From assembly GCA_008012175.1 (NCBI GenBank), contig SSEF01000011.1, positions 6,413 through 70,412 of the forward strand: a stretch of 64,000 nt of DNA. The letters run 5' to 3'. This stretch comes from Candidatus Moraniibacteriota bacterium (GTDB lineage: Bacteria; Patescibacteriota; Minisyncoccia; Moranbacterales; UBA1568). The notes below the pieces were generated by a model. It was not told the DNA's origin, searched no databases, and saw only the letters and a list, made by a program, of their open reading frames with translations. The translations under genes were made by a program, and so were the position numbers. This document shows positions 1 to 64,000 of the stretch, one piece after another (the first letter of the stretch is position 1; the number at the start of each line of letters is the position of its first letter).

Positions 1-1259
1 TCCTCGTGCGATAACCATGTCAACAGGGAGTAGATTTCTAAAAAACAAAAAAACTCAATTAGCTCTCGCTCGGAAACGAATATGCAAAAACAAAAAAACT
101 CACCGTCTTGGGTCCGATTGACATGCTTCTTGAGCGCCTCGTTAACAAAATCGTCTTGCTCCTCCGGCTCCCAAAGATGTCGAAGCCACCAAAAAAGGTA
201 GGCGCGGCACAGTGGGCAGTGGTGAGTCTTGGTCAATTCGCTCAAGTGACTTTTGCAAACTACGTGCGCCACCGGGAACCCGCATGGTAAATTCACCGGC
301 TCCTCAAATATGTCGAGGCAAATCGAGCAAGTGTTGTCGCTCTTAAACTTGTTCCAACGCTGTTCCAACAACTCGACTTGATCCGGCGCGGTGCCATTCT
401 TCTTATGCCACTCGAACAACCGTTCAATATCCTCCGACAGGGGCTTTTTCTTCTCCTCTTTCCGCTGTTGCGTCTGGGGCTTTTCTTCTTCAATCGTTGT
501 CGGCTCCCAGATCAGAGCCCTATCCGGCTCTCCTATAGCCGAGTCCCGAGTCATGATCGGCTCCCCGTTCGGGGCTCTCACCGTTTCTATCCTCTGATAC
601 ATGATCGGCTCCCCGTTCGAGTTTCTAATCGTCTCTATGCTCACAGCCGGAGAGTCATTGCTCGGAGCCGGAGAGTCATTGCTCGGAGCCGGAGAGTCGT
701 TGCTCGGAGCCGGTGGGTCAAGATGGTCGACGGCAGTCGGCCACGTCAGGAACGGCAGATCTTCGTCATTGTCTATGGTCGCTGGAGCGGGAGGAGTGGC
801 TGGAGCGGGAGGAGAAGTTCGCACGGGGCGGCTCAGTGTTTGCAAGGGCCTCTGACGCGGAGCTTGCATTGGGCGGCGAGCGCGAGTTCTTTCGGAACTC
901 GGCGGAATTGCTTCAACGGAGGGGCTGCGAGTTCGTGAAGATGACCCTCCTTCGTTAGTGGGTATCTCATAAACATCGTCATCCTCCATTTCTGTGGAAG
1001 TTGGAGAAGTGGTCGCCGTGGAAGTGGTTGGAGAAGTGGTCTCTGTAGCGAAAAGTTGATCTAGACTATGCACTATTGCGGCCCGCCTGGAGCTCGCCTG
1101 GAGCTGCTCCTGATCCGGTAGTGGTAAAAGATCGCGGCGGACCCACTCGATAAAAGCAGAGTGCCCCATCCTTCTGTCGTAGTGGAGCAAAGCCACAGCC
1201 GGATTACGCTTAGTAGTGCGCTTAGTAGTGCGCTTAGTAATTTTCTTATTTGAATTCAT
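1..1259 (-). CDS. RING-type zinc-finger protein with S/T/P-rich tandem repeats; 5' portion only, the ORF runs off the window start. A possible 3' intron lies at about 38-103.
   Basis: Own translation of the minus strand from the ATG at 1257-1259 shows no stop through position 1. It is not in the ORF track, presumably because there is no in-window stop. A C-terminal Cys/His cluster CSICLDIFEEPVNLPCGFPVAHVVCKSHLSELTKTHHCPLC is encoded near nt 100-330. Coding repeats (APSNDSP)x3 and (TKRT)x3 come from the 21-nt and 12-nt tandem repeats. GTGAGT...TTTTAG intron-like signals are at 103..38. Confidence 0.5.
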   Translation of the reverse strand, partial: MNSNKKITKRTTKRTTKRNPAVALLHYDRRMGHSAFIEWVRRDLLPLPDQEQLQASSRRAAIVHSLDQLFATETTSPTTSTATTSPTSTEMEDDDVYEIPTNEGGSSSRTRSPSVEAIPPSSERTRARRPMQAPRQRPLQTLSRPVRTSPPAPATPPAPATIDNDEDLPFLTWPTAVDHLDPPAPSNDSPAPSNDSPAPSNDSPAVSIETIRNSNGEPIMYQRIETVRAPNGEPIMTRDSAIGEPDRALIWEPTTIEEEKPQTQQRKEEKKKPLSEDIERLFEWHKKNGTAPDQVELLEQRWNKFKSDNTCSICLDIFEEPVNLPCGFPVAHVVCKSHLSELTKTHHCPLCRAYLFWWLRHLWEPEEQDDFVNEALKKHVNRTQDGEFFCFCIFVSERELIEFFCFLEIYSLLTWLSHE

Positions 1260-1802
1260 ATTCTAAAAAAGATTTTTAGTAGTTACTATACTAACACTGT
1301 AATTGCTGTTTTTTATACACAGAGCATCATACATGAACGAAACCGCCTCCTCGCTTCAACAAGTTACATGAACGCCAGAGGATATATAAACACCAATTTG
1401 AAGAAGAAGAAAATATCACCAACCAACAACTCGAAAATGGGAAAGATTAGAACAACAGTACAGCTGAGCCGGCCTCGTTCGCCTGTTGAAAGTGAAGCTA
1501 AAACTATGCACGGAACAGCAGCTGAGCACTCTTGGCCGGCCACGCGCGCCTGTGATCGATCAAGTTGCCATGAGAACGCGCGCCGGCGCCCTGGAGAAAT
1601 TTACCTGGCTTCAAAGAGATTACAAATCTCTAGGCCCGGTTCTCATCCCCGCTCTAATAAATCACAAACTAGTTCGTCTAGTCTATAACTCTAGACTGCA
1701 GAACGAAATAGTCGAAAGCTCTTTTGAATAATAAGCTCTCTAATAAAATGAACTCTCTCTTTTTGAAATTTAGATTTTATATTTGCGTTGTGTATAAAAA
1801 CG

Positions 1803-2545
1803 ATGCTCAACACTTCCAAGCCGATTAAAAAGCGAGCGCTCGAGGTGAACGAGCGCGTGAGCGTCTCTCATATATGTGCTGCGCTCGAGACTGGCGTGGC
1901 GAAACGAACCGATCTTGTCAAGCTGAGGCGCCGCAACACGGCTCGCAATTACTACAACGAGTATTACTTGCAGGAGGCGGGCTCGCTGCTGGCAAAGTTC
2001 CCGGCCTACGACTGGCTCGAGACTGTCGACCTGAACACGATTGTGGACGCGTGCCAGAACCTGGACCTCGATACGACGGCCGACGAGTTTGGCCCCGAGC
2101 CATATTTGGTTCTGGACCCCGACTCCGAGCCCGCTCGGGAGGCCTGCTGCAAAGACGCCTGGGTAGGTTTTTGCGCGCTTGTTTTTCTCTCTTCTCTCGC
2201 GTTCGTTCTCACTCTCGTCTAACGCTCTCTTCTCTCGTACTATAGACGCAACCACAGCACAAGGCCTGCAATCTCTTGTTGCAATCGCCAGCCCTGCACC
2301 GCCAAGACAAGGAGTTTTTAAAGTCGCTCTACGGCCACGTTTCGTTCGAAGAGGTCTTCTTGATTGCGCACGGCCTCATTTGCCTCGACTTTCACATTTT
2401 GCCGTGCTCGCTCTACGGCCCGGCCGCCTCCGAGATTGCGAGATATCTCTTGCGCATTTTTTCGCGGCCGCGCGAGCAGATTCGCCAGGACCTGCTCGAC
2501 GACCCGTTTAAAACTATTAAAGACGGAAATATTTTGTGCTTTTAA
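1803..2545 (+). CDS. Hypothetical protein, 2 exons (1803..2162, 2246..2545), with an 83-nt GT-AG intron at 2163..2245.
   Basis: ORFs 1788..2222 and 2276..2545 are joined in phase by the GTAGGT donor after ...CCKDAW and the pyrimidine-rich CGTACTATAG acceptor. AATAAA overlaps the stop at about 2545-2550. Confidence 0.45.
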
Positions 2546-2659
2546 ATAAATGTTTTATTTGTATATAAAAAATCTCTTTTTTATTTTTGCGTGTGGGTGA
2601 AGCTCTTGTAAAGGAGGGCCCTTATGACTGCCAAAAAGTGCGCCTTGCCGACGGCTCGC

Positions 2660-3322
2660 TCAGGTCCTGAACGCGCGGAAAGTAATGTTTATGCGCCGCT
2701 CGTTCGGGTCGCTCTTCACGACGTTGCTCTTTTTTAAAACTTCGTGTTTGTGGGTCTGCTGCAAGCAGCCACCCATTATCAGCAAGGTACCGTCCCTGAC
2801 CAAGACGCTGAGGCCAGGCCGACCAGGCCAGTTGGACGTGAGCCGAAACTCCCGCTCGGCCGGCCCAAATGTCCAGCTGAAAATGGGCGCCCGCCAGACC
2901 AGCTCCTTTTCGTCGTCGGCGTGGCGGCCGATGGAGCCGCTCGGGTCGTACCAGTTTATGAGGCACTGGTTCGGGGGCTCCGCCTTCTCCGCGGCCGCCC
3001 ACTCCTTGGCCTCCGCAAAGAGGCGACTCACCGACGGGGGCAGGGCTTCGATGGGCTCGGCTTCGTGGTCCACTCCACTAAAACTATATGCAACCCCGTA
3101 GTTTTTCGTATAGCGGTTGGCCTGCTTGACGACGCCGCCGATGCGAACGACCGCCCGTTCTAGCGGCTTTGCACGCCACAAATCCTCAAAGTCCTGGGTG
3201 CTGAGCGCGCCCTCGACCCGCCTCGCGCCCAACCAGCTTTCGTGCTCGCCGCGCCCGCTTAGTACAATCTTTTGATAGGCCGCCGTGGGTTCGAACCATT
3301 GTCTCGGCCGCTCTGTCGTCAT
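2660..3322 (-). CDS. alkB: AlkB-family 2OG-Fe(II) oxygenase, for DNA/RNA alkylation repair.
   Basis: 220-aa ORF carrying NWYDPSGSIGRHADDE (HxD), a downstream THKHEV His, and a C-terminal RINITFR. Order and spacing are typical of AlkB/ALKBH. A TATA (GCAATATAAAGCC on the minus strand) lies about 50 nt upstream. Confidence 0.7.
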   Translation of the reverse strand: MTTERPRQWFEPTAAYQKIVLSGRGEHESWLGARRVEGALSTQDFEDLWRAKPLERAVVRIGGVVKQANRYTKNYGVAYSFSGVDHEAEPIEALPPSVSRLFAEAKEWAAAEKAEPPNQCLINWYDPSGSIGRHADDEKELVWRAPIFSWTFGPAEREFRLTSNWPGRPGLSVLVRDGTLLIMGGCLQQTHKHEVLKKSNVVKSDPNERRINITFRAFRT

Positions 3323-3400
3323 TGCTCTTTTATTGTGTGCTCTGTGAGAACATTTCGCCGGCGGCTTTATATTGCATGCGAGAGAGCGCGAGAAGAGGAG

Positions 3401-4315
3401 TTACGAGACGTACATGACGAGCACAACAACAAGAACAAGTCCAATCACCACAAGCGGCATCATGAGCCCGGAGAAGAGGCCCTGCAAAATGTCCCCAAAG
3501 GTCTCGGTGCGCTCGACCGTGCTCGTGCTCGTGTCCGCCGTGCTGTTGGTCTGAAGGTCGGCCGAGCGGACCATCTTGAATATGTCGCTCGTGTCGAGCG
3601 TGCGCTCAAAGAGCGCCAGCAACTGGAAGTTGGCAAAGAGCTGCGCCAGCGCGTCCGCCTCCTGCTCGGTCTCGATAGACACAAACTGCACGTTGTGTGC
3701 GCTCTTGATAGAGACCGAGTGGCTTTGGCGCGCGTTCTGCTCGAAGAGCGAGGCAAAGTCGATTCGACTAATGTTGGTTGCAAACTCGCCGCGCAGCCGC
3801 TCCAGTCGAGTGGAGTAGTTGCGGGAGAGCTCGTCGCTGCTCGAAATTACGTTGCCAATGTCGGTCTGCTGCTTGTCGCCGCCGCCAATCGCTTGCAAAA
3901 ACTCCGAGACCATCGACGTGTTCTTCTCCCTGCTGATGGCCGAGCGCAAGGCGCTCACGTTTTCGCGGCGAAACGCCTCGTCGATCTCGTTGAGGAAGCT
4001 GGCAAACTCCGTGATCAGGGACCTCTGGAACAATTGATTGGTGCACTCGGCCAGGTTGATGAGGCGGGCCCGCTGCCTTAGCCTTATCTGGACCGGGCCC
4101 GAATCCGCCACCGACCCGAGCTCTACCGTCGAGGATTGGAAGACGGTGGCTGCGCTCTTCACCGACTGGGCTATGAGCGTCTGCTGGATGTTGGCGAGGT
4201 GAACAGCGTTCTTCTGCTCCCAGCTTTCGGTCGAGGCGGTCCGGACCTGGTACTTTATTTCGGACTTGAGCGTCGTCGAATCTATCGACGGGCCAAAGAG
4301 GCCTTTCAGTAGCAT
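3401..4315 (-). CDS. Tail-anchored coiled-coil membrane protein.
   Basis: 304-aa ORF. It is a long polar, helical protein ending in the hydrophobic stretch MMPLVVIGLVLVVVLVMYVS. An AT-rich region lies upstream. Confidence 0.5.
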   Translation of the reverse strand: MLLKGLFGPSIDSTTLKSEIKYQVRTASTESWEQKNAVHLANIQQTLIAQSVKSAATVFQSSTVELGSVADSGPVQIRLRQRARLINLAECTNQLFQRSLITEFASFLNEIDEAFRRENVSALRSAISREKNTSMVSEFLQAIGGGDKQQTDIGNVISSSDELSRNYSTRLERLRGEFATNISRIDFASLFEQNARQSHSVSIKSAHNVQFVSIETEQEADALAQLFANFQLLALFERTLDTSDIFKMVRSADLQTNSTADTSTSTVERTETFGDILQGLFSGLMMPLVVIGLVLVVVLVMYVS

Positions 4316-4417
4316 AATGTGTGTGTGTACGCACTCAAAACAGAGAAAAACGAAAAAAGAGCGGTTTACATAAAAATTTTATTAAAAGAGAAATATTTTA
4401 GTTCAAAAATAAAAAAG

Positions 4418-5794
4418 CTAGTTAGCCCGGCTCGCTCGTCCCTGCTGCCAGAGCAGCTTCAATTCGTTCGTGGCGTTGAGAGTACTTCTGGCGTACTTTT
4501 CAATCTTCATTATGCGTTGCGCCATGCTGCTGATTGGCACTCGGATGGGACCGGCGTTTCCGTCGCTACAAGTCTCCGTCGCTCTCTTCCTTCGCGGACT
4601 GGCTGCCTTCCCCGGCTCGCCTTCCGTTACTTCTACCGATTCCTCCTCCTCGTCCTTCGAAGCGGCGTCTTCGTCTTCCTCCTCGTCCTTCGAAGCGGCG
4701 TCTTCGTCTTCCTCCTCGTCCTTCGAAGCGGCGTCTTCGTCTTCCTCCTCCTCATCCTCCGAGGACGCCCCAGCCTTCTCCTCCTCGACCTTGCCATCAT
4801 TAGTTTTAGCTCCAATATCAGCACCTTTCTCTACTAGAGACTTGACAATGTGCCACTGGCCAGCCTGAGCGGCGAGGTGGAGTGCCGTCTTGCCGCCCAC
4901 CTCCTCAGCCTTCTCTTGTGAGATCTTGCCCACCTCCTCGACCTTGTCCTGCGGAGTCTGGTCAACCTCAGCTTTCTCCTCAGCTTTCTCCTCGGCCTTG
5001 TCCTGCGAAGTCTTATCCGCCTCGGCCTTGTCCTCGGCCTTGTCCTGCGAAGTCTTATCCGCCTCGGCCTTGTCCTCGGCCTTGTCCTGCGAGATCTTGT
5101 CCTGCGAGGCCTCATCTTCCTTAGCCTTAAGCGGCCCTAATCCAAATCCACTAGACGGTCCAAATCCACCACCTCCGGTCGTGCTTGTCGTCGTTGTAGG
5201 CTGGGAGCGTCCGAAAGTGAACGGTGTAGACAATTTGCTCACCGTCGTCGTGTTCGCCATGTTCGCCGTGGACTGGGATTGTCCGAATCCAGAGGAGGCT
5301 GTCGTTGATCCAAACGCTCCGCCTCCGGTCGTACTTGTCGTGGTCGTACTTGTCGTGATAATCTTGCCTGTTGTGCTTATCGTGCCTGTCGTTGATCCAA
5401 ACAATCCGCCCCCGGTCGTACTTGTCGTACTGGTCCTATTTGTCGTGCGAGGCGGGCTCGTCGGGCTGGGCGGGTCCGGAACGTAAATAGCCGAACAGGC
5501 TCTACAAATATGCAAAAAGCTTGGCCCGTTGTGATAGTGATCCCCTTGCTTGGCTGATGCGGAATTCAACCAATCCGGGGCGTAAATGGCCGAACAGTTC
5601 CAACATTTATGTAAAAAGGGCGGTCCCGCGTGTATGTGCTCTTTTGGACGCGGCTGGCCAAATATATCATAACCCGGCTTAGGAAGGTCGGCCTTCTGCG
5701 AACTTCTGGACAAGCTATGCAAATCGTTTCTATTGGAACATTTGTGCATCCCAAAAGCCGAGAGTTGGCCTCCGCAAGAAGTGCAAATTGGCAT
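4418..5794 (-). CDS. Low-complexity repeat protein with duplicated Cys/His modules, one ankyrin repeat, and acidic repeats.
   Basis: 458-aa ORF. Two copies of an HxCxxCSAIY(A/V)PD module are present. There is a Thr-rich tract and KAEDKAEADKTSQD repeats. ALHLAAQAGQWHIVKSLVEKGADIGAKTNDG is ankyrin-like. EEEDEDAASKD occurs x3, from a 33-nt DNA repeat at about 4620-4760. A TATAAAT-like element lies upstream near 5805. Confidence 0.5.
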   Translation of the reverse strand: MPICTSCGGQLSAFGMHKCSNRNDLHSLSRSSQKADLPKPGYDIFGQPRPKEHIHAGPPFLHKCWNCSAIYAPDWLNSASAKQGDHYHNGPSFLHICRACSAIYVPDPPSPTSPPRTTNRTSTTSTTGGGLFGSTTGTISTTGKIITTSTTTTSTTGGGAFGSTTASSGFGQSQSTANMANTTTVSKLSTPFTFGRSQPTTTTSTTGGGGFGPSSGFGLGPLKAKEDEASQDKISQDKAEDKAEADKTSQDKAEDKAEADKTSQDKAEEKAEEKAEVDQTPQDKVEEVGKISQEKAEEVGGKTALHLAAQAGQWHIVKSLVEKGADIGAKTNDGKVEEEKAGASSEDEEEEDEDAASKDEEEDEDAASKDEEEDEDAASKDEEEESVEVTEGEPGKAASPRRKRATETCSDGNAGPIRVPISSMAQRIMKIEKYARSTLNATNELKLLWQQGRASRAN

Positions 5795-6126
5795 GATGAG
5801 TATAAATTAGAAGTGCGCGAGTAGCTCTTTTTTTCTAAAAACTCTTTTAAGTGCCCCATACACCGCGAAAAATGTACGGTCTTTTGTATGGCTCCGTTGC
5901 CAACGTGGCTCAAACACATCCGTTCCGAATCGAGATTGTTCTCGAGCCCGGGAGCTTTATCGTTGCCACTAACGACAACATTCCGGTATGAGTAAAAAAC
6001 AAAAAACGCATAGCAACGATTAGTGAGACTGAAATTTTATTTTAAAAAAAAAGAAAACGTTTCATTTCGGAACGGAGCGATCGTGCACGGTCCTCGCCGA
6101 GGCGCTCAACTTCAAGAGCGAGGCGC

Positions 6127-6708
6127 TCAAGACCGAGGCGATCGCGAAGGATCTGGCGAGCGCCGGCCAGTTGCTTCTCGAAGTCTTTTACGCCCATCCC
6201 GATCTGTACGCGTACTCGATTGTTTACATTTGGCCCCGCGCTTCCGCCGCCGTCTCCGCCGTCGCCGCTTCTTAGGGGCCGTCGTCGGCAAATCAGCTGG
6301 CAATTCGGTAGGCAGCGCCGCCGGCCACGGGTCCGCCGTGTTCTTTGCTTCGCGCAGCCACTCAGTCACTTGTCGCTTGTTGGGCAGGCAGCGGTCGCAA
6401 TAGAGGTGCCCTGTGGCCAGAACGTCGCCTGGCGCGATCCGGAACTCAAACTCGCCTTCGTTCCTCATTGCCAATTTGCACAGGGAGCCGTCGACTTGGA
6501 CGGGGCAGAGTCCCACGTCCACGCCGTAGGCGGCCAGGACAGGCGAGCTCAGCAAACACGTCCTGCGCCCGCGCGCCGGAGACGAGCAGGAGCAGACGGC
6601 CTCGGCCGTGAACGTGGCGTTTACGAGACGCCAATTTTGTGCGTGCGGGAGCTTGGTTGCGAGCGTGATTTCGTGCGTGGCGTACAGGACGAATGCTCGA
6701 GACGACAT
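6127..6708 (-). CDS. Hypothetical protein with a degenerate dUTPase-like segment and a basic KKRRRRRRRRKR tail. The 3' end is uncertain.
   Basis: ORF 6127..6756; the probable start MSSRAF is at 6708, with TGTATATAAAAAC about 40 nt upstream. SPARG..AAYGVDVGL..VQVDGS..NEGEFEFRIAPGDVLATG weakly parallels dUTPase motifs II-IV. Motif V is absent. Confidence 0.35.
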   Translation of the reverse strand: MSSRAFVLYATHEITLATKLPHAQNWRLVNATFTAEAVCSCSSPARGRRTCLLSSPVLAAYGVDVGLCPVQVDGSLCKLAMRNEGEFEFRIAPGDVLATGHLYCDRCLPNKRQVTEWLREAKNTADPWPAALPTELPADLPTTAPKKRRRRRRRRKRGAKCKQSSTRTDRDGRKRLREATGRRSPDPSRSPRS

Positions 6709-6758
6709 TTTTTGTGCATAAAAGAGGAAGCGAGCAACAAGAGTTTTTATATACAATC

Positions 6759-7040
6759 ATGTTTGCTTCGCTTCTACTTCTTCTCGCTACTATTGCTCTC
6801 GCAGCAGGCATCACTCAGGCTCAATACATCAAACCCAACTTGGCCGACGACGACCAGCGGGACTTTGTGTGGACCTCCCGAAAAACCCTGCTCGTGGACG
6901 CGTGGCTCAAACTCTTCGCGGCCGTCGGCACGGCCCTCCAAGAGGCGCGCAACAACACAAACATCACTTTGGTCGACGTCTCTTGCAGCCTCGGCTCGAT
7001 GCTAAAACGTCTCACTAGCATGTCGGTACAGTGCGTCTAG
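6759..7040 (+). CDS. Small protein with an N-terminal signal-peptide-like segment.
   Basis: ATG at 6759 within ORF 6693..7040. MFASLLLLLATIALAAGITQAQ is signal-peptide-like. TTTTTATATAC lies only about 14 nt upstream. Confidence 0.35.
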   Translation: MFASLLLLLATIALAAGITQAQYIKPNLADDDQRDFVWTSRKTLLVDAWLKLFAAVGTALQEARNNTNITLVDVSCSLGSMLKRLTSMSVQCV

Positions 7041-7089
7041 CATTCTTCGTCGTCCGACTCTTCGTTTTCCTCTTTTTAATAAAAATTTT

Positions 7090-7389
<300 letters not shown>

Positions 7390-7470
7390 GGAATTTTTCC
7401 AATTTGCTTGCTAGAAAAGAGAATGGGGAAAAAGAAAGATCACACTCTTGTATATTAAAAAAAGAGTATG

Positions 7471-7580
7471 TGCTCGTTAGTGCTCTCGGGGAGCGTGCTC
7501 GTTAGTGAAACAAAACAAAACAAAACAAAAAACGAGGAGCTCGTTAGTGCTAGTGCTAGTGCTCGTTAGTGATCGTTGGT
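7471..7580. repeat. Intergenic repeat cluster: GCTCGTTAGTG x5 and (AAACA)n.
   Basis: Direct reading. It lies between the minus genes 7090..7389 and 7566..7772. Confidence 0.8.
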
Positions 7581-7772
7581 GCAGGAGCCGGCTAACGTTA
7601 GGCTGGGCACCTTCAATAGCAGGACGCCCTTCTGATTGGCGTCCTTCTGGGCGCTCTCCGCCAGGATCGCTTTGTAGAGCTCGGAAACACACATCGGTCC
7701 GTGTTCGAGGATGGTGAAGGCGATCAGCGAATAGAACGTCTCGACAGTCACGGGAGCTTTGTCATTGAGCAT
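7566..7772 (-). CDS. Small hypothetical protein. The start is placed at the Met downstream of the shared TATA.
   Basis: ORF 7566..7883. The palindromic TATTTATATAC at about 7802-7812 lies inside the longer ORF, so the Met at 7772 (MLNDKAPVTV...) is the more plausible start. Confidence 0.3.
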   Translation of the reverse strand: MLNDKAPVTVETFYSLIAFTILEHGPMCVSELYKAILAESAQKDANQKGVLLLKVPSLTLAGSCTNDH

Positions 7773-7799
7773 TGTTGCGACCGCCCAAAACCTGCCTAC

Positions 7800-7814
7800 T
7801 GTATATAAATAGTT
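7800..7814. promoter_or_regulatory. TATA box TGTATATAAATAG, 47 nt upstream of the 7849 ATG.
   Basis: Direct reading. Confidence 0.5.
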
Positions 7815-7848
7815 AGACACATACGTCATTTCGCCAAAAGACACAAAC

Positions 7849-10045
7849 ATGGGTCTGCTCTTCCAAGGACTAAGGCCCGCCATAACAAACTATCTGACTC
7901 AACATGCAAACATCTTTATCAAGTACACGCACATGCAAACCGACTGCGGACAGTGCCACGGCGACCCGAGCAAGTGCGCCGCTGTCAATTGCGCCGCGAG
8001 CCGCGCCGACAAGTCATCGGTAGTCGCCTGCTTCTACCAGAACCCCGACTACGACTCGGCCCGGCCTCTATGCAGTCTTGCGTTGTCCAAAGTAAAAATA
8101 GACGAGACCCTCATCTGGCCCGTCCGCTACTGGTTCTACCGGCTCGTCTCCCTCGTCGAAAACCTGCGCCTCATCAACTACAAGGTGCCCGTCGAATGGC
8201 TCGTCTTTCCAGCCCCTGTGTTTGAGAACCAGGTCTACATCAATTTTTTTGCGTTCGCTCTCGTCGTCCTCAACCGCTTCGCCGACTTTGATCTGCTCAC
8301 GTTCGAACGCTTCAAATCGGCCGTCCTCGTGCCGCTCGTTAAATTTATGCAGCCCGGCAGCGAGCACTTTGTCTTCAACCGGCACCTGCTCAATTTCGCC
8401 CTTGCCGTCACATGCGGCCCTGGCTCAGGCCGTGGCAGCTCAAAATCACATTTGGCCCGCTTCCTCAAGGAGTTTATCGTGGCTCTCTACGACGGATCCG
8501 ACAACGCCGCCTGCAATCAGCTCCTTGCCGACGTGGACGCGTTCGCGGCCGCCGCCAACGAAACCAGCTGCTACGGGCTGGGCTTTGAGGCCTTCGAGAG
8601 CATACACAAGGAGATTTTTCTACACGGCGAGAAGCTCTACACTTGGCAGGCCCTCAGGTTTCCTCCCTCTCTTCTTCCTCTTCTTCCTCGCTTTACCTTT
8701 TCTCTCTTTCATTGTGCTTTTACTCCCCACCAAAAGTGAACAGATCCGGACAGCCGTCTCGCTCAATCACTGCATCCTCATTCACAACTTCGACTCGCTC
8801 CCCGAGAACGACGTGTTCTCGGCGACCAAGAAACGACGAAACTCGCGCCGCTGCCATTTGTACGAACAGACCACGTTAGCGCACATGTGCTCGCCGAAGC
8901 GCTCACCACACGACATTTACATTATATCGACGTGCCATAACGCCGACATTGTGCGCTGCTATCGGCTCTTGTGCCCGCGCTACATACGCCAAGAGGCGGC
9001 CAAGGAGCGGCGCAAACAAACCCCGGCCGACCTCTACACTTTTTGCGCCAACGAACACTTCTCCTTCGACCGGCTCGTTGGCGAGCTCCAGCAACTGGAC
9101 GATTTTCTCGGCAGCATCAGTCTCGGCAGCGCCAGCGAGCAGCCAGACAACCCGCCGAGGCTGCGTTTCTTTGCAAACACGACCTGGCAGGACGCGTTCC
9201 TCATTCTGGAGATATTTGTGACTTCGCTCTTCCTCAACTCGGCCTCGTCCGCGCAAACGTCGAAGCGGCGGGCCGCTCTAGTCAAGATTGTGGACGCGAC
9301 AGGCTACCATTTGGCCGCGAACAAGTACAACACGTTCGAGATCAACAACTTGCTCAACATTTACCGCTTGGACATTCTCGTGGCTTTTCTCGTCTGGTAC
9401 CTGCTCAACGACAAGCGAAACATAGCCCTCGTGACGGCCTGGCAGCCCTCGCTCTTAAATTTTACGATTTTTGACTTGTGGGCTGCCCTGGCCCAGCAAA
9501 ATTGCGCCGTGGCCGATACGCTCTCGCGACTCTTTTACGAAGTCAAGTCGTTCGGCTCGCTCCAAATCAAGTGCACCACATCTTTTGCGCGGCAACTCCG
9601 CCTCGGCCCGTATCGGCGGGTCGTGGCCAAATCTCCACACAAACATAAACGCCTGCAGCACGTCTTTGTCAATCGCTTGGCGCGCCGCTCGCTCGCCCAT
9701 TTCTCGATCGAACGGGACCAGTATGTGGACCAGTCGGCCGCGGCGGCGGACACGGTTCGGACATTTGTTTACGGCAGTCAGCCACAAAGGCCGCCCATTT
9801 TTGAGCTGGAGCAGCAAGACTTTCCAATGGCCCCTTGTCCGGGCGATTTCGAGTCCGGGCCAGAGAGGCAGCAAGACTTTGAGCAGCCGCAGCACTATGA
9901 CTGGCCGCCGGATCCTTCGCCGGATACTTTTTGGCCTAGCGAGTTTGCAACAACCTGGCCACATTCCCTCGTCTCCGGACCGGCGGACGTATCGTACTCT
10001 AACAACAACAACAAGACTCTCAACACCCCGCCACATTTGCTCTAA
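7849..10045 (+). CDS. Large hypothetical protein of about 700 aa, 2 exons (7849..8657, 8737..10045), with a 79-nt intron.
   Basis: ORFs 7849..8739 and 8222..10045 are joined in phase by the donor CAG|GTTTCC and the acceptor CCACCAAAAG. The intron is pyrimidine-rich. The TATA CTGTATATAAATAG lies about 47 nt upstream. Confidence 0.5.
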
Positions 10046-10110
10046 CCGTTGTTTGTTGCATTTAGTCGTTTAATTTTGTGTGCGCACGCGCTTCCGTGCA
10101 ACTAGCTACC

Positions 10111-11469
10111 ATGAACTATAGCCACTGCCAGCCTGGGGTCGGCGACTCGTCTTCGTCGTCCCCGAGCCTTTTTATGGGACTTTGTGTGACGGGAGCGAGC
10201 GCGTATGGAGGCTACTATTACGGGCAGCAAAATATGCGCGACTACTTTTTGCGCATGGTCCAGCAATTTGATAAATTGCCCGCAGGCGAGCGCAGAGCCA
10301 AGGACTTTATGGCGCAGTTCCCGACCGAGAAGCCGCTTTGCGACTTGCTCGTAAAGATAGCCGCCGCCGCCGCCGCCGTCCCAAGCATCCCAGCCCCGCC
10401 CCCGAACACTCCGACAACGACTTCGGTTCCAACCACTGTCAAAACCGTAGCCGCCCTCGAGCCAGTCAGTCTCCCGAACTATCTTCAGTGGCTCTTTACC
10501 CAGGCTCAAGCTGTTCCGTTCAAACCGAACCCTGAACATTTCGACTTGCGGCCCCTCTTCTCGACCGCCTTCCTGACGAGTTTTCGCCACCATCTTCAGA
10601 GCGCACAAGCAGCCGCAGTACAGGCTGCACAAGCCGCCGCACAGGCGCCCGCAAAATTAGCGGAGAACTTGCGAACCGAGCTTGCCGCTCTTCAAGCCAA
10701 GTACGACGACGCCATGTTGCAACTCGGAGCGACCCAGGCTGATTTGGCGGCGGCGCAAGAGGAGCTGAGGTCAACTCTGGCCCTCCTAGAAAGCAAAGAA
10801 CAGGAGATTCGGAGCCTTCAGCAGCAGCAACAACAACAACAGCAACAACCACCACCGCCTCCACCGCCTCCGGCGCCGTTACGTAAAATGCCCCAAGGAA
10901 ACTATATTAATTGGCTGCTAACGCCGCCACCAGACAACAAGCACATGCCTTTCGAACCAACGCAGAGCAAGCCAAACACAAACGAGCTGCTCGAGGCCTC
11001 GTTCCTAAGGGCCTTCCGAACCGCACTCAATAGCAAGGTCCGTCCGCCCGAAACCCCCCTCACGACCACGAGTTATATCGCCTGGCTAAAATCTTCCGAA
11101 GACAAGGAGTTTCCCGCCACACAGACACCCGGCTATCACACGACCAAGTTCCGGCAGAATCTCCTGGACGAACTGGGGCCGTGGTTGAGGCAGCAGGGCG
11201 GATTGAACAGTTTGCTCGACAAGTGCAAGAAATTCGAAAAGGACAAGGGCATTCAACTGCTTTCGGCCTCCTCGACTGCCCCGGAACAAGTGTCGCGTCA
11301 CGACCTGGTCGTGGCTTACATGAAATGTTTGTTCCGAGAGCCACCGGACAGCCTCGAGCCGTGCGTCAACAATGAAACTTCGTTCTTGTCTCTGGACTTT
11401 GCCGACTTTTTGGCCCGGCTCTGCGGCATCGTCGACGATGTCGCGGCCAATAACCTCTATTCTCTCTAA
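10111..11469 (+). CDS. Coiled-coil protein with polyQ and polyP tracts.
   Basis: ATG at 10111 in ORF 10078..11469. Heptad-like AENLRTELAALQAKYDDAMLQLGATQADLAAAQEELRS is followed by QQQQQQQQQQPPPPPPPP. The upstream motif TTTAATTTTGTGTGCGCACGCGC is present. AATAAA follows the stop. Confidence 0.5.
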   Translation: MNYSHCQPGVGDSSSSSPSLFMGLCVTGASAYGGYYYGQQNMRDYFLRMVQQFDKLPAGERRAKDFMAQFPTEKPLCDLLVKIAAAAAAVPSIPAPPPNTPTTTSVPTTVKTVAALEPVSLPNYLQWLFTQAQAVPFKPNPEHFDLRPLFSTAFLTSFRHHLQSAQAAAVQAAQAAAQAPAKLAENLRTELAALQAKYDDAMLQLGATQADLAAAQEELRSTLALLESKEQEIRSLQQQQQQQQQQPPPPPPPPAPLRKMPQGNYINWLLTPPPDNKHMPFEPTQSKPNTNELLEASFLRAFRTALNSKVRPPETPLTTTSYIAWLKSSEDKEFPATQTPGYHTTKFRQNLLDELGPWLRQQGGLNSLLDKCKKFEKDKGIQLLSASSTAPEQVSRHDLVVAYMKCLFREPPDSLEPCVNNETSFLSLDFADFLARLCGIVDDVAANNLYSL

Positions 11470-11519
11470 TAAAAAAAACTTTATTCTGTATATAGCACAT
11501 TTTTTATTTTTAAAAATTT

Positions 11520-12125
11520 TTATGTTTGTCGTTGCCGGCCTCCCAGGAGCCACCAAAAAAGAAGGGCTGCCCCCGCTCCGCCGGCGATGTAGAGGCCGCG
11601 GCGCCATCCGCTCGACCTATTCTCCATCGTACTCGAACTATTCTCCGTCGTGCTCGCAATCATGTTACCATCCACCGTCAAACCGCACGTATCCCGAACC
11701 TCGATGGAGAGCACGGCCCGCCAGCTGCCATGGCTCCGCCACAAATCGTTTAGCTCGGCGAGGCGCGGCGGACGCTCTTGATGAGTGCAGTGCTCTAGCG
11801 CGAGGCGGAAGGGCGCGTTGAACCAATTGTGAATTCGCAGCCACTGGTCCGGGTAAAGCGGCTTCTCCGGGGAGTCGTACGCGGCCACCAACACGCTGAT
11901 TAGGAGCGAGGCGCGCTCCGTGAGCGAATTCAAAGTCGAGGCGCGCTCCGTGAGCCAATCCAAAAGAGCATAGTACAGTCCCGAAAGCCATGCGTCTCGC
12001 GTTCCGAAGCGGGACGTGGCCTCGGCCTCGTCAATCGTAATCATCAGCAAGTCGCCTTCGAGGCGCACATCTCGGAGCGGGAACGCGGTCCGCCGCCGTA
12101 GCTCTTGTCCAAAAAGATACGTCAT
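11520..12125 (-). CDS. Hypothetical protein with a C-terminal transmembrane segment.
   Basis: 201-aa ORF ending in GLYIAGGAGAALLFWWLLGG. It converges on the 10111 gene across an AT-rich AATAAA-containing spacer. Confidence 0.45.
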   Translation of the reverse strand: MTYLFGQELRRRTAFPLRDVRLEGDLLMITIDEAEATSRFGTRDAWLSGLYYALLDWLTERASTLNSLTERASLLISVLVAAYDSPEKPLYPDQWLRIHNWFNAPFRLALEHCTHQERPPRLAELNDLWRSHGSWRAVLSIEVRDTCGLTVDGNMIASTTENSSSTMENRSSGWRRGLYIAGGAGAALLFWWLLGGRQRQT

Positions 12126-12197
12126 TTACGTCTTTTAAAGGCGAGGCCGCGCCGCGCTCTATTTAGTTCATTTTCTGAAACGCCAGAGTTATTTGTG

Positions 12198-12220
12198 TTT
12201 AATTTAGTGTGCGCGCACAC
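12198..12220. promoter_or_regulatory. Bidirectional promoter motif TTTAATTTA-GTGTGCGCGCACAC (perfect 14-nt palindrome) between divergent genes 11520..12125(-) and 12268(+).
   Basis: Direct reading. Related copies are at 10068-10091, 59309-59329 and 38123-38142. Confidence 0.4.
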
Positions 12221-12267
12221 GAGAACCTCCACAATTCTTCTCTTCTCTCCTTCTCTCTGTTCCTACT

Positions 12268-15200
12268 ATGGACTCCAGCAGCGGGAAGAACGACGGTGGC
12301 AGGGGCGACCCCGTGCCCAAAAAATTAAAGATATCCGATGGCGAGCTCGTTTCACGCATATCCAACTTGTTTTCGACGGGCAAGCTCACCAAATCAACCG
12401 TCGGCCTCGGCAATGTAGACAACACGAGCGACCTGAGCAAGGCCATCTCGAACCCCACTCAAGCGGCCCTCAACGCCAAAGTTAGCACGAGCACCACCGT
12501 GAACGGACACGCTCTGAATCAGTCCGCCGTTTCGCTTGTCAAATCGGATTTTGTCGGAACCGTCGTGTCCGTCACTTCGTCCATGACCGCGAGCGCGTGG
12601 GAAACGGTCGTGGCCGCTTCGGCCGCCTCGGGACCAATAGTCGTCACGCTGCCAAACATGTCGGCCAGCACGAGCGGTCAGACGCTCGCTGTCGTAAAAA
12701 CAGACGCCTCCGCCAACACCGTCTCGGTCCAGCCCGGAGCCGGCGCGACTTTGAACGGAGCGACGTCGAGCCTCGCTCTCAGCAATCAATGGGACGCGTG
12801 CATCATTGCCAACGACGGCTCTACGAAAGCGTACACCCTCGCCAAAGCCAGCAGTGGCGGTGGCGGCGGCGGTGGCATTTTCCCCGGTCCCGTCGGCATT
12901 GGAACGAACTCTCCGCAAGCGCCACTTGACGTGGAAACGAGCTCGACCTCGGCCTCGTCCTCGACGGTCTCGAGCTATGGCGTTTCACAGTGCAACGTGG
13001 ACGAATTTGGATATGCCTCATGTGTAAGCGCCGGCGGGCGCCAATCCATCTCGGTGAGCGCGCACACAATCTCCGTCGGCGGCACGAGCTACCCGATCGC
13101 TCAAACCAACCTGACGGGCCTCTCCACGAACTCGTCCATCTACTATGTCTATGCGGACGGCCTCTCGGGGAGCGCCAATGTGAACACGGTGCCGGCCGAT
13201 TTTAACATCGCCCCGTACCAGCTGCCGGGCGCCTATCTAAACTTCGAGTCCGGCCTGGACGACCCGTTCTGGAACGCGTGGAGCAACGGGCAGCAGGCGG
13301 CCATCACCTTGGACTCGTCGAAGAGCAAATTTGGAACGACGAGCTGCAAGATCGCGGGCGGCGACTCGCTCATCATGGCCCGCAAAAAAAAGTCCGTCGT
13401 CGAGAGCCGGCAGGCCATCTTCCTGCCAGCCTGCCCGTTTTGGCAAATTGACGCATGGTACTACATTACAAACGTGTCGCCAGCGACACAGTCTCCCATG
13501 ATGACCTATCGGAGTTCATCCACAAACACTTCCACCGCTAGTGGAAATGGATTTGGTCTCTACAAAACTGCAAATTTAATCGTCGCCTACATTTCGACAA
13601 ACAACTCGGATTGGAACGTGGCCAACTCGTACAATTGTGGCACGGTGCCCAACAACCAGTGGTTTCAAATGGGCGTGCGCTACGACGGCGTAAACTTCAC
13701 CGTCAAGGTCAACGGAACGCTCACCACCTTTGCGAGCTCGGCGGGCCTGGCTAATTTTACCGCCTCGAACAACACATACTGGACGCAATTCGGCCCGCTC
13801 ATCGATCAGAGCGCCAGCTACAGCTTCAACGTGGACGAGATCATCATGACGCCCTATCTTAGACCGTGGGCGCCTTCAAGCGCCTTCGTCTACACAGACA
13901 ATTGCCTGGTCGGCTCGCCTTTCGCGGCCTACCTGACCGGAACCTCGGGGCAAGTGGACGGCTACAATTTGAAGTGGTTCGGCAACCTCGTGGCCGGGCC
14001 CAACTATCCGGCCGGCAACGCCTCCTTCGCCCTCAACGACACGACTGGCCGGATCTGGTCGCCCGTGTGCCCCAATCTAAACGCCTGCAGCGAGTGGACC
14101 ATTGAGGCCTACATCTACGTGGCGTCCGTGTCCGCCTCGGCCTACCTTATAAACCTAACCGCCACCAACGACGAGGCCTCGCTCGTGCTCACCTTGAACA
14201 GTGCCACCCAAATGCAAATCAACATTGGCACCTCGACCAGCTTCAACATCTTTCAAGCAACCTTCCCAATCACAACCGCGACCTGGTTCCACTGTGCCAT
14301 CACTTATAGCAGAAAAGGAGGCTACGTCGTTTATCGAGACGGCGTGGTCGCTCAACAAACTCCCACAAACACGCCAATCGCTGCCACGGGCCAAATTATT
14401 TTGGGAAACTCGCCAGGCGGCGGTAACGCAGGTCATGCGTTCTCCGCTTACATGAATTGTTTTCGCATCACGCCCGCCCTCGTCTACACGAGCTCGTTCA
14501 CGCCGCCCACTGGCATGTTGGGCCTAAACGCCTTCCGAGACGTGATCGATCCGAGCACAGGAGCTTGCATCACCCAAGGCCTCAACGCCAGCACCGCCAA
14601 CAAACGCGTCTACCTGGCAAGCGCGCGCCTCGACATTCAGCGCGTCAGCCATTGGATTCCTCGGTTCACCGCCGCTCAGCCAATTGCCAAGCTGGGGCAA
14701 GCGAGCGTCTGGCGGGACGGAAGCATCACGTCCCCGGCCAAATCTTACCACCTGCCCGCGCCCTTCTCAAATTCCAAAGGCTTCATTTGCATCTTACGCG
14801 CCGACGGCAAACTCTTTGTAGGAGGCGACCCGGCCATCGGAAGCGACGGCGCCCTGGGCGTGCCCGTGTCAGCCGGCACTATCGACCAATTCTGGCCCGT
14901 GCCCTCGCAAACAATCCCCTTCAAAACTGTGATTTCGTGCTGGGCTTGCTACTATTGTGTCGACATCAACAACAATGTTTGGGCGTGCGGCTACAACGGC
15001 TACGGAGCCTTTGGCGACGGCACCACCACCAACCGGTCCACCCTCTCACCAATATACTTTTCGGCTGGAGGCGCGGCTGGTCCCAGTTTGTGGCTGCATG
15101 TAAGCTCGCCATCCAATCTAAACACTTCGAGCCTCTTCATCGTCGACGCCGGCAACATGTACTCGTGCGGATCGAACGGGAACGGCCAACTCGGCCTCGG

Positions 15201-16143
15201 CACAACTTCGGCGCAGTACACGCTCACGCAAGTGCCCAAGATAAGCGGCCAGAACTGGGCCGCCGCCTGGCAGTATGGCCTGCTCTCGTTCGCGATCACG
15301 GATGCCGCTTCCGGCAACAAACTGTACGCCTGCGGCACGAACGCCGGAAACAGTTTGGGCATAGCCGCAAGCGGCGGCACCGCCATAACCTCCTTCACTC
15401 AGTGCATAAATGCGGCCGGCCAGCCCATGTCCAACGTAAAGAAGGTTGTTAGTGTATGCAAAAATGGCGTAACAAATAGCGTCGTGTACGCCCTCCTCAA
15501 CGACGGCCGGCTCTACGTGACAGGCCACTCCCCGAGCAGTCCGTATTGGGCGGCCGGCACCGGGTCGCAGTACAACATACCTGGCTTCGGTTTTGTCGGC
15601 CCCATTTGCCAGAACGTCGCCGACGTCGCCGCTTCGGGGGGCGGGGACGATTTCGGCCTGCTCGTGCTCCGAACCGACGGCACACTCTGGACCACGGGCA
15701 GTCAAAGGGGAGGGTTCATAATCGACTCGGCCACTGGCACAATCTCCACTTCACTGCAGGCGGCGACCACCGGCGCGATCGGCGAACGGCTCTTGGCCGA
15801 GTCCATATTCGGCTGCACTTACGCAGGCACCGGCTGCAACGGCGCCATCACCTTCGACGGCCGCGCACTGCTCGGCGGCGCGCTCAACACCCAGACAAAC
15901 GCCCTCGGCGGCTTTCCCATAAACTCGCAAGTCTACACGCCCGTGGAGATTTCCCTCGACCAGGAGCGCATCACCTCAGGCCTCTTTTTCAGCACGTGGG
16001 ACGGAACCACCAATTTTGGCAACACCTTCCTTCAGACGTTCACGGGCAAAATCTACGTGGCCGGAGCTCAAGCGGCCGCGCTCACCGGCCGAGCCGCCAA
16101 TAAACAGACTTTTGCGCCACTTTTCTTTGAGCCGCTTTCGTAA
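12268..16143 (+). CDS. Large fibre/attachment-like protein of 1291 aa. Domain order is phage tail-fibre repeat, LamG/ConA-like region, then RCC1-like beta-propeller repeats.
   Basis: The N-terminal KSTVGLGNVDNTSDLSKAISNPTQAALNAK resembles the phage tail fibre repeat (Pfam Phage_fiber_2 type). The middle has VKVNGTLT and YRDGVVAQQ LamG-like strands and many N-x-S/T sites. The C-terminus has repeated GxNxxGQLGLGT-type RCC1 motifs (GYNGYGAFGDGTTTN, CGSNGNGQLGLGTTS, CGTNAGNSLGIAASGG). Confidence 0.65.
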   Translation: MDSSSGKNDGGRGDPVPKKLKISDGELVSRISNLFSTGKLTKSTVGLGNVDNTSDLSKAISNPTQAALNAKVSTSTTVNGHALNQSAVSLVKSDFVGTVVSVTSSMTASAWETVVAASAASGPIVVTLPNMSASTSGQTLAVVKTDASANTVSVQPGAGATLNGATSSLALSNQWDACIIANDGSTKAYTLAKASSGGGGGGGIFPGPVGIGTNSPQAPLDVETSSTSASSSTVSSYGVSQCNVDEFGYASCVSAGGRQSISVSAHTISVGGTSYPIAQTNLTGLSTNSSIYYVYADGLSGSANVNTVPADFNIAPYQLPGAYLNFESGLDDPFWNAWSNGQQAAITLDSSKSKFGTTSCKIAGGDSLIMARKKKSVVESRQAIFLPACPFWQIDAWYYITNVSPATQSPMMTYRSSSTNTSTASGNGFGLYKTANLIVAYISTNNSDWNVANSYNCGTVPNNQWFQMGVRYDGVNFTVKVNGTLTTFASSAGLANFTASNNTYWTQFGPLIDQSASYSFNVDEIIMTPYLRPWAPSSAFVYTDNCLVGSPFAAYLTGTSGQVDGYNLKWFGNLVAGPNYPAGNASFALNDTTGRIWSPVCPNLNACSEWTIEAYIYVASVSASAYLINLTATNDEASLVLTLNSATQMQINIGTSTSFNIFQATFPITTATWFHCAITYSRKGGYVVYRDGVVAQQTPTNTPIAATGQIILGNSPGGGNAGHAFSAYMNCFRITPALVYTSSFTPPTGMLGLNAFRDVIDPSTGACITQGLNASTANKRVYLASARLDIQRVSHWIPRFTAAQPIAKLGQASVWRDGSITSPAKSYHLPAPFSNSKGFICILRADGKLFVGGDPAIGSDGALGVPVSAGTIDQFWPVPSQTIPFKTVISCWACYYCVDINNNVWACGYNGYGAFGDGTTTNRSTLSPIYFSAGGAAGPSLWLHVSSPSNLNTSSLFIVDAGNMYSCGSNGNGQLGLGTTSAQYTLTQVPKISGQNWAAAWQYGLLSFAITDAASGNKLYACGTNAGNSLGIAASGGTAITSFTQCINAAGQPMSNVKKVVSVCKNGVTNSVVYALLNDGRLYVTGHSPSSPYWAAGTGSQYNIPGFGFVGPICQNVADVAASGGGDDFGLLVLRTDGTLWTTGSQRGGFIIDSATGTISTSLQAATTGAIGERLLAESIFGCTYAGTGCNGAITFDGRALLGGALNTQTNALGGFPINSQVYTPVEISLDQERITSGLFFSTWDGTTNFGNTFLQTFTGKIYVAGAQAAALTGRAANKQTFAPLFFEPLS

Positions 16144-16440
16144 ACACACACACCGAGGCGCACCTGGCCAAATATGGCGAAGGCCGCGGCTCGATTGTGC
16201 GCGTCCTCTTCCTTCCAGGCTGCGTCCTGTTGCCATTGTGCGAAATTCGCTCTTACATGAACGAGTACGTGGCGCCGCCCAATCGACTCTGCCGAAACGT
16301 GTTTGAAATCACGGCTCGGGAGGAGGGCGGGTCGCCAGCATACTTGGAAATTGTGGCTCGACCAAAAATTTTTTATCAATAAAACGTTTATTTCACACAC
16401 ACAAAAGTTTTTAGTTTTTTATTGTGTCTAACAAAATAGA

Positions 16441-16586
16441 TCTTGGAGCCAGCCTGGCTCTCGGTGCTCTAGCGGGCTCTTGGAGCCAGCCTGGCTCTCG
16501 GTGCTCTAGCGGGCTCTTGGAGCCAGCCTGGCTCTCGGTGCTCTAGCGGGCTCTTGGAGCCAGCCTGGCTCTCGGTGCTCTAGCGA
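16441..16586. repeat. 37-nt tandem repeat, about 4 copies (TCTTGGAGCCAGCCTGGCTCTCGGTGCTCTAGCGGGC).
   Basis: Direct reading. It lies in the convergent intergenic region between the 12268 gene and PCNA. Confidence 0.9.
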
Positions 16587-16598
16587 GTCCTTGACGTA

Positions 16599-17618
16599 CT
16601 AGCTAGCGATAAACTGCGCCAAAGAGCTCTTGGGGAGCTCGACCCGCGACGGCATGTAAAAATAGACCAGATCCTCATTGACGATGCCCATGTCATATCC
16701 TAGACCTGCGGCGGTGGAAGGAAGGTTTAGAAAGCTTTTTTTATAAACAAATAAAAAACCAACTCTCTTACGCAACAATGCGGCCTCGCCTTTGACATAC
16801 AAGTCGACAAAAACAGCCTTCTTGTTCTCGTTGGCTTGCCACGACGTCGCCTTGAGCAAACTGCTCGCTGCAAATTTACACGGTGCCACAGCTTTCTCGC
16901 CGCAAACACTCGTCGGTCTGAAGGCCACTTTGGCGGTCGCGTCGATATCGCACATGCTCAGCTCGAGCCAAGGCTCCGAGTAGGTTAGCTCCAGAGCCGA
17001 GTCCGATGACGAGTTCCACAGAGCCAATTTCTTGCACATGCCACAAAATCTATGCGCAGTCGGCAGGCTCAAACTCAGCATCGGCTCGCCGCAGCCAATC
17101 TCAAAACAAGAGGCCTCGGCGGACTCGGTGGCCCGGCGGGTCAGGCGCAGCTCAAACTGGGCCTCGGCGTGCGGAGTCTCGCTAGAAATATCCAAGGCCG
17201 CCGCCTCTTCTGTCGACAGGCAGATTCGAATGGCATTGTATTTTGCGACGCGGCGAAAAATAGTGTTTAACGACTTGACGGACACGCCGATGCAAAACTC
17301 CTTCGCGCACACATAGTCTTGCAATTCGGTCAGGACCGCCGTGGCCGCCAGGTGTTGGTTTGGACCGCACGCATAAATCTTCAATTGCCGCGCCGGCAGA
17401 CACTTGATCTCGAGCGTCTCGCAGACACCATGGAGCGACTCGACTAGTCGGCCCAACGCCTCGGCGTTCAATAACCTGGCCTCAAAGAAACTCGAACTTT
17501 TCCGCTTCTTGCTGGCCGTAACATTGGTCGCAGCGCCGTCCGGGGCCGGGCGCTTTCCCGGCGGCTGCTTGTACTCCAAAACTTCTTCTTCTTCTTGATC
17601 GGACAGAGACGCCATCAT
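16599..17618 (-). CDS. PCNA: PCNA sliding clamp homolog with an acidic/basic N-terminal extension. A candidate 66-nt in-frame intron lies at 16771..16706.
   Basis: FFEARLLNAEALGRLVESL matches the PCNA N-terminus (MFEARLVQGSILKKVLEAL). The C-terminus ...GYDMGIVNEDLVYFYMP parallels IADMGHLKYYLAPK once the GTAAGAG...CCGCAG segment is removed. A TATA lies about 55 nt upstream. Confidence 0.65.
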   Translation of the reverse strand: MMASLSDQEEEEVLEYKQPPGKRPAPDGAATNVTASKKRKSSSFFEARLLNAEALGRLVESLHGVCETLEIKCLPARQLKIYACGPNQHLAATAVLTELQDYVCAKEFCIGVSVKSLNTIFRRVAKYNAIRICLSTEEAAALDISSETPHAEAQFELRLTRRATESAEASCFEIGCGEPMLSLSLPTAHRFCGMCKKLALWNSSSDSALELTYSEPWLELSMCDIDATAKVAFRPTSVCGEKAVAPCKFAASSLLKATSWQANENKKAVFVDLYVKGEAALLRKRVGFLFVYKKSFLNLPSTAAGLGYDMGIVNEDLVYFYMPSRVELPKSSLAQFIAS

Positions 17619-17667
17619 CCTAGGGAGGAAAATAAGTTTATAATTTCGAAAAGAGGCCCCTTCTGTG

Positions 17668-17684
17668 CTTTTTATATACTACGT
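17668..17684. promoter_or_regulatory. Palindromic TATA (TTTTATATACTAC) shared by PCNA (-) and the basic-protein gene (+).
   Basis: It is about 55 nt from the PCNA ATG and about 12 nt from the plus-strand ATG. Confidence 0.45.
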
Positions 17685-17690
17685 ACACAA

Positions 17691-18038
17691 ATGCCACGTA
17701 AATCTAAAAAAGCAATTGCCACCGCGGCACGACTAGCTGTGGCGCGAGCGATGAAGATTAAGAGAGCGGCCATGTCGAAGACGGCGGCTAAAAAGAAAAA
17801 GAAGGGCACCTCGACCAAAAAGACGATACGGCGCCCGTGCGAGAGCAAGGAGGGCATGGCGCTCTACTTTAAAAAGGACGAGAGCAGGCCGCGACATCGC
17901 TGCTTGTCCACCATATGCAGCCGCTCCAAGAACCCCAACCTCCAGTTTGAGCGGCCAAAGAGCGGCATATGTCCTAGGATACGTGACGTGTTTACGGGCG
18001 AGACGATACGCAACGAACGCGCTCTATTCCGGAGCTAA
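17691..18038 (+). CDS. Small basic protein, histone H1-like or protamine-like, with a Cys cluster.
   Basis: MPRKSKKAIATAARLAVARAMKIKRAAMSKTAAKKKKKGTSTKK... The ATG is 12-20 nt after TTTTATATACTAC. Confidence 0.45.
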   Translation: MPRKSKKAIATAARLAVARAMKIKRAAMSKTAAKKKKKGTSTKKTIRRPCESKEGMALYFKKDESRPRHRCLSTICSRSKNPNLQFERPKSGICPRIRDVFTGETIRNERALFRS

Positions 18039-18089
18039 TAAAAAGAATAATAATACCGCCGGAGGGTGGGTCGGCCGGTAAAACAAGGA

Positions 18090-20030
18090 ATGATGGCCGA
18101 TGCTAACGATTCTTCGAGTGCTGATGATATTCGCGGCCGGGACGCCGGCGCCGGCAGGATACCGGCCAAAAAGCGGAGCATAGGAGCGGGACGCAAGCTG
18201 CGCGTTGACAACGCCACCCTCACTCGGCAACTGCGGCAAGTGCTACTGGCGGGGCACAACATAACATTTGACACGAGCCAGACCGATCGGACGACGATCA
18301 TCTCCGCCAACGCCATTTCCATTGCCAACGTGCAGCCCTTGGACACTCTGGTCGGAACGACCGGCGGCTCGCTCGTCAACGAGCCTTTGGACACGGTCCT
18401 CACCAGCTCATTGATCACGATGACTCGGACCAACGGAAACACGCAACTCGATTTGGAGATACCGGACACGCGCATCGTCAAGTACTATGACAGCACGCGC
18501 ACCTATACGAACACGAGCGCGAGTTTTATGAACGACGGAGTCAACTTTACCTACAACGGCCGCGAGTTTGTCGACACGAACCAGCTCGCCGCCGACAACT
18601 TCATCTTCAAGTACGCGCCCGACCCAAATTCCACCGCGCTCCAAGACGAGCTGAGCGTCTCGATCTCATCGAGCGTCTCCAATTTGCCCTGGCACCTCGA
18701 GAGCACCGCGAGCGCGCCCACCGCTGCGCTTTCGGCCACGCTGAACGGAGACTCTATCTATGCTACTTCATTTTCGGCCGCACAAGACTTGAAAATGTCC
18801 GCCACCAGGTACGCCACAGGGGGCCTGGCCTACCCCAACGACTACACCATCGTCTTGGCAGGCACGTTCCCGATCGACCAGACCGCGTCCAACACGTTCT
18901 TCAGCCTGTCGGGAACGACGACAATCTATCCGCTCTCGTTTGGCAACACGACCCTGCAAAGGGACGCTCTCGTGTATAATCTCGGCGAGGCTCATTACAT
19001 TCCCTATGTTCAAAACACGGGAATCTATGTGTTTCGAGTGTCCTTCACGACCGCCTTCACCTCCCTCCTAGACGTCTTCTTCAACGGCCACAAGGTCTAC
19101 ACCAACGCCATCTCGAACACGCTCACGGCCAAATCGCTCGGCCTCGGCGGCCTGCTCAGCCTCGGCTCCTCAACAAACACGGCCTCCTTTTCCATGTCCC
19201 TGCTCACCATGATCGGTTATGCCCAGGCGCTCTCCGATCAACAATGTATTTCGGTGAGCAAAGCGCTCAATTTCGCCAAGCAAGTCTTGCCCGCCAGCAT
19301 CCCCTATCCCAGCGCGCCCACGGCACTCATTCGCGCGCCCAGCATGAGCGCCACGTCCATAAGCGGCTCGGTTTCGCTATTTGGCACGGCACCGTTCGAC
19401 CTGCATCAGACCACGCCAGCCAACCAACCCAGCTATGTGACGCTCTACGGCGGGAGCATAGTTTTTCCCACGTACAACTTGAAATTTTCAGGCGCGCAAG
19501 CCAACATGCTCACCACGAGCGCGATCCCTGCTCGAGAGTCGCTCGTATCGGGCACCTTCGCCATAGCGTACTTGCCCAACGTGAGCGCGGCCAACGACAA
19601 CGAAATTCTGACGGTGGTGGTGCAGTCCGACAGCATCAAGCTCTTGACCCGCTACGTCGCCGGCGTGCACACCTTCTCGCTCGTGATGAACGGCACGCTA
19701 AAATGTAGCTCGGCCATTTCGCATGTGGCGGGCACAAACGACGAGCTCGTGCTCTTTTTGGTCAAGAATCAAACGTCCTTCGGCTTCGTCGCCGTGCGCG
19801 TCGACTCTCTAACAATAGTCGGCTCGTGCGCCTTCCCTTACGCCGCCGCAGGGAACGGCCTCAGCTCGCTCACGGTCGGCCGAACGAGCACGCCGACGAG
19901 CGTGTTTACGTACTTCCTGGGTGACATGTGGTTCTATCCGCGCTCGCTAGCCGGCTACGAATACAAGCTGCACACGGCGCAGTTCAAACAACTTTACAAC
20001 TTGCCACTCAGTGGCAGTATTTTTTCTTAA
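18090..20030 (+). CDS. Structural glycoprotein-like protein with two ConA/LamG-like regions.
   Basis: 647-aa protein from the ATG at 18090 in ORF 18066..20030. It is S/T/N-rich with many N-x-S/T sites and beta-strand-type segments (FFNGHKVYT, LVMNGTLK). Composition is similar to the 12268 gene product. Confidence 0.55.
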   Translation: MMADANDSSSADDIRGRDAGAGRIPAKKRSIGAGRKLRVDNATLTRQLRQVLLAGHNITFDTSQTDRTTIISANAISIANVQPLDTLVGTTGGSLVNEPLDTVLTSSLITMTRTNGNTQLDLEIPDTRIVKYYDSTRTYTNTSASFMNDGVNFTYNGREFVDTNQLAADNFIFKYAPDPNSTALQDELSVSISSSVSNLPWHLESTASAPTAALSATLNGDSIYATSFSAAQDLKMSATRYATGGLAYPNDYTIVLAGTFPIDQTASNTFFSLSGTTTIYPLSFGNTTLQRDALVYNLGEAHYIPYVQNTGIYVFRVSFTTAFTSLLDVFFNGHKVYTNAISNTLTAKSLGLGGLLSLGSSTNTASFSMSLLTMIGYAQALSDQQCISVSKALNFAKQVLPASIPYPSAPTALIRAPSMSATSISGSVSLFGTAPFDLHQTTPANQPSYVTLYGGSIVFPTYNLKFSGAQANMLTTSAIPARESLVSGTFAIAYLPNVSAANDNEILTVVVQSDSIKLLTRYVAGVHTFSLVMNGTLKCSSAISHVAGTNDELVLFLVKNQTSFGFVAVRVDSLTIVGSCAFPYAAAGNGLSSLTVGRTSTPTSVFTYFLGDMWFYPRSLAGYEYKLHTAQFKQLYNLPLSGSIFS

Positions 20031-20091
20031 ATGTATTGTTTTGAAATAAAAAAAGAGAATTGTTGCATATGAAAAATTTTTATTCTAAAAA

Positions 20092-21357
20092 TTATTCGGC
20101 AATAGGTAACGGCCCTCCCAGAGGCAGGAGGCTACGAATCCAAAGAAGAAAAGTCCACTGGCGGTCAACAAGCTCATTGTGCCAGTTGATCTTTATGGCC
20201 GCGCTCGTAGCCCACTCGTCGCTCGGCCGCGCTCGCAGTATATAGTGACCCGCCAATGGTCCGCCGTCAAAATGCACGAGGCCGTACATTTTTCCGTCCC
20301 AAAAGAGACGATACTCTTTCGGCTGGCTGAGGAGGAGGCGGCGGCGCGGCGGCTTCGGAACGAGCTTCGCTGAGGACGAGAGGCGAGCGAGGGCGAACGC
20401 TTTCCCGACCCCATGCCTGTGCCAGCTCTGCGGACACAAAGACTTCCAGCACACATGTCGCTCTTCCTCCTCCTCCTCCTCCTCTTCCTCCTCATCCTTG
20501 TAAGCTCTGAGCGCAGCCGAAGCCCAAGAGGCTCGCCAGTAGGCCGACGACTTGGCCGAATAATGGTCGAGATTGTCGACGAATTTCGGATCGAGCAACA
20601 AATTACAATAGTCCGTGTCGTCGAGACGGTAGAGCCAATCCAAGCGCTCCGGCATCCGACCGACCGACCGACCCCTGAATTTGTGTTTTCTTCTCCTCAT
20701 TCTCTGCGTTGCCAGCCCAAATGCCCTACTTGATTGCTCCTCCGCCATGCCGACCCGATTCGTTGGATCAACCAATGGTTGTTCGGCCGCACCCAATCTC
20801 GAAGCCGGATCCGGGGCCGCCTCGTAATCGACAAAGACTTGCTCGAGGAAAAAGACGATCGGCCGAGGCGGAGCAAAATAACTAAACTGTCTGTAGGCGG
20901 TTACGAGCAGGTCAGGGTCGTGACGTGGCCGACTGCCGTCGACCATCTTGACCCACCGGCTCCGAGCAATGCGACGCTGCGAAAGCACCAGATATCGCTC
21001 CGCCTGGTTCTGATAAACGAGCCGCCGCACCGGCTCAATAGGACCCAGTACCACGTATTCGGCCGGGTCGGCCAGCCCTAGACATGTGACACAGGATAAA
21101 GAGCACTCCGCCGCGCCGCCGCGGCGAGGCACAGTCATGGCGGACTGCGTCCAAAAACTGCACATGAGCTGTTGGAGCCGGGGTCCGTCGTGCGGGCCCG
21201 TCAAGTTATAAAAAATGGCGTTCCAGTGACCAGTGTCGATAGGCGCGCCGTACCAAAGACTAAACACGGTGCGAAAGAAGGCGTTGTAGAGGCGATGAGC
21301 CTCCTTCTTGTAGAGCTGAACTCGCTCGTGAAATTCGCTGGTGCTTGGCTGAAACAT
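20092..21357 (-). CDS. Hypothetical protein with a poly-Glu tract.
   Basis: 421-aa ORF. It contains the 49-nt segment RRIARSRWVKMVDGSRPR, shared in inverted orientation with nt 700-748. Confidence 0.45.
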   Translation of the reverse strand: MFQPSTSEFHERVQLYKKEAHRLYNAFFRTVFSLWYGAPIDTGHWNAIFYNLTGPHDGPRLQQLMCSFWTQSAMTVPRRGGAAECSLSCVTCLGLADPAEYVVLGPIEPVRRLVYQNQAERYLVLSQRRIARSRWVKMVDGSRPRHDPDLLVTAYRQFSYFAPPRPIVFFLEQVFVDYEAAPDPASRLGAAEQPLVDPTNRVGMAEEQSSRAFGLATQRMRRRKHKFRGRSVGRMPERLDWLYRLDDTDYCNLLLDPKFVDNLDHYSAKSSAYWRASWASAALRAYKDEEEEEEEEEEERHVCWKSLCPQSWHRHGVGKAFALARLSSSAKLVPKPPRRRLLLSQPKEYRLFWDGKMYGLVHFDGGPLAGHYILRARPSDEWATSAAIKINWHNELVDRQWTFLLWIRSLLPLGGPLPIAE

Positions 21358-21765
21358 GTGGGCTGTTTTAATAACACTATTCGATCTAAAAAAGAGTTTT
21401 TATAATCACCTCCTCTCTTATTTATCGATCACACAATCAATAGCGCGGAAATTTATAGGGGACCGTTGCTAACAAGCAATATATCCATGTATCGCCCCGC
21501 TCTCTTCGATGTATCGCCTGCGCTACGTTTGTCTGTGAACGGATACATTAACGAGAGCTCGAGGGCGCGAACATACATTGACGTTCGCGTTGCTCCCGGG
21601 GAACACTATTTATGCGCGAGCGCGATCATACATCGACGTTTGTGTTGCGTCTGGAGGAACACTATATTTATGCGTGTGAGAGCAACATTTTCTCTCAAAT
21701 TTCTATATAGTGTTTTTATTTCACTTTTTTTCTTTCACAAAAACAACACACAATTCCGAAAAAGA

Positions 21766-22540
21766 ATGGGACGAGTTCCGACGGCCAAGCAAGAGCTGAG
21801 AAAACTGCAAGAGCAATTCCTAGCCAGAGCCAACGCGCCGCCTTTGCAAAAGAAGGCCCCTCGCAGCAGCAGCAGCAACAGCAATGTTGCCAAGATTTCG
21901 CTCCGCGCGATCGTTCAACTAGCAAATAGTGTCGCGCCGGGAACATGGAAGCGGCTCGCTCATCCGAACGTGGTCGCCGGTCTTCTGATGGCTCCCTTCA
22001 TGGAGTCGCCGGACCGAATAGTCGAGCCGCCGCCGGCGATCGGAAAGTACAATCCAATTTCGCCCTCCCTAGTGCAATCCATTTTGCCCGCCGAACACCC
22101 GAATTTTGAGGGCCTGTGCCAGTATCTCGGAAACGCGCTGGGCATATGGGCAGACTATTTTCCTTGGTCCAACGTGTTTGCCCCGATGATTCTTTCGCTA
22201 TCCTTTGAGCATAGGCACTGGGCTTGTAGAGGTAAATTGATGTTTTTCTTGCTATCAACGCAGCACACATCACACTTTCTCTTTTTCTCTAGTTTTAATC
22301 GAATCGACGCGCCGCAGTCCCACGAAGCCACCAGCGACCGAGCCCCAAACAGAGTCCTTAACAGAAACACTCGCAGAGCCCCAAACAGAGTCCCTCGCAG
22401 CTTCGGGGGAGCCCGCCGGGGAGAACCAGTACGAATTTTTACAAGAGCTCGTTGGCGACGACCCTACGAACCCGACCGACGTCGAGGAGTTTACGCAGAG
22501 CCTCATACGATCGGCACAAAACTTTGGCCGCGACGTTTAA
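21766..22540 (+). CDS. Hypothetical protein, 2 exons (21766..22231, 22293..22540), with a 61-nt intron and an acidic C-terminus.
   Basis: ATG at 21766. The GTAAAT donor is at 22232 and the TCTCTAG acceptor is at 22292. Exon 2 shifts frame to ...EPAGENQYEFLQELVGDDPTNPTDVEEFTQSLIRSAQNFGRDV. The unspliced read-through is Arg-rich junk. Upstream there are two roughly 45-nt direct repeats at 21545-21650 and a TATA. Confidence 0.45.
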
Positions 22541-22629
22541 CATATTTTTATTTTTATAAGAGAGATTTTTATTAATTTTCAATAAAATATTTGCCAACAA
22601 CACGTTTTTCTCTTTTTTTACTATATAAA

Positions 22630-23766
22630 ATGTCCGCCGCGGCGTCTCTAGTCGCTAGCACGCTAGACTCGTCTATACTTCAGACGAACCTAAATGGCTC
22701 GCTGATTGTAAACTTGAGCACAATAGTGCAACAGATTCCCAATGTTGTAAAAGTCGTTGTGAGCGACAGCATGAGCTCTATAGTCTCGTTTCGAGCGCTC
22801 AATAAAGAGTTTACCAACTTTTACTTGCCTCAGCTCAATCTCAAGAAATTTTATGACTTGGGCAAATTTAACGCCAACTACTTTCAGGCCTTCGGCACGT
22901 CCTTCCCTCTGACGTGCACGAGCAAGCTCTTGTTCGGCCTCGACATATCGATCGTAAACAACCTAAATTTCGCCGGCCAGCAGTTCCTGAGCGTCGGCGA
23001 ACTAGCCGCCTTCCGCTTCATGACGTGCCTCTGCTTCGGCCTCGTCTTCAACCTGTCCCTCGGCGTGGACTGCGCGTGCTATCCCAAGACGCTCAACGAC
23101 TTGTCGGCTCTCTCGGCCGGGATCGGCCTCAATTGCGTCTCCCTGACGTGTCGCAACCAACTCAAACTCAACCCGCTCTTGTTCAGCGACCTCTTGCACA
23201 CCGACTGCGAGAACGTGAATTTCAACGCGGCTTTCGTCTCACTAGACGTTTTCGCCGGCCAAAATCTCAACATAAATTTGGATATCGTACAAACCGACGA
23301 CTCCATTGACATGACCACCGCCCTCACAAATTCAGTGAACGCGCTCACGGCCTCGGTGAACGTGCTGCAGGACCAGCTCAACGGATTCTCCAAGCTGTAC
23401 GCGTCCGACCAGCGCGCCTTCCGCGCCGCCCTGGAGGCCGCACAAGTCTACATAGGCTCTATTGTACCGTGGCCTGTAACTGCGCGCAAATTGCCCAAAA
23501 ACTATCTCGCTTGCGACGGTGCCGTTTACAGTGCCGCCGACTTCCCCCGCCTCTTCGAGATCATTGGCACGACCTACACGTCGGACCAGCAGCCGGCCGG
23601 CAAGTTTCAAGTGCCGGATCTGCGAGGGGCCACGCTATATGGCTCCACGCAACCTACTTCAATAGTGGCGGACAGCCCGAGCTTTACAAAGCTCAATACG
23701 GCTCAGCAAGCGGCCACGGCCACTCTAACTGCCGTCTCCACCTTGTACTTGATAAGGGCCTCGTAA
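22630..23766 (+). CDS. Fibre-like protein with a C-terminal phage tail-collar domain.
   Basis: ATG at 22630, with TACTATATAAA immediately upstream. C-terminal LACDGAVYSAADFPRLFEIIGTTYTSDQQPAGKFQVPDLRGATLYGS matches the Collar domain consensus (LxCDGxxxxxxxYxxLFxxIGTxYG...FxLPDLRG). Confidence 0.65.
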   Translation: MSAAASLVASTLDSSILQTNLNGSLIVNLSTIVQQIPNVVKVVVSDSMSSIVSFRALNKEFTNFYLPQLNLKKFYDLGKFNANYFQAFGTSFPLTCTSKLLFGLDISIVNNLNFAGQQFLSVGELAAFRFMTCLCFGLVFNLSLGVDCACYPKTLNDLSALSAGIGLNCVSLTCRNQLKLNPLLFSDLLHTDCENVNFNAAFVSLDVFAGQNLNINLDIVQTDDSIDMTTALTNSVNALTASVNVLQDQLNGFSKLYASDQRAFRAALEAAQVYIGSIVPWPVTARKLPKNYLACDGAVYSAADFPRLFEIIGTTYTSDQQPAGKFQVPDLRGATLYGSTQPTSIVADSPSFTKLNTAQQAATATLTAVSTLYLIRAS

Positions 23767-23856
23767 ACACATGAAATATAAAAAAGTTTACAACAGCAAC
23801 AACTTTATTTTAAAAAATTATTTCGAGGTTGGCGACGACGACGAGAGGCCGGAGCC

Positions 23857-24432
23857 TTATTCCGAGGCTGGAGCGTCGTACTCGTCTTCGCTATTCAGAA
23901 TCCAGAACTCGTCCTCCCAAGAGCGCTCCTGCTCTCCATCTTCCAAAGAGGGCTGTTGCGGTCGGGGCTCTTCGTCCTCCGAAGAAGAAGAAGAAGAAGA
24001 AGAAAACTGTTGGTGTAGCCGCAGCAGCAGCAGCTGCTCTTCCTCCTCGCATTTAAACTCCTCGGAGGCCGGCTGAGGAGCCTGAAGAGGAGCGGCCGGG
24101 GGCTCGATCGAGGAGAGCATGGCTATGGTGGCCGACAACCGACTATTTTCCCACTTGCAAGCGAGACCATTGTGCGTGATTATGGTCATGTCCTCGCTGG
24201 CGTTATGGAGGCACTGGTACAGCTCGAGCTTCGCGGTCAAATCACGAATGTGCTGCTCCAGCGCGTCAATGTATTCCTGCCGCCGCTGCCGACACTTTCT
24301 AGCCGCGATCCGGTTGCGCTCGCGCCGCCTGTCTTGCGCCTCCGGGTTTGGCGTCGCAGGAGGTTTCGGTTGCTCCGGCTTCCTCGCTGCCGGCGCCCCT
24401 TCCGACAATACAGAAGTTTTCTTTTTAGTCAT
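23857..24432 (-). CDS. bZIP transcription factor.
   Basis: RRERNRIAARKCRQRRQEYIDALEQHIRDLTAKLELYQ is a canonical basic region N-x7-R plus a leucine zipper. There is an acidic Ser-rich C-terminus. Confidence 0.7.
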   Translation of the reverse strand: MTKKKTSVLSEGAPAARKPEQPKPPATPNPEAQDRRRERNRIAARKCRQRRQEYIDALEQHIRDLTAKLELYQCLHNASEDMTIITHNGLACKWENSRLSATIAMLSSIEPPAAPLQAPQPASEEFKCEEEEQLLLLRLHQQFSSSSSSSSEDEEPRPQQPSLEDGEQERSWEDEFWILNSEDEYDAPASE

Positions 24433-24592
24433 TGTGTGTGTGTGTGTGTGTGCATTCGCGTTTGCGTGGGAACATAGGTTTTATACTTTATTCTATGACG
24501 TACTCCATTCTCCATGGCAACAGCTCGTTGTGTTTCGTTAAGTGCACTCCTTCTGTTGCGTAGCGAGGAGCTTCGTTAATGTAATGCGGGTG

Positions 24593-24612
24593 CACTATAA
24601 AGATATAAAGGG
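24593..24612 (+). promoter_or_regulatory. TATA box (CACTATAAAGATATAAAG) upstream of the kinase gene.
   Basis: It is about 30-45 nt upstream of the ATG at 24638. Confidence 0.45.
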
Positions 24613-24637
24613 AACGAGCGAGCAACAACGATTTTAA

Positions 24638-25874
24638 ATGAAACCAAAGAAAATGAGCAACACTAATATTCTGCAACAACAGCAGCAACAGAAACGAAGC
24701 AGTTTGCCACGCGGAGCAAAGACTCTAGCGAACGAGCTGTTTAAAAGTCTAGCCCAGCAAATGCATCCGCGGTGGCGAAGGACCACCGAGAGGCCCGGCA
24801 CCAGCAAGCCCCCTTCGGTCAAGTCTGTAGGGGCGGTGGACGGCAGTTGTGGCAGCTGCGTCCCAGCCGACCAGCCGCCGCAGCCCTTCTCGGACGACAT
24901 TTACTTCACAGGCCCCATTTACTCGGGGCACTTTTCGCAAGTATGGCAGGGCACAGCCAATAGAGCGAACCCCACCAAGATTGTGGTCAAGTTTAACCGA
25001 AGCGTTAAAGATTTTGAGTACGAGTACGCCCTGCTCAACTATATGCGCCGCTTCACTAGGACGCCGTCGCCGCATCTACTCTATTTGAGCTTTTTGTGCC
25101 CCGTCGCAAACAATGGGATGCCGCCCGGTCTCGGGTTTGACCGAGCCATTTGCGACCTCAGTCAGGTGGTCCGCTTCTCGGTCTCTCTGGACCGCATCGC
25201 CCGCATGGCTACCGAAATTTTTGAGGGCCTGGCCGCGCTACACGACGAGTACGACATTGTTCACACCGACATCAAACTGCAAAATATTTTTGTCTTTTCG
25301 CACGCCATCAAATTGGGTGATTTTGGCTGCGCGCTTCTCAGACGGCCATCTGCCATCCTCCCGCAATGCCCCGACATTGGCCGCCTCGTGGGCAACCCGG
25401 AAGTCACGAGCGTCCCTTTCCGAGCCCCCGAAATTTCCGCAAGTAAGATTTTGTGTGTGTGTGTGTGTCTCTAACACTAATGTCGAGCACGCTAACTTGT
25501 CTCTCTTAGAAAGCCCCGATTTGAACGAGAAGCTCGATGTCTGGAGTGCAGGCGCCGTTTGTTTTGCTCTATTGACTCATGGCCAGTTTCTGATCGATTT
25601 GGCCGGGGCCGAGACCAAGGCGGAGCAGCGGCGCACTCGCTTCGAAAAACTGCTTCGTTTGTTTAACGCCAAGGACAAGGAGGAATCCTTTGAAGGGCGC
25701 TTGGCCCGGCTGGCGGACAAACAGTTTAGCCGCGAGCAGTTGGCGCTTTTTGACCCGCTGTGGCGGGCCGTTTTCGACTTTGACAACAAGAGCCGGGCGA
25801 GCGCTGCTGAGACGGCCCGGCTCCTCAGAAACTTTATTTTGCCTCGCATCGACGAGCCGTTAATTTTTGAATAG
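24638..25874 (+). CDS. Ser/Thr protein kinase, 2 exons (24638..25442, 25510..25874), with a 67-nt intron.
   Basis: Gly-loop GPIYSGHFSQVWQG, IVVKF (the VAIK Lys), HTDIKLQNIF (catalytic loop), KLGDFG (DFG motif) and APEI are present. DVWSAGAV (subdomain IX) follows the GTAAGA...CTCTCTTAG intron, which contains (GT)9. A TATA lies about 35 nt upstream. Confidence 0.75.
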
Positions 25875-25929
25875 TTTTTTAATAAAAAGTTTTTAACAGT
25901 ACTCTCTTTCTCTCTATCTCTCTTTTATT

Positions 25930-26607
25930 ATGCAACGAGACTTGTCCAAGTTGCCGAGCGCGAGCGCTATTCTTAGCCCGCTCAGCATGCCGCAGCTCCA
26001 AAACATTGTGGCCGATATTAGCACGGACCTGGCCGTCACAGAGCAAATTGTGGCGAGCCTTGAGGCCCGCGTAGACGAAAAGCTAGCTTCGCTACAGCGC
26101 GCCCTCGTGCCTGTCGGCTCGATATTCTGTTTTTCCAGCGGCCAAGTGCCGGCCAATTTTCATTTGTGCGACGGCTCGGCCTTCTCTAAAGCCGATTTCC
26201 CCGAGCTATTCGCCGCCGTCGGCAGCACGTACACGACGACCAACTCTCAACTCTATTTTAATATTCCCGATTTACGTGGCATGTTTGTGCGCGGCCACGA
26301 CTACGACCGGGGCGTGGACTCGCAAAAGAAGCGGCCGCTCGGGTCCGTCCAGGCCAGCCAGACGAGCATGCCTTCTTCGGGCCCGTTTCAAGTCAGCCCG
26401 GCGGGCAACCATCAACACACTACGTTCTTTTGGTACGCGCCACTCTCCGGAGCCGGCAACTCAAACTTTGTGGCCGTGTCGAGTTTGGGCGGATCGGTCA
26501 ATGTACCGACCACCATGAACGGAGCGCACTCCCATCAAATTTCAGGCGGAGACGCGGAAACGTGCCCAATTAACGTATCGCTGAATTACATCATCAAGAT
26601 TGTTTAG
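25930..26607 (+). CDS. Phage tail-collar domain protein.
   Basis: PVGSIFCFSSGQVPANFHLCDGSAFSKADFPELFAAVGSTYTTTNSQLYFNIPDLRGMFVRG is the Collar consensus. AHSHQISGG lies downstream. Confidence 0.7.
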   Translation: MQRDLSKLPSASAILSPLSMPQLQNIVADISTDLAVTEQIVASLEARVDEKLASLQRALVPVGSIFCFSSGQVPANFHLCDGSAFSKADFPELFAAVGSTYTTTNSQLYFNIPDLRGMFVRGHDYDRGVDSQKKRPLGSVQASQTSMPSSGPFQVSPAGNHQHTTFFWYAPLSGAGNSNFVAVSSLGGSVNVPTTMNGAHSHQISGGDAETCPINVSLNYIIKIV

Positions 26608-26707
26608 CGCTTGTTGTCTGACTGGCGCTCGCCGATAAAAGAGAGCACTTCTCGAGGACACAGCACATATCTAACAAGCTATGCCAAGACGACGACAACC
26701 AAGGAAA

Positions 26708-27178
26708 ATGAACAAAAGAGTCTACCTGGCCAACTGCCTCGGCTTTTGCAGCGGCAACAACAACAACCTAACCCAAATTGTAGGGAAATTGGAGACCGCC
26801 GGCTTCACCGTATTCGAACCCTTCAGCGCTGCCACCGCCGCGAACGCTCAACAGCAAGCGGCCGAGTCAGCGGGGAGAGCCGAGCGCATCTTCCATCAAA
26901 ACATTGAGGAAATGGAGATGTGCGACTTGGTCGTGGCCCTCCTGGACGGTAACGGAATGTCGGTCGACGACGGAGTTGCGTTTGAAATGGGCTTCTGCTA
27001 TGCGAAAAAGAAGCCAGTGTATGGCATTCGCTCGGATATGCGCACCTGCGAGTTTGATTTGCCCGTGAATCTGCAACTCTTCTACGCGTGCGCCTCTCTT
27101 GACGGTCAAGAGCGTCGTCTTTTCCCTTCAGTAGAAGCGCTCATTTCGGCGCTCCGCCAAGAAAAACGAGCTGTGTGA
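26708..27178 (+). CDS. Nucleoside 2-deoxyribosyltransferase / DNPH1-like protein.
   Basis: VYLANCLGF...NLTQIVGKLE..GFTVFEPF, then CDLVVALLDGNGMSVDDGVAFEMGFCYAKKKPVYG. This is the fold signature, with the conserved Glu in the FEMG context. Confidence 0.55.
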   Translation: MNKRVYLANCLGFCSGNNNNLTQIVGKLETAGFTVFEPFSAATAANAQQQAAESAGRAERIFHQNIEEMEMCDLVVALLDGNGMSVDDGVAFEMGFCYAKKKPVYGIRSDMRTCEFDLPVNLQLFYACASLDGQERRLFPSVEALISALRQEKRAV

Positions 27179-27200
27179 CTATTTCCGCCCATGTTTTTTA

Positions 27201-27206
27201 AATAAA
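27201..27206 (+). terminator. AATAAA polyadenylation signal after the 26708..27178 gene. Similar AATAAA signals are found at or near stops at about 2545, 11468, 16377, 20045, 25881, 30514, 38145, 41885, 45818, 54044, 58902 and 59802.
   Basis: A canonical hexamer recurs within 0-30 nt of stop codons throughout the window. Confidence 0.5.
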
Positions 27207-27502
27207 AGAAGCAAACTCTAAACTAAATGTCTTTTTCGGGTTTTCAGGCCGCTCCAAAAGAGAGTCGCCTTAAAGAGGGCCGCTCAAAGAGAGCTTTAAA
27301 AAGAGGGCCGGTTTTAGATTTGAGACGGGCATTAAAACAAAAAACTTGATAATGAAAACAAAAAACTTTTATTTGAAAAACTTTATTTGAAAAATTGAAA
27401 ACAAAAACTTGAAAACAAAATTGAAAACTTGAAAACAAAAACTTGAAAACTTTATTTGAAAAAACTTCTTAAAACCCATTTGCAAAAGAAAAAACATGCC
27501 CA

Positions 27503-28483
27503 CTAGTTGAGCAGGCACGCGTGTACGAGGTACAAGTTCTCGGCGCCCTCCTTACTCGTCGGCGCCGTCTCCCGGACCTCGTGCAAGCATCTCAGACTAC
27601 TGCTCGTTTTTATCAACTTGTACTTCCACGTCATCGTCTCCACAGTAAAATAAATCTCCGACGTGATCTCGTCTAGCCGGCCAAAATAAGCATGCAAATC
27701 CACGTTAACTGCAATCTCTACGATACGCGCGCGCCGGCCACTCTTCTCTATATAGTCTCGCAGCCGCTCGTCCTCACCATACAAGTCGCTCACCTGGTTT
27801 TCGACCGTGAGAGGATACTGTTCTTCCAGAATGACGGCCAGCTTCTCGTCTTTGCACCACTCTTTAGAGTAGACGTCAGGCGGTGATTTGTACGCCACAA
27901 AAAACGCCTTCACCTCGCTCAGCTCGGACGCCTTATAATCGTCTTGGGTGGAGTTCCCCGATGCGACCGACTCCTCGTCATCGGAGTAGTATGTGTCGTC
28001 GTCTTCTATTTTCGCAAAATGATAACTCGGAGCCGCCTCGTGGACTTCTGACTCTTCCGAAGGAACCGGAGCATCAGGCGGGGCCTCGTGGACTACTGAC
28101 TCTGGTGCTTCCGAAGGAATTGGAGCATCAGGCGGAGCATCGGAGCAGACTTTCTTTTGCGGGCCAGCGATCTCGCTCATAGATTTGCGTTTCCGCGCTT
28201 GGTAAAAACTCGTGTAATTATCCAAGGAATTGCATTTGTCGATGAGAAAATCGTTCGAGTATTCTTTCGAATTGAAATCCAAAGAGTATTTATAACTAAA
28301 GCTCGTATTGCCGCGAATCCTGGCCCACCTCTCCTGGCTGAGAGGTTCGCCGCGCATGTATTTTGCCCGTGTCTCGTTACATTCAGCAATAACCTCATCT
28401 ACGGACTTCAAAAACTGCTCCCGCGCTTCGCGAATTTGAGTGAGATACGATTCATAGAATTCGCAAATTTCCTTTGAGCTCAT
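27503..28483 (-). CDS. Hypothetical protein with a PDAP(I/V)PSE repeat.
   Basis: 326-aa ORF of complex composition. An AT-rich repeat spacer with AATAAA lies downstream at 27190-27480. Confidence 0.45.
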   Translation of the reverse strand: MSSKEICEFYESYLTQIREAREQFLKSVDEVIAECNETRAKYMRGEPLSQERWARIRGNTSFSYKYSLDFNSKEYSNDFLIDKCNSLDNYTSFYQARKRKSMSEIAGPQKKVCSDAPPDAPIPSEAPESVVHEAPPDAPVPSEESEVHEAAPSYHFAKIEDDDTYYSDDEESVASGNSTQDDYKASELSEVKAFFVAYKSPPDVYSKEWCKDEKLAVILEEQYPLTVENQVSDLYGEDERLRDYIEKSGRRARIVEIAVNVDLHAYFGRLDEITSEIYFTVETMTWKYKLIKTSSSLRCLHEVRETAPTSKEGAENLYLVHACLLN

Positions 28484-28606
28484 GTTGTCATCAGTTTAAC
28501 TTTATCTATATACAAACAAGCGAGCTTAAACTCTTTTATACTTGCTGAGTTGCTCCGCTAGAAACGTCGGCGAGCTCGAACCTGAAACGTTAACGATATA
28601 GAACAA

Positions 28607-28670
28607 GCAACTCGAAATCGAACTCAATGCTACCGTAGCAACTCGAAATCGAACTCAATGTTACCGTAGC
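28607..28670. repeat. 31-nt direct repeat x2 (CAACTCGAAATCGAACTCAATGYTACCGTAGC) in the divergent promoter region.
   Basis: Direct reading. Confidence 0.8.
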
Positions 28671-28758
28671 GACCGAGTTACGTTGGCGTAAAATCAAGAG
28701 AGTATTTCTAACTTGAAAAATTCGCGCAGTTGGTATTATTTGATCTTGTGTAAAAGAA

Positions 28759-28797
<39 letters not shown>

Positions 28798-28827
28798 AAT
28801 AATTACAAACAACAACAAACGACAAAT

Positions 28828-30489
28828 ATGGTCCTCTCCTCTCTCCGAGACATTTCGCTTCGAAGCGCCTTGTGCACCATCAAAAATCTCAAAAGGCTCC
28901 GGCCGCTAACCAACATGAACCTGGGTGAGTCGAGCGCCCTGCGCGCGCACATGTTCCTCCATTGCCCCAACTTGTACCGAGCCATGTTTAAGAGTAATTT
29001 CGCCGGATTGGCCTACGACAAAAAGGACGCGGACGCATGGGAGGGCTACATCCAAACCGAACGGGATATGCCGCCGCCGGAGAGCGCGCTCTACGACGAC
29101 GAAGAATTTTGTCAAATGCTCGTGCGTAAATGGCTCTTTTCCTACATTCCGGCGGCGAAGAGGACGATGCGCCTCGTACACTATTGCTTCAAAACCAATC
29201 GGGTTTCGGCGGAGACTGTGAACGAGTACCCGCACGTGGCCTGCTTGTACCCCAATTCTATGTTTCTCATGAAGCTACAGCACATAACCCCCGAGATCAT
29301 TGAAACCTATTTTGCGACCGGCCGGGCCGACCTGGCGAAGGACCTCGACCCGACACAATACATTTGCTTTCGGCAAGTGCTGAACCAGAGACCCGCACTG
29401 GCCGCGGCCGCGCCACCAGCTACCTTACGCTCTTTGCAGTGCCTATATCTGAGGAGGGCAGTGCCGGGGCCAATAGTAGAAATTGCGCGCCAGTTCGAAA
29501 TAGTCGAACTTTATCCCGCCGACTACTTCACCGACCAAGTCTGTCGAGACCTGCTGGCCAAGACCGCGTTTAGGCGGCTCGCGAAGCGGCTACGTATGCT
29601 CGAAAGCATGTGTCAAGCGGCTTTGATGCAAGACGTCGAAAATTACAGGTACATTGCGAAAACCGGGCACTGGCCATTGGAGTGGATCATGGCCATTTTG
29701 TCGCGGGCCTCCGACCCGGGCGAGGCCTGGCGATTCATGTATCCGAAGCACCTGCCCCGGAGCAGTATGAGCCAACAAGAGAAGGAGGAGCTCTGTTGGC
29801 TGCTCATACGCGACGCGCCCAACGCGAGCCCGGGCCACTTGGAGGACGAGGATTTTGATGCGCTCACGCTCGAGCAGAAACGCTACTTTTTGATGTACGC
29901 ATCTCTGAAGGTCGCAAACGTGGCCCTCGAATGGCTCAAGATGTTTGGTGGGATCGGCGACGTGCTTACGCAGGAAATTTGCGATCACTTGATTTTGACG
30001 GTGAAACCCTCCAATGGCGTGGAACAACTGGTGCAAAACAATATTTTTATCCTGCTTCCGAACCAGTTCAAAACGGAGCGGCTATGCACGCACTACATAA
30101 AACATGAGCTCAACTGCTGGCCGCGGGTGCCCAAGACGAGCGAGAATCTAAAATTGTGGTTTGAAACGCACAAACCGGCCGCCAATTGCGACGCGTACTT
30201 GGAAGAGTTTCCTATGGATTGCGCCGAGACGCGAAAGATTATAGCTCACTTCCCCAAGGTGGTTGCGCGCCTCTCCAATCTCGACCTCTCTGTGGCCACC
30301 GAGTTTTGCTTGGAGAACCGAGAATGTCTCGAGTACATTAGAGAGCCCGCCCTCTCCAACGTTTTAACAAAATGCGCCAAGAACGAGAGCGGGGAGTGGC
30401 GAGAAAACTGGCAAGAGAATTTGCGCTTTCTAAAGGAGCACTGCCACAAACCGTTCCAGATGCTCCTCTTTTACTCTTTTCTACATTAA
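28828..30489 (+). CDS. Hypothetical protein, paralog A of a convergent pair.
   Basis: 553 aa. It shares HCPNLYRAMF/DDEEFCQMLV and a long central block (RLRMLESMCQAALMQD...LIRDAPNASP...KRYFLMYASLK) with the 30600..32327 product. Confidence 0.55.
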   Translation: MVLSSLRDISLRSALCTIKNLKRLRPLTNMNLGESSALRAHMFLHCPNLYRAMFKSNFAGLAYDKKDADAWEGYIQTERDMPPPESALYDDEEFCQMLVRKWLFSYIPAAKRTMRLVHYCFKTNRVSAETVNEYPHVACLYPNSMFLMKLQHITPEIIETYFATGRADLAKDLDPTQYICFRQVLNQRPALAAAAPPATLRSLQCLYLRRAVPGPIVEIARQFEIVELYPADYFTDQVCRDLLAKTAFRRLAKRLRMLESMCQAALMQDVENYRYIAKTGHWPLEWIMAILSRASDPGEAWRFMYPKHLPRSSMSQQEKEELCWLLIRDAPNASPGHLEDEDFDALTLEQKRYFLMYASLKVANVALEWLKMFGGIGDVLTQEICDHLILTVKPSNGVEQLVQNNIFILLPNQFKTERLCTHYIKHELNCWPRVPKTSENLKLWFETHKPAANCDAYLEEFPMDCAETRKIIAHFPKVVARLSNLDLSVATEFCLENRECLEYIREPALSNVLTKCAKNESGEWRENWQENLRFLKEHCHKPFQMLLFYSFLH

Positions 30490-30599
30490 TATTGTTTTTT
30501 AATTTTTATTTTCAATAAAAAATGTTAAAAATATTTTTGCGTTTTTTTTTATTTTAACGTTTTAAAAATGATGAGGGCTTTATGTCCGCGCCAAGATGC

Positions 30600-32327
30600 C
30601 TAAAAACTCGGGTCGTAGGATTGGCACAGGGCGTACGTCTTGAAGGCGTCCTGCTCGTTCTCCCGCACAAACAAGAGGTTCTTTCGCCACTCGGGGAGCG
30701 GCTGCACCTCTTTATTGTCCTGACCGGGTCGTACACCGTAGCACAGCGGCATTAGAACGTCGGCATAGGGGCACGATTCGAGTATTTGCGGAGCTAGGCA
30801 CTTGTCGTTTTCGAGACAGAGGGCTGCGACAAATGAAATTCGCAGGTCCGGTTGAGTAATAAGGAATGGGGCCAGTTTTGCGAGTCGCGGGACCAGTTTG
30901 GTGAGGTCGGGGAAGGATAGGATTTCTCGGCACGTTTCCTTGTCGAAAAACTCGTCGTTTCCGTACATGTCTAGCCACATCTCCAAGTACTCGGGGTCCT
31001 TGGGTATGTGTTTCCAGCAGGCCCGTTGCTTCTCCATAAAGTAGAAGCCCAGGATTGGCGTTCTTTGGCTATGCATGTAAAACATGTGGTGCACCTCCCG
31101 GATGAGCCGCTCCCAAATCGCCTCCGTGAACGAGCTCTCAGGTAAATTGGAGCAGGCCTCTAGTATAGAAGGCAAATAGTAAGGGGTCGGAAGCTTATAA
31201 TGCGACAGATAGTAGCGTCGTTGGCTCGGAGTCAAGTTGAGTCGAGCGACCTGCTCCATCGAAATGAAAGAGGGGTTTGCTCCGGGCGCGTCCCGCAAGA
31301 CTCCCCAATAGAACTTTTGTCGCGCCGTGGCACTTTTTGGCAGGTGCTCTTTCGAGCTCAGAAACGACCAGGCTGCGCGCGTGTCCGGCGCTAACTGCAG
31401 GACCCATAGAGGCCAATGGTCCGGCCACTGTTCCGGGTAATCGATCTCCGGATAGACGGAAATGTCCGCTTGGAGCGCCTCTTCGCACATCAAACGCATT
31501 TGTTGCATCCTCCGCGGCATGCTTGTATAGCGCACATTTTGGAGGATCTGCCGGCAGCGGTCGCGGGTGAAAAAACTCTCGACGAATCCGGTCGCCTCCC
31601 ATGCCGCCTGGTCGCAAATGAGCTGGGTGATGGCCGGAGGAGGGTCGTTCAGGCTCTCGAACAAGAAACTCAGATTCATTTGCACGAGATTGTTGTTTTT
31701 GGCGATGTGCTCGGCAATCTGTGTATCGTGCGCGGCCATAACTTCGCGAATTTTGTTGAGGACCGGGGTCTGGAAGACGAACGAGGGGTAGGGCTTCCCG
31801 TCGAGCAGATTAGAGACGGTCTCGAACGTCACGTTGTCGAGTGACAAGAACCGAAACGATTCGTCGAATAGGCTCGCTTCGCACGGGAAAAGGTTCGCCA
31901 AAAGCCGGAGCCGGGCTGACATGTCCGCCCGCCCCACCAATAAAGAGAAGTAGCACTTGGCCACTTTTGGCGTAAACTTCTCGGTCGGCACCAAGTGGCA
32001 CAAGTCTCTTTCAATGAGCAGCACGCAAAAGTCCTCATTGTCGAGCAGGTCGGGGCGTTCCGCCAACTGCGACGGCCTGAGCAACCGGCCCCACTCGTGC
32101 GCGCGCGTAAAATCAAACTCGATGCCGCGCAGGGAGTCGCCGAAAAACATGCGGTACATGTTGGGGTGGTTGTGAAAGAGGTACGTTCGAAAGATGGGCG
32201 ATTCGTTGAGCACCTTAGACTGACTCGACAGCCAGCTCCGACAGCGCCGGCGCCGTTTCGAATTGAAGAAAGACTTTAGGGCCTGTTCGCTTAAAGGAGC
32301 AACCATTATTGCGCTGCGCACATACAC
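30600..32327 (-). CDS. Hypothetical protein, paralog B of the convergent pair.
   Basis: 575 aa. NHPNMYRMFF/DNEDFCVLLI and RMQQMRLMCEEALQAD...VLRDAPGANP...RRYYLSHYKL are collinear with paralog A. Confidence 0.55.
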   Translation of the reverse strand: MYVRSAIMVAPLSEQALKSFFNSKRRRRCRSWLSSQSKVLNESPIFRTYLFHNHPNMYRMFFGDSLRGIEFDFTRAHEWGRLLRPSQLAERPDLLDNEDFCVLLIERDLCHLVPTEKFTPKVAKCYFSLLVGRADMSARLRLLANLFPCEASLFDESFRFLSLDNVTFETVSNLLDGKPYPSFVFQTPVLNKIREVMAAHDTQIAEHIAKNNNLVQMNLSFLFESLNDPPPAITQLICDQAAWEATGFVESFFTRDRCRQILQNVRYTSMPRRMQQMRLMCEEALQADISVYPEIDYPEQWPDHWPLWVLQLAPDTRAAWSFLSSKEHLPKSATARQKFYWGVLRDAPGANPSFISMEQVARLNLTPSQRRYYLSHYKLPTPYYLPSILEACSNLPESSFTEAIWERLIREVHHMFYMHSQRTPILGFYFMEKQRACWKHIPKDPEYLEMWLDMYGNDEFFDKETCREILSFPDLTKLVPRLAKLAPFLITQPDLRISFVAALCLENDKCLAPQILESCPYADVLMPLCYGVRPGQDNKEVQPLPEWRKNLLFVRENEQDAFKTYALCQSYDPSF

Positions 32328-32531
32328 TTTTCTTATAGATCAGATATTTGATAAGTAAACCGTCTAGCAGAGTCTCCTTTATACGGAGCCAGCCAAACAA
32401 GAATACAATGTTGCTATGTGCAACACAAACACAATTTTTTCTTGTTTAATAAGTCTTCGTAAAGTAGCCCTGCTCGCCAGGCGCTCTGCTCACCAAGTAG
32501 CTTTGCTCGGAGAGGCGAGAGATTGACAGGC

Positions 32532-32572
<41 letters not shown>

Positions 32573-32639
32573 AAAAAAGAGAGTTGAGTATTTTTTAAAA
32601 ATTTTATTTCAAGTCAAAAAAGAGAGGGCGAGCGGGCGC

Positions 32640-33554
32640 TCAAGAAGAGGCGGCGGCCTCAGTTTGGCGGCTCAGAAACGGATTCAGCAAGTAGCTGACC
32701 TGAACCTTCTGGCCGACGGCCTCGGCAGAGAGGGCCACAAAAGTCACAACGTAGGTTTTCGTCTCGACGCAGTGTAACGAGAAACGGCCTCCAGGACCCG
32801 GCCGTATCACAAAAGTGGGCTCCATTGGACCCTCTCGTTTGGAGCAGGCGCGCGCAATCGGCTCGGCGCGGTTATGTTTGTTAAAGACGTACACTAGCGC
32901 GACCACTTCGTGCAAACTGAGCTGGAAGTTGTAGGCACACGGAAACTCCACGTTTATAACCAAGTCATCGTCGCTTGGGAGGCCGCTCAACTTGCACATT
33001 GACTTCTTGTCGACGAGCGCGCAGGACTTGGATTCTGTGCGTGGCGTGTAGTCGTCCGCAAAAACATAGTTCGGTTGGGGCCGTTCTAGACCAAGGCAAA
33101 AGACCGAGCACCGGGACAAGTCCAAATTGCAGCGGCTGCCGTCGACGTTGTCTCTCAGGCACAAGCCGCCTAGGCGGAAGAGAATGTGCTCGAGGACTGT
33201 GCTCACGGCGGTCAGCGGCGGCGGCAAGAGAATGTCCATGTCATGGGGATAGTCGTGGTCGTTCCTAAAACTCAATTGAGACGCGAGCTCGAGATTGCAA
33301 TTGCCGCGGTCGTCCATGTTGAATAGCCACAGATTGCATGCCTGCCGCATTCGAATTTGCGCCGAAATAGCCGCGGCCGTCTCGAACGTGCAAAAGCAAA
33401 TGTTCTTTTGAAAGAAGTCGAGAACGTCGAGTAAGAGCTGGGCTCCTGTGACGTCCGTGCACGACACATATAGCTTTCCGTCGTCGGCCTCACGGACGAA
33501 GGGGCCGAGCGCGCGCAAAGGGACCGACAGCCTGGGAGCCGGCTGGAGGGCCAT
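32640..33554 (-). CDS. Hypothetical protein, either a separate gene or the 3' exon of the 35184 gene.
   Basis: 304-aa ORF. The frame stays open for about 35 codons upstream of its Met to the predicted acceptor at 33659. Confidence 0.45.
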   Translation of the reverse strand: MALQPAPRLSVPLRALGPFVREADDGKLYVSCTDVTGAQLLLDVLDFFQKNICFCTFETAAAISAQIRMRQACNLWLFNMDDRGNCNLELASQLSFRNDHDYPHDMDILLPPPLTAVSTVLEHILFRLGGLCLRDNVDGSRCNLDLSRCSVFCLGLERPQPNYVFADDYTPRTESKSCALVDKKSMCKLSGLPSDDDLVINVEFPCAYNFQLSLHEVVALVYVFNKHNRAEPIARACSKREGPMEPTFVIRPGPGGRFSLHCVETKTYVVTFVALSAEAVGQKVQVSYLLNPFLSRQTEAAASS

Positions 33555-33600
33555 GAACGCATCAGCCGGGCCGGGGGACGGCTTTCCAGTGCTTATTGTT

Positions 33601-35184
33601 TCAGCCGGTAGGATCCGCGCATTTAGCGTCTGGCAGCCAAACAGTTTCTCCGCAAAGTCCTAAAGAGAAAGAGAGAGAGAGGAGAGGGAGCTTACTCGTC
33701 AGCAGACGAGAGAAGGAACGAGAAGGGAAGCTTACCTGAAACGTCATGGAACGGGTCATGTCAGGCCAGAGCTTCCCGAGCAAGAAGGGCCAGGCCAATA
33801 GCTTGCCGTCGCACATAAACAGGCTCGTCAGGTTCGGGTTCTCTCGGAGGTACCAGTCGACGAACCGCACCTGGTCTTGATCGCCTTCAAACACAATAAA
33901 TTTGTGGCACACCGCAAGTAGGCGGCTCAACGCGTCGTTGTAGTCCACACATAGCCGCTCAGCAATGCGCCGGGCGAGATCCTCAGGCACGTTGCGCAAA
34001 ATGGCACACATCCACTCGTACATGCACATGATCTTTTCGTACTCCGACCAAGCCAAGCGAATTTTATTCTTGTCAACAGGAGTCTTGAGCGCCGGCCGGA
34101 TGACTCTGGCGCCGGTCTCGTCTCTGACCGCCCGGGGCATAGACAGATCGGCGGCGCACGGCAACGGGAGTGTGTGGTGCAGGCCCAAGATATTCGCCGA
34201 GCTCGCGTACTCTCGCCGCCAGCGGGACAAAGTTTCGATCGGACACAAAAGGCTCTTGGGAATGGGCCACGACAGCCCGGTCGACCGCTCGCCGTCGCTC
34301 TCATAACTAATGTAGCGATTGCGTCTTTCATAATAAGTCACGTCATAAATGCGGTCGCTCGCCAGCTGCAGGCTCAGGTCCTCTTGTGGCGGCAGGGGCA
34401 GGAAACCGCTCGGTGGGTCGGTGGCGCAATTCATGGCCCACGTCAACTCTATGTCGTAGGCTCGCGGAAAAATAGGCCCCAGACTAACGCCAAACAAGCG
34501 ATACAGCTCATTCAAGCAATTCTCATGGTCGTCGATCGTAAACGCGGACCGCTCTGCCCCTGTCTGCTGCTCTGCCCCTGTCTGCTGCTGCGGCCCCGCT
34601 TCTTTTTGCTGCTGCGGCCCCGGTCCCTGCTGTTGGCGGCCCTGTGGCAACTTCTTTGGCGGGCACTTTTTTTTCGGAGACACGACGACCGCGGCGGCTT
34701 CTTTCGGGATTAGGTTCTGCCAAATCGCGAAACCCGACGCCTCGACAATTTCGTTCGCCTCCTGGTCAGAGACCAAGGAAAAAGTGTTATCCGAGGCGAT
34801 GTCGTAGAACAGATTCGAGAGCGACACAAACAGGAGGCAAGGCTCCGTTTGAACGACAGCCAGGCAATCGGTCAGACTCTTCTTTTGGCTGGCCCGCCAA
34901 ATGTACGCCGGAACGTCGGGAGGAAGATGCGATCGATTGCGAGCGGCCACGTCGAAACTCTTGCTCTTCTCAACAAAATACGTGTGCCAGAGCAAAGGCT
35001 CGAGAACCGAGACCACCACAGTGGCCTTGCCCCGTTGAAAAATTTGCAAGATGCCGTACTCACAAGAGGGGTAGCAAAGAGAGATGGATTTGCGCTCCGA
35101 ACTCGTTCGCAGAGCATTCTTCCTGCCCAGCTCCTTAAAGTTGAAGCGCAGATCGGAACGGATTATGGATTCTAAGGCGTGCAT
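33601..35184 (-). CDS. Hypothetical protein. It is possibly exon 1 of a larger gene that continues into 32640..33554 through a 76-nt intron.
   Basis: 527-aa ORF with a QQQGPGPQQQ tract. A GTAAGC donor is at 33735 and a CTCTTTAG acceptor is at 33660. Splicing there leaves an open frame into the next ORF. Confidence 0.45.
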   Translation of the reverse strand: MHALESIIRSDLRFNFKELGRKNALRTSSERKSISLCYPSCEYGILQIFQRGKATVVVSVLEPLLWHTYFVEKSKSFDVAARNRSHLPPDVPAYIWRASQKKSLTDCLAVVQTEPCLLFVSLSNLFYDIASDNTFSLVSDQEANEIVEASGFAIWQNLIPKEAAAVVVSPKKKCPPKKLPQGRQQQGPGPQQQKEAGPQQQTGAEQQTGAERSAFTIDDHENCLNELYRLFGVSLGPIFPRAYDIELTWAMNCATDPPSGFLPLPPQEDLSLQLASDRIYDVTYYERRNRYISYESDGERSTGLSWPIPKSLLCPIETLSRWRREYASSANILGLHHTLPLPCAADLSMPRAVRDETGARVIRPALKTPVDKNKIRLAWSEYEKIMCMYEWMCAILRNVPEDLARRIAERLCVDYNDALSRLLAVCHKFIVFEGDQDQVRFVDWYLRENPNLTSLFMCDGKLLAWPFLLGKLWPDMTRSMTFQVSFPSRSFSRLLTSKLPLLSLSFSLGLCGETVWLPDAKCADPTG

Positions 35185-35575
35185 TTCAAGTCCAGTTAGC
35201 TAGTTGGTCCGGTTAGTTAGTTGTCGGTTTGGCAGGCGCAAACGGCTCCTTTTTATAAACAACGGTTGCGTCTCTTTTTTCTTTTTTGTTTTTTCGATTC
35301 AGGATTCCTACGCTCTTGTTTTCGGTTTCCATGCTCTTGTTTTTCGATGACTCGATTTCTTGTTTTCGGTTTCTTTGTTTTCGGTGGTTCTGACAGCGCT
35401 CTTGTTTTCGGTTTCCACGCCGCTCTTGTTATCAAAAGAGAGCAACATAGAAACCATTGTGCTCCCGTTTCATTAACGTATTCCGGCCGGGGTATTAATA
35501 GAAGTTTCACAACTATCTCTGCACTCATTTAATAAAGTTAGCAAAGTTGAACACACAACCAAGCGATAACAAAAA

Positions 35576-35632
35576 GCACTAGCAAAGCACTAGCAAAGCA
35601 CTAGCAAAGCACTAGCAAAGCACTAGCAAAGC
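35576..35632. repeat. (GCACTAGCAAA)x6 tandem repeat immediately upstream of the 35636 ATG.
   Basis: Direct reading. Confidence 0.9.
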
Positions 35633-35635
35633 ATC

Positions 35636-38113
35636 ATGTCCATTTCGCCATCGTCCATTGAAGGAGCACAACAGTTTGCCGATTTGTCGGCCAAACTATA
35701 CGAATACGTGACGAAGAACGGAAAGGGTCTGTCCGCCCTAGAGCAAACCACCTTCTTGGCACGTACCACCCTCATCGCCTCAGGTATCTTGAAGAGCGCG
35801 GGCAAACGTAAACAGTTTTCGAATTTTGTTAATACGTTTATTGAGATCATTGCCGTATTGCAGAATATGCAATTGTCTTCGCAAAAGGAGGTGTTGCTGT
35901 CTATCGATTTTATCGTTAGCCTCCTATTGAAGGGAATGAAGGATGCTCTCCGCATTCAAGAGGCTGTAGAGGAGAAACTGGCCACGGCTGATGTCTTGCT
36001 GGACAAAAACCCGTTTGAGTTGGTGGAATATAATTGGAATCCGGAGACGGGTTCATTTGAACGATTGCACGTCCCAATGTTGTTGAACGATATGTTGAAG
36101 ACGCTCTATGCAAAAGTGAAGGAGGACGAGTCATCCGCGGCCGAGGAAAAGGTTGGGATGTCCGAATCTGACGCGGCTAGGTTGTCTGGGGAGAAGAAGG
36201 AGCTAGGAGAGGAGGAAAAGCTGTCGGGAACTGGAGAGGAGAAGGAGCCGGGAGAGGCGAAATTTGGCGCAGAGTCGGGAATTGAGGGAGCGCAAGCCGA
36301 GCCGGGAACGAATTTGACGGAAAAAGAACAACTTGAAGGAGTTGTGAAAACTGGAGAGGCCGGGCAAACCGATGGAGAGGCCGCCCCGTCCCAATTCGAG
36401 CACATTTTATCAGGTTCGAATTTTCAAATCTTTATACATAAGCCATCTGTAAATGTGACATACTGCAAATATATAGAATCGGAGTCGGTCGCGCAGCCAG
36501 TTATTCCAAATCCGGAGCCCGCGGCAGTGAATGAGGAGCCCGCGGCAGTGAATGAGGAGCCCGCGGCAGTGAATGAGGAGCCCGCGGCAGTGAATGAGGA
36601 GCCCGCGGCAGTGGATGGCAAAGAGACTCCGCTAAAAGAGGATGGCAAAGAGTCGGAGGAGGAGGAAGAGCCAGTTTGGCCAGAAGGAATGGAGCCGGCT
36701 CCCATGAAAGATATCTGGCCAAAAGAACCGACCGAGGAGGAGGAGTCTTCGACCGAGGAAGAGGAGCCTTGGACCGAGGAAGAGGATGATTTCTTTGAGG
36801 CCAGGTTATTGAACGCCGAGGCGTTGCGCCGACTAGTCGAGATCAAGTGTCTGTCGGCGCATGAAGAGGCTGTAAAAACCGCGCCAGAGGGAGGCAATGA
36901 GACTATTGACAAAGAAACTGGCGAAGCCGAACCAAAAGAGTCCAAACCGGAACCTGGCCCTACCGAAAAGCCGGAGGAGCCCAAAGAATCCAAAGCTGAG
37001 AAACAGACGGGACGGGAAGCCGAGGAGCCGGGTGAGTCCAAGTCGGTGGAGCCTGGTGAGACCGAGCCGAAAGAGTCCAAACCGGAACCTGGCCCTACCA
37101 AGCTGGAGGAGTCGGGAGAGACCAAGCTGGAGGAGCTGACTACTGAGCCGGGTGCTGTCGAGGAAACGACGGGTCGGGAAGCCCAAGAACCTGGCGAGAC
37201 CAAGACGGAGGACGAGTTGGGACAGCAAACGAAACGTAGCGAGCACTATTCTAAAGTGAAGAGTGCTTTGTATTGGCTAGCCGACACTCTAGCTTCGTCC
37301 AACCAATCGGCCGACGAGAGCGGAGGCAAAGTACGCAGCAGCGAGAGACTCGACCAGCTGGAGAGCCTCGAAACTCTCATAAATTCGTGGATAACGAGCC
37401 AGAGCTTTTCATCGGCCGAATACGCTCTCATTTTCAAGCTGATTAGGACAATCGAAACGCAATGCTACAAGACGTTTCAAGACGTTCGGCAGACTTTTGA
37501 ACTTAGTAAATGGTACGTGGCCCTCCCAAAAACTTCTCTTTTTCTTTTAGATACCTCTATATACTTTTTCTTTTTTAGCTTGACAGCTTTTGACGGCCTA
37601 AAGATAACCGCCGAGAACAATCCTTTCGAGTGGCCCAAAGAAGCCATTTTAAAAAAGTTTTCGACTGTAGCCAAGGCTCTTGTCCAAATCGCGAAAGGAG
37701 AGGCTGACCGAAGCGGCCCGCTCACTGACTTTCTCTGCGCTGCCCACGAGATGGATGGCGCCACTCGGCGTAAGAAGGCGATGGACCTGGTGGCTTATGG
37801 TGAGCGATACTGTTTCGACCTTTCGGACTATTTGTTTCTCCATTTGATGGGAAACGTACCCAGCCATGTCCTTCCTGTCCGCCCCAACGACGGCTTGTAC
37901 GCCGAACCCGTGTTGAAGCTCGCTCAACGACTGCTTCGCTTGTACAACAAGACCATCAAACTGCTGTATTTCAAGGATTCGCCGGAACCTCTTTTTAACG
38001 AGGACTCGCCATACGAGCAGAGCATTGTCGACATCAAGGTCCTCTTTGACTGCTCCCTCGAGCACAACCGTGAGGCCAGTCGCCAGAAGTGGCAAGCCGG
38101 GGAGGCTCACTAA
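35636..38113 (+). CDS. Large acidic repeat protein of 825 aa. It has two candidate in-frame introns and an embedded PCNA-derived fragment.
   Basis: (EPAAVNE)x5, an E-rich tract and PEPGPT/KESK repeats are present. A 63-nt AT-rich GT...TATATAG segment lies at about 36413-36475 and a 66-nt GTACGT...TTTTTTAG segment at about 37516-37581. Both are stop-free. About 70 nt at 36790-36858 are near-identical to the PCNA 5' coding region. Confidence 0.5.
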   Translation: MSISPSSIEGAQQFADLSAKLYEYVTKNGKGLSALEQTTFLARTTLIASGILKSAGKRKQFSNFVNTFIEIIAVLQNMQLSSQKEVLLSIDFIVSLLLKGMKDALRIQEAVEEKLATADVLLDKNPFELVEYNWNPETGSFERLHVPMLLNDMLKTLYAKVKEDESSAAEEKVGMSESDAARLSGEKKELGEEEKLSGTGEEKEPGEAKFGAESGIEGAQAEPGTNLTEKEQLEGVVKTGEAGQTDGEAAPSQFEHILSGSNFQIFIHKPSVNVTYCKYIESESVAQPVIPNPEPAAVNEEPAAVNEEPAAVNEEPAAVNEEPAAVDGKETPLKEDGKESEEEEEPVWPEGMEPAPMKDIWPKEPTEEEESSTEEEEPWTEEEDDFFEARLLNAEALRRLVEIKCLSAHEEAVKTAPEGGNETIDKETGEAEPKESKPEPGPTEKPEEPKESKAEKQTGREAEEPGESKSVEPGETEPKESKPEPGPTKLEESGETKLEELTTEPGAVEETTGREAQEPGETKTEDELGQQTKRSEHYSKVKSALYWLADTLASSNQSADESGGKVRSSERLDQLESLETLINSWITSQSFSSAEYALIFKLIRTIETQCYKTFQDVRQTFELSKWYVALPKTSLFLLDTSIYFFFFSLTAFDGLKITAENNPFEWPKEAILKKFSTVAKALVQIAKGEADRSGPLTDFLCAAHEMDGATRRKKAMDLVAYGERYCFDLSDYLFLHLMGNVPSHVLPVRPNDGLYAEPVLKLAQRLLRLYNKTIKLLYFKDSPEPLFNEDSPYEQSIVDIKVLFDCSLEHNREASRQKWQAGEAH

Positions 38114-38229
38114 ACTTTTTTTATTAACTTGAGTGTGCGTGTGTTTTTTCTCAATAAAATTTAGTTAGCCCAACTTTTTTCTTTTTATTTTTTATAAATG
38201 TCAACTTGCTCCTCTTTGAAAAAACAAAA

Positions 38230-38636
38230 ATGCCCCCAACGAAGAAACCCCGCCGACCTATCGGCCGCGTACGCCAAGGAACCTTGCGAAAATTTGGCTA
38301 TAGCTCGAAGGCCTCCCGCGCCTCCCGTAAAAAGGCAGTATGCGCGGCCTCGAAACGATATGGCAAGGTCCCTATAATCCGAAAACTAAATTTTCTAGCC
38401 AACATGACTCGTAAACGGTAGGCAACCAACCCGGCCAGAAAATGTTTGCCGGCCTTTTGATCACACAACTAATTCTTTTTTCTCTTTTGTATAGCAATCC
38501 CCAACTAAGCAACGTGTATCGTCGGGACATGAATGTCGTCCGTAAAGAATGCAAGGGCCGGCGAGCAAAGTCGGCCCGGGGCGGCGAGGACGAGGAGCCG
38601 CATGAGGAAGAGGAGTACCCTGACGAGGACAACTAA
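38230..38636 (+). CDS. Small basic protein with an acidic tail, 2 exons (38230..38417, 38495..38636), with a 77-nt intron.
   Basis: MPPTKKPRRPIGRVRQGTLRKFGYSSKASRASRKK... The GTAGGC donor is after MTRK(R) and the acceptor is TTTTGTATAG. Exon 2 reads NPQLSNVYRRDMNVVRKECKGRRAKSARGGEDEEPHEEEEYPDEDN. Confidence 0.5.
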
Positions 38637-38690
38637 AAAAAAGAGAGAGAGAGCACGGTTCTTGTAAGTTTTTTATTTGTTAAAAAAATT

Positions 38691-40571
38691 TTAGTAGCGC
38701 TGATGATGCGGCGGCGGCACAGTAAAGTTTAGCGGTTTAGCTGTAGTTGCTGTTTGCGGAAAGGGCGGATGAGGCTGGAACTGAAGAGGCGGTTGAGGCT
38801 GGAAGAGTGGCTGAGGCGGTTGGAGTGGCCGCTGGAAGTGCGGCTGAGGCTGGAAGTGTTGATACATATTGGTCGGCGGAGGCGTAGGCAAATGGTATAT
38901 TTCGGACGGGCGGGGCGAGAACATTTGTGGCGGCATCGGCGGCATCGGCGGTTCCGCGTCGCTGCGGCGGCTCGACTGCTGCGACGAACTATTCCTCCTC
39001 TGCTGCTGCTGTTGTTGGGGCGGCTGCTGGGCTGCGTAGGGCCCCTCGTGAGTCTCGCTGTCGAAGGACGCGTCAGCAGGTCGGTCCTGGCTCAGCCGGA
39101 AAGCGTGAATCGAGCGACCGATTATCCAAAAGACGATAACAACCAAAACGTAGCATCTGGCTTTGCCGGGACCGCTCGCTCCGACCGAAGGGTCGAAAAT
39201 CTCACGGGCGTACTCTCCGAAATTTGTGTAAATGAGGCACGTGAGCGTCTTCAAGATGGACATTTTGTCGGCCAAATTCTCCGGCCGGCTCATAAAAGTC
39301 CAATATTGCTCGAACGCTAGCTTGAGCACGCTGTTGACGGCCGAGGCGATCAAACGATACGTGGCCCGCTCGCTCGCCGTCATCTTGTCCAAGTTCACAA
39401 AGAGGTCGACGACCATGTTGACGACATTATTGCCGATATCGTGTTTGGTGCTCTCGCGGTAGAATTGATCGTGGTCCTCGCCGCTCCTCGGCCCCCTCTC
39501 GCCCTTTTCGCCGCCGCCGCCGCCCGCCCGCTCCTTCTCGCCGCCCGCCCGCTCCTCCGACGCGCCGGCGCCATTCGCTCGGTCTTTTTGTCGCTCGTCC
39601 GTAACGAACGTCTTCATGTACTGATCCCGCGTCGGGTTGTTCAAGCCTTCGCCGCTGGCGCCGCGGCCCTCGTTGCCGTCCGTGCCTGCGCCGGCCCCAG
39701 ATGTGGGGATTTGGTTGGTAAGCGCCTCGACCACCTCTTCGATGAGCCGGCTGTTTTTCGAGCACACGTCCGCAAGATCCGAGCTTATTTGGGCGCGGGA
39801 CCTTTCTGGAGCGCTGCCTCCGCAAGCTTCGATAACGACGTCGGCGGCGGCCTGGCCTATGATCCGCGCGCATCTATGGGTCGACTCATCCGCGCGCTCA
39901 TCGAGTTTCGAACGCTTGTCGGAAGCCGCCTCCGCGGCGGATAGTTTACGCTTCCTGCTGCCGCGTGCTTCAGCCGCGGCCTCATCTACGGTTTCAGCCG
40001 CGGTCTCTGTTGCCGCCGCGCCGGCGAGATCTGTTAGGTCCATGCTAGGGCTGGCGGCCGAGGCGGCGGTCGGGATGGTTATAGTTGCCGAGGCGGGAGT
40101 AGTTATTGTGGTGTTCAAAGCAAGAATATGGCTCGCTGCCGTAGTGGCCGGGTCCGGGGTGGATGTAGGAATAGCCGCAGGAATAGTTGTAGGAGTAGAG
40201 GCGGCAGCGGCAGCTTGAACTGCTGCTATTTCGTCGAGACCTTCTTCTTGCCCCTGCTGCTGCTGCAGATCGTGCTGCTGATCCGGCTCCGGAGCGGCAG
40301 TAGAGGTGAATCCGGGCGGAGTACGAGAGACTTCGACGATTTGACAGGACGTTATCGAGTTGTCGAATAAAAACCCGTCCTCGCTGCCGTCGTCGGCCGA
40401 GCCGAGGAGATTGCCCTGCTGCTCGGTCTCGTAGCGGCGCGTGTCCAAAAGACGCGTGTCTAGAAACCGGTTGCTGCCGCCGGCGCGACCATGATTCGAT
40501 TTAATTAACGTGTAGTTGTTGTCGAGAGGCATTTGCATGCGCGGGTTCGGTGAGGGAGCGTTGAGTCTCAC
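38691..40571 (-). CDS. Low-complexity protein with an internal hydrophobic segment and a Pro/Gln-rich C-terminus. It may be matrix- or tegument-like.
   Basis: 626-aa ORF. It has Ala/Thr-rich tracts, a Gly-rich ERAGGEKERAGGGGGEKGERG stretch, CYVLVVIVFWIIG, and PPxY-like motifs. Confidence 0.4.
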   Translation of the reverse strand: MRLNAPSPNPRMQMPLDNNYTLIKSNHGRAGGSNRFLDTRLLDTRRYETEQQGNLLGSADDGSEDGFLFDNSITSCQIVEVSRTPPGFTSTAAPEPDQQHDLQQQQGQEEGLDEIAAVQAAAAASTPTTIPAAIPTSTPDPATTAASHILALNTTITTPASATITIPTAASAASPSMDLTDLAGAAATETAAETVDEAAAEARGSRKRKLSAAEAASDKRSKLDERADESTHRCARIIGQAAADVVIEACGGSAPERSRAQISSDLADVCSKNSRLIEEVVEALTNQIPTSGAGAGTDGNEGRGASGEGLNNPTRDQYMKTFVTDERQKDRANGAGASEERAGGEKERAGGGGGEKGERGPRSGEDHDQFYRESTKHDIGNNVVNMVVDLFVNLDKMTASERATYRLIASAVNSVLKLAFEQYWTFMSRPENLADKMSILKTLTCLIYTNFGEYAREIFDPSVGASGPGKARCYVLVVIVFWIIGRSIHAFRLSQDRPADASFDSETHEGPYAAQQPPQQQQQQRRNSSSQQSSRRSDAEPPMPPMPPQMFSPRPSEIYHLPTPPPTNMYQHFQPQPHFQRPLQPPQPLFQPQPPLQFQPHPPFPQTATTAKPLNFTVPPPHHQRY

Positions 40572-40676
40572 TTTAGCAATAAATTGTGTGTGTGCGAGAG
40601 AGGAAGTTTGCCATGTTGCAATTTTTTATTTATCTTAAATTTACCTAGCAAATGATCAACAACTCTCGCACACAGC

Positions 40677-41894
40677 ATGTCCTTTTCAAAGACTTGGTTC
40701 GGCAGCTCAAAGGCCAAAAAGAGCGCGCGCTCATCGTACGCCTCTACCACCGCCCCGACTTGCCATGTGAAGCGATGCGGGGGCAACGTGTTCAAATTCT
40801 TTCCGAATCGGAAGGCCGCCACAGAAAAGTGGCAAAGTGTCATTCGAAACTGGACCGAGGATGACTTTCTCGTGAAACAAATGCGCCGGGACGACGTGTT
40901 TTACAAGGCCTCGAACATGATTTGCGGGCCGACGAACGCCGGAAAGTCCATGTTCATTTCGTGGTTCCTGCTCAATCTGATGCACGTGCACCGCGACAAG
41001 CGCTTCCTCATCTTCATCTTCTCGGAAACGAGCCAGGCGCTCACCAAACTCGAAGACATTCAATCCATCTTGCTAAAAGACGAACCGCCCCTCGTCGTCT
41101 CCGACTACGACCGAGCGTGCAGCGAGCGCAAGAACCTCACCGTGTGGACCAACAAAATCGAGCAGATCAAGCAGGCGTTCAACACGATCGAGGCCTACTA
41201 CAAGGCCCTGCAAGAGCTGACCGAAAGCGGGGACGTGCCCGCCACCAACTTGCCCCAGCTCGTGTTTAGCAAGCTCCAGCAGGAGAACCGCGATTTCGAC
41301 CTGGGGCTCGTCGAGAAGCTGGCGAGCTTCACCGACTACATCTTCTACTTTGACGACTGCCTCGAGACCGTCCTCAACCCGAAAGCGAACGGGGCCAAGG
41401 AGCTCTTGTCCAAGTTGCAGACAACGAATCGGCACTTTTTCATCACGACCGTGTACAGCTTGCAAAACATCAAAATCAAGTCCGAGGTGTTTTGCGGCAA
41501 CCTCACCAACATGTTTGTGATCGGCCCGTTTAACGAGATCGACACGACCGTCTTTGAAAAATACAACGCCCTGCTAAAGGCCCGTTTCGGCCAGCAGTCC
41601 AACATGGCGCTGTATAACGCCGGGCTCGCCCAGATATTCAAAAAGCCGGCCTACACCGCACAGCTCTTCTCTAAGCGCTTTCCGGACGCCATCTATTGGG
41701 GCATTTTGCCCCTCGAGTACATAAAGAAGATGGAGGCCAAGGAGGCCCGCCGAATCGGATTGAAGCGGAGCGCCAACGAATGCGTCAACGAGCACATGAA
41801 AAATAAGCGGCCCGCCCTCCGCCCGTCGGTCCCCTCGGCCTCTTCGGCCTCCCCGGCGACGATAATAAAAACCATAAAGCTCAATAATAAATAA
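40677..41894 (+). CDS. A32/FtsK-HerA-like DNA packaging ATPase.
   Basis: Walker A ICGPTNAGKSMF and Walker B IFYFDDC are present, with the downstream NRHFFITT / VFCGNLTNMFVIG arrangement typical of NCLDV A32 and polinton/adenovirus packaging ATPases. The N-terminal CHVKRCGGNVFKFFPNRKAATEKWQ is a zinc-finger-like (THAP-like F-x-FP...W) stretch. Confidence 0.65.
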   Translation: MSFSKTWFGSSKAKKSARSSYASTTAPTCHVKRCGGNVFKFFPNRKAATEKWQSVIRNWTEDDFLVKQMRRDDVFYKASNMICGPTNAGKSMFISWFLLNLMHVHRDKRFLIFIFSETSQALTKLEDIQSILLKDEPPLVVSDYDRACSERKNLTVWTNKIEQIKQAFNTIEAYYKALQELTESGDVPATNLPQLVFSKLQQENRDFDLGLVEKLASFTDYIFYFDDCLETVLNPKANGAKELLSKLQTTNRHFFITTVYSLQNIKIKSEVFCGNLTNMFVIGPFNEIDTTVFEKYNALLKARFGQQSNMALYNAGLAQIFKKPAYTAQLFSKRFPDAIYWGILPLEYIKKMEAKEARRIGLKRSANECVNEHMKNKRPALRPSVPSASSASPATIIKTIKLNNK

Positions 41895-41901
41895 AGTTTA
41901 T

Positions 41902-44035
41902 TTAAAAAAAGACAAAATAGTTTTGGATTTGCACGTGGACTCGTCCGCGGTCCGGCGTCCATTCCATTATTTTTGGAGGAGGAGGCGCCGACGGCGGATG
42001 CTCGCGAGGCCCTTCTTGCGGCTCTTGTTGCTGCTCTTGTAGCCTAAACTGCTCTTGTTGCTGCTCTTGTAGCCTAAACTGCTCTTGTTGCTGCTCTTGT
42101 TGCCTAAACTGCTCTTGTAGCCTAAACTGCTCTTGTTGTTCCTCTTGTTGTAGATCTTGCTGCACCAGCTGCTGCGCACGCTGTTCCCTGGAATCGCACA
42201 TGCGCTCGGCGATAATATAAATCAAATCGTTCCAAAATCGCTGCTGCGCTCCCAACATATGAGACAGGCCGGTCTCAATGAGCTTGGCATGGCCCAGGGC
42301 GTGATGTATCGAGAAGGCTTGTTCCAGTAAATGCACGTTTAGCCGTCTCGGGTCTTCATCCGCCTGGTTTGTAGTCTCCACCGTCTCCTCTACCTCCTCT
42401 ACCTCTACTTCCGCCACTCCCTTGTGTTCCGTCGGTCTCGCTTGCTCCGCCACCGGATCCGCCACTCGCTCTGCTGACGGCGGGAAAATTCGGTCCATAA
42501 TCTCAAATTTCCGTCCCAACGCTCCGGCCAAATCTCGAACGGCCTCGTCCCTCGCCAGGTTGGCCAGGTTGGAGCCCAAGTGAGCCACTTGGATCGGACG
42601 GCTCGGAGGTTTCGGATGGCGAGCCATTCGGTAAAACGACGGCACGTCCAAATTGCACCACTTGCTGCTCTTCAAGTGTTCGCGGTGCCGAGAAAAAAGC
42701 CGCTCGACGCTAGGCTCGGCCAAAAAATCGTCGGCCGGCATGAGGGGCGAGAAGAGGCGGCGGAAAGGCATAATCACTTGGACGCGGACCTGCATGATAA
42801 AGTCATACAATTGAGCGTTAAAAGCGAACGAGAACGTCTCGTCCTTGTCGTCTTGATAAACGAATTTCTTGAGCGCCGACTTGAAGCGGGTCTTTGATTT
42901 GGCGTGGTTAAACTGTTTCTTGACGCACGCTCGAATCTCTGCCGCGTTCATCTCCAAATCGTACCAGGCCGGCGAGACGATGAGTTTCGGCAAATCGGCC
43001 TCGAAGCGGGTAAACCTAAAAGAGAAAGAGATGTAATGAGCGACTCGTTTTAGAGCGAGAAGGCCGACAAGGATTACCAGTCTTCGAAAAGGCATAGATC
43101 GTCGTGCAACTTTAGATTCGAGTTGTCATCGATATTGATGAAGGAGGCCACTTTGTGTTTGCACATGCGGTCGACCGCTTCAAATAGCTCGTTAATGTTG
43201 CGATAAAACTCGAAAGCCTCCCGCTTCGCCTCTCCTGCTCCGGCGGCCTCCTTCACCACCCTCGCCTCTCCTGCTCCTGCTCCCTTCGCTACTTTCGCCA
43301 TCTTCGCCGGCCTCGCTCCTCGCTCTGGCCAAAGCAGAGCCATAGTGGTCAGGTGAGTCTTTTTTGTGAAACCCAATCTGGAACCAAGAGGAGCCAGTTT
43401 CTCGGCACAATTTATCAGTCGGCTCGCACAATGCTCTATATATGAAAAAAAAAAAGAGAGAAAGGTAAGTAAAATGTGGAGAAAAAGAAAGGAGAAGGAG
43501 GGTAGGGCTAACTTTGGATTAGATTGGCCAGATTCTTTTTGATTTCGGCTAGTAAAATAAAAGCCTGCTTGGCACGTATATCCAGTCCAGCCATCAAGTC
43601 GAAGACCATGTCGAGCGAGCACGACAGCTGCCCGTCGTGAGGACGGTTCTTTTTATTTCGTCTATCGGTGGTCTCGGGAACATTGCCCTTTTTCTGCGGC
43701 CGAGGCTGACTGCTGGGCTGGCTGTTGAGTTGGCTGTTGGGCTGGCTACGGGACTGGCTGCTGGGCTGGCTGTTGAGTTGGCTGTTGGGCTGGCTACGGG
43801 ACTGGCTGCTGGGCTGGCTACGGGGCTGGCTACGGGACTGGCTGCTGGGCTGGCTGTTGAGTTGGGGCTGGCTACTGGGCTGGCTGTTGAGTTGGCTGTT
43901 GAGTTGGGTGGATTGGTCACTAAACTGCCTGGACCAACCAGACCGCCGTTTGTAAGACAGCCGCCGTTTTATGCTAGTTGCGGCTGCGGCATTACCGCTT
44001 CCGCAGTTGTTGATGTTTCCTTTCGTCGTAGTCAT
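41902..44035 (-). CDS. Hypothetical protein, proposed 3-exon gene (44035..43513, 43435..43078, 43015..41902).
   Basis: ORFs 43508..44035, 43074..43622 and 41902..43095 each end in a stop that overlaps a GT donor (AAAG|GTTAGC and TG|GTAATCC). Each is followed by a pyrimidine tract and an AG that restores an open frame in the next ORF. The products include SQPxSQ repeats and a QQEQFRLQEQ repeat. Confidence 0.4.
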
Positions 44036-44106
44036 GTTGTATATAAATGTATGTGCAAGTTTTATTGCAACTCGTTAAAATTTACTTTCTTATATAGAAA
44101 AGGAAA

Positions 44107-45831
44107 ATGCAAAAAAGCAGCACAAACATCCACAAACTTGCCGCGATCGTGCTAAAAGTAAACAACCTCCAGGCGCATTTGCCGCGCCTACGCAATGTGT
44201 CTACCAACTTTAAGGACGAGGCGGCTTTGGACTGGTACCGAGCGGTATCCCTCCTCGAAACACCCGTCATGCATGTGACCTGCCCCATCTCGGATCTCAT
44301 GATCAAGTACCGAACGGAATTCTACAGTAGCAGATATCTGCCGCCCGTCGACGACGATTTTTGCCAGGAGGCCCGCCTCGTCTACTCGACGGAATTTTTG
44401 GGTCTTGGCCATAATGTGGCCGACGTGCTGCGGCGCTCCATCGAGATTCAAGAGGCGCCGCGACTCGTTCGAGTGCCCCGGGGCAAGGTCTTTGACGTGC
44501 CACTCCACCCTTTTCACGATACGTTAGTTGTGGCCGTGCACAATAATTGCTCCCGCGTTCGCTTTTGCTGGTCCGAGGCCTCTGAGCTCCCCGTTCATCT
44601 CAAAGACTTTAAATCGCATGCCGTCGTCTTGTCCGCCAGCAACGGCCTGAGCCACGGGCGGATCGTCTTTGAAGGAGGCCCGGCCGAGTCGAGTCTCTTT
44701 TTGGTAACAAACATCCGATCGATGGTGAGTGAGGCCGCCCGACCGCCGCCTCCAGACACCGAACCGCCCTCCCCGTCCAACACAGAGACATGGCTGCGGT
44801 GCAATCAAACGAGGGAGGAGCAGGAGGTGGGGCACTCAAACGGGGAGCTGATCGCCGTGGCGAGTGTCCTGCGTAAACTACGGCGCGTCTCGTCGAATTG
44901 GCAACGCTTAGCTCAGTACCGGGCCAAGTTGCGTCTCCCGTTGCGGCTAGACGAGGGACTCGATTGTGATTACGACGAGCTCAATCGCGAGCTTAGTGCC
45001 AAGAGAAAGAGGGTCGCCGAGGCAGAAGAGGAGGAGGGGCAGCCGCTGAGCAAAAGGGTGGCGCTGAGCAAAAGGGTGGCGCGGCAGTTTTTTGATGACG
45101 AGGAGAAGGAGACAGGAGAGGCCGAGGAAAGGGAGGAGAGGCAAGAAGCGAAAGAAAGGGAGGAGAGGCAAGAGGCGAAAGAAAGGGAGGAGAGGCAAGA
45201 GGCCGAGGAAAGGGAGCTGCAAGAGAGGCAAGAAAAGGAAGACGAGGAGGATGAGGAGGATGAGGGAGCCGACAGGTGGAGCAGCAACTCGTTTAGTCCG
45301 CCCACATCAAACACTACTTTTGACAGCGAGTCGGACGATAGTTTTTACGAGCGAGACTTGTTGTCCTCCCGATACACATTGTATGGCAAGTCGATTGCCT
45401 ACTCATCCGAGCATTTCACCTACTCGCCGCGTAGCTACAGCCACACGAACGGAGGCGGCGAAAAGGTCTACAATGTGGACCTTTTCAAAAGATGTCTCGA
45501 TGACGCCAACAAGAAAGACTACACCCATTTGCTTATTGTTCCGGCCGGCCGAGACGGAGCCGTCCATGAGTTTATACGGAGCCTGGCCGGCGGGGCCGAC
45601 AAAATATCGGTGCTTTTGGACCTGGCCACCTGCCAAATTTTCACCTGCCCCCAAGACCTGCAAGAGATTTTCAGAGACGAGGCCGCCGCGGCCGAAGAGT
45701 CTGAGGCCGACAAGGTCCTGGTCTCCCCCGAATCTCGGGTGCTGCTCGTGTTTCCCCGGCAGCTCGCCAACTTTGAGGCTGTCAAGCCGCCCCAACTAAT
45801 CTCTTTGGAAGCGTTTTTAATAAAAATTTAA
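44107..45831 (+). CDS. Hypothetical protein with REERQEAKE repeats.
   Basis: 574-aa ORF. GTATATAAATG lies upstream. AATAAA follows the stop. Confidence 0.5.
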   Translation: MQKSSTNIHKLAAIVLKVNNLQAHLPRLRNVSTNFKDEAALDWYRAVSLLETPVMHVTCPISDLMIKYRTEFYSSRYLPPVDDDFCQEARLVYSTEFLGLGHNVADVLRRSIEIQEAPRLVRVPRGKVFDVPLHPFHDTLVVAVHNNCSRVRFCWSEASELPVHLKDFKSHAVVLSASNGLSHGRIVFEGGPAESSLFLVTNIRSMVSEAARPPPPDTEPPSPSNTETWLRCNQTREEQEVGHSNGELIAVASVLRKLRRVSSNWQRLAQYRAKLRLPLRLDEGLDCDYDELNRELSAKRKRVAEAEEEEGQPLSKRVALSKRVARQFFDDEEKETGEAEEREERQEAKEREERQEAKEREERQEAEERELQERQEKEDEEDEEDEGADRWSSNSFSPPTSNTTFDSESDDSFYERDLLSSRYTLYGKSIAYSSEHFTYSPRSYSHTNGGGEKVYNVDLFKRCLDDANKKDYTHLLIVPAGRDGAVHEFIRSLAGGADKISVLLDLATCQIFTCPQDLQEIFRDEAAAAEESEADKVLVSPESRVLLVFPRQLANFEAVKPPQLISLEAFLIKI

Positions 45832-45905
45832 AAAACAACTCGTTTCTCTTGTTTCTCTTTTTATTAAATTTTACAATACACAAAAACGAAGAAGAGGGCA
45901 CACTC

Positions 45906-46775
45906 TTATCGCCGAGACACATAAAAAATGTCAACGAGCAAGAGGACACAGCATAGCATGCTAGGCCAGCGCATGGCCGTGGTGAAGAAGATGTTGGCCG
46001 AGTAGTCGACAAATTCGCGGATCGCGCCACTAAAAATCAGGATGATGCCCACCGCCAGGATGATCCAGTTTTTGGCGGCGGGGCTCTGCCACCGTATGGC
46101 GAACCAAATAACGAGCCAGAGGCCGAGCGCTACCATGAGGTAGTTTTGAATGTTGGGAAAGTTGAGGCCCACTAGAGAAGTGAGCAGGATGGCCAGGATG
46201 AGCCACCATTGAATGTTTACTTGCTGTATCTGCTGCCAAGCGGCCATGCTTGTGAGTTGGCGGGGCATGAATTGCGGGAAGGCTAGCTGCACGATGAGAA
46301 TGATTGTGACGAGCCAAACAAGCAGACCGATGACGCTCAGGAGCCAGATGAGGATGCTGTTTTGAATGTACTGCTCGATGGCCGAGCCGATGAGCGCGTA
46401 CAGAACGTCCTGTTCGACCGTCGTGTTACCGCCCCCGCCGCCGCTGCTGCCGCCGCTGCAACGAAAAACTTGCCCGGGCGCGACGTAGCCCGCCCCGAGG
46501 TCACCCCTTTCTTCCACGACATCGCGATTGGCGGTAAAATGAGCCTGAGTGTACCGCGCGTCTAGGCCTGAGCCGTTGAATTTCCCAGAAATGTTGGGGT
46601 CCCAGTCACGCGGCTGGGATAGCTCGGCGGCCGGGGCTGGAAGGGACCGGTAGTCCATCCCGTCGCCAGTGTACGAATAGGACGGCGGGCCTTTGATGAG
46701 CGGGATCGAGTTGTTCGGGTAGACAATGTCCCGATTCGTCTTGTAACGTAATTTTAGTTTGTCGAGGATCTGCAT
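45906..46775 (-). CDS. Multi-pass membrane protein.
   Basis: 289-aa ORF with about 4 hydrophobic helices (ILIWLLSVIGLLVWLVTIILIV, WWLILAILLTSLVGL, LMVALGLWLVIWFAI, WIILAVGIILIFSGA). Confidence 0.5.
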   Translation of the reverse strand: MQILDKLKLRYKTNRDIVYPNNSIPLIKGPPSYSYTGDGMDYRSLPAPAAELSQPRDWDPNISGKFNGSGLDARYTQAHFTANRDVVEERGDLGAGYVAPGQVFRCSGGSSGGGGGNTTVEQDVLYALIGSAIEQYIQNSILIWLLSVIGLLVWLVTIILIVQLAFPQFMPRQLTSMAAWQQIQQVNIQWWLILAILLTSLVGLNFPNIQNYLMVALGLWLVIWFAIRWQSPAAKNWIILAVGIILIFSGAIREFVDYSANIFFTTAMRWPSMLCCVLLLVDIFYVSRR

Positions 46776-46827
46776 TGGGGATGTTTGTCTGAAACTGACA
46801 AAATTTCGATTATGGTCGCCAAATTCA

Positions 46828-47406
46828 TCACGTGCCTAAATTATCTTCATTTTGTCGGCCCGGGGCTCTTCGAGCGCGGCCGAGTGTGCACGGGGAGCAT
46901 TTTAGTTCGGCGATCACAGGAAAAACCTGCTGCTCTGCGTCGTAATAGTAAGCGAGCCGCGGTGGCCGACTTGACATGCCGTGGAGGCGCGGCCACACGT
47001 TCCTCGTCAACTCCAGTTCCCGGGCCCGGCACTGCTCCGAGCGCGCGAGTACCTCGCTTCCGGTCGCGCGGCGCGCTTGCGGCAGGTCCAGCGAGAATTG
47101 AATGAAATAGGTGGAGCGGTGTCGGCCAATACTTTGGATTTCGAGACAAATTGGCCGCTCCGCTCCGCCACAGGGCGTCCGGCGGAGGTCGTGGTAAGCG
47201 GCCAGAGCGGTTCGGAGACAGGCTGGCCTTCGGTAGTAGGCCACGATTGAGTTGGGACGCGCAGGGAGCGTGGCCTCGTCGATGAGCGACACGGGGAAAT
47301 CGTAACTCTGGAGTTTATCGTCCGGGTGCTGCCGCCGCGACCGTGGCCCGGGTTCTAGCCCGGCCATGAAGTCGGCGAATAGCAGCGCTTCCTGGCTTCT
47401 AACCAT
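46828..47406 (-). CDS. Hypothetical protein.
   Basis: 192-aa ORF. It is followed upstream by a (GA)n spacer. Confidence 0.4.
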   Translation of the reverse strand: MVRSQEALLFADFMAGLEPGPRSRRQHPDDKLQSYDFPVSLIDEATLPARPNSIVAYYRRPACLRTALAAYHDLRRTPCGGAERPICLEIQSIGRHRSTYFIQFSLDLPQARRATGSEVLARSEQCRARELELTRNVWPRLHGMSSRPPRLAYYYDAEQQVFPVIAELKCSPCTLGRARRAPGRQNEDNLGT

Positions 47407-47469
47407 GTTAGAGAGAAAGAGAGAGCGAGAGAGACAGAGAGAGAGAGAGAGTAAAGCAACAAGAGTTTT

Positions 47470-49064
<1,595 letters not shown>

Positions 49065-49121
49065 GTTTTTGTTTGCATAAAATAATTTTATTTTAGAAAA
49101 AAAAGAAAAAACGGCTCCGTT

Positions 49122-51552
49122 TTATATGTATTGGCGCGCGTGCGCAATCGCATTCTCGTAAAACCTCTCAAAATTATACGTATTCGTGCCGTGCACGAGC
49201 TCTTGTGTTTTTTCTGCTCGAGGCTGCGCGGGCGCGCGCTTCTTCCCAGGGGAGACAGTTTCGGCCAGGTTGACGACAAAGCCTCCGCGGCGAGAGCACG
49301 GCATAAAGAAGTCGTAGACGGCCAAGCTGCAAAGGCGAAACCATTGAGACGAGACTGAAAGAGAGGGTAAGAGAGAAAAATGTATTTGTGAGAGAAGGAG
49401 GAGAGTGAAACTTACCGGAGAGACGGCGCGCCTCACATTTACGCGCCATTTCGAGATTTTGCGTGAGCAATTTGTACTCGGAAAAGAACCAGACCCGGCT
49501 GAGACCGATCATGAACACGACGAAATAGTTGGTCAAGTGGCCGCAGATGCGCAGGAAACACGATATGCTATCGCGGCCGGTGCCACTGCTAATCACCTCT
49601 CGGTCTGTGTCGTAGAGGCCGCAAATGTGTTTGTTTTGCAAAAAACAAGAGCGCATCTTGGACCACACCTCGAGCGCGCCCGTCAGGTTCTCTTTGGGCA
49701 GGAGGCCGCTAGGACTGTTCCTCATCGAGTCGCTCAAGAGTTGCTTAAAGTTGTTCTCGAGAAACGAACAAAACGGCCGATCGAAGAATGTGAGCCAGCG
49801 GTTGGAAAGGGCGCAATCCAGTTCCTCTATCGTGTGCAACAAGCGAGCTAGTGTGAGAGAGGGAGACGGCAAACTTAGAGTTTGTGAGAGAGTGTGTGTT
49901 GAAGAATAAGTACTTACCCGGCGGGGCGGCGGAGGCCGTCAGGGCCGTTTTGCTCACATTCTGAAACTCGAATAACGAGAGGCTCACTTTTTGGTCGAGA
50001 CTGAGCAGACCCCCGCCACCGCTCGTTTCGGGCGGCTGTTCTTTGAGGGGTCCGTCCACGAATTTGAGGAGGGCCGCTTCGGCGGTAAAGACGGGCGGCT
50101 CGGTGAATTGCACGATAAAAATTCGCAAAATATTGTTCACGAGAGCCAAGTGCTTCCGAGCGGCGGCCCCGTCCGACTTGATGCCGTCGAGATAGCACAT
50201 CCAATAGGCAAAAACGCATGTCAAGGGCAACTCGTTCATAATCAAAGCCAATTCCTCGGCTCCTCTAACCGCCGTGTCCACTGCCTCGGCTCCTCTAACC
50301 GCCGTGTCCACTGCCTTGGCTCCTCTAACCGCCGTGTCCACTGCCTTGGCTGCCTCGTTTCCGTCCACTGCCTTGGCTGCCTCGTTTCCGTCCACTGCCT
50401 TGATCGCCGTGCTCGCCACGTTCGCCGACTCGCCGCGTTCGCCGACTCGCCGTTTCTTGGCCGGACCCTCACCACTGTTCACGCTCCTCTTATCTGCCAC
50501 TGCCTCCACGTTCCTTTTATTTGCTCCCGTCTCCGGGGCCTCCGTCTCAGAGTCATCGCAATAGTCAATCTTCCGTTTCAGAGGATGACGGGGCGGCAAG
50601 GGCGTCTTCACCACTCCGAGCGGCCCTCGGTACCAGAGAAAGACGGACTCGAACGCCTGGCGCAGATACCGAATGTCAAAGAACGAGCACGAAATGTAGT
50701 CGTTGGCCGAGAGCATGGCATATACCTTCAACGCTAGCCTAAACACATACTCGCGCTCGATCCGCGAATAGGTCCGTGCAAGCCTATCCGAAAGTTCGTC
50801 CAAGTCTTTGATGACCGGATGGCTGTGGTTGATGGCCGCGTTCAGCAGAAAAACCTCGCTCTCGCCGTACTCCGAGCGCCGTATCGAATAGACTCCGGCG
50901 CGCTGGCAGGACGGGAAAAACGACACGAAATCGGTGTCGTCCGAGAAGATCGAGATCCGGCTGACAAAAGTGTTTTGCAGGCTCGAGTCGGGTGAAACGA
51001 GCACGAGCTCCCGCGTGCCGCGCTCTTCTTCTTGCTCGAGCAATTGGTGGCATCGCGACACGATATACTCGTCCGTGTCCATTTCGGCCTCTTTGATCTT
51101 GATGAGCCCGACCGCGTTCTCGTCGTACTGGGAGTAGCGCAGGTGCAGGGCCGCGCGAAGCTCCTCGAGATAGTACTCGAGCATAGCATAGTCCGCCTCG
51201 ACCCGTACGTCTTTGGACGTGCGCACATTGGTTTCGGCGCGTCGGTAGCAGCGCCACATTTTCATAAAGTTGCGCGAGAACTTGCTGTCAAAAATGAGCT
51301 CGATCGTGCGAGCCTCTTGCCTATACAGATCGTCGGACTTGAGCAGCTCGAATTGGAGCAGATCGGCGCACACAAAGTCCACAAATTCGGCGCTAAATTC
51401 GCTCGTAGTGAGGTTGGCGAAGCGAGCGCCCATTTGATGCGTGCGCAGTTTCAGCCAGTAGAGGTTGGCGTCGATAAACACATGGCTCGACGACGCTTTC
51501 GGCACCTTGACTTGGCTGGCGGTGAATAAATCATTGAAGCCGACAATTCCCA
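49122..51552 (-). CDS. FEN1/XPG-family nuclease of about 760 aa, 3 exons (51552..49918, 49847..49416, 49354..49122).
   Basis: The N-domain is MGIVGFNDLF...HVFIDANLYWLKL. The I-domain is ELVLVSPDSSLQNTFVSRISIFSDDTDFVSFFP (compare GKVYAAATEDMDCLTFG). The introns are 70 nt (G|GTAAGT...CACTAG) and 61 nt (G|GTAAGT...CTTTCAG), and both junctions preserve the frame of the ORF-track pieces. CTTATATAATTTG lies about 47 nt upstream and is shared with PolB. Confidence 0.6.
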
Positions 51553-51594
51553 TCGCAATAACAAAACACACAAAACTTCTTGACAACACGATAC

Positions 51595-51612
51595 AAATTA
51601 TATAAGAGAGAG
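51595..51612. promoter_or_regulatory. Palindromic TATA element (TTATATAAG) between the divergent FEN1-like and PolB genes.
   Basis: It lies about 47 nt from the FEN1 ATG (51552, minus) and about 76 nt from the PolB ATG (51682, plus). Confidence 0.5.
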
Positions 51613-51681
51613 AGGAATTGTGTGTATTTGTGTGAAAAGCACAGAGTGTGGGGGAAGAAAATTTGCTTTTTATGGGAGAAA

Positions 51682-54047
<2,366 letters not shown>

Positions 54048-54075
54048 AATTTAAAAAACTCTCAAATCTTTATTT

Positions 54076-54714
54076 TTAAAATTGTTTCGATTCGCTGCCG
54101 CCGCCGCCGTGCTGCATCAAGTAGAAGCAGTAGCGGCAAGGGTACGTCTGGCACGTGTTGTTGTTTTGCTCGGCGATAAACGCCAAGTGCGGGGGCAAGA
54201 CGTGCTCTGGCGAGCTCTGATTGATGCAGCACTGGGCCACGACCGAGCTCAGGTTATACGTGGCCACGATGAGTTCGTGGATAGTGTCATTGTTGTAGTA
54301 GCGGCACTCAAACTGCTCGGCGCGGGCGGACTCGAGGGTCGAGACCGTCGAGCCGAGCCAGTTCCACGACGCAGCCTTCTGTAGAATGTGCGAGAGCGCT
54401 TGCGAGTCGTTGTGGTTGACAAAAACGAGTGTGATGAGGGCGGCGAGGAGAATGAGCATGCGCGGCGAGAGAACTTGCAGCACTTCGCCGACAAACTTGC
54501 GGCAGCAAACTCCCCACCCATCACCGGCTTGCGGCGGCGTTCCGTCTGAGACTTGGTGGTAGCGCACCGATCTCTTCTTGCCCCGGCGGCCGTCGACAAG
54601 GGGCTCCATTTCGACGGCGGCGGCAGCAGAGGCTGCAGTAGCAGCAGCAGGCGGCTTCGGTGCCGTCGTGGCCAAATAGATGGGCGGCTGTTGTTTCTCC
54701 TCCCTTGCGGCCAT
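54076..54714 (-). CDS. Type II membrane glycoprotein-like protein.
   Basis: Probable start MAAREEK. It has a cytoplasmic basic segment, the TM helix MLILLAALITLVFV, and a Cys-rich ectodomain with N-x-S/T sites. Confidence 0.45.
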   Translation of the reverse strand: MAAREEKQQPPIYLATTAPKPPAAATAASAAAAVEMEPLVDGRRGKKRSVRYHQVSDGTPPQAGDGWGVCCRKFVGEVLQVLSPRMLILLAALITLVFVNHNDSQALSHILQKAASWNWLGSTVSTLESARAEQFECRYYNNDTIHELIVATYNLSSVVAQCCINQSSPEHVLPPHLAFIAEQNNNTCQTYPCRYCFYLMQHGGGGSESKQF

Positions 54715-54768
54715 AAATTCTCGAGTCACAAGAGAAAGCGGCGACTGAACTAGAGATAGCAAGACGAA

Positions 54769-55752
54769 ATGTCCAGTGAACAAGAATTTTACACAAACCT
54801 CAGTAGGCTATGGTCTCCCTCGAGCAAAAGCTTTTCGATAGATCCGGGCGTTAGAAATTTTGGCTTTTCGAGTCTCGAGTCGCTCACTCACTTGTGCCTC
54901 GACTACGACTCGTTTGCAAATTTAGAGAGAAATTTACCCAAACTTTTCCGCAGCCTGTTTGCAGTCATCGATCCGTCGACGGCCGTTTTCTATATTGAAA
55001 ACCAACGGGCCTCGTGCCAGAACCAACGTATCGAATGGCTGACCCGGGGCATCCTCCACGCCCTAGGAGCCGGCCGCGTCATAGGCGTCGCGCCGTTCAC
55101 TCGAAACAAATGGTGTCGTCTCGAGCTGGATTGGACCTATGTAAAGTGTAGTACGCGGAAAGCCTTCAAACTGGCTCACGACACGAATCCCAAGTTCCGG
55201 CAACTCGTAACGGGCTGGAAGCGGTACCATATAAATATTCCCGCATTGCAACTCAAAGCAACACAAAATATTTTCGAACTCGCCAAATCGGACGAATTTG
55301 TGGACACTGTGCTCTTGTTGGCTATCAATGCGCGTAAAAAAGTGCCCCGTCAAAAACTCTCTTCTAACGAGCCTCGCAAGATTAAGCGCCTCGCCAATAC
55401 CAGACGGATCAGTAAGGAAAAGACTGCCACATCCGCGGCCGCTGCCGCAACCTACTCTCCAACAACTGCAGCAAGCGCATCAACAACACACTCTACAGCA
55501 ACAACAAGCTCAACAGCGGCAGCCGCACGCTCTACAGCAACAACAAGCTCAACAGCGGCAGCCGCACGCTCTACAGCAACAACAACAGCGGCAGCCGCAC
55601 GCTCTACAGCAACAACAAGCTCAACAGCGGCAGCCGCACGCTCTACAGCAACAACAACAGCGGCAGCCGCACGCTCTACAGCAGCAAACATTGTGGCAAG
55701 ATGGGCAGCAGCAACTTCAAGCAGAGAGGCCGAGACAAAAGAGGCCTGCTGA
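54769..55752 (+). CDS. RuvC-like Holliday-junction resolvase (poxvirus A22 / Ydc2 family) followed by a S/T/A repeat tail. The 3' end is uncertain.
   Basis: SFSIDPGVRNFGFSSLE matches the RuvC motif I (GIDPGxxxxGxAV). AVFYIENQ matches the motif with the catalytic Glu. The tail derives from 39-nt tandem repeats and overlaps the TBP-like ORF in another frame. Confidence 0.5.
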   Translation: MSSEQEFYTNLSRLWSPSSKSFSIDPGVRNFGFSSLESLTHLCLDYDSFANLERNLPKLFRSLFAVIDPSTAVFYIENQRASCQNQRIEWLTRGILHALGAGRVIGVAPFTRNKWCRLELDWTYVKCSTRKAFKLAHDTNPKFRQLVTGWKRYHINIPALQLKATQNIFELAKSDEFVDTVLLLAINARKKVPRQKLSSNEPRKIKRLANTRRISKEKTATSAAAAATYSPTTAASASTTHSTATTSSTAAAARSTATTSSTAAAARSTATTTAAAARSTATTSSTAAAARSTATTTAAAARSTAANIVARWAAATSSREAETKEAC

Positions 55753-56752
55753 ACGGTCGACGGAGCCGAAACCGGCCCCAAAAATCCGCCGCATCGACGA
55801 CAGGCCCGGGCACTCCCAAGTGGCCGATAGCTTGTTTGAACGGCTGGCTGGAACGGAGAGAACGGTCGCCGGGAGCGGAGAACAAGCTGCGGCCATAGCC
55901 AACGAGGAGCTTTTTCGAGCGTCGACGTGCTTCAAAAACGCCGTGTGCACCGTCACCACCAATCTAATCTTCAATCTCCGCCTATTTACGAATGTCTTTG
56001 GCGGCCAGTTCACAGGCAAGCTCCCGGCGAACCGGCTCGTCGTCAAGATTGGCGGCCACCGATACACCATAATCACGTACTCGTCGGGGAAAATCATCCT
56101 AACCAATTACTTTTTCCTCATCAACAACTCGGCCGTCTACAACCTCTTTGTCAACCTGCTCGAGCTCTTGTACGCCCTCGGGATCGCCAAGTTGCAACCC
56201 GGAACGGGGTATTGCGAAAAATGTAAAAATGACGACGACGAGGACGAGACCGGCGGCAGCTGCAGCCAATGCCAGCAGCGGAGGCAGATCGAAATGTTGT
56301 TCCTCATTGAGAACTGCATATTTTCCTTCCAAATCGCGCCCCACTTCTTCGACCGCCGCTTCGCCAACATTGTCCATGAGAGCGAGAGCACGCTCTCCAT
56401 GGTTTTGCGGAAGCCCCGAAACATGCGGGCCGAAGGCTTGAGCGCGTTCCACGACTACTTGAAGTCGGTCCTCGCCGCCGAGCACTACCAATTCACGTCG
56501 AGCGCTTCGTGCAAACACGACAACTTTCCCTCGGACCTGGTGAAATTCGCCATTCAGCGGACCGACCACGCCAAGCTGGCCAATTACAAGAGCCCGGCTT
56601 CGCGAAAGCGAAACAACAACAATTTTGTCATGCAAAGGCTCGCCATTCTCATCTTCCGCAACGGAAAAATGATCGTCACCGGCATGCAAACATGCGAAGA
56701 CCTCGAGACTACTTTTAAGATTTTGTTTGCTATTGTGAATTTTTTTTTCTAA
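55298..56752 (+). CDS. TBP-like (TATA-binding protein fold) protein with an N-terminal Gln-rich repeat. The 5' end is uncertain; an alternative ATG is at about 55328.
   Basis: The first repeat ...RLVVKIGGHRYTIITYSSGKIILTNYFF and the second repeat FVMQRLAILIFRNGKMIVTGMQTCEDLETTFKIL match the two TBP core repeats (LIFxSGKxVxTGAK). The polyQ (QQQQAQQRQPHAL)x5 is reminiscent of eukaryotic TBP N-termini. Confidence 0.55.
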   Translation: MWTLCSCWLSMRVKKCPVKNSLLTSLARLSASPIPDGSVRKRLPHPRPLPQPTLQQLQQAHQQHTLQQQQAQQRQPHALQQQQAQQRQPHALQQQQQRQPHALQQQQAQQRQPHALQQQQQRQPHALQQQTLWQDGQQQLQAERPRQKRPAERSTEPKPAPKIRRIDDRPGHSQVADSLFERLAGTERTVAGSGEQAAAIANEELFRASTCFKNAVCTVTTNLIFNLRLFTNVFGGQFTGKLPANRLVVKIGGHRYTIITYSSGKIILTNYFFLINNSAVYNLFVNLLELLYALGIAKLQPGTGYCEKCKNDDDEDETGGSCSQCQQRRQIEMLFLIENCIFSFQIAPHFFDRRFANIVHESESTLSMVLRKPRNMRAEGLSAFHDYLKSVLAAEHYQFTSSASCKHDNFPSDLVKFAIQRTDHAKLANYKSPASRKRNNNNFVMQRLAILIFRNGKMIVTGMQTCEDLETTFKILFAIVNFFF

Positions 56753-56836
56753 TAAATTGTTTGTCGAAAAGTACTAGTTTTTACCAGTTTATTCGCTAAC
56801 CAGCCCTCTAAAAAACGCATAGCCGACCCACGAAAG

Positions 56837-58870
56837 ATGGATCCCTGCCAACCACAACAACAGGCCATGGGGCTCGCGGAATCCGCTGAGCCGATGGCAC
56901 CTGCCCCGTCCGTAGAAGAGGAAGACATTCCTTTTAACGACAAGACGTTGGAAGAGGCCCTGCAGTACTTTGAAGACCACGAGCTGCTCCCCGAGGCGCC
57001 GCCGGTCGTGGCCGCCGGGACGAAGCCTCGCAATCTTCGCAATATCCGCACCCTGCTTATTGCCGCCGGCCGGGACAAGTGCTCCAAGTGCTCCGCCCAG
57101 TTCCTCGTGCTCCCGAAACGCCGCAAGGCCGCCGCCGCACCGGCCGCAAATCAGACGCCGCCGCCAAATGTGCTGGAGACGACACGTTATCACGACGAGC
57201 TCAAATGCTGGTACTGCGCCGCTTGCGGTGAGATTATCAACACGACCAAACAGACCTACTCGATTGCTCTGCCGCTCATGCCAAAAATTGCGTTCCTGTT
57301 TGACGTTCACAAACAGCTCTCCAACGAAAACCGCCTTTCGAGATGGCGCGACGTGGTGACCGCGCTCATTAGCAAAGATCCCAATTTTCCGCGGCGCATT
57401 GCCTCGTCCGAGGACGACAAGGCGGCCATTAATTTTGAAGTTTTGCTGCGCCCCTGCGACCCCTGTTCGCCTGAGTACGGCGAGCAGCTCGCGCTGTGCA
57501 CGTGCCTCGACAATATCCTAAAGGCGACCAAAATCGCGGCCGGCCCCGACGCCAAAGACGACGAGGACGAGGACGAGGACGAGGATGAGGAACCGTTCAG
57601 CCTAACCATCACCACAGCCGCTATCGAAAAGATCAAGATCCTCAAGCAACACGATTTCTTTCGTTTCGTGCAAGAGTGGCGTAAAACACACGCCGTTAAA
57701 TTGCCGCAGTTTGTCGAGGACAATATTCGCAAGAGCAAGGAGTTTTTGCCGCGCATTGTTGCCATTGTGACGGAGCAGCACAATCGCATGCGCGAGCTCG
57801 CCGCCAAGAGCCTGATTGACGAGAAGCGCCTCTTATTCAGACGCATCGACGGTCATTACAATGGCAAGCCCGGGAACTGCGCCAAGAAGGGGGTCACCCA
57901 TATTTGGCGGCGCCTGCGGCTCGTCGAGCAGTTTAGCAGACTGCATGTTGACTTGTACAGTGAGCCGAGCACGCTCGATTTCGACTACAACGAGGGCCAG
58001 ACCTTGGAGGCCATGAGCAAGAGCATGAAACATTACACAAGTCTTACGACGTTCGAAAAGAACAAGCTCTTGGCCCAATTGTCGAAGGACACCGCCGAAC
58101 AAAACTGCCACCTCGACCGCTATTTCCAACTCTACATGCTTCGCAAAGAAATCTCCTTCCGCCACCCGGTCATACGGTTCGTGGACGGCTCGTACCAGAA
58201 GCTCGTAAACATTAGTCAGATCGCGGCCGAGCAACTGGTCAACTGCTCGTCTATTGAGCCGGCCACCCGGCCTTGCAGAAAGCAGTTGATGAGTTATTTT
58301 TGTACGACGCACCTTCAGCCGGCCGAGAAGATTAGAGAGATTACGCAGTCGAAAAAGCTAAACAACATGGGCTCGGCCGTGTGGCTGCCAAGTGTGTACG
58401 CGGCCTCCAACTCGAGCCAGTACGACTATTTGTTTATGAGCAAGGAGCAAAAACAGAAGCAGCAACAGAAACAACAAAAGCAGCAACAAAAGCAGCAACA
58501 AAAGCAGCAACAAAAGCAGCAAATCAAGAAGGCTACGGCGACGGGCAAGAAACAACAGCTCAAGGACGTGGACGAGCGAGTGGCCCGTTTAAAGAAGGCG
58601 CGCGCCTCCGTCAAAAAGGCCATCAAAGAAGCAGGCAAAGCAAAGAGTGCTGTGAAGCCGACGACAGAGGCCGCCTCGAAGCCGAAAAACAAGGCTCAGG
58701 CGGCCGCTGCGGAGAAACCAAAGGCCCCGGCGAAGCCTCGAGTCTCTGCCAAAGAAACTGCGGTCACAAAAGAAACTGTGGCCGCCGCGAAAATGAAGGC
58801 AGCAGTGAAAGAAGCCGCCGCGAAAGTGAAGGCGGCGAGGCCGGCAGTGAAACGCCTCCAAACACGCTAA
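56837..58870 (+). CDS. Zinc-ribbon/coiled-coil protein with a C-terminal histone H1-like Lys/Ala-rich tail.
   Basis: CSKCSAQF...CWYCAACGEI is a C4 cluster. It has an acidic DDEDEDEDEDEE tract, a (KQQQ)n tract, and the tail KAKSAVKPTTEAASKPKNKAQAAAAEKPKAPAKPRVSAKE...KAAVKEAAAKVKAARPAVKR. Confidence 0.45.
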   Translation: MDPCQPQQQAMGLAESAEPMAPAPSVEEEDIPFNDKTLEEALQYFEDHELLPEAPPVVAAGTKPRNLRNIRTLLIAAGRDKCSKCSAQFLVLPKRRKAAAAPAANQTPPPNVLETTRYHDELKCWYCAACGEIINTTKQTYSIALPLMPKIAFLFDVHKQLSNENRLSRWRDVVTALISKDPNFPRRIASSEDDKAAINFEVLLRPCDPCSPEYGEQLALCTCLDNILKATKIAAGPDAKDDEDEDEDEDEEPFSLTITTAAIEKIKILKQHDFFRFVQEWRKTHAVKLPQFVEDNIRKSKEFLPRIVAIVTEQHNRMRELAAKSLIDEKRLLFRRIDGHYNGKPGNCAKKGVTHIWRRLRLVEQFSRLHVDLYSEPSTLDFDYNEGQTLEAMSKSMKHYTSLTTFEKNKLLAQLSKDTAEQNCHLDRYFQLYMLRKEISFRHPVIRFVDGSYQKLVNISQIAAEQLVNCSSIEPATRPCRKQLMSYFCTTHLQPAEKIREITQSKKLNNMGSAVWLPSVYAASNSSQYDYLFMSKEQKQKQQQKQQKQQQKQQQKQQQKQQIKKATATGKKQQLKDVDERVARLKKARASVKKAIKEAGKAKSAVKPTTEAASKPKNKAQAAAAEKPKAPAKPRVSAKETAVTKETVAAAKMKAAVKEAAAKVKAARPAVKRLQTR

Positions 58871-58949
58871 ATCGGCGCTTGCTCGCGTCTCTATTTTTTT
58901 GAATAAAATAAATTTTTTTAATATACACTTGCCAATGCACACAAATACT

Positions 58950-59306
58950 ATGGTTTCATGTTGTCGTAGTTTCATTAAGGACCAGCCGCCCGCGGCAAAA
59001 AAGGGCAGTGGTCCGTCCAGAAAGGGCAAGACGTGTCCGTCCAAAAAGGGCAAAGCCTGCCCATCCAAAAAAGGCAAGGCATGTCCCTCTAGAAAAGGCA
59101 AGGCCTGTCCCTCTAGAAAGGGTGAGCCGTCCAATAAAGAGCGACCCAAAAAGAAGAGACTCTCGACGGGGTCGCGCCGAGCTCTCGATAGCGTTCGCAA
59201 GGCTTTCCCAAAGATCGGCGCTAATAAGCGCGCCAAATCGAGGCCGGAGCCGGAGCAAGGATTGAAGCACACTTTGAAGAATTTGTCTACAAATTATCCG
59301 TTCTGA
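58950..59306 (+). CDS. Protamine-like basic repeat protein.
   Basis: MVSCCRSF... with (SKKGKACP)x4. The motif GGCGCGCGCACACATC lies upstream of the next gene. Confidence 0.4.
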   Translation: MVSCCRSFIKDQPPAAKKGSGPSRKGKTCPSKKGKACPSKKGKACPSRKGKACPSRKGEPSNKERPKKKRLSTGSRRALDSVRKAFPKIGANKRAKSRPEPEQGLKHTLKNLSTNYPF

Positions 59307-59332
59307 GAGCGGCGGCGCGCGCACACATCATC

Positions 59333-59803
59333 ATGTTTACGTTCGACGACAAGTTCATTTACACTTGGGAACTGAGGGACGGGCAGCTGCTCCGCCCCCT
59401 CCGGCTCACAATCTTTGAGCTGACGGGCCAAATCATCTCGAGACCTCTGCGAAATTTTCACTTTTTCAACCACAGCGCAATCATTTTGGGCTATGACGCC
59501 ACCTCCTATCTCGAACCCGTCTACGTATGCTACAAAACACTGGCCGGCTACGAGATCGCCAAATGGCCCGGCTCCGGGAGCGACATTAAAATGACAATCG
59601 ATCCGCGTATTTCGCGGGGCCGCTGCCTGGCCCGGCTCGAGCAATTTTTCAATTCGCGGCGGCACCGCTACAACTTGCCGGCGTACAATTTGACAATAAG
59701 CAATTGCCAAAATTTTAGCCACGCCATGGTATACGGAGGCGACATCCACCTGGCCCTGACAGCGGCCGCCTTTATATTTCTCATTGCCTTTTTTACGAGT
59801 TAA
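59333..59803 (+). CDS. PPPDE/DeSI-type permuted papain-fold peptidase-like protein with a C-terminal TM segment.
   Basis: NHSAIILGYD (His) and NLTISNCQNFSHAMVYG (Cys) resemble the PPPDE H...NCNHF signature. AATAAA is at the stop. Confidence 0.4.
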   Translation: MFTFDDKFIYTWELRDGQLLRPLRLTIFELTGQIISRPLRNFHFFNHSAIILGYDATSYLEPVYVCYKTLAGYEIAKWPGSGSDIKMTIDPRISRGRCLARLEQFFNSRRHRYNLPAYNLTISNCQNFSHAMVYGGDIHLALTAAAFIFLIAFFTS

Positions 59804-59833
59804 TAAAAAATTTTTTGTGTAAAAATGCTTTTT

Positions 59834-62502
59834 TTATTCGGTCGGGAAAAGGTTTAGTTTGCGCAGCCGGTCAGCCACAAGAGTGGCGGGCTGGTTGAAA
59901 ATTGCTCGCAGGGCCTTTAGGAGGAAGGCCTGGTCGACGTGGATCTGCAAACTGGATCGGCATCGCGACAAAACCACGTACAAAGTCCGTAGTATGTTGT
60001 TCTTGAGGACTGTGTCCCCGAGCAAATACATCTTTTCGTTGGTGAGCGTGGCTCCTTGAACACAAAAAACTGTTTGCGCGTAGTTGCTCGTCCAGTTGAA
60101 GCACATGTACATGACTTGGCGGCGACCCATGAGCGGCGAATGGTAGGCACAAGGCGCGTGCGAGGACGAAGTCGGTTCGTTGCGCCGGGCGAGATCGCAT
60201 TGCTCGCAAAGGTAGCGAACGACCGGCCGGCACGATGCGAATTGCCGCGTCTCCAGGTCATAAAACACCATGTGCAATGAGCGCGCCATCGACTGCATAT
60301 CGGGAGCGAGGCGCTGCGTCACCTTCATGATTGTGAGTTCGTCCAGCGCTAGTTTATGTTGGGCGGCTGTGGCGGATAGTTTGGCCACGAGCATGGTTTC
60401 AAAAACAGGCCGGGCCTCGGCGTCCAGCTCGGCGTCGGCAAAAAAGAAGCCGATAAAGACGCCGACCTGGCCATTGTAGTTGCCTTGCTGGGAGTTGTTT
60501 TCGCGACAGCGGATAAACATCCCCGGGAAGAAGGTGTTTCGGCTGTTCATCAAGTTGGCCGGCACGTTGTTTTGGATCGAGGCCACTTGCTTCTGGTCCG
60601 CGTCCGAGGCGAACATGAGCACGTTCCTGAGAGAGACGGGCAGGGCTCGGGCCCGCGAGGCGAGCCAGCAGTTTTGCGAAGCCGACGAGCGGTTAATGAG
60701 GCCCTTGCCGTCAATGTGGTCAAAGACGGTGAAGTTGAAGCTGTTCTCGTAGCCAATGACGATGGGTATCTGGAACGAAAAGAAGCGCTCGCGTAGACTC
60801 GCGCTCGCGCTCTTGAGGACGGCCGGCATGTCGTCGAGGGCGGCGGCCAGGTGCTCGTAAAAATCGAGCTCGGAGCGAAGCCAGGCCACCAGCGAGTTGG
60901 CCTGGCGCTGCGCCTCCACGAGCGATTCGAGAACTTTGTCCAGAGTCAGTTCGCGCTCCACATTGATGCTCCGATTGATCTTCTCGACCCACATGTGCAG
61001 CCACTTGTTCTCGAGTTTCGACGACGCGGCTTGGCTCGTCTCGCGCTTCGTCCGCGTTTGCCGGGCAATCACTTGCCTCAGCTGGAGGAGCAACTGTCGC
61101 AAACGACTGTTGCGCTCGGCCTCTCCTTCCTCACAGCCGTCTTTTCCGTCTCTTTCATCTTTTCCGTCTTTTCCGTCTTCTTCGTCCTCTTCGTCCTCCC
61201 CAGCCTCTTGTTTCTGGCCCCGCCCATGGCCCCGCGCCGCCACTCCCTGTTTGTTTGCAAATCGAACAATTCTAATGTTGGGTCCGTTCTCGCACTTGTA
61301 GGCGCACGGATATTTGTGAAAGAGCTCGCCGCTGTCGACGTCCCAGTTTATGAGTCCGCCCATCACAGGCGGCAACTGGCACGAGTCTCCAATCAGGATG
61401 CAGAATTTTTCGCGCAAAGCGTCGAGCACGGGGAAGAGCAGCTCTTGGTTGTACATGGACATTTCGTCAAAAACAAAGACTCGTCCCAGGTTGATGCGGT
61501 TCGTAATGTCTAAAAAGAGAGAGAGAGAGAGAGAGCACATGAAAGCACATGAAAAAAGAGAGAGAGCACATGAGCAAAAAGGATGGTTTTACATGGTTTG
61601 GCGAGGCCGGCCCTGATCGCGGCGGCGTATTGGCGTGGGTCGCAGCCGGGTTTCCGGATCGGCAGACCCATTTGTGAATGCAAAACCCGGGCAAAAGAAT
61701 AGGCATTGCGCGTCTTTGCGGTCGGGGTGGTGATGAGCACCCGCTCAAAGTGCTCGTCCTTGTACTGCCGTCGGTAGTACTCGCTAAAGAGCGGGCAGAG
61801 CCGCTCAATCTCAAAGGACTTGCCGACGCCTGGCGGCAGGTCAATCACCAACCAGCAGTCCGGCGACTTGACGTACTCGAATTTGACAAAGAAGAGGAAC
61901 ATGGCGAGAACGCCCACTTCAATCATTGAGCTCACTTGCACAAGTTTTTCATGTGGCGCCTCGGCCATAGCCTGCAGGAGCAGCATGTCGTCCTCGCTCC
62001 GCGGACAGCACATGCGGCAGAGCGCTTCCAAGAACTGGCGTTTGGCGGCCTCCGAAACGAGACCGCTGAGGTAATTATCGAGCCATTGGAATCCAGTTTT
62101 GTGTGTGGTCGGATCGAAAGGAATATTATAGTCGGGGATGGGCGCCCCGTCCAAATCGAGGACGGAGTAGCTGTCCGCTGCCAAAGCGTCCTCGCTCTCG
62201 TCCTCGGAGAGGTCGTCTACAAAAGTGAGGTTCTCTAGTCGACGAGGTTTCTTGATCGTAACCGCATCACCTGGTTGCTTAGACGCTGCGCGTTTATGGA
62301 TTCGTTGTCCCACGTCACCTTCTTTTTCTTCCGCGGGACCGTCGCCGCCTCTAGCGCCCTTCGCTTTTCGCCATCCACCAACCGCTCCTCTTTCTTTGTC
62401 GACGCCACCGACGTCATTGGCTCCTCTTTCTTTGTCGACGCCACCGACGTCATTGGCTCCTCTTTCTTTGGTGGCGCCGTCGCAGCTTTGACTCGTATAC
62501 AT
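59834..62502 (-). CDS. PIF1/RecD-like superfamily 1 helicase, 2 exons (62502..61593, 61509..59834). The true 5' end is uncertain.
   Basis: Walker A is LPPGVGKSF. Walker B is FVFDEMSM. The signature LIGDSCQLPPV is Pif1/UL5-like. The C-terminal TLYVVLSRCR resembles helicase motif VI. The intron is 83 nt, T|GTAAAAC...(TC)n...CTTTTTAG. Confidence 0.7.
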
Positions 62503-62999
62503 TCTTCGTCGGCAACAGAGGAGCGGGCCAAACGAGGGTTGGAGACTTGCTTGTAAAAGTCGAGGATGCGGCTAAAAAACACTTTCAATTCGAGCGGGTC
62601 GATGCGGCTTATGGTCGAATAGAAGCAAACAATTTTCTCGTTGTACGTCGATTGACTCGCAATCATTATCCAATTTGGCTGCAAGTAAAAAATATTTATA
62701 GCGTTCTGAAGCTGCTGCGACGCGTCGTCGTCGTTGTCGTCTATGGTGTCTTGAAGGAGGCCGCGAACATAGGCCGCGTCGAGAGCGAGGCCTTCGTCGT
62801 CGGCAACAACAAACTCCATCAAGTACAAATTCAGCAACTCGATGATCACGAACGAGTTCGTAAGCTTGGGGTTGCTCGTAAACTCCTCCGAGACGTTTTT
62901 CGCCGCAAGCAGCTCCTCTAGGAGTTTGTTGTAGTTGTCGATTAGCAGGTTGGCCTGCAGCGGCGCAAACAAGTCTTGTTTGTTGGCTGACATGGGCAA
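62235..62999 (-). CDS. Hypothetical protein. It overlaps the helicase 5' region in another frame and may be the true helicase N-terminus via an unresolved splice or frameshift.
   Basis: 254-aa ORF with a non-repetitive N-terminus. Its KKEEPMTSVAS x2 and the helicase-frame KERGANDVGGVD x2 are the same 36-nt tandem repeat (62398-62470) read in two frames. Confidence 0.35.
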   Translation of the reverse strand: MPMSANKQDLFAPLQANLLIDNYNKLLEELLAAKNVSEEFTSNPKLTNSFVIIELLNLYLMEFVVADDEGLALDAAYVRGLLQDTIDDNDDDASQQLQNAINIFYLQPNWIMIASQSTYNEKIVCFYSTISRIDPLELKVFFSRILDFYKQVSNPRLARSSVADEECIRVKAATAPPKKEEPMTSVASTKKEEPMTSVASTKKEERLVDGEKRRALEAATVPRKKKKVTWDNESINAQRLSNQVMRLRSRNLVD

Positions 63000-63095
63000 T
63001 AATGAGAGAGAGAGAGCAATGAGAGAGAGAGAGAGAGAGACAAAGAGACAAGTTTCGTAAAAGGGAGTTTATTCATAAAAAAAAGCACGCGTGCT

Positions 63096-63764
63096 CTATG
63101 ATTTAGTTAGATTTCGCAAAACTTCGGTCGCCATTGATTCGATGGCCTTCTGGTTAATGAGGTTGAGAGGGCTTTCCCCGCCACAGCCGCGAATGATGTT
63201 TCGTTTGCGGCGCTGGTGGATTGGCGGCTTTGCAAAATGAGGCTGCCTGTCCGAGACCGAGTCCTCAAGGACAATGTGCTCGCCCTGCCCAATATCCGGG
63301 CCCTCGGACGGCGCTTCGGATCGCGCTTGCTCGGGCCCTCTCGTCTCGGGCCCTCTCGTCTCGGGTCCTGTCGGCTCGGTCCGGGGCGTCTCGGGCTCTT
63401 TGATGTTGTTAATCTCCGGACCAGAGACCGATGCTAGCAGATCGTGTAAGAGTTCGTTATTGGCAGGACTCGGCCACTCCTTTTCCTTCGTTCCGCCGGC
63501 CATAGAGCCCATGATGCGGCCGAGGAATCCGCCCTCCGGATGGTCCGCTGGAGGAGCGGCAAATCTCTGGAGGAGCGAATTGAACCGTTGGACCGCTCGG
63601 CGGTTTTTTACATAATAAAACAAGAGGAGGCCAATGACGAGGATTTTAAGCAACTCGCCAAAGCAGCACGCAGCTAGCGAACACCGCCACAAAAGTTTGT
63701 CGTGGGTCCCTCCTTGTTCCTGGGCCGCCAATGGCAGAGACGTTGTCATCGTTGAAGAATCCAT
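63096..63764 (-). CDS. Membrane protein with PETRG repeats.
   Basis: 222-aa ORF. It has the hydrophobic ILVIGLLLFYYV and the repeat (GPETR)x3. Confidence 0.4.
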   Translation of the reverse strand: MDSSTMTTSLPLAAQEQGGTHDKLLWRCSLAACCFGELLKILVIGLLLFYYVKNRRAVQRFNSLLQRFAAPPADHPEGGFLGRIMGSMAGGTKEKEWPSPANNELLHDLLASVSGPEINNIKEPETPRTEPTGPETRGPETRGPEQARSEAPSEGPDIGQGEHIVLEDSVSDRQPHFAKPPIHQRRKRNIIRGCGGESPLNLINQKAIESMATEVLRNLTKS

Positions 63765-64000
63765 TTAGATTGCTCGTGGTTTGTTCCGATTATGAGAGAA
63801 CCAGTCTTTGCTTGCCGGGCGTAAGTCTCGATAAACTAAACTTATACCAATTTACACAAAACGCAACCGATTCGCCTCTTGCTCTGCGAATACTCGAGAA
63901 CCCGTCTAAAAGTGACATTTTCGACGCGTTCTCGTCCTTTCAGCCGAGCGTCGTTTGGATGTGCGGCCACGGCATGCTCAATGGCCAGGGCGAAAACGTT

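Follow-up and report, generated by a model that had tools for sequence, protein, structure and literature searches.

The interval described here takes up 14.3 kb of a 64-kb window, which is the whole stretch of DNA that was analysed, and carries three genes for proteins with phage tail-fibre modules together with a gene for a Ser/Thr/Asn-rich protein (Table 1). An earlier sequence-only reading had presented these as four genes within 14 kb. All four open reading frames are present, and the three with phage modules lie on the forward strand at the positions claimed; the remaining one was given as 647 residues and encodes 646 from its start codon. The four do not form a contiguous cluster, with at least 11 ORFs found in the interval. 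Among the others are genes for a conserved basic protein of 115 aa, a bZIP protein, a weakly PCNA-like protein, a Ser/Thr kinase split by an intron, and two proteins of no assigned function. With replication and regulatory genes interspersed, the stretch does not amount to a dedicated structural module. The GC content is continuous across the region (0.52-0.60). Three fibre-type genes falling within 14.3 kb of the window is not significant alone (P ~0.13 for three random points), so their clustering gains weight only through linkage that recurs in other genomes. A look for promoter motifs shared by the fibre genes yielded only the impression that the regions upstream of both Collar genes are AT-rich.

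Table 1. Coordinates of the fibre-type genes, the 646-aa gene and their domains (positions in the 64-kb window).
Feature	Position	Strand	Basis
1291-aa modular fibre-like protein	12268..16143	+	ORF and translation; E6Q06_01835; exact match to P0001
Conserved leader KKLKISDGELVSRISNLF..LTK (residues 17-45) and one phage tail-fibre repeat GLGNVDNTSDLSKAIS..ALNAK (residues 46-80)	12316..12507	+	Ortholog identity; PHROG matches
Stalk segment (residues 81-195)	12508..12852	+	Ortholog comparison
First ConA-like/LamG region (residues ~394-504)	13447..13779	+	Laminin_G_3, E 7e-4, 20.2 bits, below cut-off
Second LamG domain (residues 602-734)	14071..14469	+	Laminin_G_3, E 3e-16, 60.3 bits
C-terminal RCC1-like beta-propeller (residues ~839-1291)	14782..16140	+	PF25390, E 4e-21; RCC1/RCC1_2
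646-aa Ser/Thr/Asn-rich protein	18090..20030	+	ATG at 18090; E6Q06_01845, 536 aa in the GenBank version
378-aa Collar protein	22630..23766	+	TXH07696.1; PF07484 match
Collar domain of the 378-aa protein	23455-23634	+	PF07484
225-aa Collar protein	25930..26607	+	TXH07700.1; PF07484 match
Collar domain of the 225-aa protein	26116-26289	+	PF07484
Two HxH motifs of the 225-aa protein	26410-26418, 26527-26535	+	NHQH 160-163, AHSH 199-202

The 1291-aa protein is composed, in order, of a variable basic N-terminus, a conserved leader, a phage-type fibre repeat, a stalk, a Gly run, a conserved domain of no assigned function, two LamG regions and an RCC1-like propeller, and charged residues are scarce along its whole length. 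The phage tail-fibre repeat reported earlier was recovered with PHROG profiles of tail fibres and minor tail proteins at E 1e-6 to 5e-9; residues 34-167 matched tail-annotated families at E 2.5e-8 to 1e-4. The ortholog P0005, with four repeat copies, gave E values down to 2e-53, its matches to tail-annotated families lying at E 3e-42 to 1e-12, in three to four stretches for all but one family; the families matched by the N-terminal repeat include 35419, 13892, 8780 and 24919. Its naming as Phage_fiber_2 (PF03406) did not stand, with no match at E<=1 for residues 1-151 or at E<=0.1 for the whole protein. No Pfam model matched the N-terminal repeat at E<=10, even for ortholog N-termini with four to five tandem copies.

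Comparison with four orthologs, to which the protein is colinear at 42-56% identity, identified the leader and repeat as its best-conserved part, with 62-75% identity as against 40-57% for the distal domains. The number of repeat copies varies from one to four among the orthologs. The stalk is 50-59% identical to that of P0002 and P0003 but shows 12-19% identity to P0004 and P0005, in which unrelated fibre modules replace it. A most conserved leader and repeat, a swapped stalk and distal domains at 40-57% identity make up the pattern usual for N-terminally anchored fibres. About 12 clusters at 50% identity keep the whole LamG-RCC1 core with swapped phage-fibre N-termini; recognisable phage-fibre motifs were present at the N-terminus in seven of the eight cluster sequences inspected, the largest member (3411 aa) not being among the eight.

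The two LamG regions were scanned with Laminin_G_3 (PF13385, curated cut-off 27.6 bits). The second scored well above this value and is secure; the first was counted as a second stretch in the scan of the whole protein and, scanned alone, remained under the cut-off. RCC1 repeats in the propeller were confirmed by PF00415 (30.4 bits, cut-off 21.7) and PF13540 (31.6 bits, cut-off 22), and with PF25390, which models the whole domain, the score of 76 bits fell short of the cut-off of 150. Seven matches to a loose Gly-rich pattern lie in residues 810-1144, with six of these matches inside the propeller, spaced by about 45-75 residues. In PDB, the propeller profile matched solved structures of RPGR, HERC1/2, UVR8 and RCC2 at E values down to 5e-12. 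Structure prediction, suggested earlier as a check, was performed by AlphaFold2 on residues 196-1291 with a 5-sequence alignment and gave a mean pLDDT of 38, so that the fold was not confirmed.

The two smaller proteins each contain the Collar domain attributed to them, PF07484 (curated cut-off 24 bits) scoring 55.1 bits over residues 276-335 of the 378-aa protein (E 7.6e-15) and 57.1 bits over residues 63-120 of the 225-aa protein (E 1.7e-15). GenBank already names both of them 'tail fiber protein'. In the 378-aa protein, an N/L-rich N-terminal part of 250 residues with no assigned fold is followed by a short helical segment, coiled-coil-like by eye, and then by the collar. This protein matches PHROG tail fibre and collar families, and its ortholog on contig L004 is 80% identical. 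Compared to T4 gp12-type tips it has the collar only, stopping about 40 residues past it in the alignment, and lacks the distal HxH tip.

A helical segment that appears coiled-coil-like by eye also precedes the collar in the 225-aa protein. Residues 48-224 match phrog_523 at E 2e-25, the T4 gp12 structures 1ocy and 1pdi were matched in PDB at E 1e-7, and phage genomes gave 1204 matching records with identities of up to 34%, 67 of which cover at least 80% of the protein. Against T4 gp12 and phage tail collar tips (PF07484; phrog_523, phrog_1858), the protein aligns with the collar and the distal part over about 175 residues and keeps two HxH motifs, both of which are also kept in its ortholog on contig L003. 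Histidines of this type bind metal ions in gp12 and gp37. By these alignments, the 225-aa protein is a complete T4 gp12-like fibre tip with a collar and an HxH-bearing distal segment. It differs from gp12-type tips in being only 30-34% identical, in lacking the long N-terminal shaft and in occurring in an intron-bearing eukaryotic virus, and no tail genes were found alongside its gene in this virus.

The 646-aa protein had been described as a glycoprotein-like paralog of the 1291-aa protein, which the comparison of the two does not bear out (best BLASTP E 0.49; hhalign probability ~1% between 5- and 8-sequence alignments). It has no Pfam or PHROG match and seven orthologs at 52-66% identity, and its gene is a separate conserved gene, not half of a paralog pair. 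AlphaFold2 with an 8-sequence alignment gave a mean pLDDT of 38, with only residues ~500-600 at moderate confidence, and Foldseek with this low-confidence whole model returned mainly ConA-like lectin, LamG and galectin folds, a weak hint from the C-terminal part. The ORF at 17691-18038 was considered as an upstream exon of the gene and rejected, as it ends in TAA and encodes a separate conserved small basic protein. The motif [KR]KL[KR][IV], considered as a capsid anchor or nuclear signal, was also rejected; it was found only in the 1291-aa fibre, the 646-aa protein and PolB, and its sharing is probably due to chance because the motif is a conserved internal element in PolB and hhalign sees no relation.

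The gene content of the window agrees with its previous description as a eukaryotic virus-like element: it encodes TBP, a bZIP protein, a PCNA-like protein, an ankyrin protein, a Ser/Thr kinase and a PolB, and contains two GT-AG spliceosomal introns, at 25443-25509 and 53053-53144. As its genes contain spliceosomal introns, the virus depends on the nucleus. TATA-like upstream elements were also read by eye. The interval belongs to a large nuclear-phase eukaryotic DNA virus that looks like a nucleocytovirus, and its filing in GenBank as a Candidatus Moraniibacteriota MAG is a mislabel. A divergent PolB polymerase domain of about 700 aa is present, and an exonuclease domain was not detected in this protein. 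The search with PolB recovered just 10 relatives, of which none bears the name of a virus or lineage, the one named match being the mislabelled window record itself; IMG/VR gave one match at 23% identity. PDB searches with two proteins of no assigned function gave nothing useful for placing the lineage. A 405-aa P-loop protein with a weak FtsK match (E 0.03), Walker A/B and an RH...Q motif appears A32-like by eye. No capsid gene was found in the 64-kb window, and no named giant-virus relative was among the protein search matches. The virus may belong to Mirusviricota instead of Nucleocytoviricota, Mirusviricota being likewise intron-rich and TBP-encoding (PMC12768974).

Independent metagenomic contigs, from samples other than that of the window, carry intact orthologs of all three fibre-type genes at 40-80% identity. 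On L003 the ortholog of the 1291-aa fibre lies 0.9 kb from the ortholog of the 225-aa Collar protein, and on L004 it lies 1.7 kb from that of the 378-aa Collar protein, in a gene order unlike that of the window; this linkage is counted over three related genomes only, and two more contigs end at the fibre gene and so give no information on its downstream side. The fibre-type genes are native to the virus, because they are flanked by eukaryote-type and intron-containing genes and their orthologs lie on contigs that also encode F-box, RING and cathepsin proteins. No fibre ortholog was found in IMG/VR viral contigs, GTDB species genomes or JGI metagenome contigs, the JGI scan with the fibre returning RCC1-repeat matches only. 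The source samples are bacteria-rich engineered waters; those of the contig that contains the window (95,747 bp) are SRR6439730 and SRR6439735.

The domain combination of the 1291-aa protein had been said to look like a novel architecture. No named or characterised protein with this combination was present among the search matches, and the core formed by the conserved domain, two LamG regions and RCC1 is confined to the ~12 related clusters among the proteins scanned or returned. The claim was nevertheless overstated, because phage RCC1-propeller families, a database match with RCC1, LamG proteins in giant-virus particles and GenBank 'tail fiber protein' names already exist. The propeller matches the phage families phrog_7220, phrog_4219, phrog_16766 and phrog_20500 ('tail protein') at E 8e-20 to 1.5e-8, their roles being annotations only, and the database match, P0053, which matches the N-terminal repeat region, also carries RCC1 and the fibre chaperone domain Peptidase_S74. 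Particles of Aureococcus anophagefferens virus (AaV) package four LamG/ConA-like proteins that are thought to be bacterial in origin, are presumed to bind polysaccharides and have no other recognisable domain (PMC7507832). The resemblance to the AaV proteins is one of domain type, and LamG here is flanked by phage fibre repeats on one side and an RCC1-like propeller on the other. What is new in the large protein is the combination of domains; the kind of protein is familiar, and the system as such is not new.

Collar domains occur in the phycodnavirus genomes of chloroviruses and phaeoviruses. The proteins described here would resemble those Collar proteins and mimivirus surface fibrils in being (putative) surface attachment proteins of giant viruses. 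Our searches of the giant-virus literature found no description of giant-virus-encoded Collar proteins, and those for Collar, RCC1 and LamG fibres gave only virophage papers and the AaV proteome.

The phage tail-fibre homology proposed for the interval is present in three of the four named genes, all but that for the 646-aa protein. We consider it somewhat likelier than not that the three genes of this large eukaryotic virus encode surface adhesins drawn from the phage tail-fibre toolkit, which would jointly attach the particle to carbohydrate-bearing structures of the host surface. The 1291-aa protein would be a long modular fibre, its leader and phage-type repeats forming a virion-proximal stalk and its two ConA-like/LamG lectin domains and RCC1-like propeller a distal ligand-binding end. 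The 225-aa protein probably assembles as a short trimeric fibre that binds metal, and the 378-aa protein couples the collar domain to a different N-terminal body. From homology, we infer their location on the virion, their trimerisation, their binding of glycans and their part in host recognition; that they make attachment fibres is probable, and a host-recognition role is plausible.

The exposed adhesins may, less probably, bind bacterial or environmental glycans and not a host receptor, so that particles adhere to material resembling prey and enter by phagotrophic uptake, or spread on other organisms, as has been suggested for the fibrils of mimivirus. The modules derive from phage proteins that recognise bacterial surfaces, lectin-type LamG domains are present, the samples come from the bacteria-rich waters mentioned above, and fibrils have been proposed to help giant viruses attach not only to their hosts but also to other organisms (Rodrigues et al. 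2015, cited in PMC7507832). However, 30-34% identity to phage proteins says nothing about specificity. We regard this possibility as unlikely in its own right; it is a variant of attachment to host-surface carbohydrates and inseparable from it on sequence data.

Slightly more doubtful still is a function of the 1291-aa protein inside the infected cell, where its propeller would imitate the guanine-nucleotide exchange factor of Ran or some other regulator of the RCC1 family and its basic KKLK leader would serve as a nuclear localisation signal. RCC1-like domains do have intracellular roles, which counts against a fibre. The top solved-structure matches are the eukaryotic RCC1-family proteins listed above, the virus is nucleus-dependent as shown by its introns, and next to the K-K-x-K of the leader the N-terminus of the 646-aa protein is also basic, with KKR and RKLR. 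However, PDB content is skewed to eukaryotic RCC1 proteins, and matches of the propeller to phage RCC1-like families are just as good (phrog_7220, E 8e-20; for P0005, phrog_20500, 'tail protein'). The propeller is moreover fused to phage fibre repeats and lectin-type LamG in a protein with few charged residues, which fits surface proteins and not nuclear regulators. The KKLK motif is not diagnostic of a nuclear signal, because KKLKIS is a conserved internal element of PolB.

A non-native origin of the phage-like genes, by chimeric assembly with phage or bacterial DNA or as decaying, functionless horizontal transfers, is very improbable and already largely refuted: the record is filed as a bacterial MAG with Collar proteins named 'tail fiber protein' and the closest named Collar-module relatives are phage proteins at 30-34% identity, but eukaryote-type genes including the intron-split kinase lie on both sides, the GC content shows no break, each ORF is full-length and aligns colinearly with its orthologs, and those orthologs are intact on independent contigs with eukaryote-type genes and keep the fibre-Collar linkage.

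An extension of surface attachment can be envisaged, which we advance as a speculation with a small chance of being correct. The fibre genes would be the host-recognition apparatus of an undescribed intron-bearing, TBP-encoding, nuclear-phase lineage of large DNA viruses hidden under a candidate-phyla-radiation label, and host range would diversify as in phages, through exchange of N-terminal and stalk cassettes while the LamG-RCC1 head stays fixed. The target might be bacterial-type glycans, with uptake of the particle as prey.

A 95.7-kb viral contig with spliceosomal introns placed under a Candidatus Moraniibacteriota MAG matters for database hygiene and for genome mining of the candidate phyla radiation. 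Very few giant viruses have known attachment proteins. If the three proteins sit on the particle, they would be a rare case in which an attachment system is inferred for a large eukaryotic virus that is uncultured, and would indicate that eukaryotic viruses reuse and shuffle the receptor-binding modules of phages, collar tips as well as fibre repeats.

The sequence-only reading had assigned a phage tail-fibre repeat, LamG-like regions and an RCC1-like propeller to the 1291-aa fibre-like protein. The propeller was supported by RCC1 and RCC1_2 repeats above cut-off and by matches to the solved propellers of RPGR, HERC and UVR8 (E 5e-12). Laminin_G_3 scored 60 bits over residues 602-734 but 20 bits, below cut-off, over residues 394-504, leaving one of the LamG-like regions secure. 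The GLGNVDNTSD..ALNAK repeat gave no Pfam match at all, and the name Phage_fiber_2 was therefore wrong. It is nevertheless matched by tail fibre and minor tail families of PHROG, with E-values of 1e-6 to 5e-9 here and as low as 2e-53 in the ortholog P0005, which has four repeat copies; at the level of sequence similarity it is a phage fibre repeat, as proposed. Few charged residues are present in the protein.

Four full-length, colinear orthologs (P0002-P0005) share 42-56% identity with this protein. Identity is 60-75% in the leader and repeat and 40-57% in the LamG and RCC1 parts; the stalk (residues 81-195) is 50-59% identical to P0002 and P0003 and 12-19% to P0004 and P0005. An exhaustive profile search identified about 12 clusters, at 50% identity, matching in one stretch the whole core of an unassigned conserved domain, LamG regions and propeller, with N-terminal extensions of about 60 to 2330 residues. 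LamG and RCC1 were again detectable in the members scanned, and seven of the eight N-termini read carried phage-fibre motifs (e.g., GLxNVDNTSD, NGYAxLDxxGK and LxDVxIxxPxxGQxLxY). No family member was found in IMG/VR, GTDB species genomes or the JGI metagenome set.

The two tail-collar genes were correctly recognized, with Collar (PF07484) above the Pfam cut-off in both products. These proteins are ordinary, both already being named "tail fiber protein" in the same GenBank record. The alignments of the 225-aa protein reach beyond a collar domain: residues 48-224 align with tail-fibre families phrog_523 (E 2e-25) and phrog_1858 (E 1e-23), T4 gp12 structures are matched at E 1e-7, and its two HxH motifs are both kept in a 58%-identical ortholog. 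It matches 1204 phage genome records, all below 60% identity (34% at most), with at least 80% of the protein covered in 67. The 378-aa protein contains only the collar, after approximately 250 N-terminal residues with no family match, and in the alignment its chain stops before the HxH segment.

Three of the four ORFs originally called were placed exactly, but the fourth encodes 646 rather than 647 residues. Nor do the four form an uninterrupted cluster, since PCNA-like, 115-aa basic, bZIP, split kinase and two unassigned genes lie between them. The 115-aa protein, very rich in Lys/Arg and encoded directly 5' of the 646-aa gene, shows 50% identity to proteins at the equivalent position on two contigs (L007 and L008) and is possibly a core or DNA-binding protein. 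The repeat TCTTGGAGCCAGCCTGGCTCTCGGTGCTCTAGCGGGC separates the 3' ends of the fibre and PCNA-like genes.

Features of the window by position
Feature	Position	Strand	Remark
1291-aa protein	12268-16143	+	ORF
Tandem repeat TCTTGGAGCCAGCCTGGCTCTCGGTGCTCTAGCGGGC	16441-16585		37 bp, 3.9 copies, 100% matches
PCNA-like gene	16599-17618	-	weak match, E 6e-4, below cut-off
115-aa basic protein	17691-18038	+	ORF with own stop codon, conserved
646-aa protein	starts ATG 18090	+	ORF
Gene without assigned identity	20092-21357	-	
Gene without assigned identity	21487-22575		
378-aa protein	22630-23766	+	ORF, Collar; length from first ATG
bZIP gene	23857-24432	-	
Ser/Thr kinase	24638-25874		two reading frames
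Kinase intron	25443-25509		67 nt
225-aa protein	25930-26607	+	ORF, Collar
Divergent paralog pair	28828-30489, 30600-32306	+, -	
Tandem repeat AAAGCACTAGC	35573-35633		11-bp unit, 5.5 perfect copies
405-aa P-loop protein	40677-41894	+	
PolB gene	51682-54047		
PolB intron	53053-53144		92 nt
Possible second PolB intron	from 53760		
[KR]KL[KR][IV] pattern	12319, 18192, 52063		
TATAAA(A/G)-type elements, examples (start or gene served)	7849, 16599-17618(-), 24638, 27503-28483(-), 33601-35184(-), 48465-49064(-)		
(TC)n/(AG)n microsatellites	7099-7145, 28762-28796, 32536-32570, 47410-47451, 48432-48457, 53788-53859, 63004-63048		

The 646-aa protein had been described as a paralog of the 1291-aa protein, but no such relation was detected (best BLASTP E-value 0.49; hhalign probability ~1%). 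It has seven orthologs (52-66% identity) and no family match. The AlphaFold2 model is poor (pLDDT 38), with only residues ~500-600, in the C-terminal part, reaching 55-84. Foldseek with the whole model returned chiefly lectin folds of the LamG, galectin and neurotoxin-Hc types (E ~1e-4), the top match being a phage tailspike, giving no more than a hint of a predicted lectin-type fold. Among long ORFs, [KR]KL[KR][IV] and a comparable hydrophobic pattern after it are confined to the leaders of the fibre and the 646-aa protein and to PolB, in which the element is internal and conserved; the sharing may be chance.

The fibre gene and Collar genes are linked in three related genomes, and the 646-aa gene is not part of this linkage, as judged from two metagenomic contigs and from the contexts of the 646-aa family. 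On L003 (44 kb, GCA_029980445.1), the fibre ortholog is followed by one gene and then the ortholog of the 225-aa protein. On L004 (28 kb), an 80%-identical ortholog of the 378-aa protein lies 1.7 kb upstream of the fibre ortholog and adjoins an ortholog of 21487-22575. Gene order differs from that of the window, and two further contigs stop at the fibre gene, so that side gives no linkage information. The 646-aa family contexts hold PCNA-like and small basic genes, but neither fibre nor Collar genes.

The window proteins exactly match GenBank entries (locus tags E6Q06_018xx-019xx, proteins TXH077xx) titled "MAG: ... [Candidatus Moraniibacteriota bacterium]" on a 95,747-bp contig; reads were sampled at a potable-water-reuse plant (PMC6212505). 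However, the gene content is eukaryote-viral, not bacterial, and includes TBP, bZIP, ankyrin, Ser/Thr kinase, a PCNA-like gene, a PolB polymerase domain and SF1 helicase. Together with the introns, this upholds the proposed eukaryotic virus-like element, and the contig is a misbinned eukaryotic virus from the plant metagenome. Two genes carry GT...CTAAC...AG introns. Excision of the spliceosomal-type kinase intron (GTAAG...(TG)n...CTAAC...TTAG) gives a single 389-aa frame and restores the APE-to-DVWSxG spacing (subdomains VIII/IX). Excision of the (TC)n/(TG)n-rich PolB intron (GT...GCTAAC...AG) joins ...KYIIK to GFFKRS, in gapless alignment with ...KFIIKGLFKRS of the uninterrupted homolog P0068. 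The virus therefore depends on the host spliceosome. A possible second PolB intron (GTAAGC...(TC)n...TTTAAG) follows ...AAYKR, and the called ORF of the homolog also seems to extend into this element.

Just 10 relatives of PolB (~700 aa) were found, with no named virus among their sources, and no exonuclease domain was detected in it; no capsid gene was found within the 64-kb window. By eye, the 405-aa P-loop protein (GPTNAGKS, YFDD and NRH...SLQ motifs; weak FtsK match, E 0.03) resembles A32-type packaging ATPases. TBP is also encoded by intron-rich mirusviruses (PMC12768974), and the virus may belong to that phylum. By eye and without statistics, TATAAA(A/G)-type elements lie 30-80 nt upstream of many start codons, which fits TBP-dependent transcription; long AT-rich TTTTTA...AATAAAA stretches instead precede both Collar genes and a small number of other genes. 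The microsatellites (13-35 units) lie mostly directly 5' of start codons or within introns, and AAAGCACTAGC lies directly 5' of an 825-aa ORF. The divergent paralogs (24% identity over ~560 aa, E 1e-33) have a relative on L003 and no family or PDB match.

On balance, we lean slightly toward the fibre and two Collar genes encoding putative surface adhesins made up of phage-fibre components. The 1291-aa protein would be a long fibre with an N-terminal anchor and stalk and a distal lectin-plus-propeller head, and the Collar proteins two short collar-type fibres. This reading draws on the conserved N-terminus and variable distal part of the 1291-aa protein, the swapping of N-terminal cassettes among its relatives, variable repeat number, a composition poor in charged residues and the earlier finding of LamG proteins in particles of AaV (PMC7507832); our confidence is held down because both structure predictions were poor. 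Binding of bacterial or environmental glycans rather than a host receptor is unlikely and is really a variant of the adhesin reading, and an intracellular RCC1-type role for the 1291-aa protein is slightly less probable still. An assembly chimera or dead horizontal transfer is very improbable, given the orthologs of the phage-like genes and the flanking genes.

The claim of a novel architecture survives in part. Collar proteins, RCC1-like propellers in phage proteins and LamG in giant-virus proteins are already known; what is new is the conserved combination of phage fibre repeats, an unassigned domain, two LamG regions and an RCC1-like propeller, and its occurrence in an unclassified, intron-bearing eukaryotic virus.

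Follow-up and report, generated by a model that had tools for sequence, protein, structure and literature searches.

The question raised by this locus is why a metagenomic contig that GenBank lists under "Candidatus Moraniibacteriota" should carry core replication genes broken by short segments that begin with GT and end with AG. The window, by which we mean the whole stretch of DNA analysed, spans 64,000 nucleotides and covers 64 of the 95.7 kb of the contig; about one third of the contig, together with its ends, falls outside it. With a probability that we place at roughly 0.85, the sequence points to a mis-binned dsDNA virus of a eukaryote, whose genes would be transcribed by RNA polymerase II in the host nucleus and whose transcripts would be processed by the host U2-type spliceosome and cleavage/polyadenylation machinery. 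A sequence-only reading had already proposed a virus-like gene set with spliceosomal-type GT-AG introns, and this is supported as the best reading of the data.

The replication genes are interrupted at the following positions:

51682-54047, plus strand: family B DNA polymerase (PolB) gene, three exons, 722 aa, without an exonuclease domain
53053-53144, plus strand: PolB intron 1, 92 nt, phase 0, GTATTG..GCTAAC..CAAG
53760-53864, plus strand: PolB intron 2, 105 nt, phase 0, GTAAGC..TAAG
16706-16771, minus strand: putative PCNA intron, 66 nt, near the 3' end of gene 16599-17618, GTAAGA..CTAAAC..GCAG
61510-61592, minus strand: SF1 helicase intron, 83 nt, phase 1, gene 59834-62502, GTAAAA..TTAG
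49848-49917, minus strand: intron 1 of the FEN1/XPG-like gene 49122-51553, 70 nt, phase 1, GTAAGT..CTAG
49355-49415, minus strand: intron 2 of the same gene, 61 nt, phase 1, GTAAGT..TCAG

The remaining introns lie in regulatory genes and ORFans, among others:

25443-25509, plus strand: protein kinase intron, 67 nt, phase 1, gene 24638-25874, GTAAGA..GCTAAC..TTAG
7411-7610, minus strand: Forkhead intron, 200 nt, gene 7090-7772, GTGCCC..TCTAG
2163-2245, plus strand: 83 nt, phase 0, ORFan gene 1803-2545, GTAGGT..CTAAC..ATAG
8658-8736, plus strand: 79 nt, phase 2, ORFan gene 7849-10045 (705 aa), GTTTCC..AAAG
22232-22292, plus strand: 61 nt, phase 1, ORFan gene 21766-22540, GTAAAT..CTAG
33660-33735, minus strand: 76 nt, phase 0, links ORFs 33736-35184 and 32640-33659 (product, 822 aa), GTAAGC..CTGAC..TTAG
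38418-38494, plus strand: 77 nt, phase 2, small basic-protein gene 38230-38636, GTAGGC..CTAAT..ATAG
43436-43512, minus strand: intron 1 of gene 41902-44035 (664 aa), 77 nt, GTTAGC..ATAG
43016-43077, minus strand: intron 2 of the same gene, 62 nt, GTAATC..TTAG
48381-48473, minus strand: intron 1 of ORFan gene 47470-49064, 93 nt, phase 0, GTAAGT..CTGAT..ACAG
48075-48112, minus strand: intron 2 of the same gene, 38 nt, GTAACT..TTAG

All 16 intervals listed by the sequence-only reading were recovered at their coordinates, each running from GT to AG, and the lengths it gave for the PolB, helicase, FEN1-like, PCNA and kinase introns are correct. Its estimate of about 20 introns is borne out for these 16 and for the Forkhead intron, which was absent from that list, but not for the remainder of the count. 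The resulting 17 introns occupy 13 of about 41 genes (~32%), at 0.27 per kb and 1.3 per intron-bearing gene, which is a high density. The 16 listed range from 38 to 105 nt, with a mean of 74 nt, and the Forkhead intron extends the range to 200 nt. As had been claimed, excision restores the frames of adjacent ORF pieces, giving uninterrupted coding sequences of 109-861 aa, and 13 of the 16 listed lengths are not multiples of three.

The signals at the ends of these segments are of spliceosomal type. GT-AG ends are found in all 17 introns of the window and in all nine homologous introns of the related genomes L001 and L007. The donors follow the extended GTRAGT-like consensus that pairs with U1, with A at +3 in 14 of 16, A at +4 in 12 and G at +5 in 10 (base frequencies, 0.23-0.26); five are degenerate and depart from GTAAG/GTAGG (GTTTCC, GTATTG, GTTAGC, GTAATC and GTAACT). 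A YAG acceptor closes 13 of the 16, and a branch-like CTRAY motif lies 18-43 nt from the 3' end in only seven, to which the Forkhead intron, with its repeated CACTAACGAGC units, adds repeated ACTAAC. On the sense strand, pyrimidines make up 72% of the intron bases and G 12%; the introns are rich in (CT)n and (GT)n microsatellites and have a GC content of 42% against 54% for the window; their pyrimidine-rich tracts all lie on the sense strand of their own gene. A splice-site matrix alone did not rise above chance (21 and 25 matches per strand, compared with 14-25 in Markov shuffles), so that what carries the case is the restored frames, the continuity of domains and the comparison with relatives.

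Splicing restores domain continuity in PolB, the helicase, the kinase and the Forkhead protein, whose Pfam matches cross the junctions in the spliced products only. Splicing extends the PolB profile match from residues 61-246 to 61-379 and raises the AAA_19 match of the helicase from 19 to 27.5 bits and the Pkinase match from 43.8 to 70.4 bits, in each case as a single stretch over the junction. The spliced product of gene 7090-7772 likewise matches Pfam Forkhead in one stretch (44.5 bits, aa 13-92, profile positions 7-82). Two conserved motifs had been thought to be split by introns, and neither is: GDxxQLPPV of the helicase lies ~45 residues inside exon 2, the junction falling between motifs Ia and II, and DVWSAG of the kinase lies 10 residues past a junction placed between subdomains VIII (APE) and IX.

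Some of the names given to these proteins also need to be narrowed. The helicase described as PIF1-like is an SF1 helicase, with Pfam matches to AAA_19 (above cut-off), AAA_30 and Viral_helicase1 but not to PIF1, and its best PDB matches are weak (E ~0.8), to the SF1B helicases RecD2 and Dda. The FEN1-like nuclease retains that description through its invariant motifs MGIxxF, IDxNLYW, FDxK, EAPxDTDDY and FSxDTDF, a likeness to FEN1/XPG judged by eye; it has no Pfam match to XPG_N or XPG_I at E<=0.1, and no PDB match with either a single sequence or a 4-sequence profile.

Not every intron is equally secure. The PCNA interval has the claimed length and splice signals, but it is in frame and contains no stop codon. 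Its support is therefore limited to the splice signals, a GC content of 36% and a coding score that is the third lowest among 317 windows; this is the weakest class of evidence, and the segment could be retained as coding sequence. Intron 2 of gene 47470-49064 is unusually short and, at 38 nt, lies near the lower size limit of spliceosomal introns. It is required for frame continuity, which is its support, no relative covering this site.

Comparison with related genomes provides the strongest proof of introns. In the genes for PolB, the FEN-like protein and the helicase and in ORFan gene 47470-49064, L001 and L007 carry introns at the same codon and phase whose sequences are unrelated to those of the window. 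These homologous introns measure 60-68 nt, compared with 61-105 nt in the window, and the blastn match to L001 stops exactly at the PolB introns. For PolB intron 1, L001 has 62 nt at the same codon, whereas L007 is precisely intronless at the predicted junction, reading an unbroken ATCATCAAG followed directly by GGACTC; because the L007 allele lacks the intron, both of its ends are fixed independently. PolB intron 2 is matched at the same codon by 68 nt in L001 and 67 nt in L007. Both introns of the FEN1/XPG-like gene have counterparts at equivalent sites, the first in L007 (62 nt) and L001, the second in L001 (64 nt) and L007 (63 nt). The helicase intron corresponds to 67 nt at the same codon and phase in L007, and intron 1 of gene 47470-49064 to a 60-nt GT..AG intron at the same codon in L001.

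More distant, intronless polymerases (P0006-P0013) align through the junctions. P0004, P0005 and P0006 read through the site of PolB intron 1, and the intronless P0007, P0008, P0011 and P0013 align through that of intron 2. In L005, a distant relative, introns interrupt PolB at three other positions, and P0005, which is close to L005, lacks one of them. The genomes that share intron positions differ at about 25-40% of residues, and the introns are thus older than the split of these lineages, each of which is still intact.

Of the other ways to account for the interruptions, the one that survives best, although we consider it unlikely, is that the sequence belongs to a eukaryotic chromosome as an endogenous viral element, that host introns entered the genes after integration and that their density reflects residence in the host. 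"Decaying endogenous viral elements" are indeed counted among the few intron-bearing nucleocytovirus sequences (PMC12768974), yet all 41 gene models in the window are intact, 83% of it is coding, and selection on the PolB exons is strongly purifying (pN 0.12 and pS 0.73 for exon 1 against L001). The microsatellites that fill the introns resemble host non-coding DNA, but the intron positions are common to the divergent genomes described above. The ends of the contig fall outside the window; within its 64 kb, however, there is no host-like multi-exon gene, and syntenic relatives, which at least five other sequencing projects contain, form contigs of their own in several unrelated metagenomes. 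An integrated yet functional provirus would be compatible with the mis-binned virus that we favor, and the data fit a free virus and an integrated or latent provirus equally well.

Removal or bypass by another route, whether self-splicing group I or II introns, inteins, programmed frameshifting or translational bypassing, is very improbable. Group I introns and inteins are known from other giant viruses, but nothing in the window scores at or above the gathering threshold of an Rfam 15 family, and at 38-105 nt the listed introns are far below the size of group I/II ribozymes, for which even the 200-nt Forkhead intron is too short. Inteins are excluded because most interruptions hold stops and alter the frame, and GT-AG ends, GTAAG donors and pyrimidine tracts argue against all these routes. 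The view that errors of sequencing or assembly, or low-complexity insertions making pseudogenes, account for the frame breaks is effectively refuted: microsatellite tracts are error-prone, and assemblies differ near 1195-1753 by a 10-nt (AG)n and a 30-nt indel, but independent Logan assemblies of the same virus (L010/L011) leave the region of intron 2163-2245 unchanged, the interruptions are 38-200 nt long with GT..AG ends rather than slips of 1-2 nt, and L001 and L007, from other samples, are interrupted at the same codons.

What, then, is the organism? The contig most likely represents a section of the genome of a hitherto undescribed large dsDNA virus that infects a eukaryote; its assignment to a CPR bacterium would be a binning error. 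Most of the ~41 genes in the window are ORFans, and searches with PolB and the packaging ATPase retrieved unnamed metagenomic proteins only. The ATPase is encoded as follows:

40677-41894, plus strand: FtsK/HerA-type (A32-like) genome-packaging ATPase, intronless

Among viral proteins, the structures that match it best are the A32-like ATPases of NCLDVs, IVa2 of adenovirus and the ATPases of virophages. The lineage is a new one, its clade being marked by this ATPase together with a PolB that lacks the exonuclease domain; none of six PolB family members matches DNA_pol_B_exo1, and the protein has only ~220 residues ahead of motif A. The A32-like ATPase is a feature of the Nucleocytoviricota, whereas a typical PolB with 3'-5' exonuclease is lacking, and D5 primase-helicase, VLTF3 and RNA polymerase were not detected in the window. 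A search of the window for capsid genes gave none, not one ORF having a match among the Pfam capsid families, so that a single ATPase fold carries the viral class. A conserved 654-aa protein (18066-20030) is a candidate double jelly-roll capsid, with an unusable predicted model (pLDDT 39) and no PDB profile match. As for the Mirusviricota, their HK97-fold capsid module and terminase-type ATPase were not found in the window, whose sole packaging-type ATPase has the FtsK/HerA fold; herpes-/HK97-type morphogenesis proteins had no Pfam match, and HK97 capsid, portal and terminase genes were not seen in the window.

Expression signals are of eukaryotic type. TATAWA stands no more than 150 nt upstream of 18 of 39 genes (random windows, 7%), and 21 of 39 carry AATAAA in the 80 nt that follow the stop codon (random windows, 4%). 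Two further genes encode transcription factors:

55298-56752, plus strand: TATA-binding protein (TBP) homologue, start uncertain
23857-24432, minus strand: bZIP transcription factor

Together with Forkhead, these features point to host Pol II transcription. Most likely, RNA polymerase II of the host would transcribe the viral genes in the nucleus, where the pre-mRNAs would be spliced by the host's major (U2-type) spliceosome and 3'-processed by its cleavage/polyadenylation machinery. Indeed, short host-type GT-AG introns in about a third of genes imply that transcription and splicing would take place in that compartment, where the virus may also replicate.

Such a mechanism is not new, since intron-bearing nuclear viruses are already known, and the earlier description of an intron-dense viral gene set as rare needs updating in the light of pandoraviruses and mirusviruses. 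Pandoraviruses have RNA-seq-validated spliceosomal introns in 7.5-13% of their genes, ~1.2 per intron-bearing gene (PMC5995976). The present virus resembles them in its large dsDNA genome, mostly ORFan proteome and 1.3 introns per intron-bearing gene, and their nuclear phase would have a counterpart here. It differs in having no detectable sequence relationship to them, a GC content of 54%, a PolB without exonuclease domain and an interrupted fraction roughly 2.5-4 times theirs.

In mirusviruses, the intron-rich groups being Okeanovirales, Styxvirales and the Aurantiochytrium episome of Soporavirales, GT-AG introns peak near 80 nt, carry WCTAAC/CTGAC branch motifs and reach 0.18-0.65 per kb and up to 36% of genes (PMC12768974). 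Their intron positions vary among close relatives, TBP is a core gene, few genes can be annotated with Pfam and nuclear reproduction is predicted (PMC12768974). The mean intron length, density and proportion of interrupted genes in the window are mirusvirus-like. However, PolB, PCNA and a Holliday-junction resolvase are all missing from the intron-rich mirusvirus orders, whose introns cluster in HK97-type virion genes (PMC12768974); in the present virus, introns fall in PolB and PCNA themselves, a RuvC-like ORF occurs and the ATPase has the FtsK/HerA rather than the terminase fold.

Chloroviruses such as PBCV-1 are nuclear-phase nucleocytoviruses with few spliceosomal introns (PMC5995976, PMC12768974). 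Against the handful in each of their genomes, the present virus is far denser, and it is unrelated to them in sequence. One spliceosomal intron of PBCV-1 sits in its DNA polymerase gene. "Ariadnavirales" and "Manovirales" are divergent nucleocytoviruses, predicted to depend on the nucleus, some of which had been mis-binned among bacterial MAGs (Yutin et al., bioRxiv 10.64898/2026.08.29.747986). Their A32-type ATPase, PCNA and RuvC-like resolvase have counterparts here, as would their dependence on the host nucleus, and their Pif1-like helicase may be paralleled by the SF1 helicase of the window; the present virus differs in its PolB and many introns, and the ATPase search retrieves no named virus as a relative.

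The RuvC-like ORF itself is intronless, and its low-complexity tail is overlapped by the TBP gene downstream.

The sequence evidence supports the interpretation that genes in this window are interrupted by GT-AG introns of spliceosomal type. All 16 intervals proposed in the sequence-only reading start with GT, end with AG and have the lengths reported for them, and once they are excised the ORF pieces rejoin as uninterrupted coding sequences. A further intron of 200 nt (7411-7610, minus strand), missing from that list, splits the Forkhead domain of a transcription factor gene and contains four to five copies of CACTAACGAGC, a UACUAAC-like branch motif; after splicing, the product gives one continuous Pfam Forkhead match across the junction (profile positions 7-82). 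The earlier estimate of about 20 introns is therefore better given as 17, the 16 listed and 7411-7610, distributed over 13 of approximately 41 genes at 0.27 per kb.

Intron-bearing genes of the window, with the length of the spliced product where given
51682-54047 (+), family B DNA polymerase (PolB), introns 53053-53144 (site 1) and 53760-53864 (site 2), 722 aa
59834-62502 (-), SF1 helicase, 861 aa
49122-51553 (-), FEN1/XPG-like nuclease (FEN-like), 766 aa
24638-25874 (+), protein kinase, one intron, 389 aa
16599-17618 (-), PCNA
7090-7772 (-), Forkhead transcription factor
Intron-bearing ORFans, 822, 705, 664, 487, 237, 219 and 109 aa

The 16 listed introns average 74 nt (range 38-105, with a single very short example of 38 nt), and in 13 the length is not a multiple of three. 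They are 72% pyrimidine on the sense strand, and their GC content (42%) is below that of the window (54%). The donors resemble GTAAG (A at +3 in 14, A at +4 in 12 and G at +5 in 10 of the 16), YAG acceptors occur in 13, and seven introns have a branch-like CTAAC, CTGAC or CTAAT at 18-43 nt from the 3' end. A donor/acceptor weight matrix built from the seed introns returned 21 and 25 non-overlapping hits on the two strands vs 14-25 in Markov shuffles; our case is thus not built on motif matching, and junctions were retained only where both frame and homology supported them. Automatic searching for junctions, filtered by coding score, overlooked several true introns and produced spurious long ones. 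Frame switches in the coding HMM at 5151, 11458, 16134, 40078, 55453/55754 and 62259 were likewise rejected as introns, being regions of low complexity or overlapping ORFs with no convincing GT..AG solution. At 62235-62502 (minus strand), the start of the helicase ORF overlaps the end of ORF 62235-62999 in another frame over a repeated segment, and this may be either a pair of genes or a single gene whose junction was not recognised.

Splicing restores the continuity of known domains. The Pkinase match improves from 43.8 to 70.4 bits, the PolB profile match widens from 61-246 to 61-379, and the helicase AAA_19 match climbs from 19 to 27.5 bits, above the cut-off, each as a single stretch over its junction. 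The conserved motifs that had been described as split by introns are in fact intact: GDxxQLPPV of the helicase sits within exon 2, and DVWSAG of the kinase lies 10 residues past the junction. As the PCNA intron is in frame and free of stops, its support comes from its splice signals, its GC content of 36% and a coding score that is the third lowest among 317 windows.

Comparison with relatives provides the strongest line of evidence. Three related metagenomic genomes were obtained, and PolB amino acid identity to the window is approximately 80% for sequences L001-L004, 75% for L007 (from a biofilter metagenome) and 37% for L005 and L006. The nucleotide match to L001 ends precisely at the intron borders.

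Intron lengths at corresponding sites in the window and in relatives L001 and L007
PolB site 1: window 92 nt; L001 62 nt; L007 none
PolB site 2: window 105 nt; L001 68 nt; L007 67 nt
FEN-like intron 1: window 70 nt; L001 intron present; L007 62 nt
FEN-like intron 2: window 61 nt; L001 64 nt; L007 63 nt
Helicase intron: window 83 nt; L001 locus stops short of gene; L007 67 nt
ORFan 47470-49064 (-), intron 1: window 93 nt; L001 60 nt; L007 locus begins past gene

A comparison of intron positions with homologs had been proposed as a check, and it bears the introns out: at PolB site 2, FEN-like intron 2, the helicase and gene 47470-49064, every genome covering the given site has the intron at the same codon and in the same phase, while FEN-like intron 1 occupies an equivalent site in the relatives, in phase 1 there too. 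These homologous introns are all GT..AG, and none can be aligned to its counterpart. At PolB site 1, L007 is uninterrupted, reading ATCATCAAG directly into GGACTC, and from this allele the ends of PolB intron 1 can be placed without recourse to any consensus. The uninterrupted distant polymerases P0007, P0008, P0011 and P0013 also align across both PolB junctions. The L005 PolB (8900-11320) carries three AT-rich introns at positions other than those in the window, one of which is absent from its close relative P0005; these differences indicate repeated intron gain or loss within the clade. The composition of the introns seems to track that of the genome (or host) and not to be inherited, the AT-richer L005 having AT-rich introns where the window has CT-rich ones.

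Other origins for the interruptions fare poorly. Self-splicing introns are excluded by the short length of the intervals and the absence of any Rfam match, and an introner family is not indicated, because likeness between introns is limited to (CT)n and (GT)n microsatellites. The objection that the frame breaks might be assembly errors is ruled out by independent assemblies, in which intron 2163-2245 is unchanged.

The main rival to an intron-bearing virus, which we consider less likely, would be an endogenous or latent element, still intact, with introns gained during residence in a host genome. Intact genes, purifying selection on exons (PolB exon 1 vs L001, pN 0.12, pS 0.73), intron positions common to diverged genomes and recurrence across metagenomes all speak against a decaying insertion.

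The assignment of this contig to Candidatus Moraniibacteriota, as a CPR MAG, is a binning error; the contig is that of a eukaryotic virus. The window encodes TBP, a bZIP factor, the Forkhead factor, a eukaryotic-type protein kinase, PCNA and a family B polymerase, has a GC content of 54%, is densely coding on both strands (83% coding) and consists in its majority of ORFans; it covers 64 kb of a 95,747-bp contig, and gene absences apply to this part. A PolB fragment is 100% identical to E6Q06_01975, a hypothetical protein of the same nominal bacterium, and matched only four others among 5.8 billion proteins (E6Q06_01845, _01925 and _01975 are GenBank locus tags on the contig). The same virus was recovered, as short contigs only, from Logan assemblies SRR6439730-34 (98.8-99.9% identity), and was not found among GTDB representative genomes. 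Prokaryotic gene calling cuts intron-bearing genes short, PolB being called as a 386-aa protein that stops within intron 1; such fragmentation means that standard virus-discovery pipelines overlook the clade.

Signals for expression are also present. Of 39 genes, 18 have TATAWA in the 150 nt upstream (vs 7% of random windows) and 21 have AATAAA in the 80 nt after the stop (vs 4%).

Examples of regions with promoter or poly(A) signals
7800-7848
44040-44106
17619-17680

Long sense-strand tracts of (CT)n or pyrimidines immediately before start codons
12225-12270 (+)
25897-25933 (+)
28756-28801 (+)
32517-32590 (-)
47405-47466 (-)
62998-63054 (-)

Together with the viral TBP, bZIP and Forkhead factors, TATAWA and AATAAA suggest that host RNA polymerase II would transcribe the viral genes, that the transcripts would undergo spliceosomal processing and cleavage/polyadenylation by the host, and that expression would take place in the nucleus. 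The signals are present and conserved; from them, we infer splicing and a nuclear location. The (CT)n tracts, which precede many ATGs and were considered as possible 5'-UTR introns, lack a GT..AG frame and are probably 5' leader, promoter or initiator sequence.

A virus with spliceosomal introns depends on the host nucleus and a functional spliceosome throughout the infection cycle. Chloroviruses have a few (PMC5995976, PMC12768974), pandoraviruses have introns in 7.5-13% of genes (PMC5995976), and in mirusviruses up to 36% of genes are interrupted, at 0.18-0.65 introns per kb (PMC12768974). Until 2025 pandoraviruses were the only ones in which over 10% of genes were known to have introns; mirusviruses have joined them since. 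Introns are thus established in large DNA viruses with a nuclear phase and the mechanism is not new, so the description of an intron-dense virus-like gene set as rare needs qualifying by these precedents; the lineage, however, has no earlier description and is filed wrongly under a bacterium. Intron density resembles that of mirusviruses and exceeds that of pandoraviruses. Whereas intron-rich mirusviruses with massive intron invasion have lost their own replication genes (PMC12768974), PolB, PCNA, helicase and nuclease are here kept and interrupted, and the packaging ATPase, unlike that of mirusviruses, is A32-like.

This ATPase is a 405-aa P-loop protein (40677-41894) with only seven relatives beyond its own contig and a predicted FtsK/HerA fold (pLDDT 75). 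Its best viral structural matches are NCLDV A32-like, adenovirus IVa2, virophage and PH1/corticovirus ATPases, and the predicted fold and these matches point to the double jelly-roll (Bamfordvirae) side, not the HK97/terminase side of mirusviruses and herpesviruses. No capsid gene was identified in the 64-kb window; for one candidate, the conserved protein 18066-20030, the AF2 model (pLDDT 39) was not used and a profile search against PDB gave no match. PolB is a member of a small family (59 hits among 1.84 billion representative proteins, all metagenomic) with a short conserved N-terminus throughout, only approximately 220 residues preceding motif A (GDFTSLYPT) here, and no exonuclease domain. 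IMG/VR yielded only distant PolBs (22-28% identity, mostly giant-virus MAGs) and no member of the clade. Pfam, phmmer and a profile search against PDB lent no support to a FEN1 identity for the FEN-like protein.

It is tempting to speculate that the contig and its approximately 40-60 metagenomic relatives form an undescribed high-rank nuclear lineage of Varidnaviria type (A32-ATPase), with an exonuclease-less PolB, intron invasion on a mirusvirus scale and gain or loss still visible between close relatives; we tentatively give this reading a probability of about 0.45. If true, it would be a counter-example to the recent claim of no intron invasion in predicted nucleus-dependent nucleocytoviruses, a contrast with mirusviruses that has been called 'enigmatic' (2026 preprint, bioRxiv 10.64898/2026.08.29.747986). 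As close relatives differ cleanly in whether an intron is there or not, the clade, being small and tractable, lends itself to the study of intron gain and loss. As for the host, the Forkhead gene, the short CTAAC-type introns and the CT-rich leaders give a weak hint of a fungus or an amoebozoan. To our knowledge, only opisthokonts and amoebozoans have Forkhead domains; the CT-rich leaders, and short introns bearing a CTAAC branch motif, resemble those of fungi.

Several further loci deserve mention. Four clustered genes probably encode surface or fibre proteins: a LamG+RCC1 protein (1291 aa), two with phage tail-collar domains, and a conserved S/T-rich protein of 654 aa; all four genes are intronless and kept in distant relatives L005 and L012.

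Genes of the probable surface/fibre protein cluster
12268-16143 (+)
18066-20030 (+)
22591-23766 (+)
25930-26607 (+)

ORFans 28828-30489 (+) and 30600-32327 (-) are convergent paralogues (24% identity over 561 aa, E=1e-36). At 54769-56752 (+), a RuvC-like resolvase ORF (IDPGVRNFG motif; no Pfam hit) overlaps the TBP ORF by approximately 450 nt in two frames; the overlap runs across a low-complexity Q/A/T/S-rich repeat, far shorter in L001 and L007, and gene limits there are uncertain. Immediately past the PCNA stop codon, 16440-16590 (-) holds approximately four tandem copies of a unit of about 37 nt, gctagagcaccgagagccaggctggctccaagagccc, and five copies of the repeat agcaaagcact precede the ATG at 35636. 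Finally, PCNA N-terminal coding sequence (17390-17490, minus strand) has a near-identical copy of 52 nt and 24 nt (98% and 96%) at 36790-36860 (+), inside the large acidic ORF 35636-38113, where it lies in the opposite genomic orientation and is read as FFEARLLNAEALRRLVEIKCL.

Follow-up and report, generated by a model that had tools for sequence, protein, structure and literature searches.

Pol II-type gene signals in a window of a likely NCLDV-like virus genome labelled Candidatus Moraniibacteriota

A 95.7 kb contig from secondary-treated wastewater (PMC6212505) is labelled in GenBank as part of a Candidatus Moraniibacteriota metagenome-assembled genome. A 64 kb stretch of it, the window analysed here, raises the question of what kind of genome it represents and by whose machinery its genes are expressed. 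A first-pass annotation had read the locus as a nuclear-replicating or endogenised giant-virus-like element with a Pol II-type expression strategy.

Origin and general features of the window

The label "bacterium" does not match the content. The window is viral, without the character of cellular DNA, and comes from a large DNA virus, so far undescribed, whose host is a single-celled eukaryote. The element is a member of an environmental lineage with a split family B DNA polymerase (PolB), in which the exonuclease part is a gene of its own. The window holds about 50 genes at a coding density of 86% (features in Table 1). About two thirds of its ORFs have no Pfam family, and the 64 kb gave no tRNA or Rfam match and contain no housekeeping or rRNA gene. 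RCC1, ankyrin and phage tail-collar proteins are also encoded in the window.

Table 1. Coordinates of features in the 64 kb window
Feature	Position	Strand	Basis, signals and introns
RING-finger (C3HC4) protein	3..1259	-	runs off left window end
Gene with putative intron	1803..2545	+	83-nt intron 2163-2245, ORF continuity only; AATAAA overlaps stop
PCNA-like sliding clamp, divergent	16599..17618	-	Pfam PCNA_N, PDB
AATAAA of bZIP gene	23804..23809	-	50 nt past stop
bZIP transcription factor, 191 aa	23857..24432	-	Pfam bZIP_1, bZIP_2
TATAAA of bZIP gene	24480..24485	-	about 50 nt upstream of ATG
Ser/Thr protein kinase	24638..25874	+	two TATAAA boxes at 24596-24609; 67-nt intron 25443-25509 (GTAAGA..GCTAAC..TTAG); AATAAA 9 nt past stop
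DUF5771 small basic protein, 109 aa	38230..38636	+	77-nt intron 38418-38494
A32-type (FtsK/HerA) genome-packaging ATPase	40677..41894	+	motifs, predicted fold
Candidate "FEN1", conserved, 602 aa	49745..51553	-	divergent from PolB
PolB, polymerase domains only, 722 aa spliced	51682..54047	+	Pfam DNA_pol_B; TATATAAG at 51599; introns 53053-53144 (92 nt) and 53760-53864 (105 nt); AATAAA overlaps stop
Putative RuvC/A22-like resolvase	54769..55340	+	three catalytic-motif look-alikes
TATAAA of TBP gene	55230-55235		inside 3' end of putative resolvase gene
TBP-like factor, Q-rich repeat N-terminus	55328..56752	+	Pfam TBP
AATAAA of TBP gene	56751-56756		overlaps stop
Cys-rich (CxxC..CxxC) conserved protein	56837..58870	+	always adjoins TBP gene
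SF1 (Pif1/RecD-like) helicase, 861 aa spliced	59834..62502	-	83-nt intron 61510-61592

Gene signals, introns and encoded transcription factors

AATAAA had been described at or just after most stop codons and TATA boxes upstream of many genes, and both signals are correctly oriented and far more frequent than in shuffled sequence. AATAAA occurs in 78 copies on both strands versus about 18 expected from base composition, and 37 of these lie in sense 3' flanks (6.4 per kb, versus 0.16 per kb inside coding sequence). Among the 56 raw ORFs, 28 have a sense copy at -6 to +60 of the stop (5.3±2.1 in dinucleotide shuffles, maximum 12 in 300). Among the 46 curated genes, 29 have a coding-strand copy at -10 to +60 nt (3.5±1.7, maximum 10 in 1000 shuffles), and 32 when the reach is widened to +110; in seven cases the signal and the stop codon overlap. 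Of the 56 ORFs, 15 have TATAAA in the 120 nt before the start (2.9±1.6 in shuffles), and of the 46 curated genes, 19 have TATAWA in the 150 nt before it (6.1±2.2), at distances of 6-98 nt to the ATG. The upstream regions yielded no further promoter motif common to the genes. The related locus L009 retains both signals of the TBP gene, the AATAAA that overlaps the stop and the TATAAA, despite GC contents of 42% versus 54% and protein identities of 38-62%; AATAAA enrichment is weak in L010 and L012, which are more distantly related. The data support cis-signals of the host Pol II, CPSF and spliceosome type, far above chance.

The spliceosomal introns claimed for the locus were found as six GT-AG introns of 67-105 nt, and more than ORF continuity supports five of them. 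In the kinase, splicing lifts the Pfam Pkinase score from 43.8 to 70.4 bits and restores subdomains VIII-XI, and in the helicase it unites Walker A with Walker B and raises AAA_19 from 19.0 to 27.5 bits (cut-off 25.1). The spliced small basic protein matches DUF5771 over residues 17-81 (E 6e-10), across the exon junction. In the homologues P0003 and P0004 the protein runs uninterrupted through the site of the first PolB intron; the PolB splice sites are visible in the sequence, and the last exon is kept in L009. Logan contigs recovered for the virus are all collinear with genomic DNA.

Both transcription factors named by the first-pass annotation score above the Pfam cut-offs. The bZIP protein matches bZIP_1 with E 7.4e-11 and 42.4 bits (cut-off 27.6) and bZIP_2 with E 1.1e-9; its basic region, RERNRIAARKCRQRR, contains NRIAARKCR with the N-x2-AA-x2-CR signature and is followed by a short leucine zipper. 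The TBP-like protein matches Pfam TBP with E 3.3e-8 and 33.7 bits (cut-off 22.9), and in a PDB sequence search with its C-terminal 286 aa all 35 matches were TBPs (best E 1.2e-3). The protein has two repeats, the second seen by eye, and orthologues in L009 and L023. The neighbouring Cys-rich protein, syntenic in the same two loci, has four homologues only, and its AF2 model (pLDDT 51.5) is too poor for use. The RING protein matches zf-C3HC4_3 with E 7e-5, under the curated cut-off.

The reported lack of RNA polymerase (RNAP) subunits holds for the 64 kb window of this contig of at least 95.7 kb. Pfam domains of RNAP, capping enzymes and poly(A) polymerase are absent from all window ORFs of about 100 aa or more, and TFIIS and VLTF3 domains from the roughly 50 window genes. 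No Rpb1/Rpb2 catalytic motif occurs in six-frame translations of 181 kb (the window plus six related loci), and in 117 kb from the six relatives, Pfam detected none for RNAP, capping or poly(A) polymerase among about 90 called genes.

Packaging and replication genes

The packaging ATPase has a Walker A motif GPTNAGKS, a Walker B motif IFYFDDC and a motif NRHFFITTVYSLQ, all kept in eight homologues. With its AF2 model (pLDDT 75), Foldseek in BFVD gives NCLDV A32-like ATPases as best named matches (E 1e-8 to 1e-6), with adenovirus IVa2 also among the fold matches; in the PDB, STIV2 B204, FtsK and HerA lead the fold matches, and none of the best is a terminase. The A32 call is thus confirmed by the predicted fold, which is of FtsK/HerA type with NCLDV A32-like ATPases as best viral matches; Pfam Pox_A32 and Pox_A22 have no match in the window. 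DUF5771 is a Pfam family made from NCLDV protein clusters (PMC8715426 supplement). Because no capsid gene was identified in the window, it is the ATPase fold and this one small family that carry the NCLDV-like placement; NCLDV core genes besides A32 were not found in the window.

PolB (DNA_pol_B, E 3.8e-16) is a highly divergent, exonuclease-less half-enzyme. In the PDB its best matches, archaeal PolBs, reach no more than E 5e-6, and it has just 11 word-sharing relatives among 5.8 billion proteins. The replication genes had been called NCLDV-like together with A32, which the fold bears out for the ATPase, but they have no recognisable NCLDV-like sequence. The conserved gene that adjoins PolB also in L009 and L022 resembles FEN1 only in motifs (MGIVGF.., IDANLYW, SDDTDFVSF); Pfam, PDB and hhalign against human FEN1 gave no match, and the FEN1 call failed every sequence test. 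For the A22 resolvase there are motif look-alikes (SIDPGVRNFG, FYIENQR, SDEFVDT) in a gene kept in L009, against a Pfam Ydc2 match of E 0.05 only, no match in PDB, and an hhalign comparison with an approximate vaccinia A22 query at pairwise E 0.02 and probability 2%. PCNA is borderline, with PCNAs as best PDB matches (E 3.4e-4) and a PCNA_N score of 19.9 bits, just under the cut-off of 20.3. Of the first-pass observation as a whole, the signals, factors, introns, A32 and the RNAP missing from the window stand, FEN1 is not confirmed, and A22 and PCNA are confirmed weakly at best.

Expression strategy and alternative readings

We consider it likely that the window is an internal genome part of an uncultivated NCLDV-like large dsDNA virus with Pol II-type genes expressed in the host nucleus. 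The cis-signals, the TBP-like and bZIP factors, the lack of any transcription-apparatus gene in the window, the A32-type ATPase and DUF5771 together fit a nuclear, host-polymerase-dependent giant-virus-like element, as first proposed, minus NCLDV-like replication sequences. With an FtsK/HerA (A32-type) ATPase for DNA packaging, the virus would fall in the NCLDV-like Varidnaviria, and its host in the wastewater would be a unicellular eukaryote; that this host is GC-rich or algal is a guess. The viral genes would be host-type Pol II transcription units, with a TATA box some 10-100 nt upstream of many ATGs, very short 5' and 3' UTRs, AATAAA at or just past the stop as cleavage/polyadenylation signal, and short GT-AG introns with CTAAC-like branch sites. 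Host RNA polymerase II would transcribe the genome in the nucleus, the host spliceosome would splice the transcripts, and host CPSF would carry out their cleavage and polyadenylation. The TBP-like factor and the bZIP protein may steer this machinery to viral promoters, and the Forkhead, TFIIB-like and SET proteins encoded by relatives may add to the same steering. In cytoplasmic NCLDVs, TBP- and TFIIB-like factors accompany viral RNAPs, and such factors alone therefore do not indicate Pol II use.

RNAP-less nuclear giant viruses are already known among phycodnaviruses, medusaviruses and intron-rich mirusviruses. Chloro-, prasino- and phaeoviruses have the same RNAP-less, nucleus-dependent traits as medusaviruses. 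With medusaviruses the element has in common a large dsDNA genome, an A32-type ATPase, a PCNA-like clamp, its own transcription factors, a probable dependence on the host nucleus and a lack of RNAP genes, here within the DNA examined (PMC8557863). RNAP-less Nucleocytoviricota have an ordinary PolB of full length, recognisable genes for capsid, D5 and VLTF3, and spliceosomal introns that are few or absent, whereas the element has a split, very divergent PolB, frequent introns and AATAAA signals closely bound to stop codons; the AATAAA-like motif of medusavirus has no intergenic preference (PMC8557863). TATA boxes, AATAAA signals and splicing are shared with the herpesviruses and adenoviruses, the classical Pol II-dependent nuclear DNA viruses. 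Like the element, herpesviruses encode bZIP regulators (PMC7412551) and adenoviruses an FtsK-type packaging ATPase (IVa2), but their hosts and gene content differ, and neither herpes-type terminase or capsid genes nor adenovirus genes occur in the window.

That the same virus encodes its own multisubunit RNAP elsewhere, with host machinery used only in an early or partial nuclear phase and TBP serving the viral polymerase, has a modest probability. RNAP genes could lie elsewhere, since the 64 kb seen are part of the genome, and TBP and TFIIB-like proteins are typical partners of viral RNAPs in cytoplasmic NCLDVs. Pandoraviruses and molliviruses, from amoeba hosts in water and soil, have both introns and RNAP genes; they resemble the element in being GC-rich and ORFan-dominated, with spliceosomal introns and, as predicted for the element, a nuclear phase. 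Their transcripts end at hairpins, whereas the element has AATAAA at the 3' ends of about two thirds of its genes and no RNAP was found in the window. None of the usual 8-10 or so transcription-apparatus genes appears in the roughly 50 window genes or the 117 kb of relatives, and introns are frequent, also in replication genes.

An endogenised copy in a protist chromosome (a giant endogenous viral element) is improbable. Eukaryote-type introns and signals would also fit a long stay in the nucleus, and phaeoviruses have integrated forms, as does one mirusvirus (PMC12768974). On the other side, no host-like flank or gene, integrase, repeat junction or composition shift was found anywhere in the 64 kb, gene density is uniform, and the ORFs are intact and densely packed. 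Near-identical strain variants in four runs from the same plant, with syntenic loci of 33 to 54% GC from several unrelated datasets, look like the pattern of a circulating virus.

Membership in the Mirusviricota is very improbable. The intron-rich Okeanovirales and Styxvirales (Medvedeva et al. 2025, PMC12768974) have a predicted fully nuclear cycle, no RNAP, a retained TBP, many GT-AG introns of about 80 nt, a very low Pfam annotation rate and a wide GC range. Among mirusviruses in general, TBP and C3HC4 RING proteins count as core functions, singleton genes are numerous, and the GT-AG introns of about 80 nt have WCTAAC branch sites. The mirusvirus capsid is, however, of HK97 type and accompanied by a terminase, and HK97 capsid, portal and terminase genes were not detected in the window, where the packaging ATPase has the FtsK/HerA fold predicted above. 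Their RNAP-less orders also have no PolB, PCNA or resolvase (PMC12768974), of which the element has at least PolB and a PCNA-like clamp.

A fragment of a compact cellular genome (microsporidian-like or nucleomorph-like nucleus) is hardly credible: bZIP, TBP, PCNA, kinase, RCC1, ankyrin, RING and Pif1-like helicase genes are of eukaryote type, as are introns and signals, but 64 kb without housekeeping gene, tRNA or rRNA, the many ORFs without family and the nearly relative-less PolB half-enzyme argue against it, as do the viral packaging ATPase, the tail-collar proteins and DUF5771.

Transcription signals and introns

On the best reading, the window comes from a large DNA virus, free and uncultivated, that infects a heterotrophic protist and whose genes would be transcribed in the nucleus by host Pol II. 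Splicing and CPSF-dependent 3' processing would also be supplied by the host, and the viral TBP and bZIP factor would steer the host machinery to viral promoters. Features of the Pol II, CPSF and spliceosome type are present in the form of TATA boxes positioned in front of genes, AATAAA close to their 3' ends, and introns with GT-AG borders.

The hexamer AATAAA occurs 78 times over both strands of the window, compared with about 18 copies expected from base composition. A sense copy between -6 and +60 of the stop codon was found for 28 of the 56 raw ORFs, whereas dinucleotide shuffles of the same flanks gave 5.3±2.1 (maximum 12 in 300 shuffles). A curated set of 46 genes was obtained by dropping spurious antisense ORFs and joining split genes. 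Here 29 genes carry AATAAA between -10 and +60 of the stop, against 3.5±1.7 after shuffling (maximum 10 in 1000 shuffles), and 32 carry it within +110, which bears out the first-pass annotation, where the signal had been placed at or just after most stop codons. The stop codon is TAA in 30 of the 46 genes and is itself overlapped by AATAAA in seven cases. Sense 3' flanks hold 37 of the 78 copies (6.4 per kb versus 0.16 per kb in sense-strand CDS), and at convergent gene pairs both strands carry the hexamer. Among six related loci from other datasets (117 kb together) the close relative L009 also shows the enrichment (5 of 9 genes, 0.9 in shuffles); the more distantly related L010 and L012 show it weakly, which would be explained by different hosts.

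TATAAA is located at most 120 nt upstream of 15 of the 56 ORFs (2.9±1.6 shuffled) and TATAWA at most 150 nt upstream of 19 of the 46 curated genes (6.1±2.2 shuffled), in agreement with the earlier claim of TATA boxes in front of many genes. The distance from TATAWA to the ATG ranges from 6 to 98 nt, and a common form is GTATAAAA. Apart from TATA, the upstream regions of the window's genes share no prominent motif; the AT-rich early promoter type of cytoplasmic giant viruses, for instance, did not emerge.

Six GT-AG introns of 67-105 nt with CTAAC/CTAAT-like branch sites and CT-rich tracts were recognized, in line with the spliceosomal introns annotated before. The evidence for each is listed in the table; at the level of sequence comparison, PolB intron 1 is proven by its homologues. 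Promoters and introns hold (CT)n/(AG)n tracts, and Logan contigs of the virus end at such tracts.

Logan contigs of the virus are genomic, not cDNA. Four runs sequenced from the potable-reuse plant of Orange County contain near-identical DNA (PMC6212505); the project includes metatranscriptomes. The regularity of the stop-codon/AATAAA arrangement makes the expression claim directly testable on existing metatranscriptomes.

Coordinates of features in the window and, where a locus name is given, in related loci
Feature	Position	Strand	Remark
C3HC4 RING-finger gene	3-1259	-	extends past left window end
Long ORF	378-938	+	antisense shadow of RING-finger gene, no real gene
Sixth intron (putative)	2163-2245		ORF continuity only
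LamG-RCC1 protein (1291 aa) and phage tail-collar domain proteins	12268-16143, 22630-23766, 25930-26607	+
Perfect tandem repeat, 37 nt x3.9	16441-16585		non-coding, 3' flank of PCNA-like gene
PCNA-like gene	16599-17618	-
Small basic proteins (two)	17691-18038, 58935-59306
bZIP gene	23857-24432	-
Kinase intron	25443-25509		removal restores subdomains VIII-XI; Pfam score rises from 43.8 to 70.4 bits
Perfect short repeats	28762-28796, 32536-32570, 53788-53859		non-coding
Convergent ORF pair	28828-30489, 30600-32306	+, -	about 560 aa each
Perfect tandem repeat, 11 nt x5.5	35573-35633		immediately 5' of ATG at 35636
DUF5771 gene	38230-38636	+	spliced
DUF5771-gene intron	38418-38494		109-aa product; DUF5771 match crosses junction
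Packaging ATPase gene	40677-41894	+
FEN1-like gene	49745-51553	-
PolB gene	51682-54047	+
PolB intron 1	53053-53144		PolB homologues P0003 and P0004 uninterrupted over junction, where the window changes frame
PolB intron 2	53760-53864		in frame; downstream exon kept in L009
A22-like gene	54769-55340	+
TATAAA of TBP gene	55230-55235		inside A22-like CDS (codons ..YHIN..)
TBP-like gene	55328-56752	+
Q-rich tandem repeat of TBP-like N-terminus	55481-55687		39/72-nt units
Cys-rich protein gene	56837-58870	+
SF1 helicase gene	59834-62502	-
Helicase intron	61510-61592	-	removal joins Walker A to Walker B; AAA_19 score rises from 19.0 to 27.5 bits, above cut-off
Exonuclease gene	L023:12222-13826	-	534 aa
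Forkhead domain proteins	L010:5788-6180, L024:2522-2857
TFIIB zinc-ribbon protein, SET-domain protein	L022:19699-20559, 12157-12720

Transcription factors and RNA polymerase

In the encoded bZIP factor the basic region, RERNRIAARKCRQRR, is of textbook type and leads into a short zipper. The Pfam families bZIP_1 and bZIP_2 both match above their cut-offs and the N-x2-AA-x2-(C/S)-R signature is present, so that this part of the first-pass annotation holds. The TBP-like protein is composed of a Q-rich repeat N-terminus, two TBP repeats and an insertion. Its second TBP repeat exceeds the Pfam cut-off, the first (..TIITYSSGKIILTNY..) was identified by eye only, and all 35 of 35 sequence matches in PDB are TBPs, which supports the predicted TBP-like factor. 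The Q-rich N-terminus recalls the poly-Q N-termini of cellular TBPs. The TBP gene ends in TAATAAA and is preceded by a TATAAA located within the upstream gene; both elements are kept in L009 (42% GC, 38-62% protein identity). The conservation of this TATAAA inside the A22-like CDS indicates that transcription units overlap.

Pfam detected no domains of RNAP, capping enzymes, poly(A) polymerase, TFIIS or VLTF3 in the window ORFs. The Rpb1 motif NADFDGD and the Rpb2 motifs GEMERD/HGQKG are absent from six-frame translations of 181 kb (the window plus the six related loci), where the sole RNAP-motif match has one mismatch, is located on the wrong strand and is due to chance. Among the approximately 90 called genes of the relatives no RNAP-type Pfam entry is on record. 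The earlier statement that the window encodes no RNA polymerase subunits is upheld by both the Pfam and the catalytic-motif scan, and RNAP and capping genes, which had been suggested as something to look for nearby, occur neither in the window nor in the 117 kb of relatives. The absence of RNAP from this 64-kb window and the 117 kb of relatives is meaningful but not conclusive; the main rival explanation is that RNAP genes are located elsewhere in the viral genome. It is also possible that the window represents an endogenised element, although nothing in its 64 kb points to integration.

The proposed nuclear strategy would not be new in principle, as medusaviruses, phycodnaviruses and intron-rich mirusviruses provide RNAP-less precedents. 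Phycodnaviruses are not known to encode an RNAP. Medusaviruses lack it (PMC8557863), and the intron-rich mirusviruses described from 2025 on are without RNAP but possess TBP (PMC12768974).

Packaging and replication genes

The packaging ATPase contains Walker A and B and an NRH..SLQ motif, which are kept in eight homologues. The best viral-model (BFVD) matches of its AF2 model (pLDDT 75) are NCLDV A32-like ATPases and the best PDB fold matches are STIV2 B204, FtsK and HerA, with no terminase among the fold matches listed. In Pfam, Pox_A32 gave no match and FtsK_SpoIIIE only one of E 0.03. On the predicted model and the Walker motifs, the A32 type (FtsK/HerA) claimed for this enzyme is confirmed at fold level. 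That the virus is a mirusvirus is unlikely and was rejected on the ATPase fold, since the packaging enzyme is by fold of the FtsK/HerA type and not a terminase; HK97-fold capsid, portal and terminase were not detected in the window either.

One small protein family shared with known NCLDVs is represented in the window by the DUF5771 protein. DUF5771 was built from NCLDV protein clusters (PMC8715426 supplement), and the spliced protein matches it with E 6e-10 and 39.7 bits (cut-off 26.2). The protein is small and very basic and may be DNA-binding or DNA-condensing; two more small basic proteins are encoded in the window. NCLDV-specific Pfam models had no match in the window. The description of the replication and packaging genes as NCLDV-like thus stands at fold level and through DUF5771, but not at the level of these models.

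PCNA is borderline: the PCNA_N score of 19.9 bits lies below the cut-off of 20.3, while the best three PDB matches are PCNAs (E 3.4e-4 to 0.015, N-domain only). The A22-like protein has three catalytic-motif look-alikes, kept in L009; its profile scores are marginal (Pfam Ydc2 E 0.05; hhalign pairwise E 0.02, probability 2%) and the PDB profile search gave no match; by its motifs the protein is a candidate resolvase. The FEN1 identity had to be given up, as the protein failed every test that was applied: Pfam gave no match even at E up to 10, the PDB profile search was empty, and hhalign against human FEN1 aligned 11 residues only. XPG-N and XPG-I domains were not found in this protein, which shows three short motif resemblances only. 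Pfam detected neither a D5-like primase-helicase nor a VLTF3-like factor in the window, where the sole helicase is of the SF1 Pif1/RecD-like type; the D5 and VLTF3 genes may be located outside the window.

No capsid protein (Capsid_NCLDV or other) was matched by Pfam in the window ORFs, and a crude strand/helix propensity scan of the window gave no clear candidate; the capsid gene may be outside the window or too divergent. The search for MCP proposed for the full contig has covered the 64-kb window. When ORFans were concatenated (about 4,900 aa) and compared with PDB, a procedure that costs sensitivity, a faint TBP match was the only result. The AF2 model of the Cys-rich protein beside the TBP gene (pLDDT 51.5) is unusable.

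Origin, relatives and lineage

Both strands of the window (54% GC) are densely packed with coding sequence: 86% of the window falls within 56 ATG ORFs (70 aa or longer, non-overlapping), and GC is 56% in coding versus 44% in intergenic DNA. The cumulative GC skew has its minimum at approximately 28000-30000. Neither tRNA genes nor Rfam matches were found in the 64 kb. Roughly two in three ORFs match no Pfam family. The assigned ORFs encode the bZIP factor, a protein kinase, the TBP-like factor, the PolB fragment, two phage tail-collar proteins, a giant LamG-RCC1 protein, a nucleoside 2-deoxyribosyltransferase, a 2OG-Fe(II) oxygenase and an ankyrin protein; PCNA, the SF1 helicase and the RING finger are weak matches.

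GenBank has 100% identical counterparts of the PolB fragment (E6Q06_01975) and of the packaging ATPase (E6Q06_01925), which are labelled 'MAG: Candidatus Moraniibacteriota bacterium' and belong to a contig of 95,747 bp. The bacterial origin implied by this label was dropped, as the genes are of viral and eukaryote type; because such a gene content rules out a bacterium, the contig is misbinned in GenBank. It serves as a practical warning, being listed there among the bacteria of the Candidate Phyla Radiation. The gene content also excludes a cellular origin, and a cellular eukaryote was rejected on the same ground.

The PolB gene of the window encodes polymerase domains only, with archaeal PolBs as best PDB matches (E 5e-6). 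A word-indexed search of 5.8 billion proteins delivered just 11 relatives. In a profile search of 1.84 billion cluster representatives about 55 PolB-like clusters were found (proteins of 575-830 aa), beyond which there is an abrupt fall to ordinary PolBs; searches of IMG/VR and JGI metagenomes with PolB gave weak, unrelated PolB matches only. The related locus L023 carries a separate gene with DNA_pol_B_exo1, ExoI (FDIE) and ExoII (NSTKFD), which indicates that the polymerase of the lineage is split in two genes. By synteny with L023, the counterpart of this exonuclease gene is predicted just past the right window end, at a distance of a few kb.

The related loci originate from several unrelated datasets and range from 33 to 54% GC. 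The window and its relatives share the synteny of the genes for the FEN1-like protein, PolB, the A22-like protein, TBP, the Cys-rich protein, a 156-aa protein and the helicase, and in the relatives the ATPase gene is close to collar and LamG-RCC1 genes. Forkhead domain proteins, a TFIIB zinc-ribbon protein and a SET-domain protein are encoded in the relatives, together with a metacaspase, a Ulp1-like protease and a dUTPase.

Tentatively, and with somewhat less than even confidence, the window is proposed to represent a deep lineage (family level or above) of large DNA viruses with A32 ATPase whose expression would depend wholly on the nucleus and host Pol II. Its members would have introns in replication genes, a PolB divided into exonuclease and polymerase, and their own TBP, bZIP, Forkhead, TFIIB-like and SET proteins, and would form an independent parallel, on the side of the Varidnaviria, to the RNAP-less mirusviruses. 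In literature searches no account of the lineage turned up. Novel features, besides the lineage as such, are its two-gene PolB, the unusually clean placement of AATAAA at stop codons and the wide range of eukaryote-type factors. Being split and highly divergent, PolB offers a simple marker for the lineage, which would escape screens based on standard NCLDV markers. If the proposed reading holds, A32-packaging large DNA viruses have lost their own transcription apparatus in yet another lineage, a virus lineage of the A32 type has taken over the complete set of host gene signals (TATA, AATAAA, introns), and recurrent shifts between cytoplasm and nucleus in giant-virus evolution are better supported.

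The two convergent ORFs of the window look paralogous (shared stretches ..HCPNLYRAMF.. and ..HNHPNMYRMFF..) and have no family assignment. The LamG-RCC1 and tail-collar proteins, likely virion surface or fibre proteins, are kept in the relative L012, which encodes two LamG-RCC1 paralogues.

Follow-up and report, generated by a model that had tools for sequence, protein, structure and literature searches.

The closest described systems are distant templated insertions ('filler DNA'), known from yeast (PMC11724301) and also from cancer and plant genomes. In these, a short copy of a distant sequence is captured at a double-strand break by non-homologous end joining after microhomology-mediated synthesis (PMC11724301); either orientation is possible, the donor is retained, the outer junctions have zero to a few nucleotides of microhomology, and the interior carries template-switch scars. 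A second class comprises the quasi-palindrome template-switch mutations of E. coli and yeast, in which an imperfect inverted repeat becomes perfect, and such point changes are a hallmark of strand switching in low-fidelity or repair synthesis (PMC7202029, PMC3820800, bioRxiv 10.1101/2023.08.09.552703); they also arise during break repair (PMC7202029, bioRxiv 10.1101/2023.08.09.552703).

We conclude with high confidence that the window, that is, the whole 64-kb stretch of DNA that was analyzed, contains a real, recent and polymorphic copy of part of a PCNA-like gene within an orphan gene. This insertion is a known kind of event, an ordinary DNA-repair scar in an uncharacterised virus-like lineage. 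It resembles distant templated insertions in the retained donor, the possible orientations, the outer junctions, the internal scars and, on the proposed route, the capture by end joining, but here the event is a natural polymorphism of an uncultured virus-like genome, lies in a coding region and in frame, and would go back to a presumed break. It shares with quasi-palindrome mutations the perfected inverted repeat, but the corrections lie in opposite arms and in an ectopic copy, the donor keeps the imperfect repeat, and one arm coincides with the end of the fragment. Fork stalling and microhomology-mediated replicative switching likewise produces multiple switches per event, a microhomology skip (here of 30 nt) and a small duplication nearby, but our outer junctions are free of microhomology and the scale is tens of nucleotides rather than kilobases.

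An inverted copy of a PCNA-like gene segment in an orphan gene

The two genes and the copied segment are as follows.

16599..17618, minus strand: donor gene, encoding a 339-aa PCNA-like protein with an N-terminal acidic/basic extension (Pfam PCNA_N and PDB matches)
17390..17490, minus strand: donor segment, residues ~44-76 of the PCNA-like gene, aligning with the start of the PCNA N-terminal domain
17409..17438, minus strand: 30 donor nucleotides skipped in the copy, bounded by TCGAG at 17439-17443 and 17409-17413
35636..38113, plus strand: host gene, encoding an 825-aa orphan protein (NCBI TXH07708.1; open reading frame and protein searches)
36790..36860, plus strand: PCNA-derived insert of 71 nt, encoding FFEARLLNAEALRRLVEIKCLSA within the host reading frame and absent from the relative L002

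The 71-nt insert is an inverted copy of the 101-nt donor segment, which lies 19.3 kb away and is retained intact within the PCNA-like reading frame. In the repeat search, 36790-36841 matched the reverse complement of 17439-17490 at 51 of 52 nt (self-blastn E 4.2e-18) and, after the 30-nt gap in the copy, 36842-36860 matched 17390-17408 at 18 of 19 nt. The two mismatches are C at 36827 against donor G (17453) and T at 36854 against donor C (17396). The preliminary description had reported about 70 nt at 36790-36858 as near-identical to the reverse complement of a PCNA segment, differing solely by a TCGAG-flanked 30-nt deletion and two substitutions. Both statements hold on alignment, the true end being 2 nt further at 36860; self-BLASTN gave E 4e-18 with no such match in shuffles, and the identity is 69 of 71 nt, set against a lower bound of 85%. 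Allowing up to three mismatches, the window has just two occurrences of the 37-nt exact core (0 in 100 shuffles), and only two high-complexity long-range exact repeats of at least 18 nt exist in the whole 64 kb. Insert and donor are read in the same codon phase (FFEARLLNAEALRRLVEIKCLSA versus FFEARLLNAEALGRLVESLHGVCETLEIKCLPA), and the repeat has the same sense in both mRNAs, which led us to reject antisense regulation between them.

Because the donor segment aligns with the start of the PCNA N-terminal domain, we regard it as native to the PCNA-like gene. The donor protein scores just below the Pfam PCNA_N cut-off (E 6e-4; 19.9 bits against 20.3), and all three PDB sequence matches are PCNA, colinear over residues 41-169 (E 3e-4 to 0.015). 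A PDB search returned no PCNA match for the C-terminal half (residues 166-339), a single-sequence AlphaFold model reached a pLDDT of 38, too low for use, and a protein search found no homolog besides the protein itself. The name 'PCNA' reflects weak N-terminal similarity only. The earlier proposal that a clamp N-terminal peptide had been grafted into an unrelated protein stands as regards the in-frame graft; its PCNA label carries the same qualification, and the 23 grafted residues are unable to form a clamp domain.

The host protein has an acidic low-complexity linker (residues 166-534, window positions 36131-37237, net charge -64) between two terminal regions that are richer in hydrophobic residues; the linker lies in a region of strong purine skew (GC skew 0.25 and AT skew 0.30 over 36001-37000). 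Searches with the host protein recovered itself and one relative, and exhaustive HMMER searches with its C-terminal region recovered only that relative and one spurious low-complexity match. Scans of IMG/VR, GTDB genomes and JGI metagenomes with the PCNA-like protein, the host protein and an exact 28-mer yielded no related loci, no record of the exact 825-aa host protein or its 527-aa neighbor was found elsewhere, and a literature search by run, locus tag and protein accession found nothing.

The empty site and polymorphism among nearly identical genomes

The relative L002 (GCA_054404135.1 / SRR34691372), which differs from the window by ~1% substitutions (~99% identical), has an empty insertion site with a single ATGA (...GAAGAGG-ATGA-AGAGG..., junction GAGGATGA/AGAGG). 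Compared with it, the window carries ATGA, the 71 nt, a second ATGA and an adjacent extra tandem unit of 21 nt.

36765..36785, plus strand: extra 21-nt tandem unit AGCCTTGGACCGAGGAAGAGG, directly 5' of the insert, absent from L002
36786..36789, plus strand: left ATGA direct repeat, present once in the empty-site allele of L002
36861..36864, plus strand: right ATGA direct repeat, a 4-nt duplication relative to L002, resembling a target-site duplication

The 21-nt unit departs from the preceding unit at 2 of its 21 nt, can be placed in more than one way within 36744-36785, and is associated with GAGGAG microhomology; it could be a separate, unrelated change in repeat number. At both outer junctions identity ends abruptly, at 36790 and 36860, with 0 nt of microhomology (left, host GATGA/TTTC versus donor TCGAG/TTTC; right, host GGCGC/ATGA versus donor GGCGC/GGCA), whereas the internal 30-nt skip has the 5-nt TCGAG microhomology. 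Self-blastn showed no similarity between donor and recipient beyond the insert, the flanks being unrelated, and on this ground homology-driven ectopic gene conversion was rejected. The host linker differs from that of L002 by at least five indels, which suggests that it is an indel hot spot and would support a break-repair reading. The contigs of two more distant polymerase relatives (L008 and L009) have no long-range short repeats; the PCNA and host genes lie outside these contigs.

A miniature transposable element with a target-site duplication would also leave a short insert, 4-nt direct repeats and an empty site in a relative. We reject this reading: the insert comes from a conserved domain of a single-copy core gene, its ends (TTTCTTTG... 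and ...GTCGGCGC) are not complementary and do not form matching terminal inverted repeats, only two copies exist in the 64 kb at up to three mismatches, and no transposase is linked.

Presence or absence in sister runs, which Logan assembled independently, was inferred from contig break points. Logan contigs derive from k=31 graphs in which each 31-mer is unique per accession (PMC12424806), and we predicted beforehand that the insertion copy, if present, would force the PCNA contig to end at window position 17483. The PCNA contig of SRR6439734, like that of one other run, stops exactly 30 nt inside the 37-nt exact repeat. The broken contig spans 16556-17483 at 100% identity to the window, and both SRR6439734 and one further sample yielded the cut product 16599-17483. 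In SRR6439735, by contrast, the contig continues without a break across 17454-17490, with 2 mismatches over 4,395 nt, and it does stop exactly 30 nt inside the other repeat, of 49 nt, at 20950. The unbroken PCNA contig implies that the insertion is probably absent or rare in SRR6439735, whose genome is elsewhere 99.95-100% identical to the window. No Logan contig yielded the insertion junction, and the guessed cut products meant to reach the site (38691-39620, minus strand, and 36797-38113) gave no record. Given that the PCNA contig is broken in two runs and unbroken in SRR6439735, the insertion is a genuine polymorphism of nearly identical genomes. More generally, short repeats in public sequencing runs can be genotyped by Logan contig break points. 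The preliminary description had called the event a recent intragenomic recombination or template switch and had proposed a comparison with related isolates; the native donor, the empty site in L002 and the polymorphism support its direction, its recency and its template-switch flavor.

Compensatory substitutions and the route of insertion

With both substitutions in place, an inverted repeat that was imperfect (6/8) becomes a perfect 8-bp repeat ending at the last inserted base.

36826..36833, plus strand: left arm of the inverted repeat, GCGCCGAC, with a G to C substitution at 36827
36853..36860, plus strand: right arm, GTCGGCGC, with a C to T substitution at 36854; its end is the last PCNA-derived base

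Only 16 of the 22,365 possible double substitutions of the 71-mer yield a perfect stem of at least 8 bp (p ~7e-4). The predicted DNA folding energy of the 71-mer is -8.1 kcal/mol without the substitutions (z +0.36), -10.7 with either alone and -13.8 kcal/mol with both (z -2.35); the 101-nt donor folds no better than shuffles (z ~0.1), and the second repeat pair in the window has no palindrome-perfecting changes. The two substitutions are non-random, compensatory quasi-palindrome corrections and not drift. They are reciprocal, one in each arm, and were not all templated from one arm. A single one-directional fold-back cannot explain both; this takes two switches or the mismatch repair of a hairpin.

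On balance we favor, with some reservation, a very recent ectopic templated insertion in which a fragment was captured at a break in the acidic linker. A short DNA would have been copied, with the sense strand of the PCNA-like gene resident 19.3 kb away as template, by template-switch-prone synthesis that skipped the 30 nt between the two TCGAG repeats; the copy passed through, or was present as, a hairpin in which the two inverted-repeat mismatches were corrected, giving the perfect stem at the fragment's last base. The 71-bp product would then have been joined into a break in the purine-rich, repeat-rich linker, the ATGA duplication matching what fill-in of a 4-nt stagger and subsequent end joining would leave; the adjacent 21-nt unit may belong to the same repair. 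The 75-nt insertion keeps the host frame, which would account for its survival, and the 25 added residues in the disordered linker are probably neutral passengers rather than a functional clamp module. As to the route, we consider that capture by end joining specifically has about an even chance of being correct. Fragment capture at a staggered break fits better than one continuous replicative switch because of the ATGA duplication and the missing outer microhomology, although the 4-nt repeat is only moderate evidence for a staggered break, its chance probability being ~1/256 per alignment.

The continuous route, of the class of fork stalling and template switching or microhomology-mediated break-induced replication, would be a single event that starts where a fork stalls or collapses in the acidic repeat and needs neither a free fragment nor end joining: the 21-nt unit is re-copied, synthesis jumps to the PCNA gene, slips 30 nt at TCGAG, folds back and re-enters the host 4 nt upstream of its exit. 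The internal microhomology jump and the quasi-palindrome corrections are consistent with such a path, as are the adjacent 21-nt tandem duplication, which likewise has two mismatches, and the purine-rich repeat tract, a likely fork barrier. We nevertheless consider it rather unlikely, given that both outer junctions lack the microhomology such mechanisms normally use and that staggered-break fill-in explains the 4-nt duplication more simply. An older insertion, predating the strain split and later excised between the ATGA repeats both in L002 and in the population of SRR6439735, with substitutions acquired after insertion, is improbable. The insert-donor divergence of 2/71 nt is near the 1% strain divergence, the ATGA repeats would permit precise excision, and gain followed by precise loss is compatible with a comparison that has no outgroup. 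This history, however, requires one gain and at least two independent precise losses instead of a single gain, random drift does not predict compensatory substitutions in one stem (p ~7e-4), and the SRR6439735 genome is otherwise 99.95-100% identical to the window.

That the insertion is an artefact, either a chimeric molecule or a mis-assembly in a metagenome-assembled genome, we find barely credible. The insertion is seen in full only in a single short-read metagenomic contig and other assemblies gave no insertion junction, but assemblers invent no k-mers, and three novel junctions plus two substitutions all require read support; moreover, a duplication flanks the insert, which is clean and in frame, and the PCNA contig breaks in two other runs exactly where a second 37-mer copy predicts. 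Selection for a useful peptide (an acidic tract with an FF motif, or an amphipathic helix) or for a nucleic-acid hairpin that raised the allele in frequency is also highly improbable. The metagenome-assembled genome carries the insertion allele, which at least two runs contain, and the DFFEARL that follows the EEEDD tract resembles EFFDAxE, the consensus of the FFAT motif, a VAP-binding short linear motif with an acidic tract ahead of its core that binds an MSP domain. Against this, evidence of selection is lacking, the hairpin has a mechanistic explanation, and the host protein is without known function or homologs. Only two of the six fragment frames are open (the PCNA sense frame and one antisense frame), and the in-frame state is thus a survivorship effect.

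Implications for the evolution of the virus-like genome

The window contains two inverted repeat pairs, with arms 19.3 and 20.2 kb apart and both in open frames. It is a remote possibility that a recurrent process specific to this lineage deposits inverted copies of coding DNA, 50-70 nt long, ~20 kb away from the source sequence. If true, it would reflect the replication or packaging architecture of the virus-like genome, and its grafts would seed in-frame gene fusions and supply orphan genes with new peptide modules, in this case an FFAT-like acidic-FF motif. The 52-bp inverted repeat, which lies inside two genes in the same frame, is itself a potential substrate for a 19-kb inversion that would exchange the 3' parts of the PCNA-like and orphan genes as in-frame fusions. 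Grafts of this sort can give spurious domain matches or pass for chimeric assemblies, and their scars (the microhomology skip, the quasi-palindrome correction and the 4-nt duplication) indicate the type of repair that acts on the genome. The locus offers a clean, datable case in which a fast-evolving orphan gene in a virus-like genome gained new coding sequence, and the route of entry would be error-prone break repair, not gene transfer or whole-gene duplication.

The inverted copy and its donor gene

The acidic linker of an orphan gene (the host gene) holds an inverted copy of part of a PCNA-like gene (the donor). The elements concerned are as follows.

16599-17618, minus strand: PCNA-like donor gene, 339 aa
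35636-38113, plus strand: host gene, 825 aa, NCBI TXH07708.1
36765-36785: extra 21-nt tandem unit with 2 differences from the preceding unit, in the window versus L002 (the contig of an approximately 99% identical relative)

Repeat finding (pair I3) showed that 36790-36841 shares 51 of 52 nt with 17439-17490 read as its reverse complement. By explicit comparison the match resumes past a 30-nt gap in the copy, with 18 of 19 nt identical between 36842-36860 and 17390-17408, and therefore the copy comprises 71 nt drawn from a 101-nt donor segment. A TCGAG repeat bounds the skipped donor nucleotides (17409-17438) on each side, and the copy departs from the donor at two aligned positions, 36827 (C in place of G) and 36854 (T in place of C). 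The insert/donor match has an E value of 4.2e-18 in a BLASTN search of the window against itself. With up to 3 mismatches allowed, the window contains two occurrences of the 37-nt exact core, and 100 shuffles contain none. A k-mer scan found only two high-complexity, long-range exact repeats of at least 18 nt in the whole window. These comparisons uphold the preliminary description, which had reported an inverted, near-identical PCNA copy at the host gene with two substitutions and a 30-nt deletion at TCGAG microhomology, and had suggested self-alignment and inspection of related strains as checks.

On the basis of sequence, the label "PCNA-like" is reasonable but is not proven for the whole protein, because the N-terminal matches are partial or below cut-off and no match to the C-terminal half is detectable among PDB sequences. 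In particular, the Pfam PCNA_N match (E 6e-4) falls 0.4 bits below the curated cut-off, and the only three PDB sequence matches, all of them PCNAs, are colinear across residues 41-169. The duplicated segment, approximately residues 44-76, aligns with the PCNA N-terminal domain right at its beginning and is thus native to the PCNA-like gene; copying proceeded from this gene into the orphan gene. A single-sequence structure model of the donor protein was useless (pLDDT 38), and no homolog was found in an index of 5.8 billion proteins. A 37-nt unit is repeated in tandem directly downstream of the PCNA-like stop codon (16441-16588), in four copies that are perfect or nearly so, and Logan contigs stop there.

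The empty site and polymorphism among sequencing runs

The host protein has no Pfam domains, and an exhaustive HMMER search detected no homolog beyond one close relative, P0002, encoded on L002 (JBQVCE010018330.1 of GCA_054404135.1). This contig differs from the window by approximately 1% substitutions and several repeat-number indels in the linker, and it is empty at the insertion site, where it reads ...GACCGAGGAAGAGG-ATGA-AGAGGCTG... The window carries there, in order, the extra 21-nt tandem unit, ATGA, the 71 PCNA-derived nt, and ATGA. Because ATGA occurs twice at this site in the window and once in L002, the insertion proper amounts to 75 nt (25 codons); the 4-nt direct repeat on its two sides has one copy in the empty allele. 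The donor flanks share no microhomology with either outer junction.

The surrounding acidic, low-complexity linker spans residues 166-534 (25-28% Glu; net charge -64). Its DNA has a strong purine skew, is packed with short tandem units, and is an indel hot spot between strains; thus, it is plausibly a fragile site. Across 36131-37237, the window and L002 are separated by at least five repeat-unit indels, involving the copy number of EPAAVNE and DGKETPLKE and indels of SSAAE, ET, and TKGPGE. Differences are also densely grouped at 36720-36745, a stretch in which L002 carries the quasi-palindromic TGGCCGATCGATTGGCA; this may be another template-switch cluster.

Logan contigs derive from a k=31 de Bruijn graph for each sequencing run, in which every 31-mer is unique (PMC12424806), and therefore any repeat of more than 31 nt must interrupt a contig at a point 30 nt inside it. 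In SRR6439735, contig L003 corresponds to window 16556-20950 with 2 mismatches and stops inside the window's other exact repeat (49 nt, 20921-20969), precisely 30 nt after entering it. It is continuous across 17454-17490, and thus the insertion copy is absent or rare in this run. We predicted beforehand that in an insertion-carrying run the PCNA contig would end at 17483, giving a truncated product equal to the translation of 16599-17483. As predicted, SRR6439734 and one further sample have precisely this product on record, from a contig 100% identical to window 16556-17483. The window's version of the neighboring gene is found in SRR6439730; SRR6439735 departs from that version at 20113 and 20192, and another of its contigs is 100% identical to the window across 2,458 nt. 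The insertion junction was not retrieved in Logan contigs. Graph topology, rather than reads, indicates that the insertion is real and is polymorphic among genomes 99.95-100% identical elsewhere, and it is therefore very recent. An assembly artifact is less likely, as is an older gain followed by repeated precise loss.

A third, unrelated run (SRR34691372) contains a strain, represented by contig L005, that is 98.8% identical to window 39707-42029, with indels, and encodes a 405-aa protein identical to that of 40677-41894. This strain and that of L002 may be one and the same.

The window contains a second short, inverted, ectopic duplication (700-751/20918-20969, extending to 690-751/20918-20981), with 49 nt exact and approximately 64 nt matching with 3 mismatches and a 2-nt indel. 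Its first copy lies in a minus-strand RING-finger-like gene that runs off the window start, and at its end this copy belongs to a native tandem array of 21-nt APSNDSP units, which makes this gene the probable donor. The second copy is read antisense inside a 421-aa gene (20092-21357, minus strand); with the minus strand encoding both genes, a stretch of approximately 50 nt would be complementary between their mRNAs. Contigs from SRR6439735 and SRR6439730 both end at 20950, and thus both populations have this repeat. The two high-complexity, long-range repeats of the window (17439-17490/36790-36841 and 700-751/20918-20969) are both inverted and of similar size, with arms 19.3 kb and 20.2 kb apart, respectively; spacings this alike would arise by chance in roughly 4% of cases.

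Template-switch scars and the origin of the insertion

The donor sequences GGGCCGAC and GCCGGCGC make up an inverted repeat that is imperfect (6/8). With one change per arm, the copy's GCGCCGAC (36826-36833) and GTCGGCGC (36853-36860) form a perfect 8-bp inverted repeat, the right arm of which ends on the last PCNA-derived base. Among the 22,365 ways of making two substitutions in the 71-mer, only 16 produce a perfect stem of at least 8 bp.

DNA folding energy of the 71-mer
No substitution: -8.1 kcal/mol, z +0.36
G to C at 36827 only: -10.7 kcal/mol, z -0.65
C to T at 36854 only: -10.7 kcal/mol, z -1.16
Both substitutions: -13.8 kcal/mol, z -2.35

Approximately 0.03 substitutions are expected per 71 nt at the approximately 0.05% divergence between insertion-bearing and insertion-free populations. 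The perfecting of quasi-palindromes is a recognized signature of template switching in DNA synthesis, including break-repair-associated synthesis (PMC7202029, PMC3820800, bioRxiv 10.1101/2023.08.09.552703). The two substitutions are scars, not drift, and the 30-nt skip between 5-nt repeats is of the same event class.

The event was recent and left internal template-switch scars, blunt outer junctions, and a 4-nt flanking duplication. The earlier reading of a recent recombination or template-switch event is supported and made more precise. We propose that low-fidelity, switch-prone synthesis would have produced a short PCNA-derived strand able to fold into a terminal hairpin, which end joining would then have captured at an acidic-linker break with a 4-nt stagger, in agreement with the yeast model of distant templated insertions (PMC11724301). 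The leading alternative is continuous replication with several template switches, which would account for the adjacent 21-nt duplication but leaves the missing junction microhomology unexplained. Selection for the peptide is less likely. The fragment is stop-free only in the PCNA sense frame and one antisense frame; because two frames are open and 75 nt keeps the downstream frame, an in-frame graft is what purifying selection would pass, and the in-frame state is not evidence of function. Furthermore, 23 PCNA-derived residues cannot form a clamp domain. The new DFFEARL behind the EEEDD tract is a candidate FFAT-like motif.

Because the two genes lie on opposite strands, the repeat has the same sense in either mRNA and no antisense pairing arises. 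The 52-bp inverted repeat is in the same codon phase in both genes, and recombination across it would, as a structural possibility only, invert 19.3 kb and swap their 3' parts in frame.

Genome context and significance

The contig (95,747 bp in NCBI; locus tags E6Q06_...) was deposited as a Candidatus Moraniibacteriota metagenome-assembled genome. Alongside the PCNA-like protein, it encodes a family B DNA polymerase, a TBP-domain protein, a Ser/Thr kinase, a 2OG-Fe(II) oxygenase, two phage-tail-collar proteins, and ankyrin, RCC1/LamG, and RING-like proteins; its other genes, the majority, are orphans. Judged by its genes, this content does not look bacterial and resembles that of viruses of eukaryotes, and the contig has most likely been mis-binned, coming instead from an uncharacterized lineage of large DNA viruses of eukaryotes. 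The polymerase, whose relatives are metagenomic proteins of approximately 700 aa, occupies two frames (51934-53052 and 53145-53762) split by a 92-nt element (53053-53144). This element has a 5' GT, a CTAAC branch-like site, a pyrimidine tract, and a 3' AG, and holds a (CT)n(GT)n microsatellite; its removal joins ...IIK to GFFKR..., matching the uninterrupted relatives P0007 and P0008. The interruption resembles an intron of the spliceosomal type.

The AT-rich intergenic regions of the window repeatedly contain long (CT)n or (GA)n microsatellites (7096-7146, 28754-28804, 32518-32603, 47402-47475, 53057-53115, 53774-53867, 61512-61571, and 63004-63077). They often adjoin a AATTTTATTT(T/G)AAAAA-like motif, with 20 loose copies (repeat family D6), and these may be transcription signals of the lineage.

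The insertion belongs to an already known class of events, templated insertion with template-switch scars. It is in itself of modest interest, and it is more useful as a marker of the evolution of this genome.
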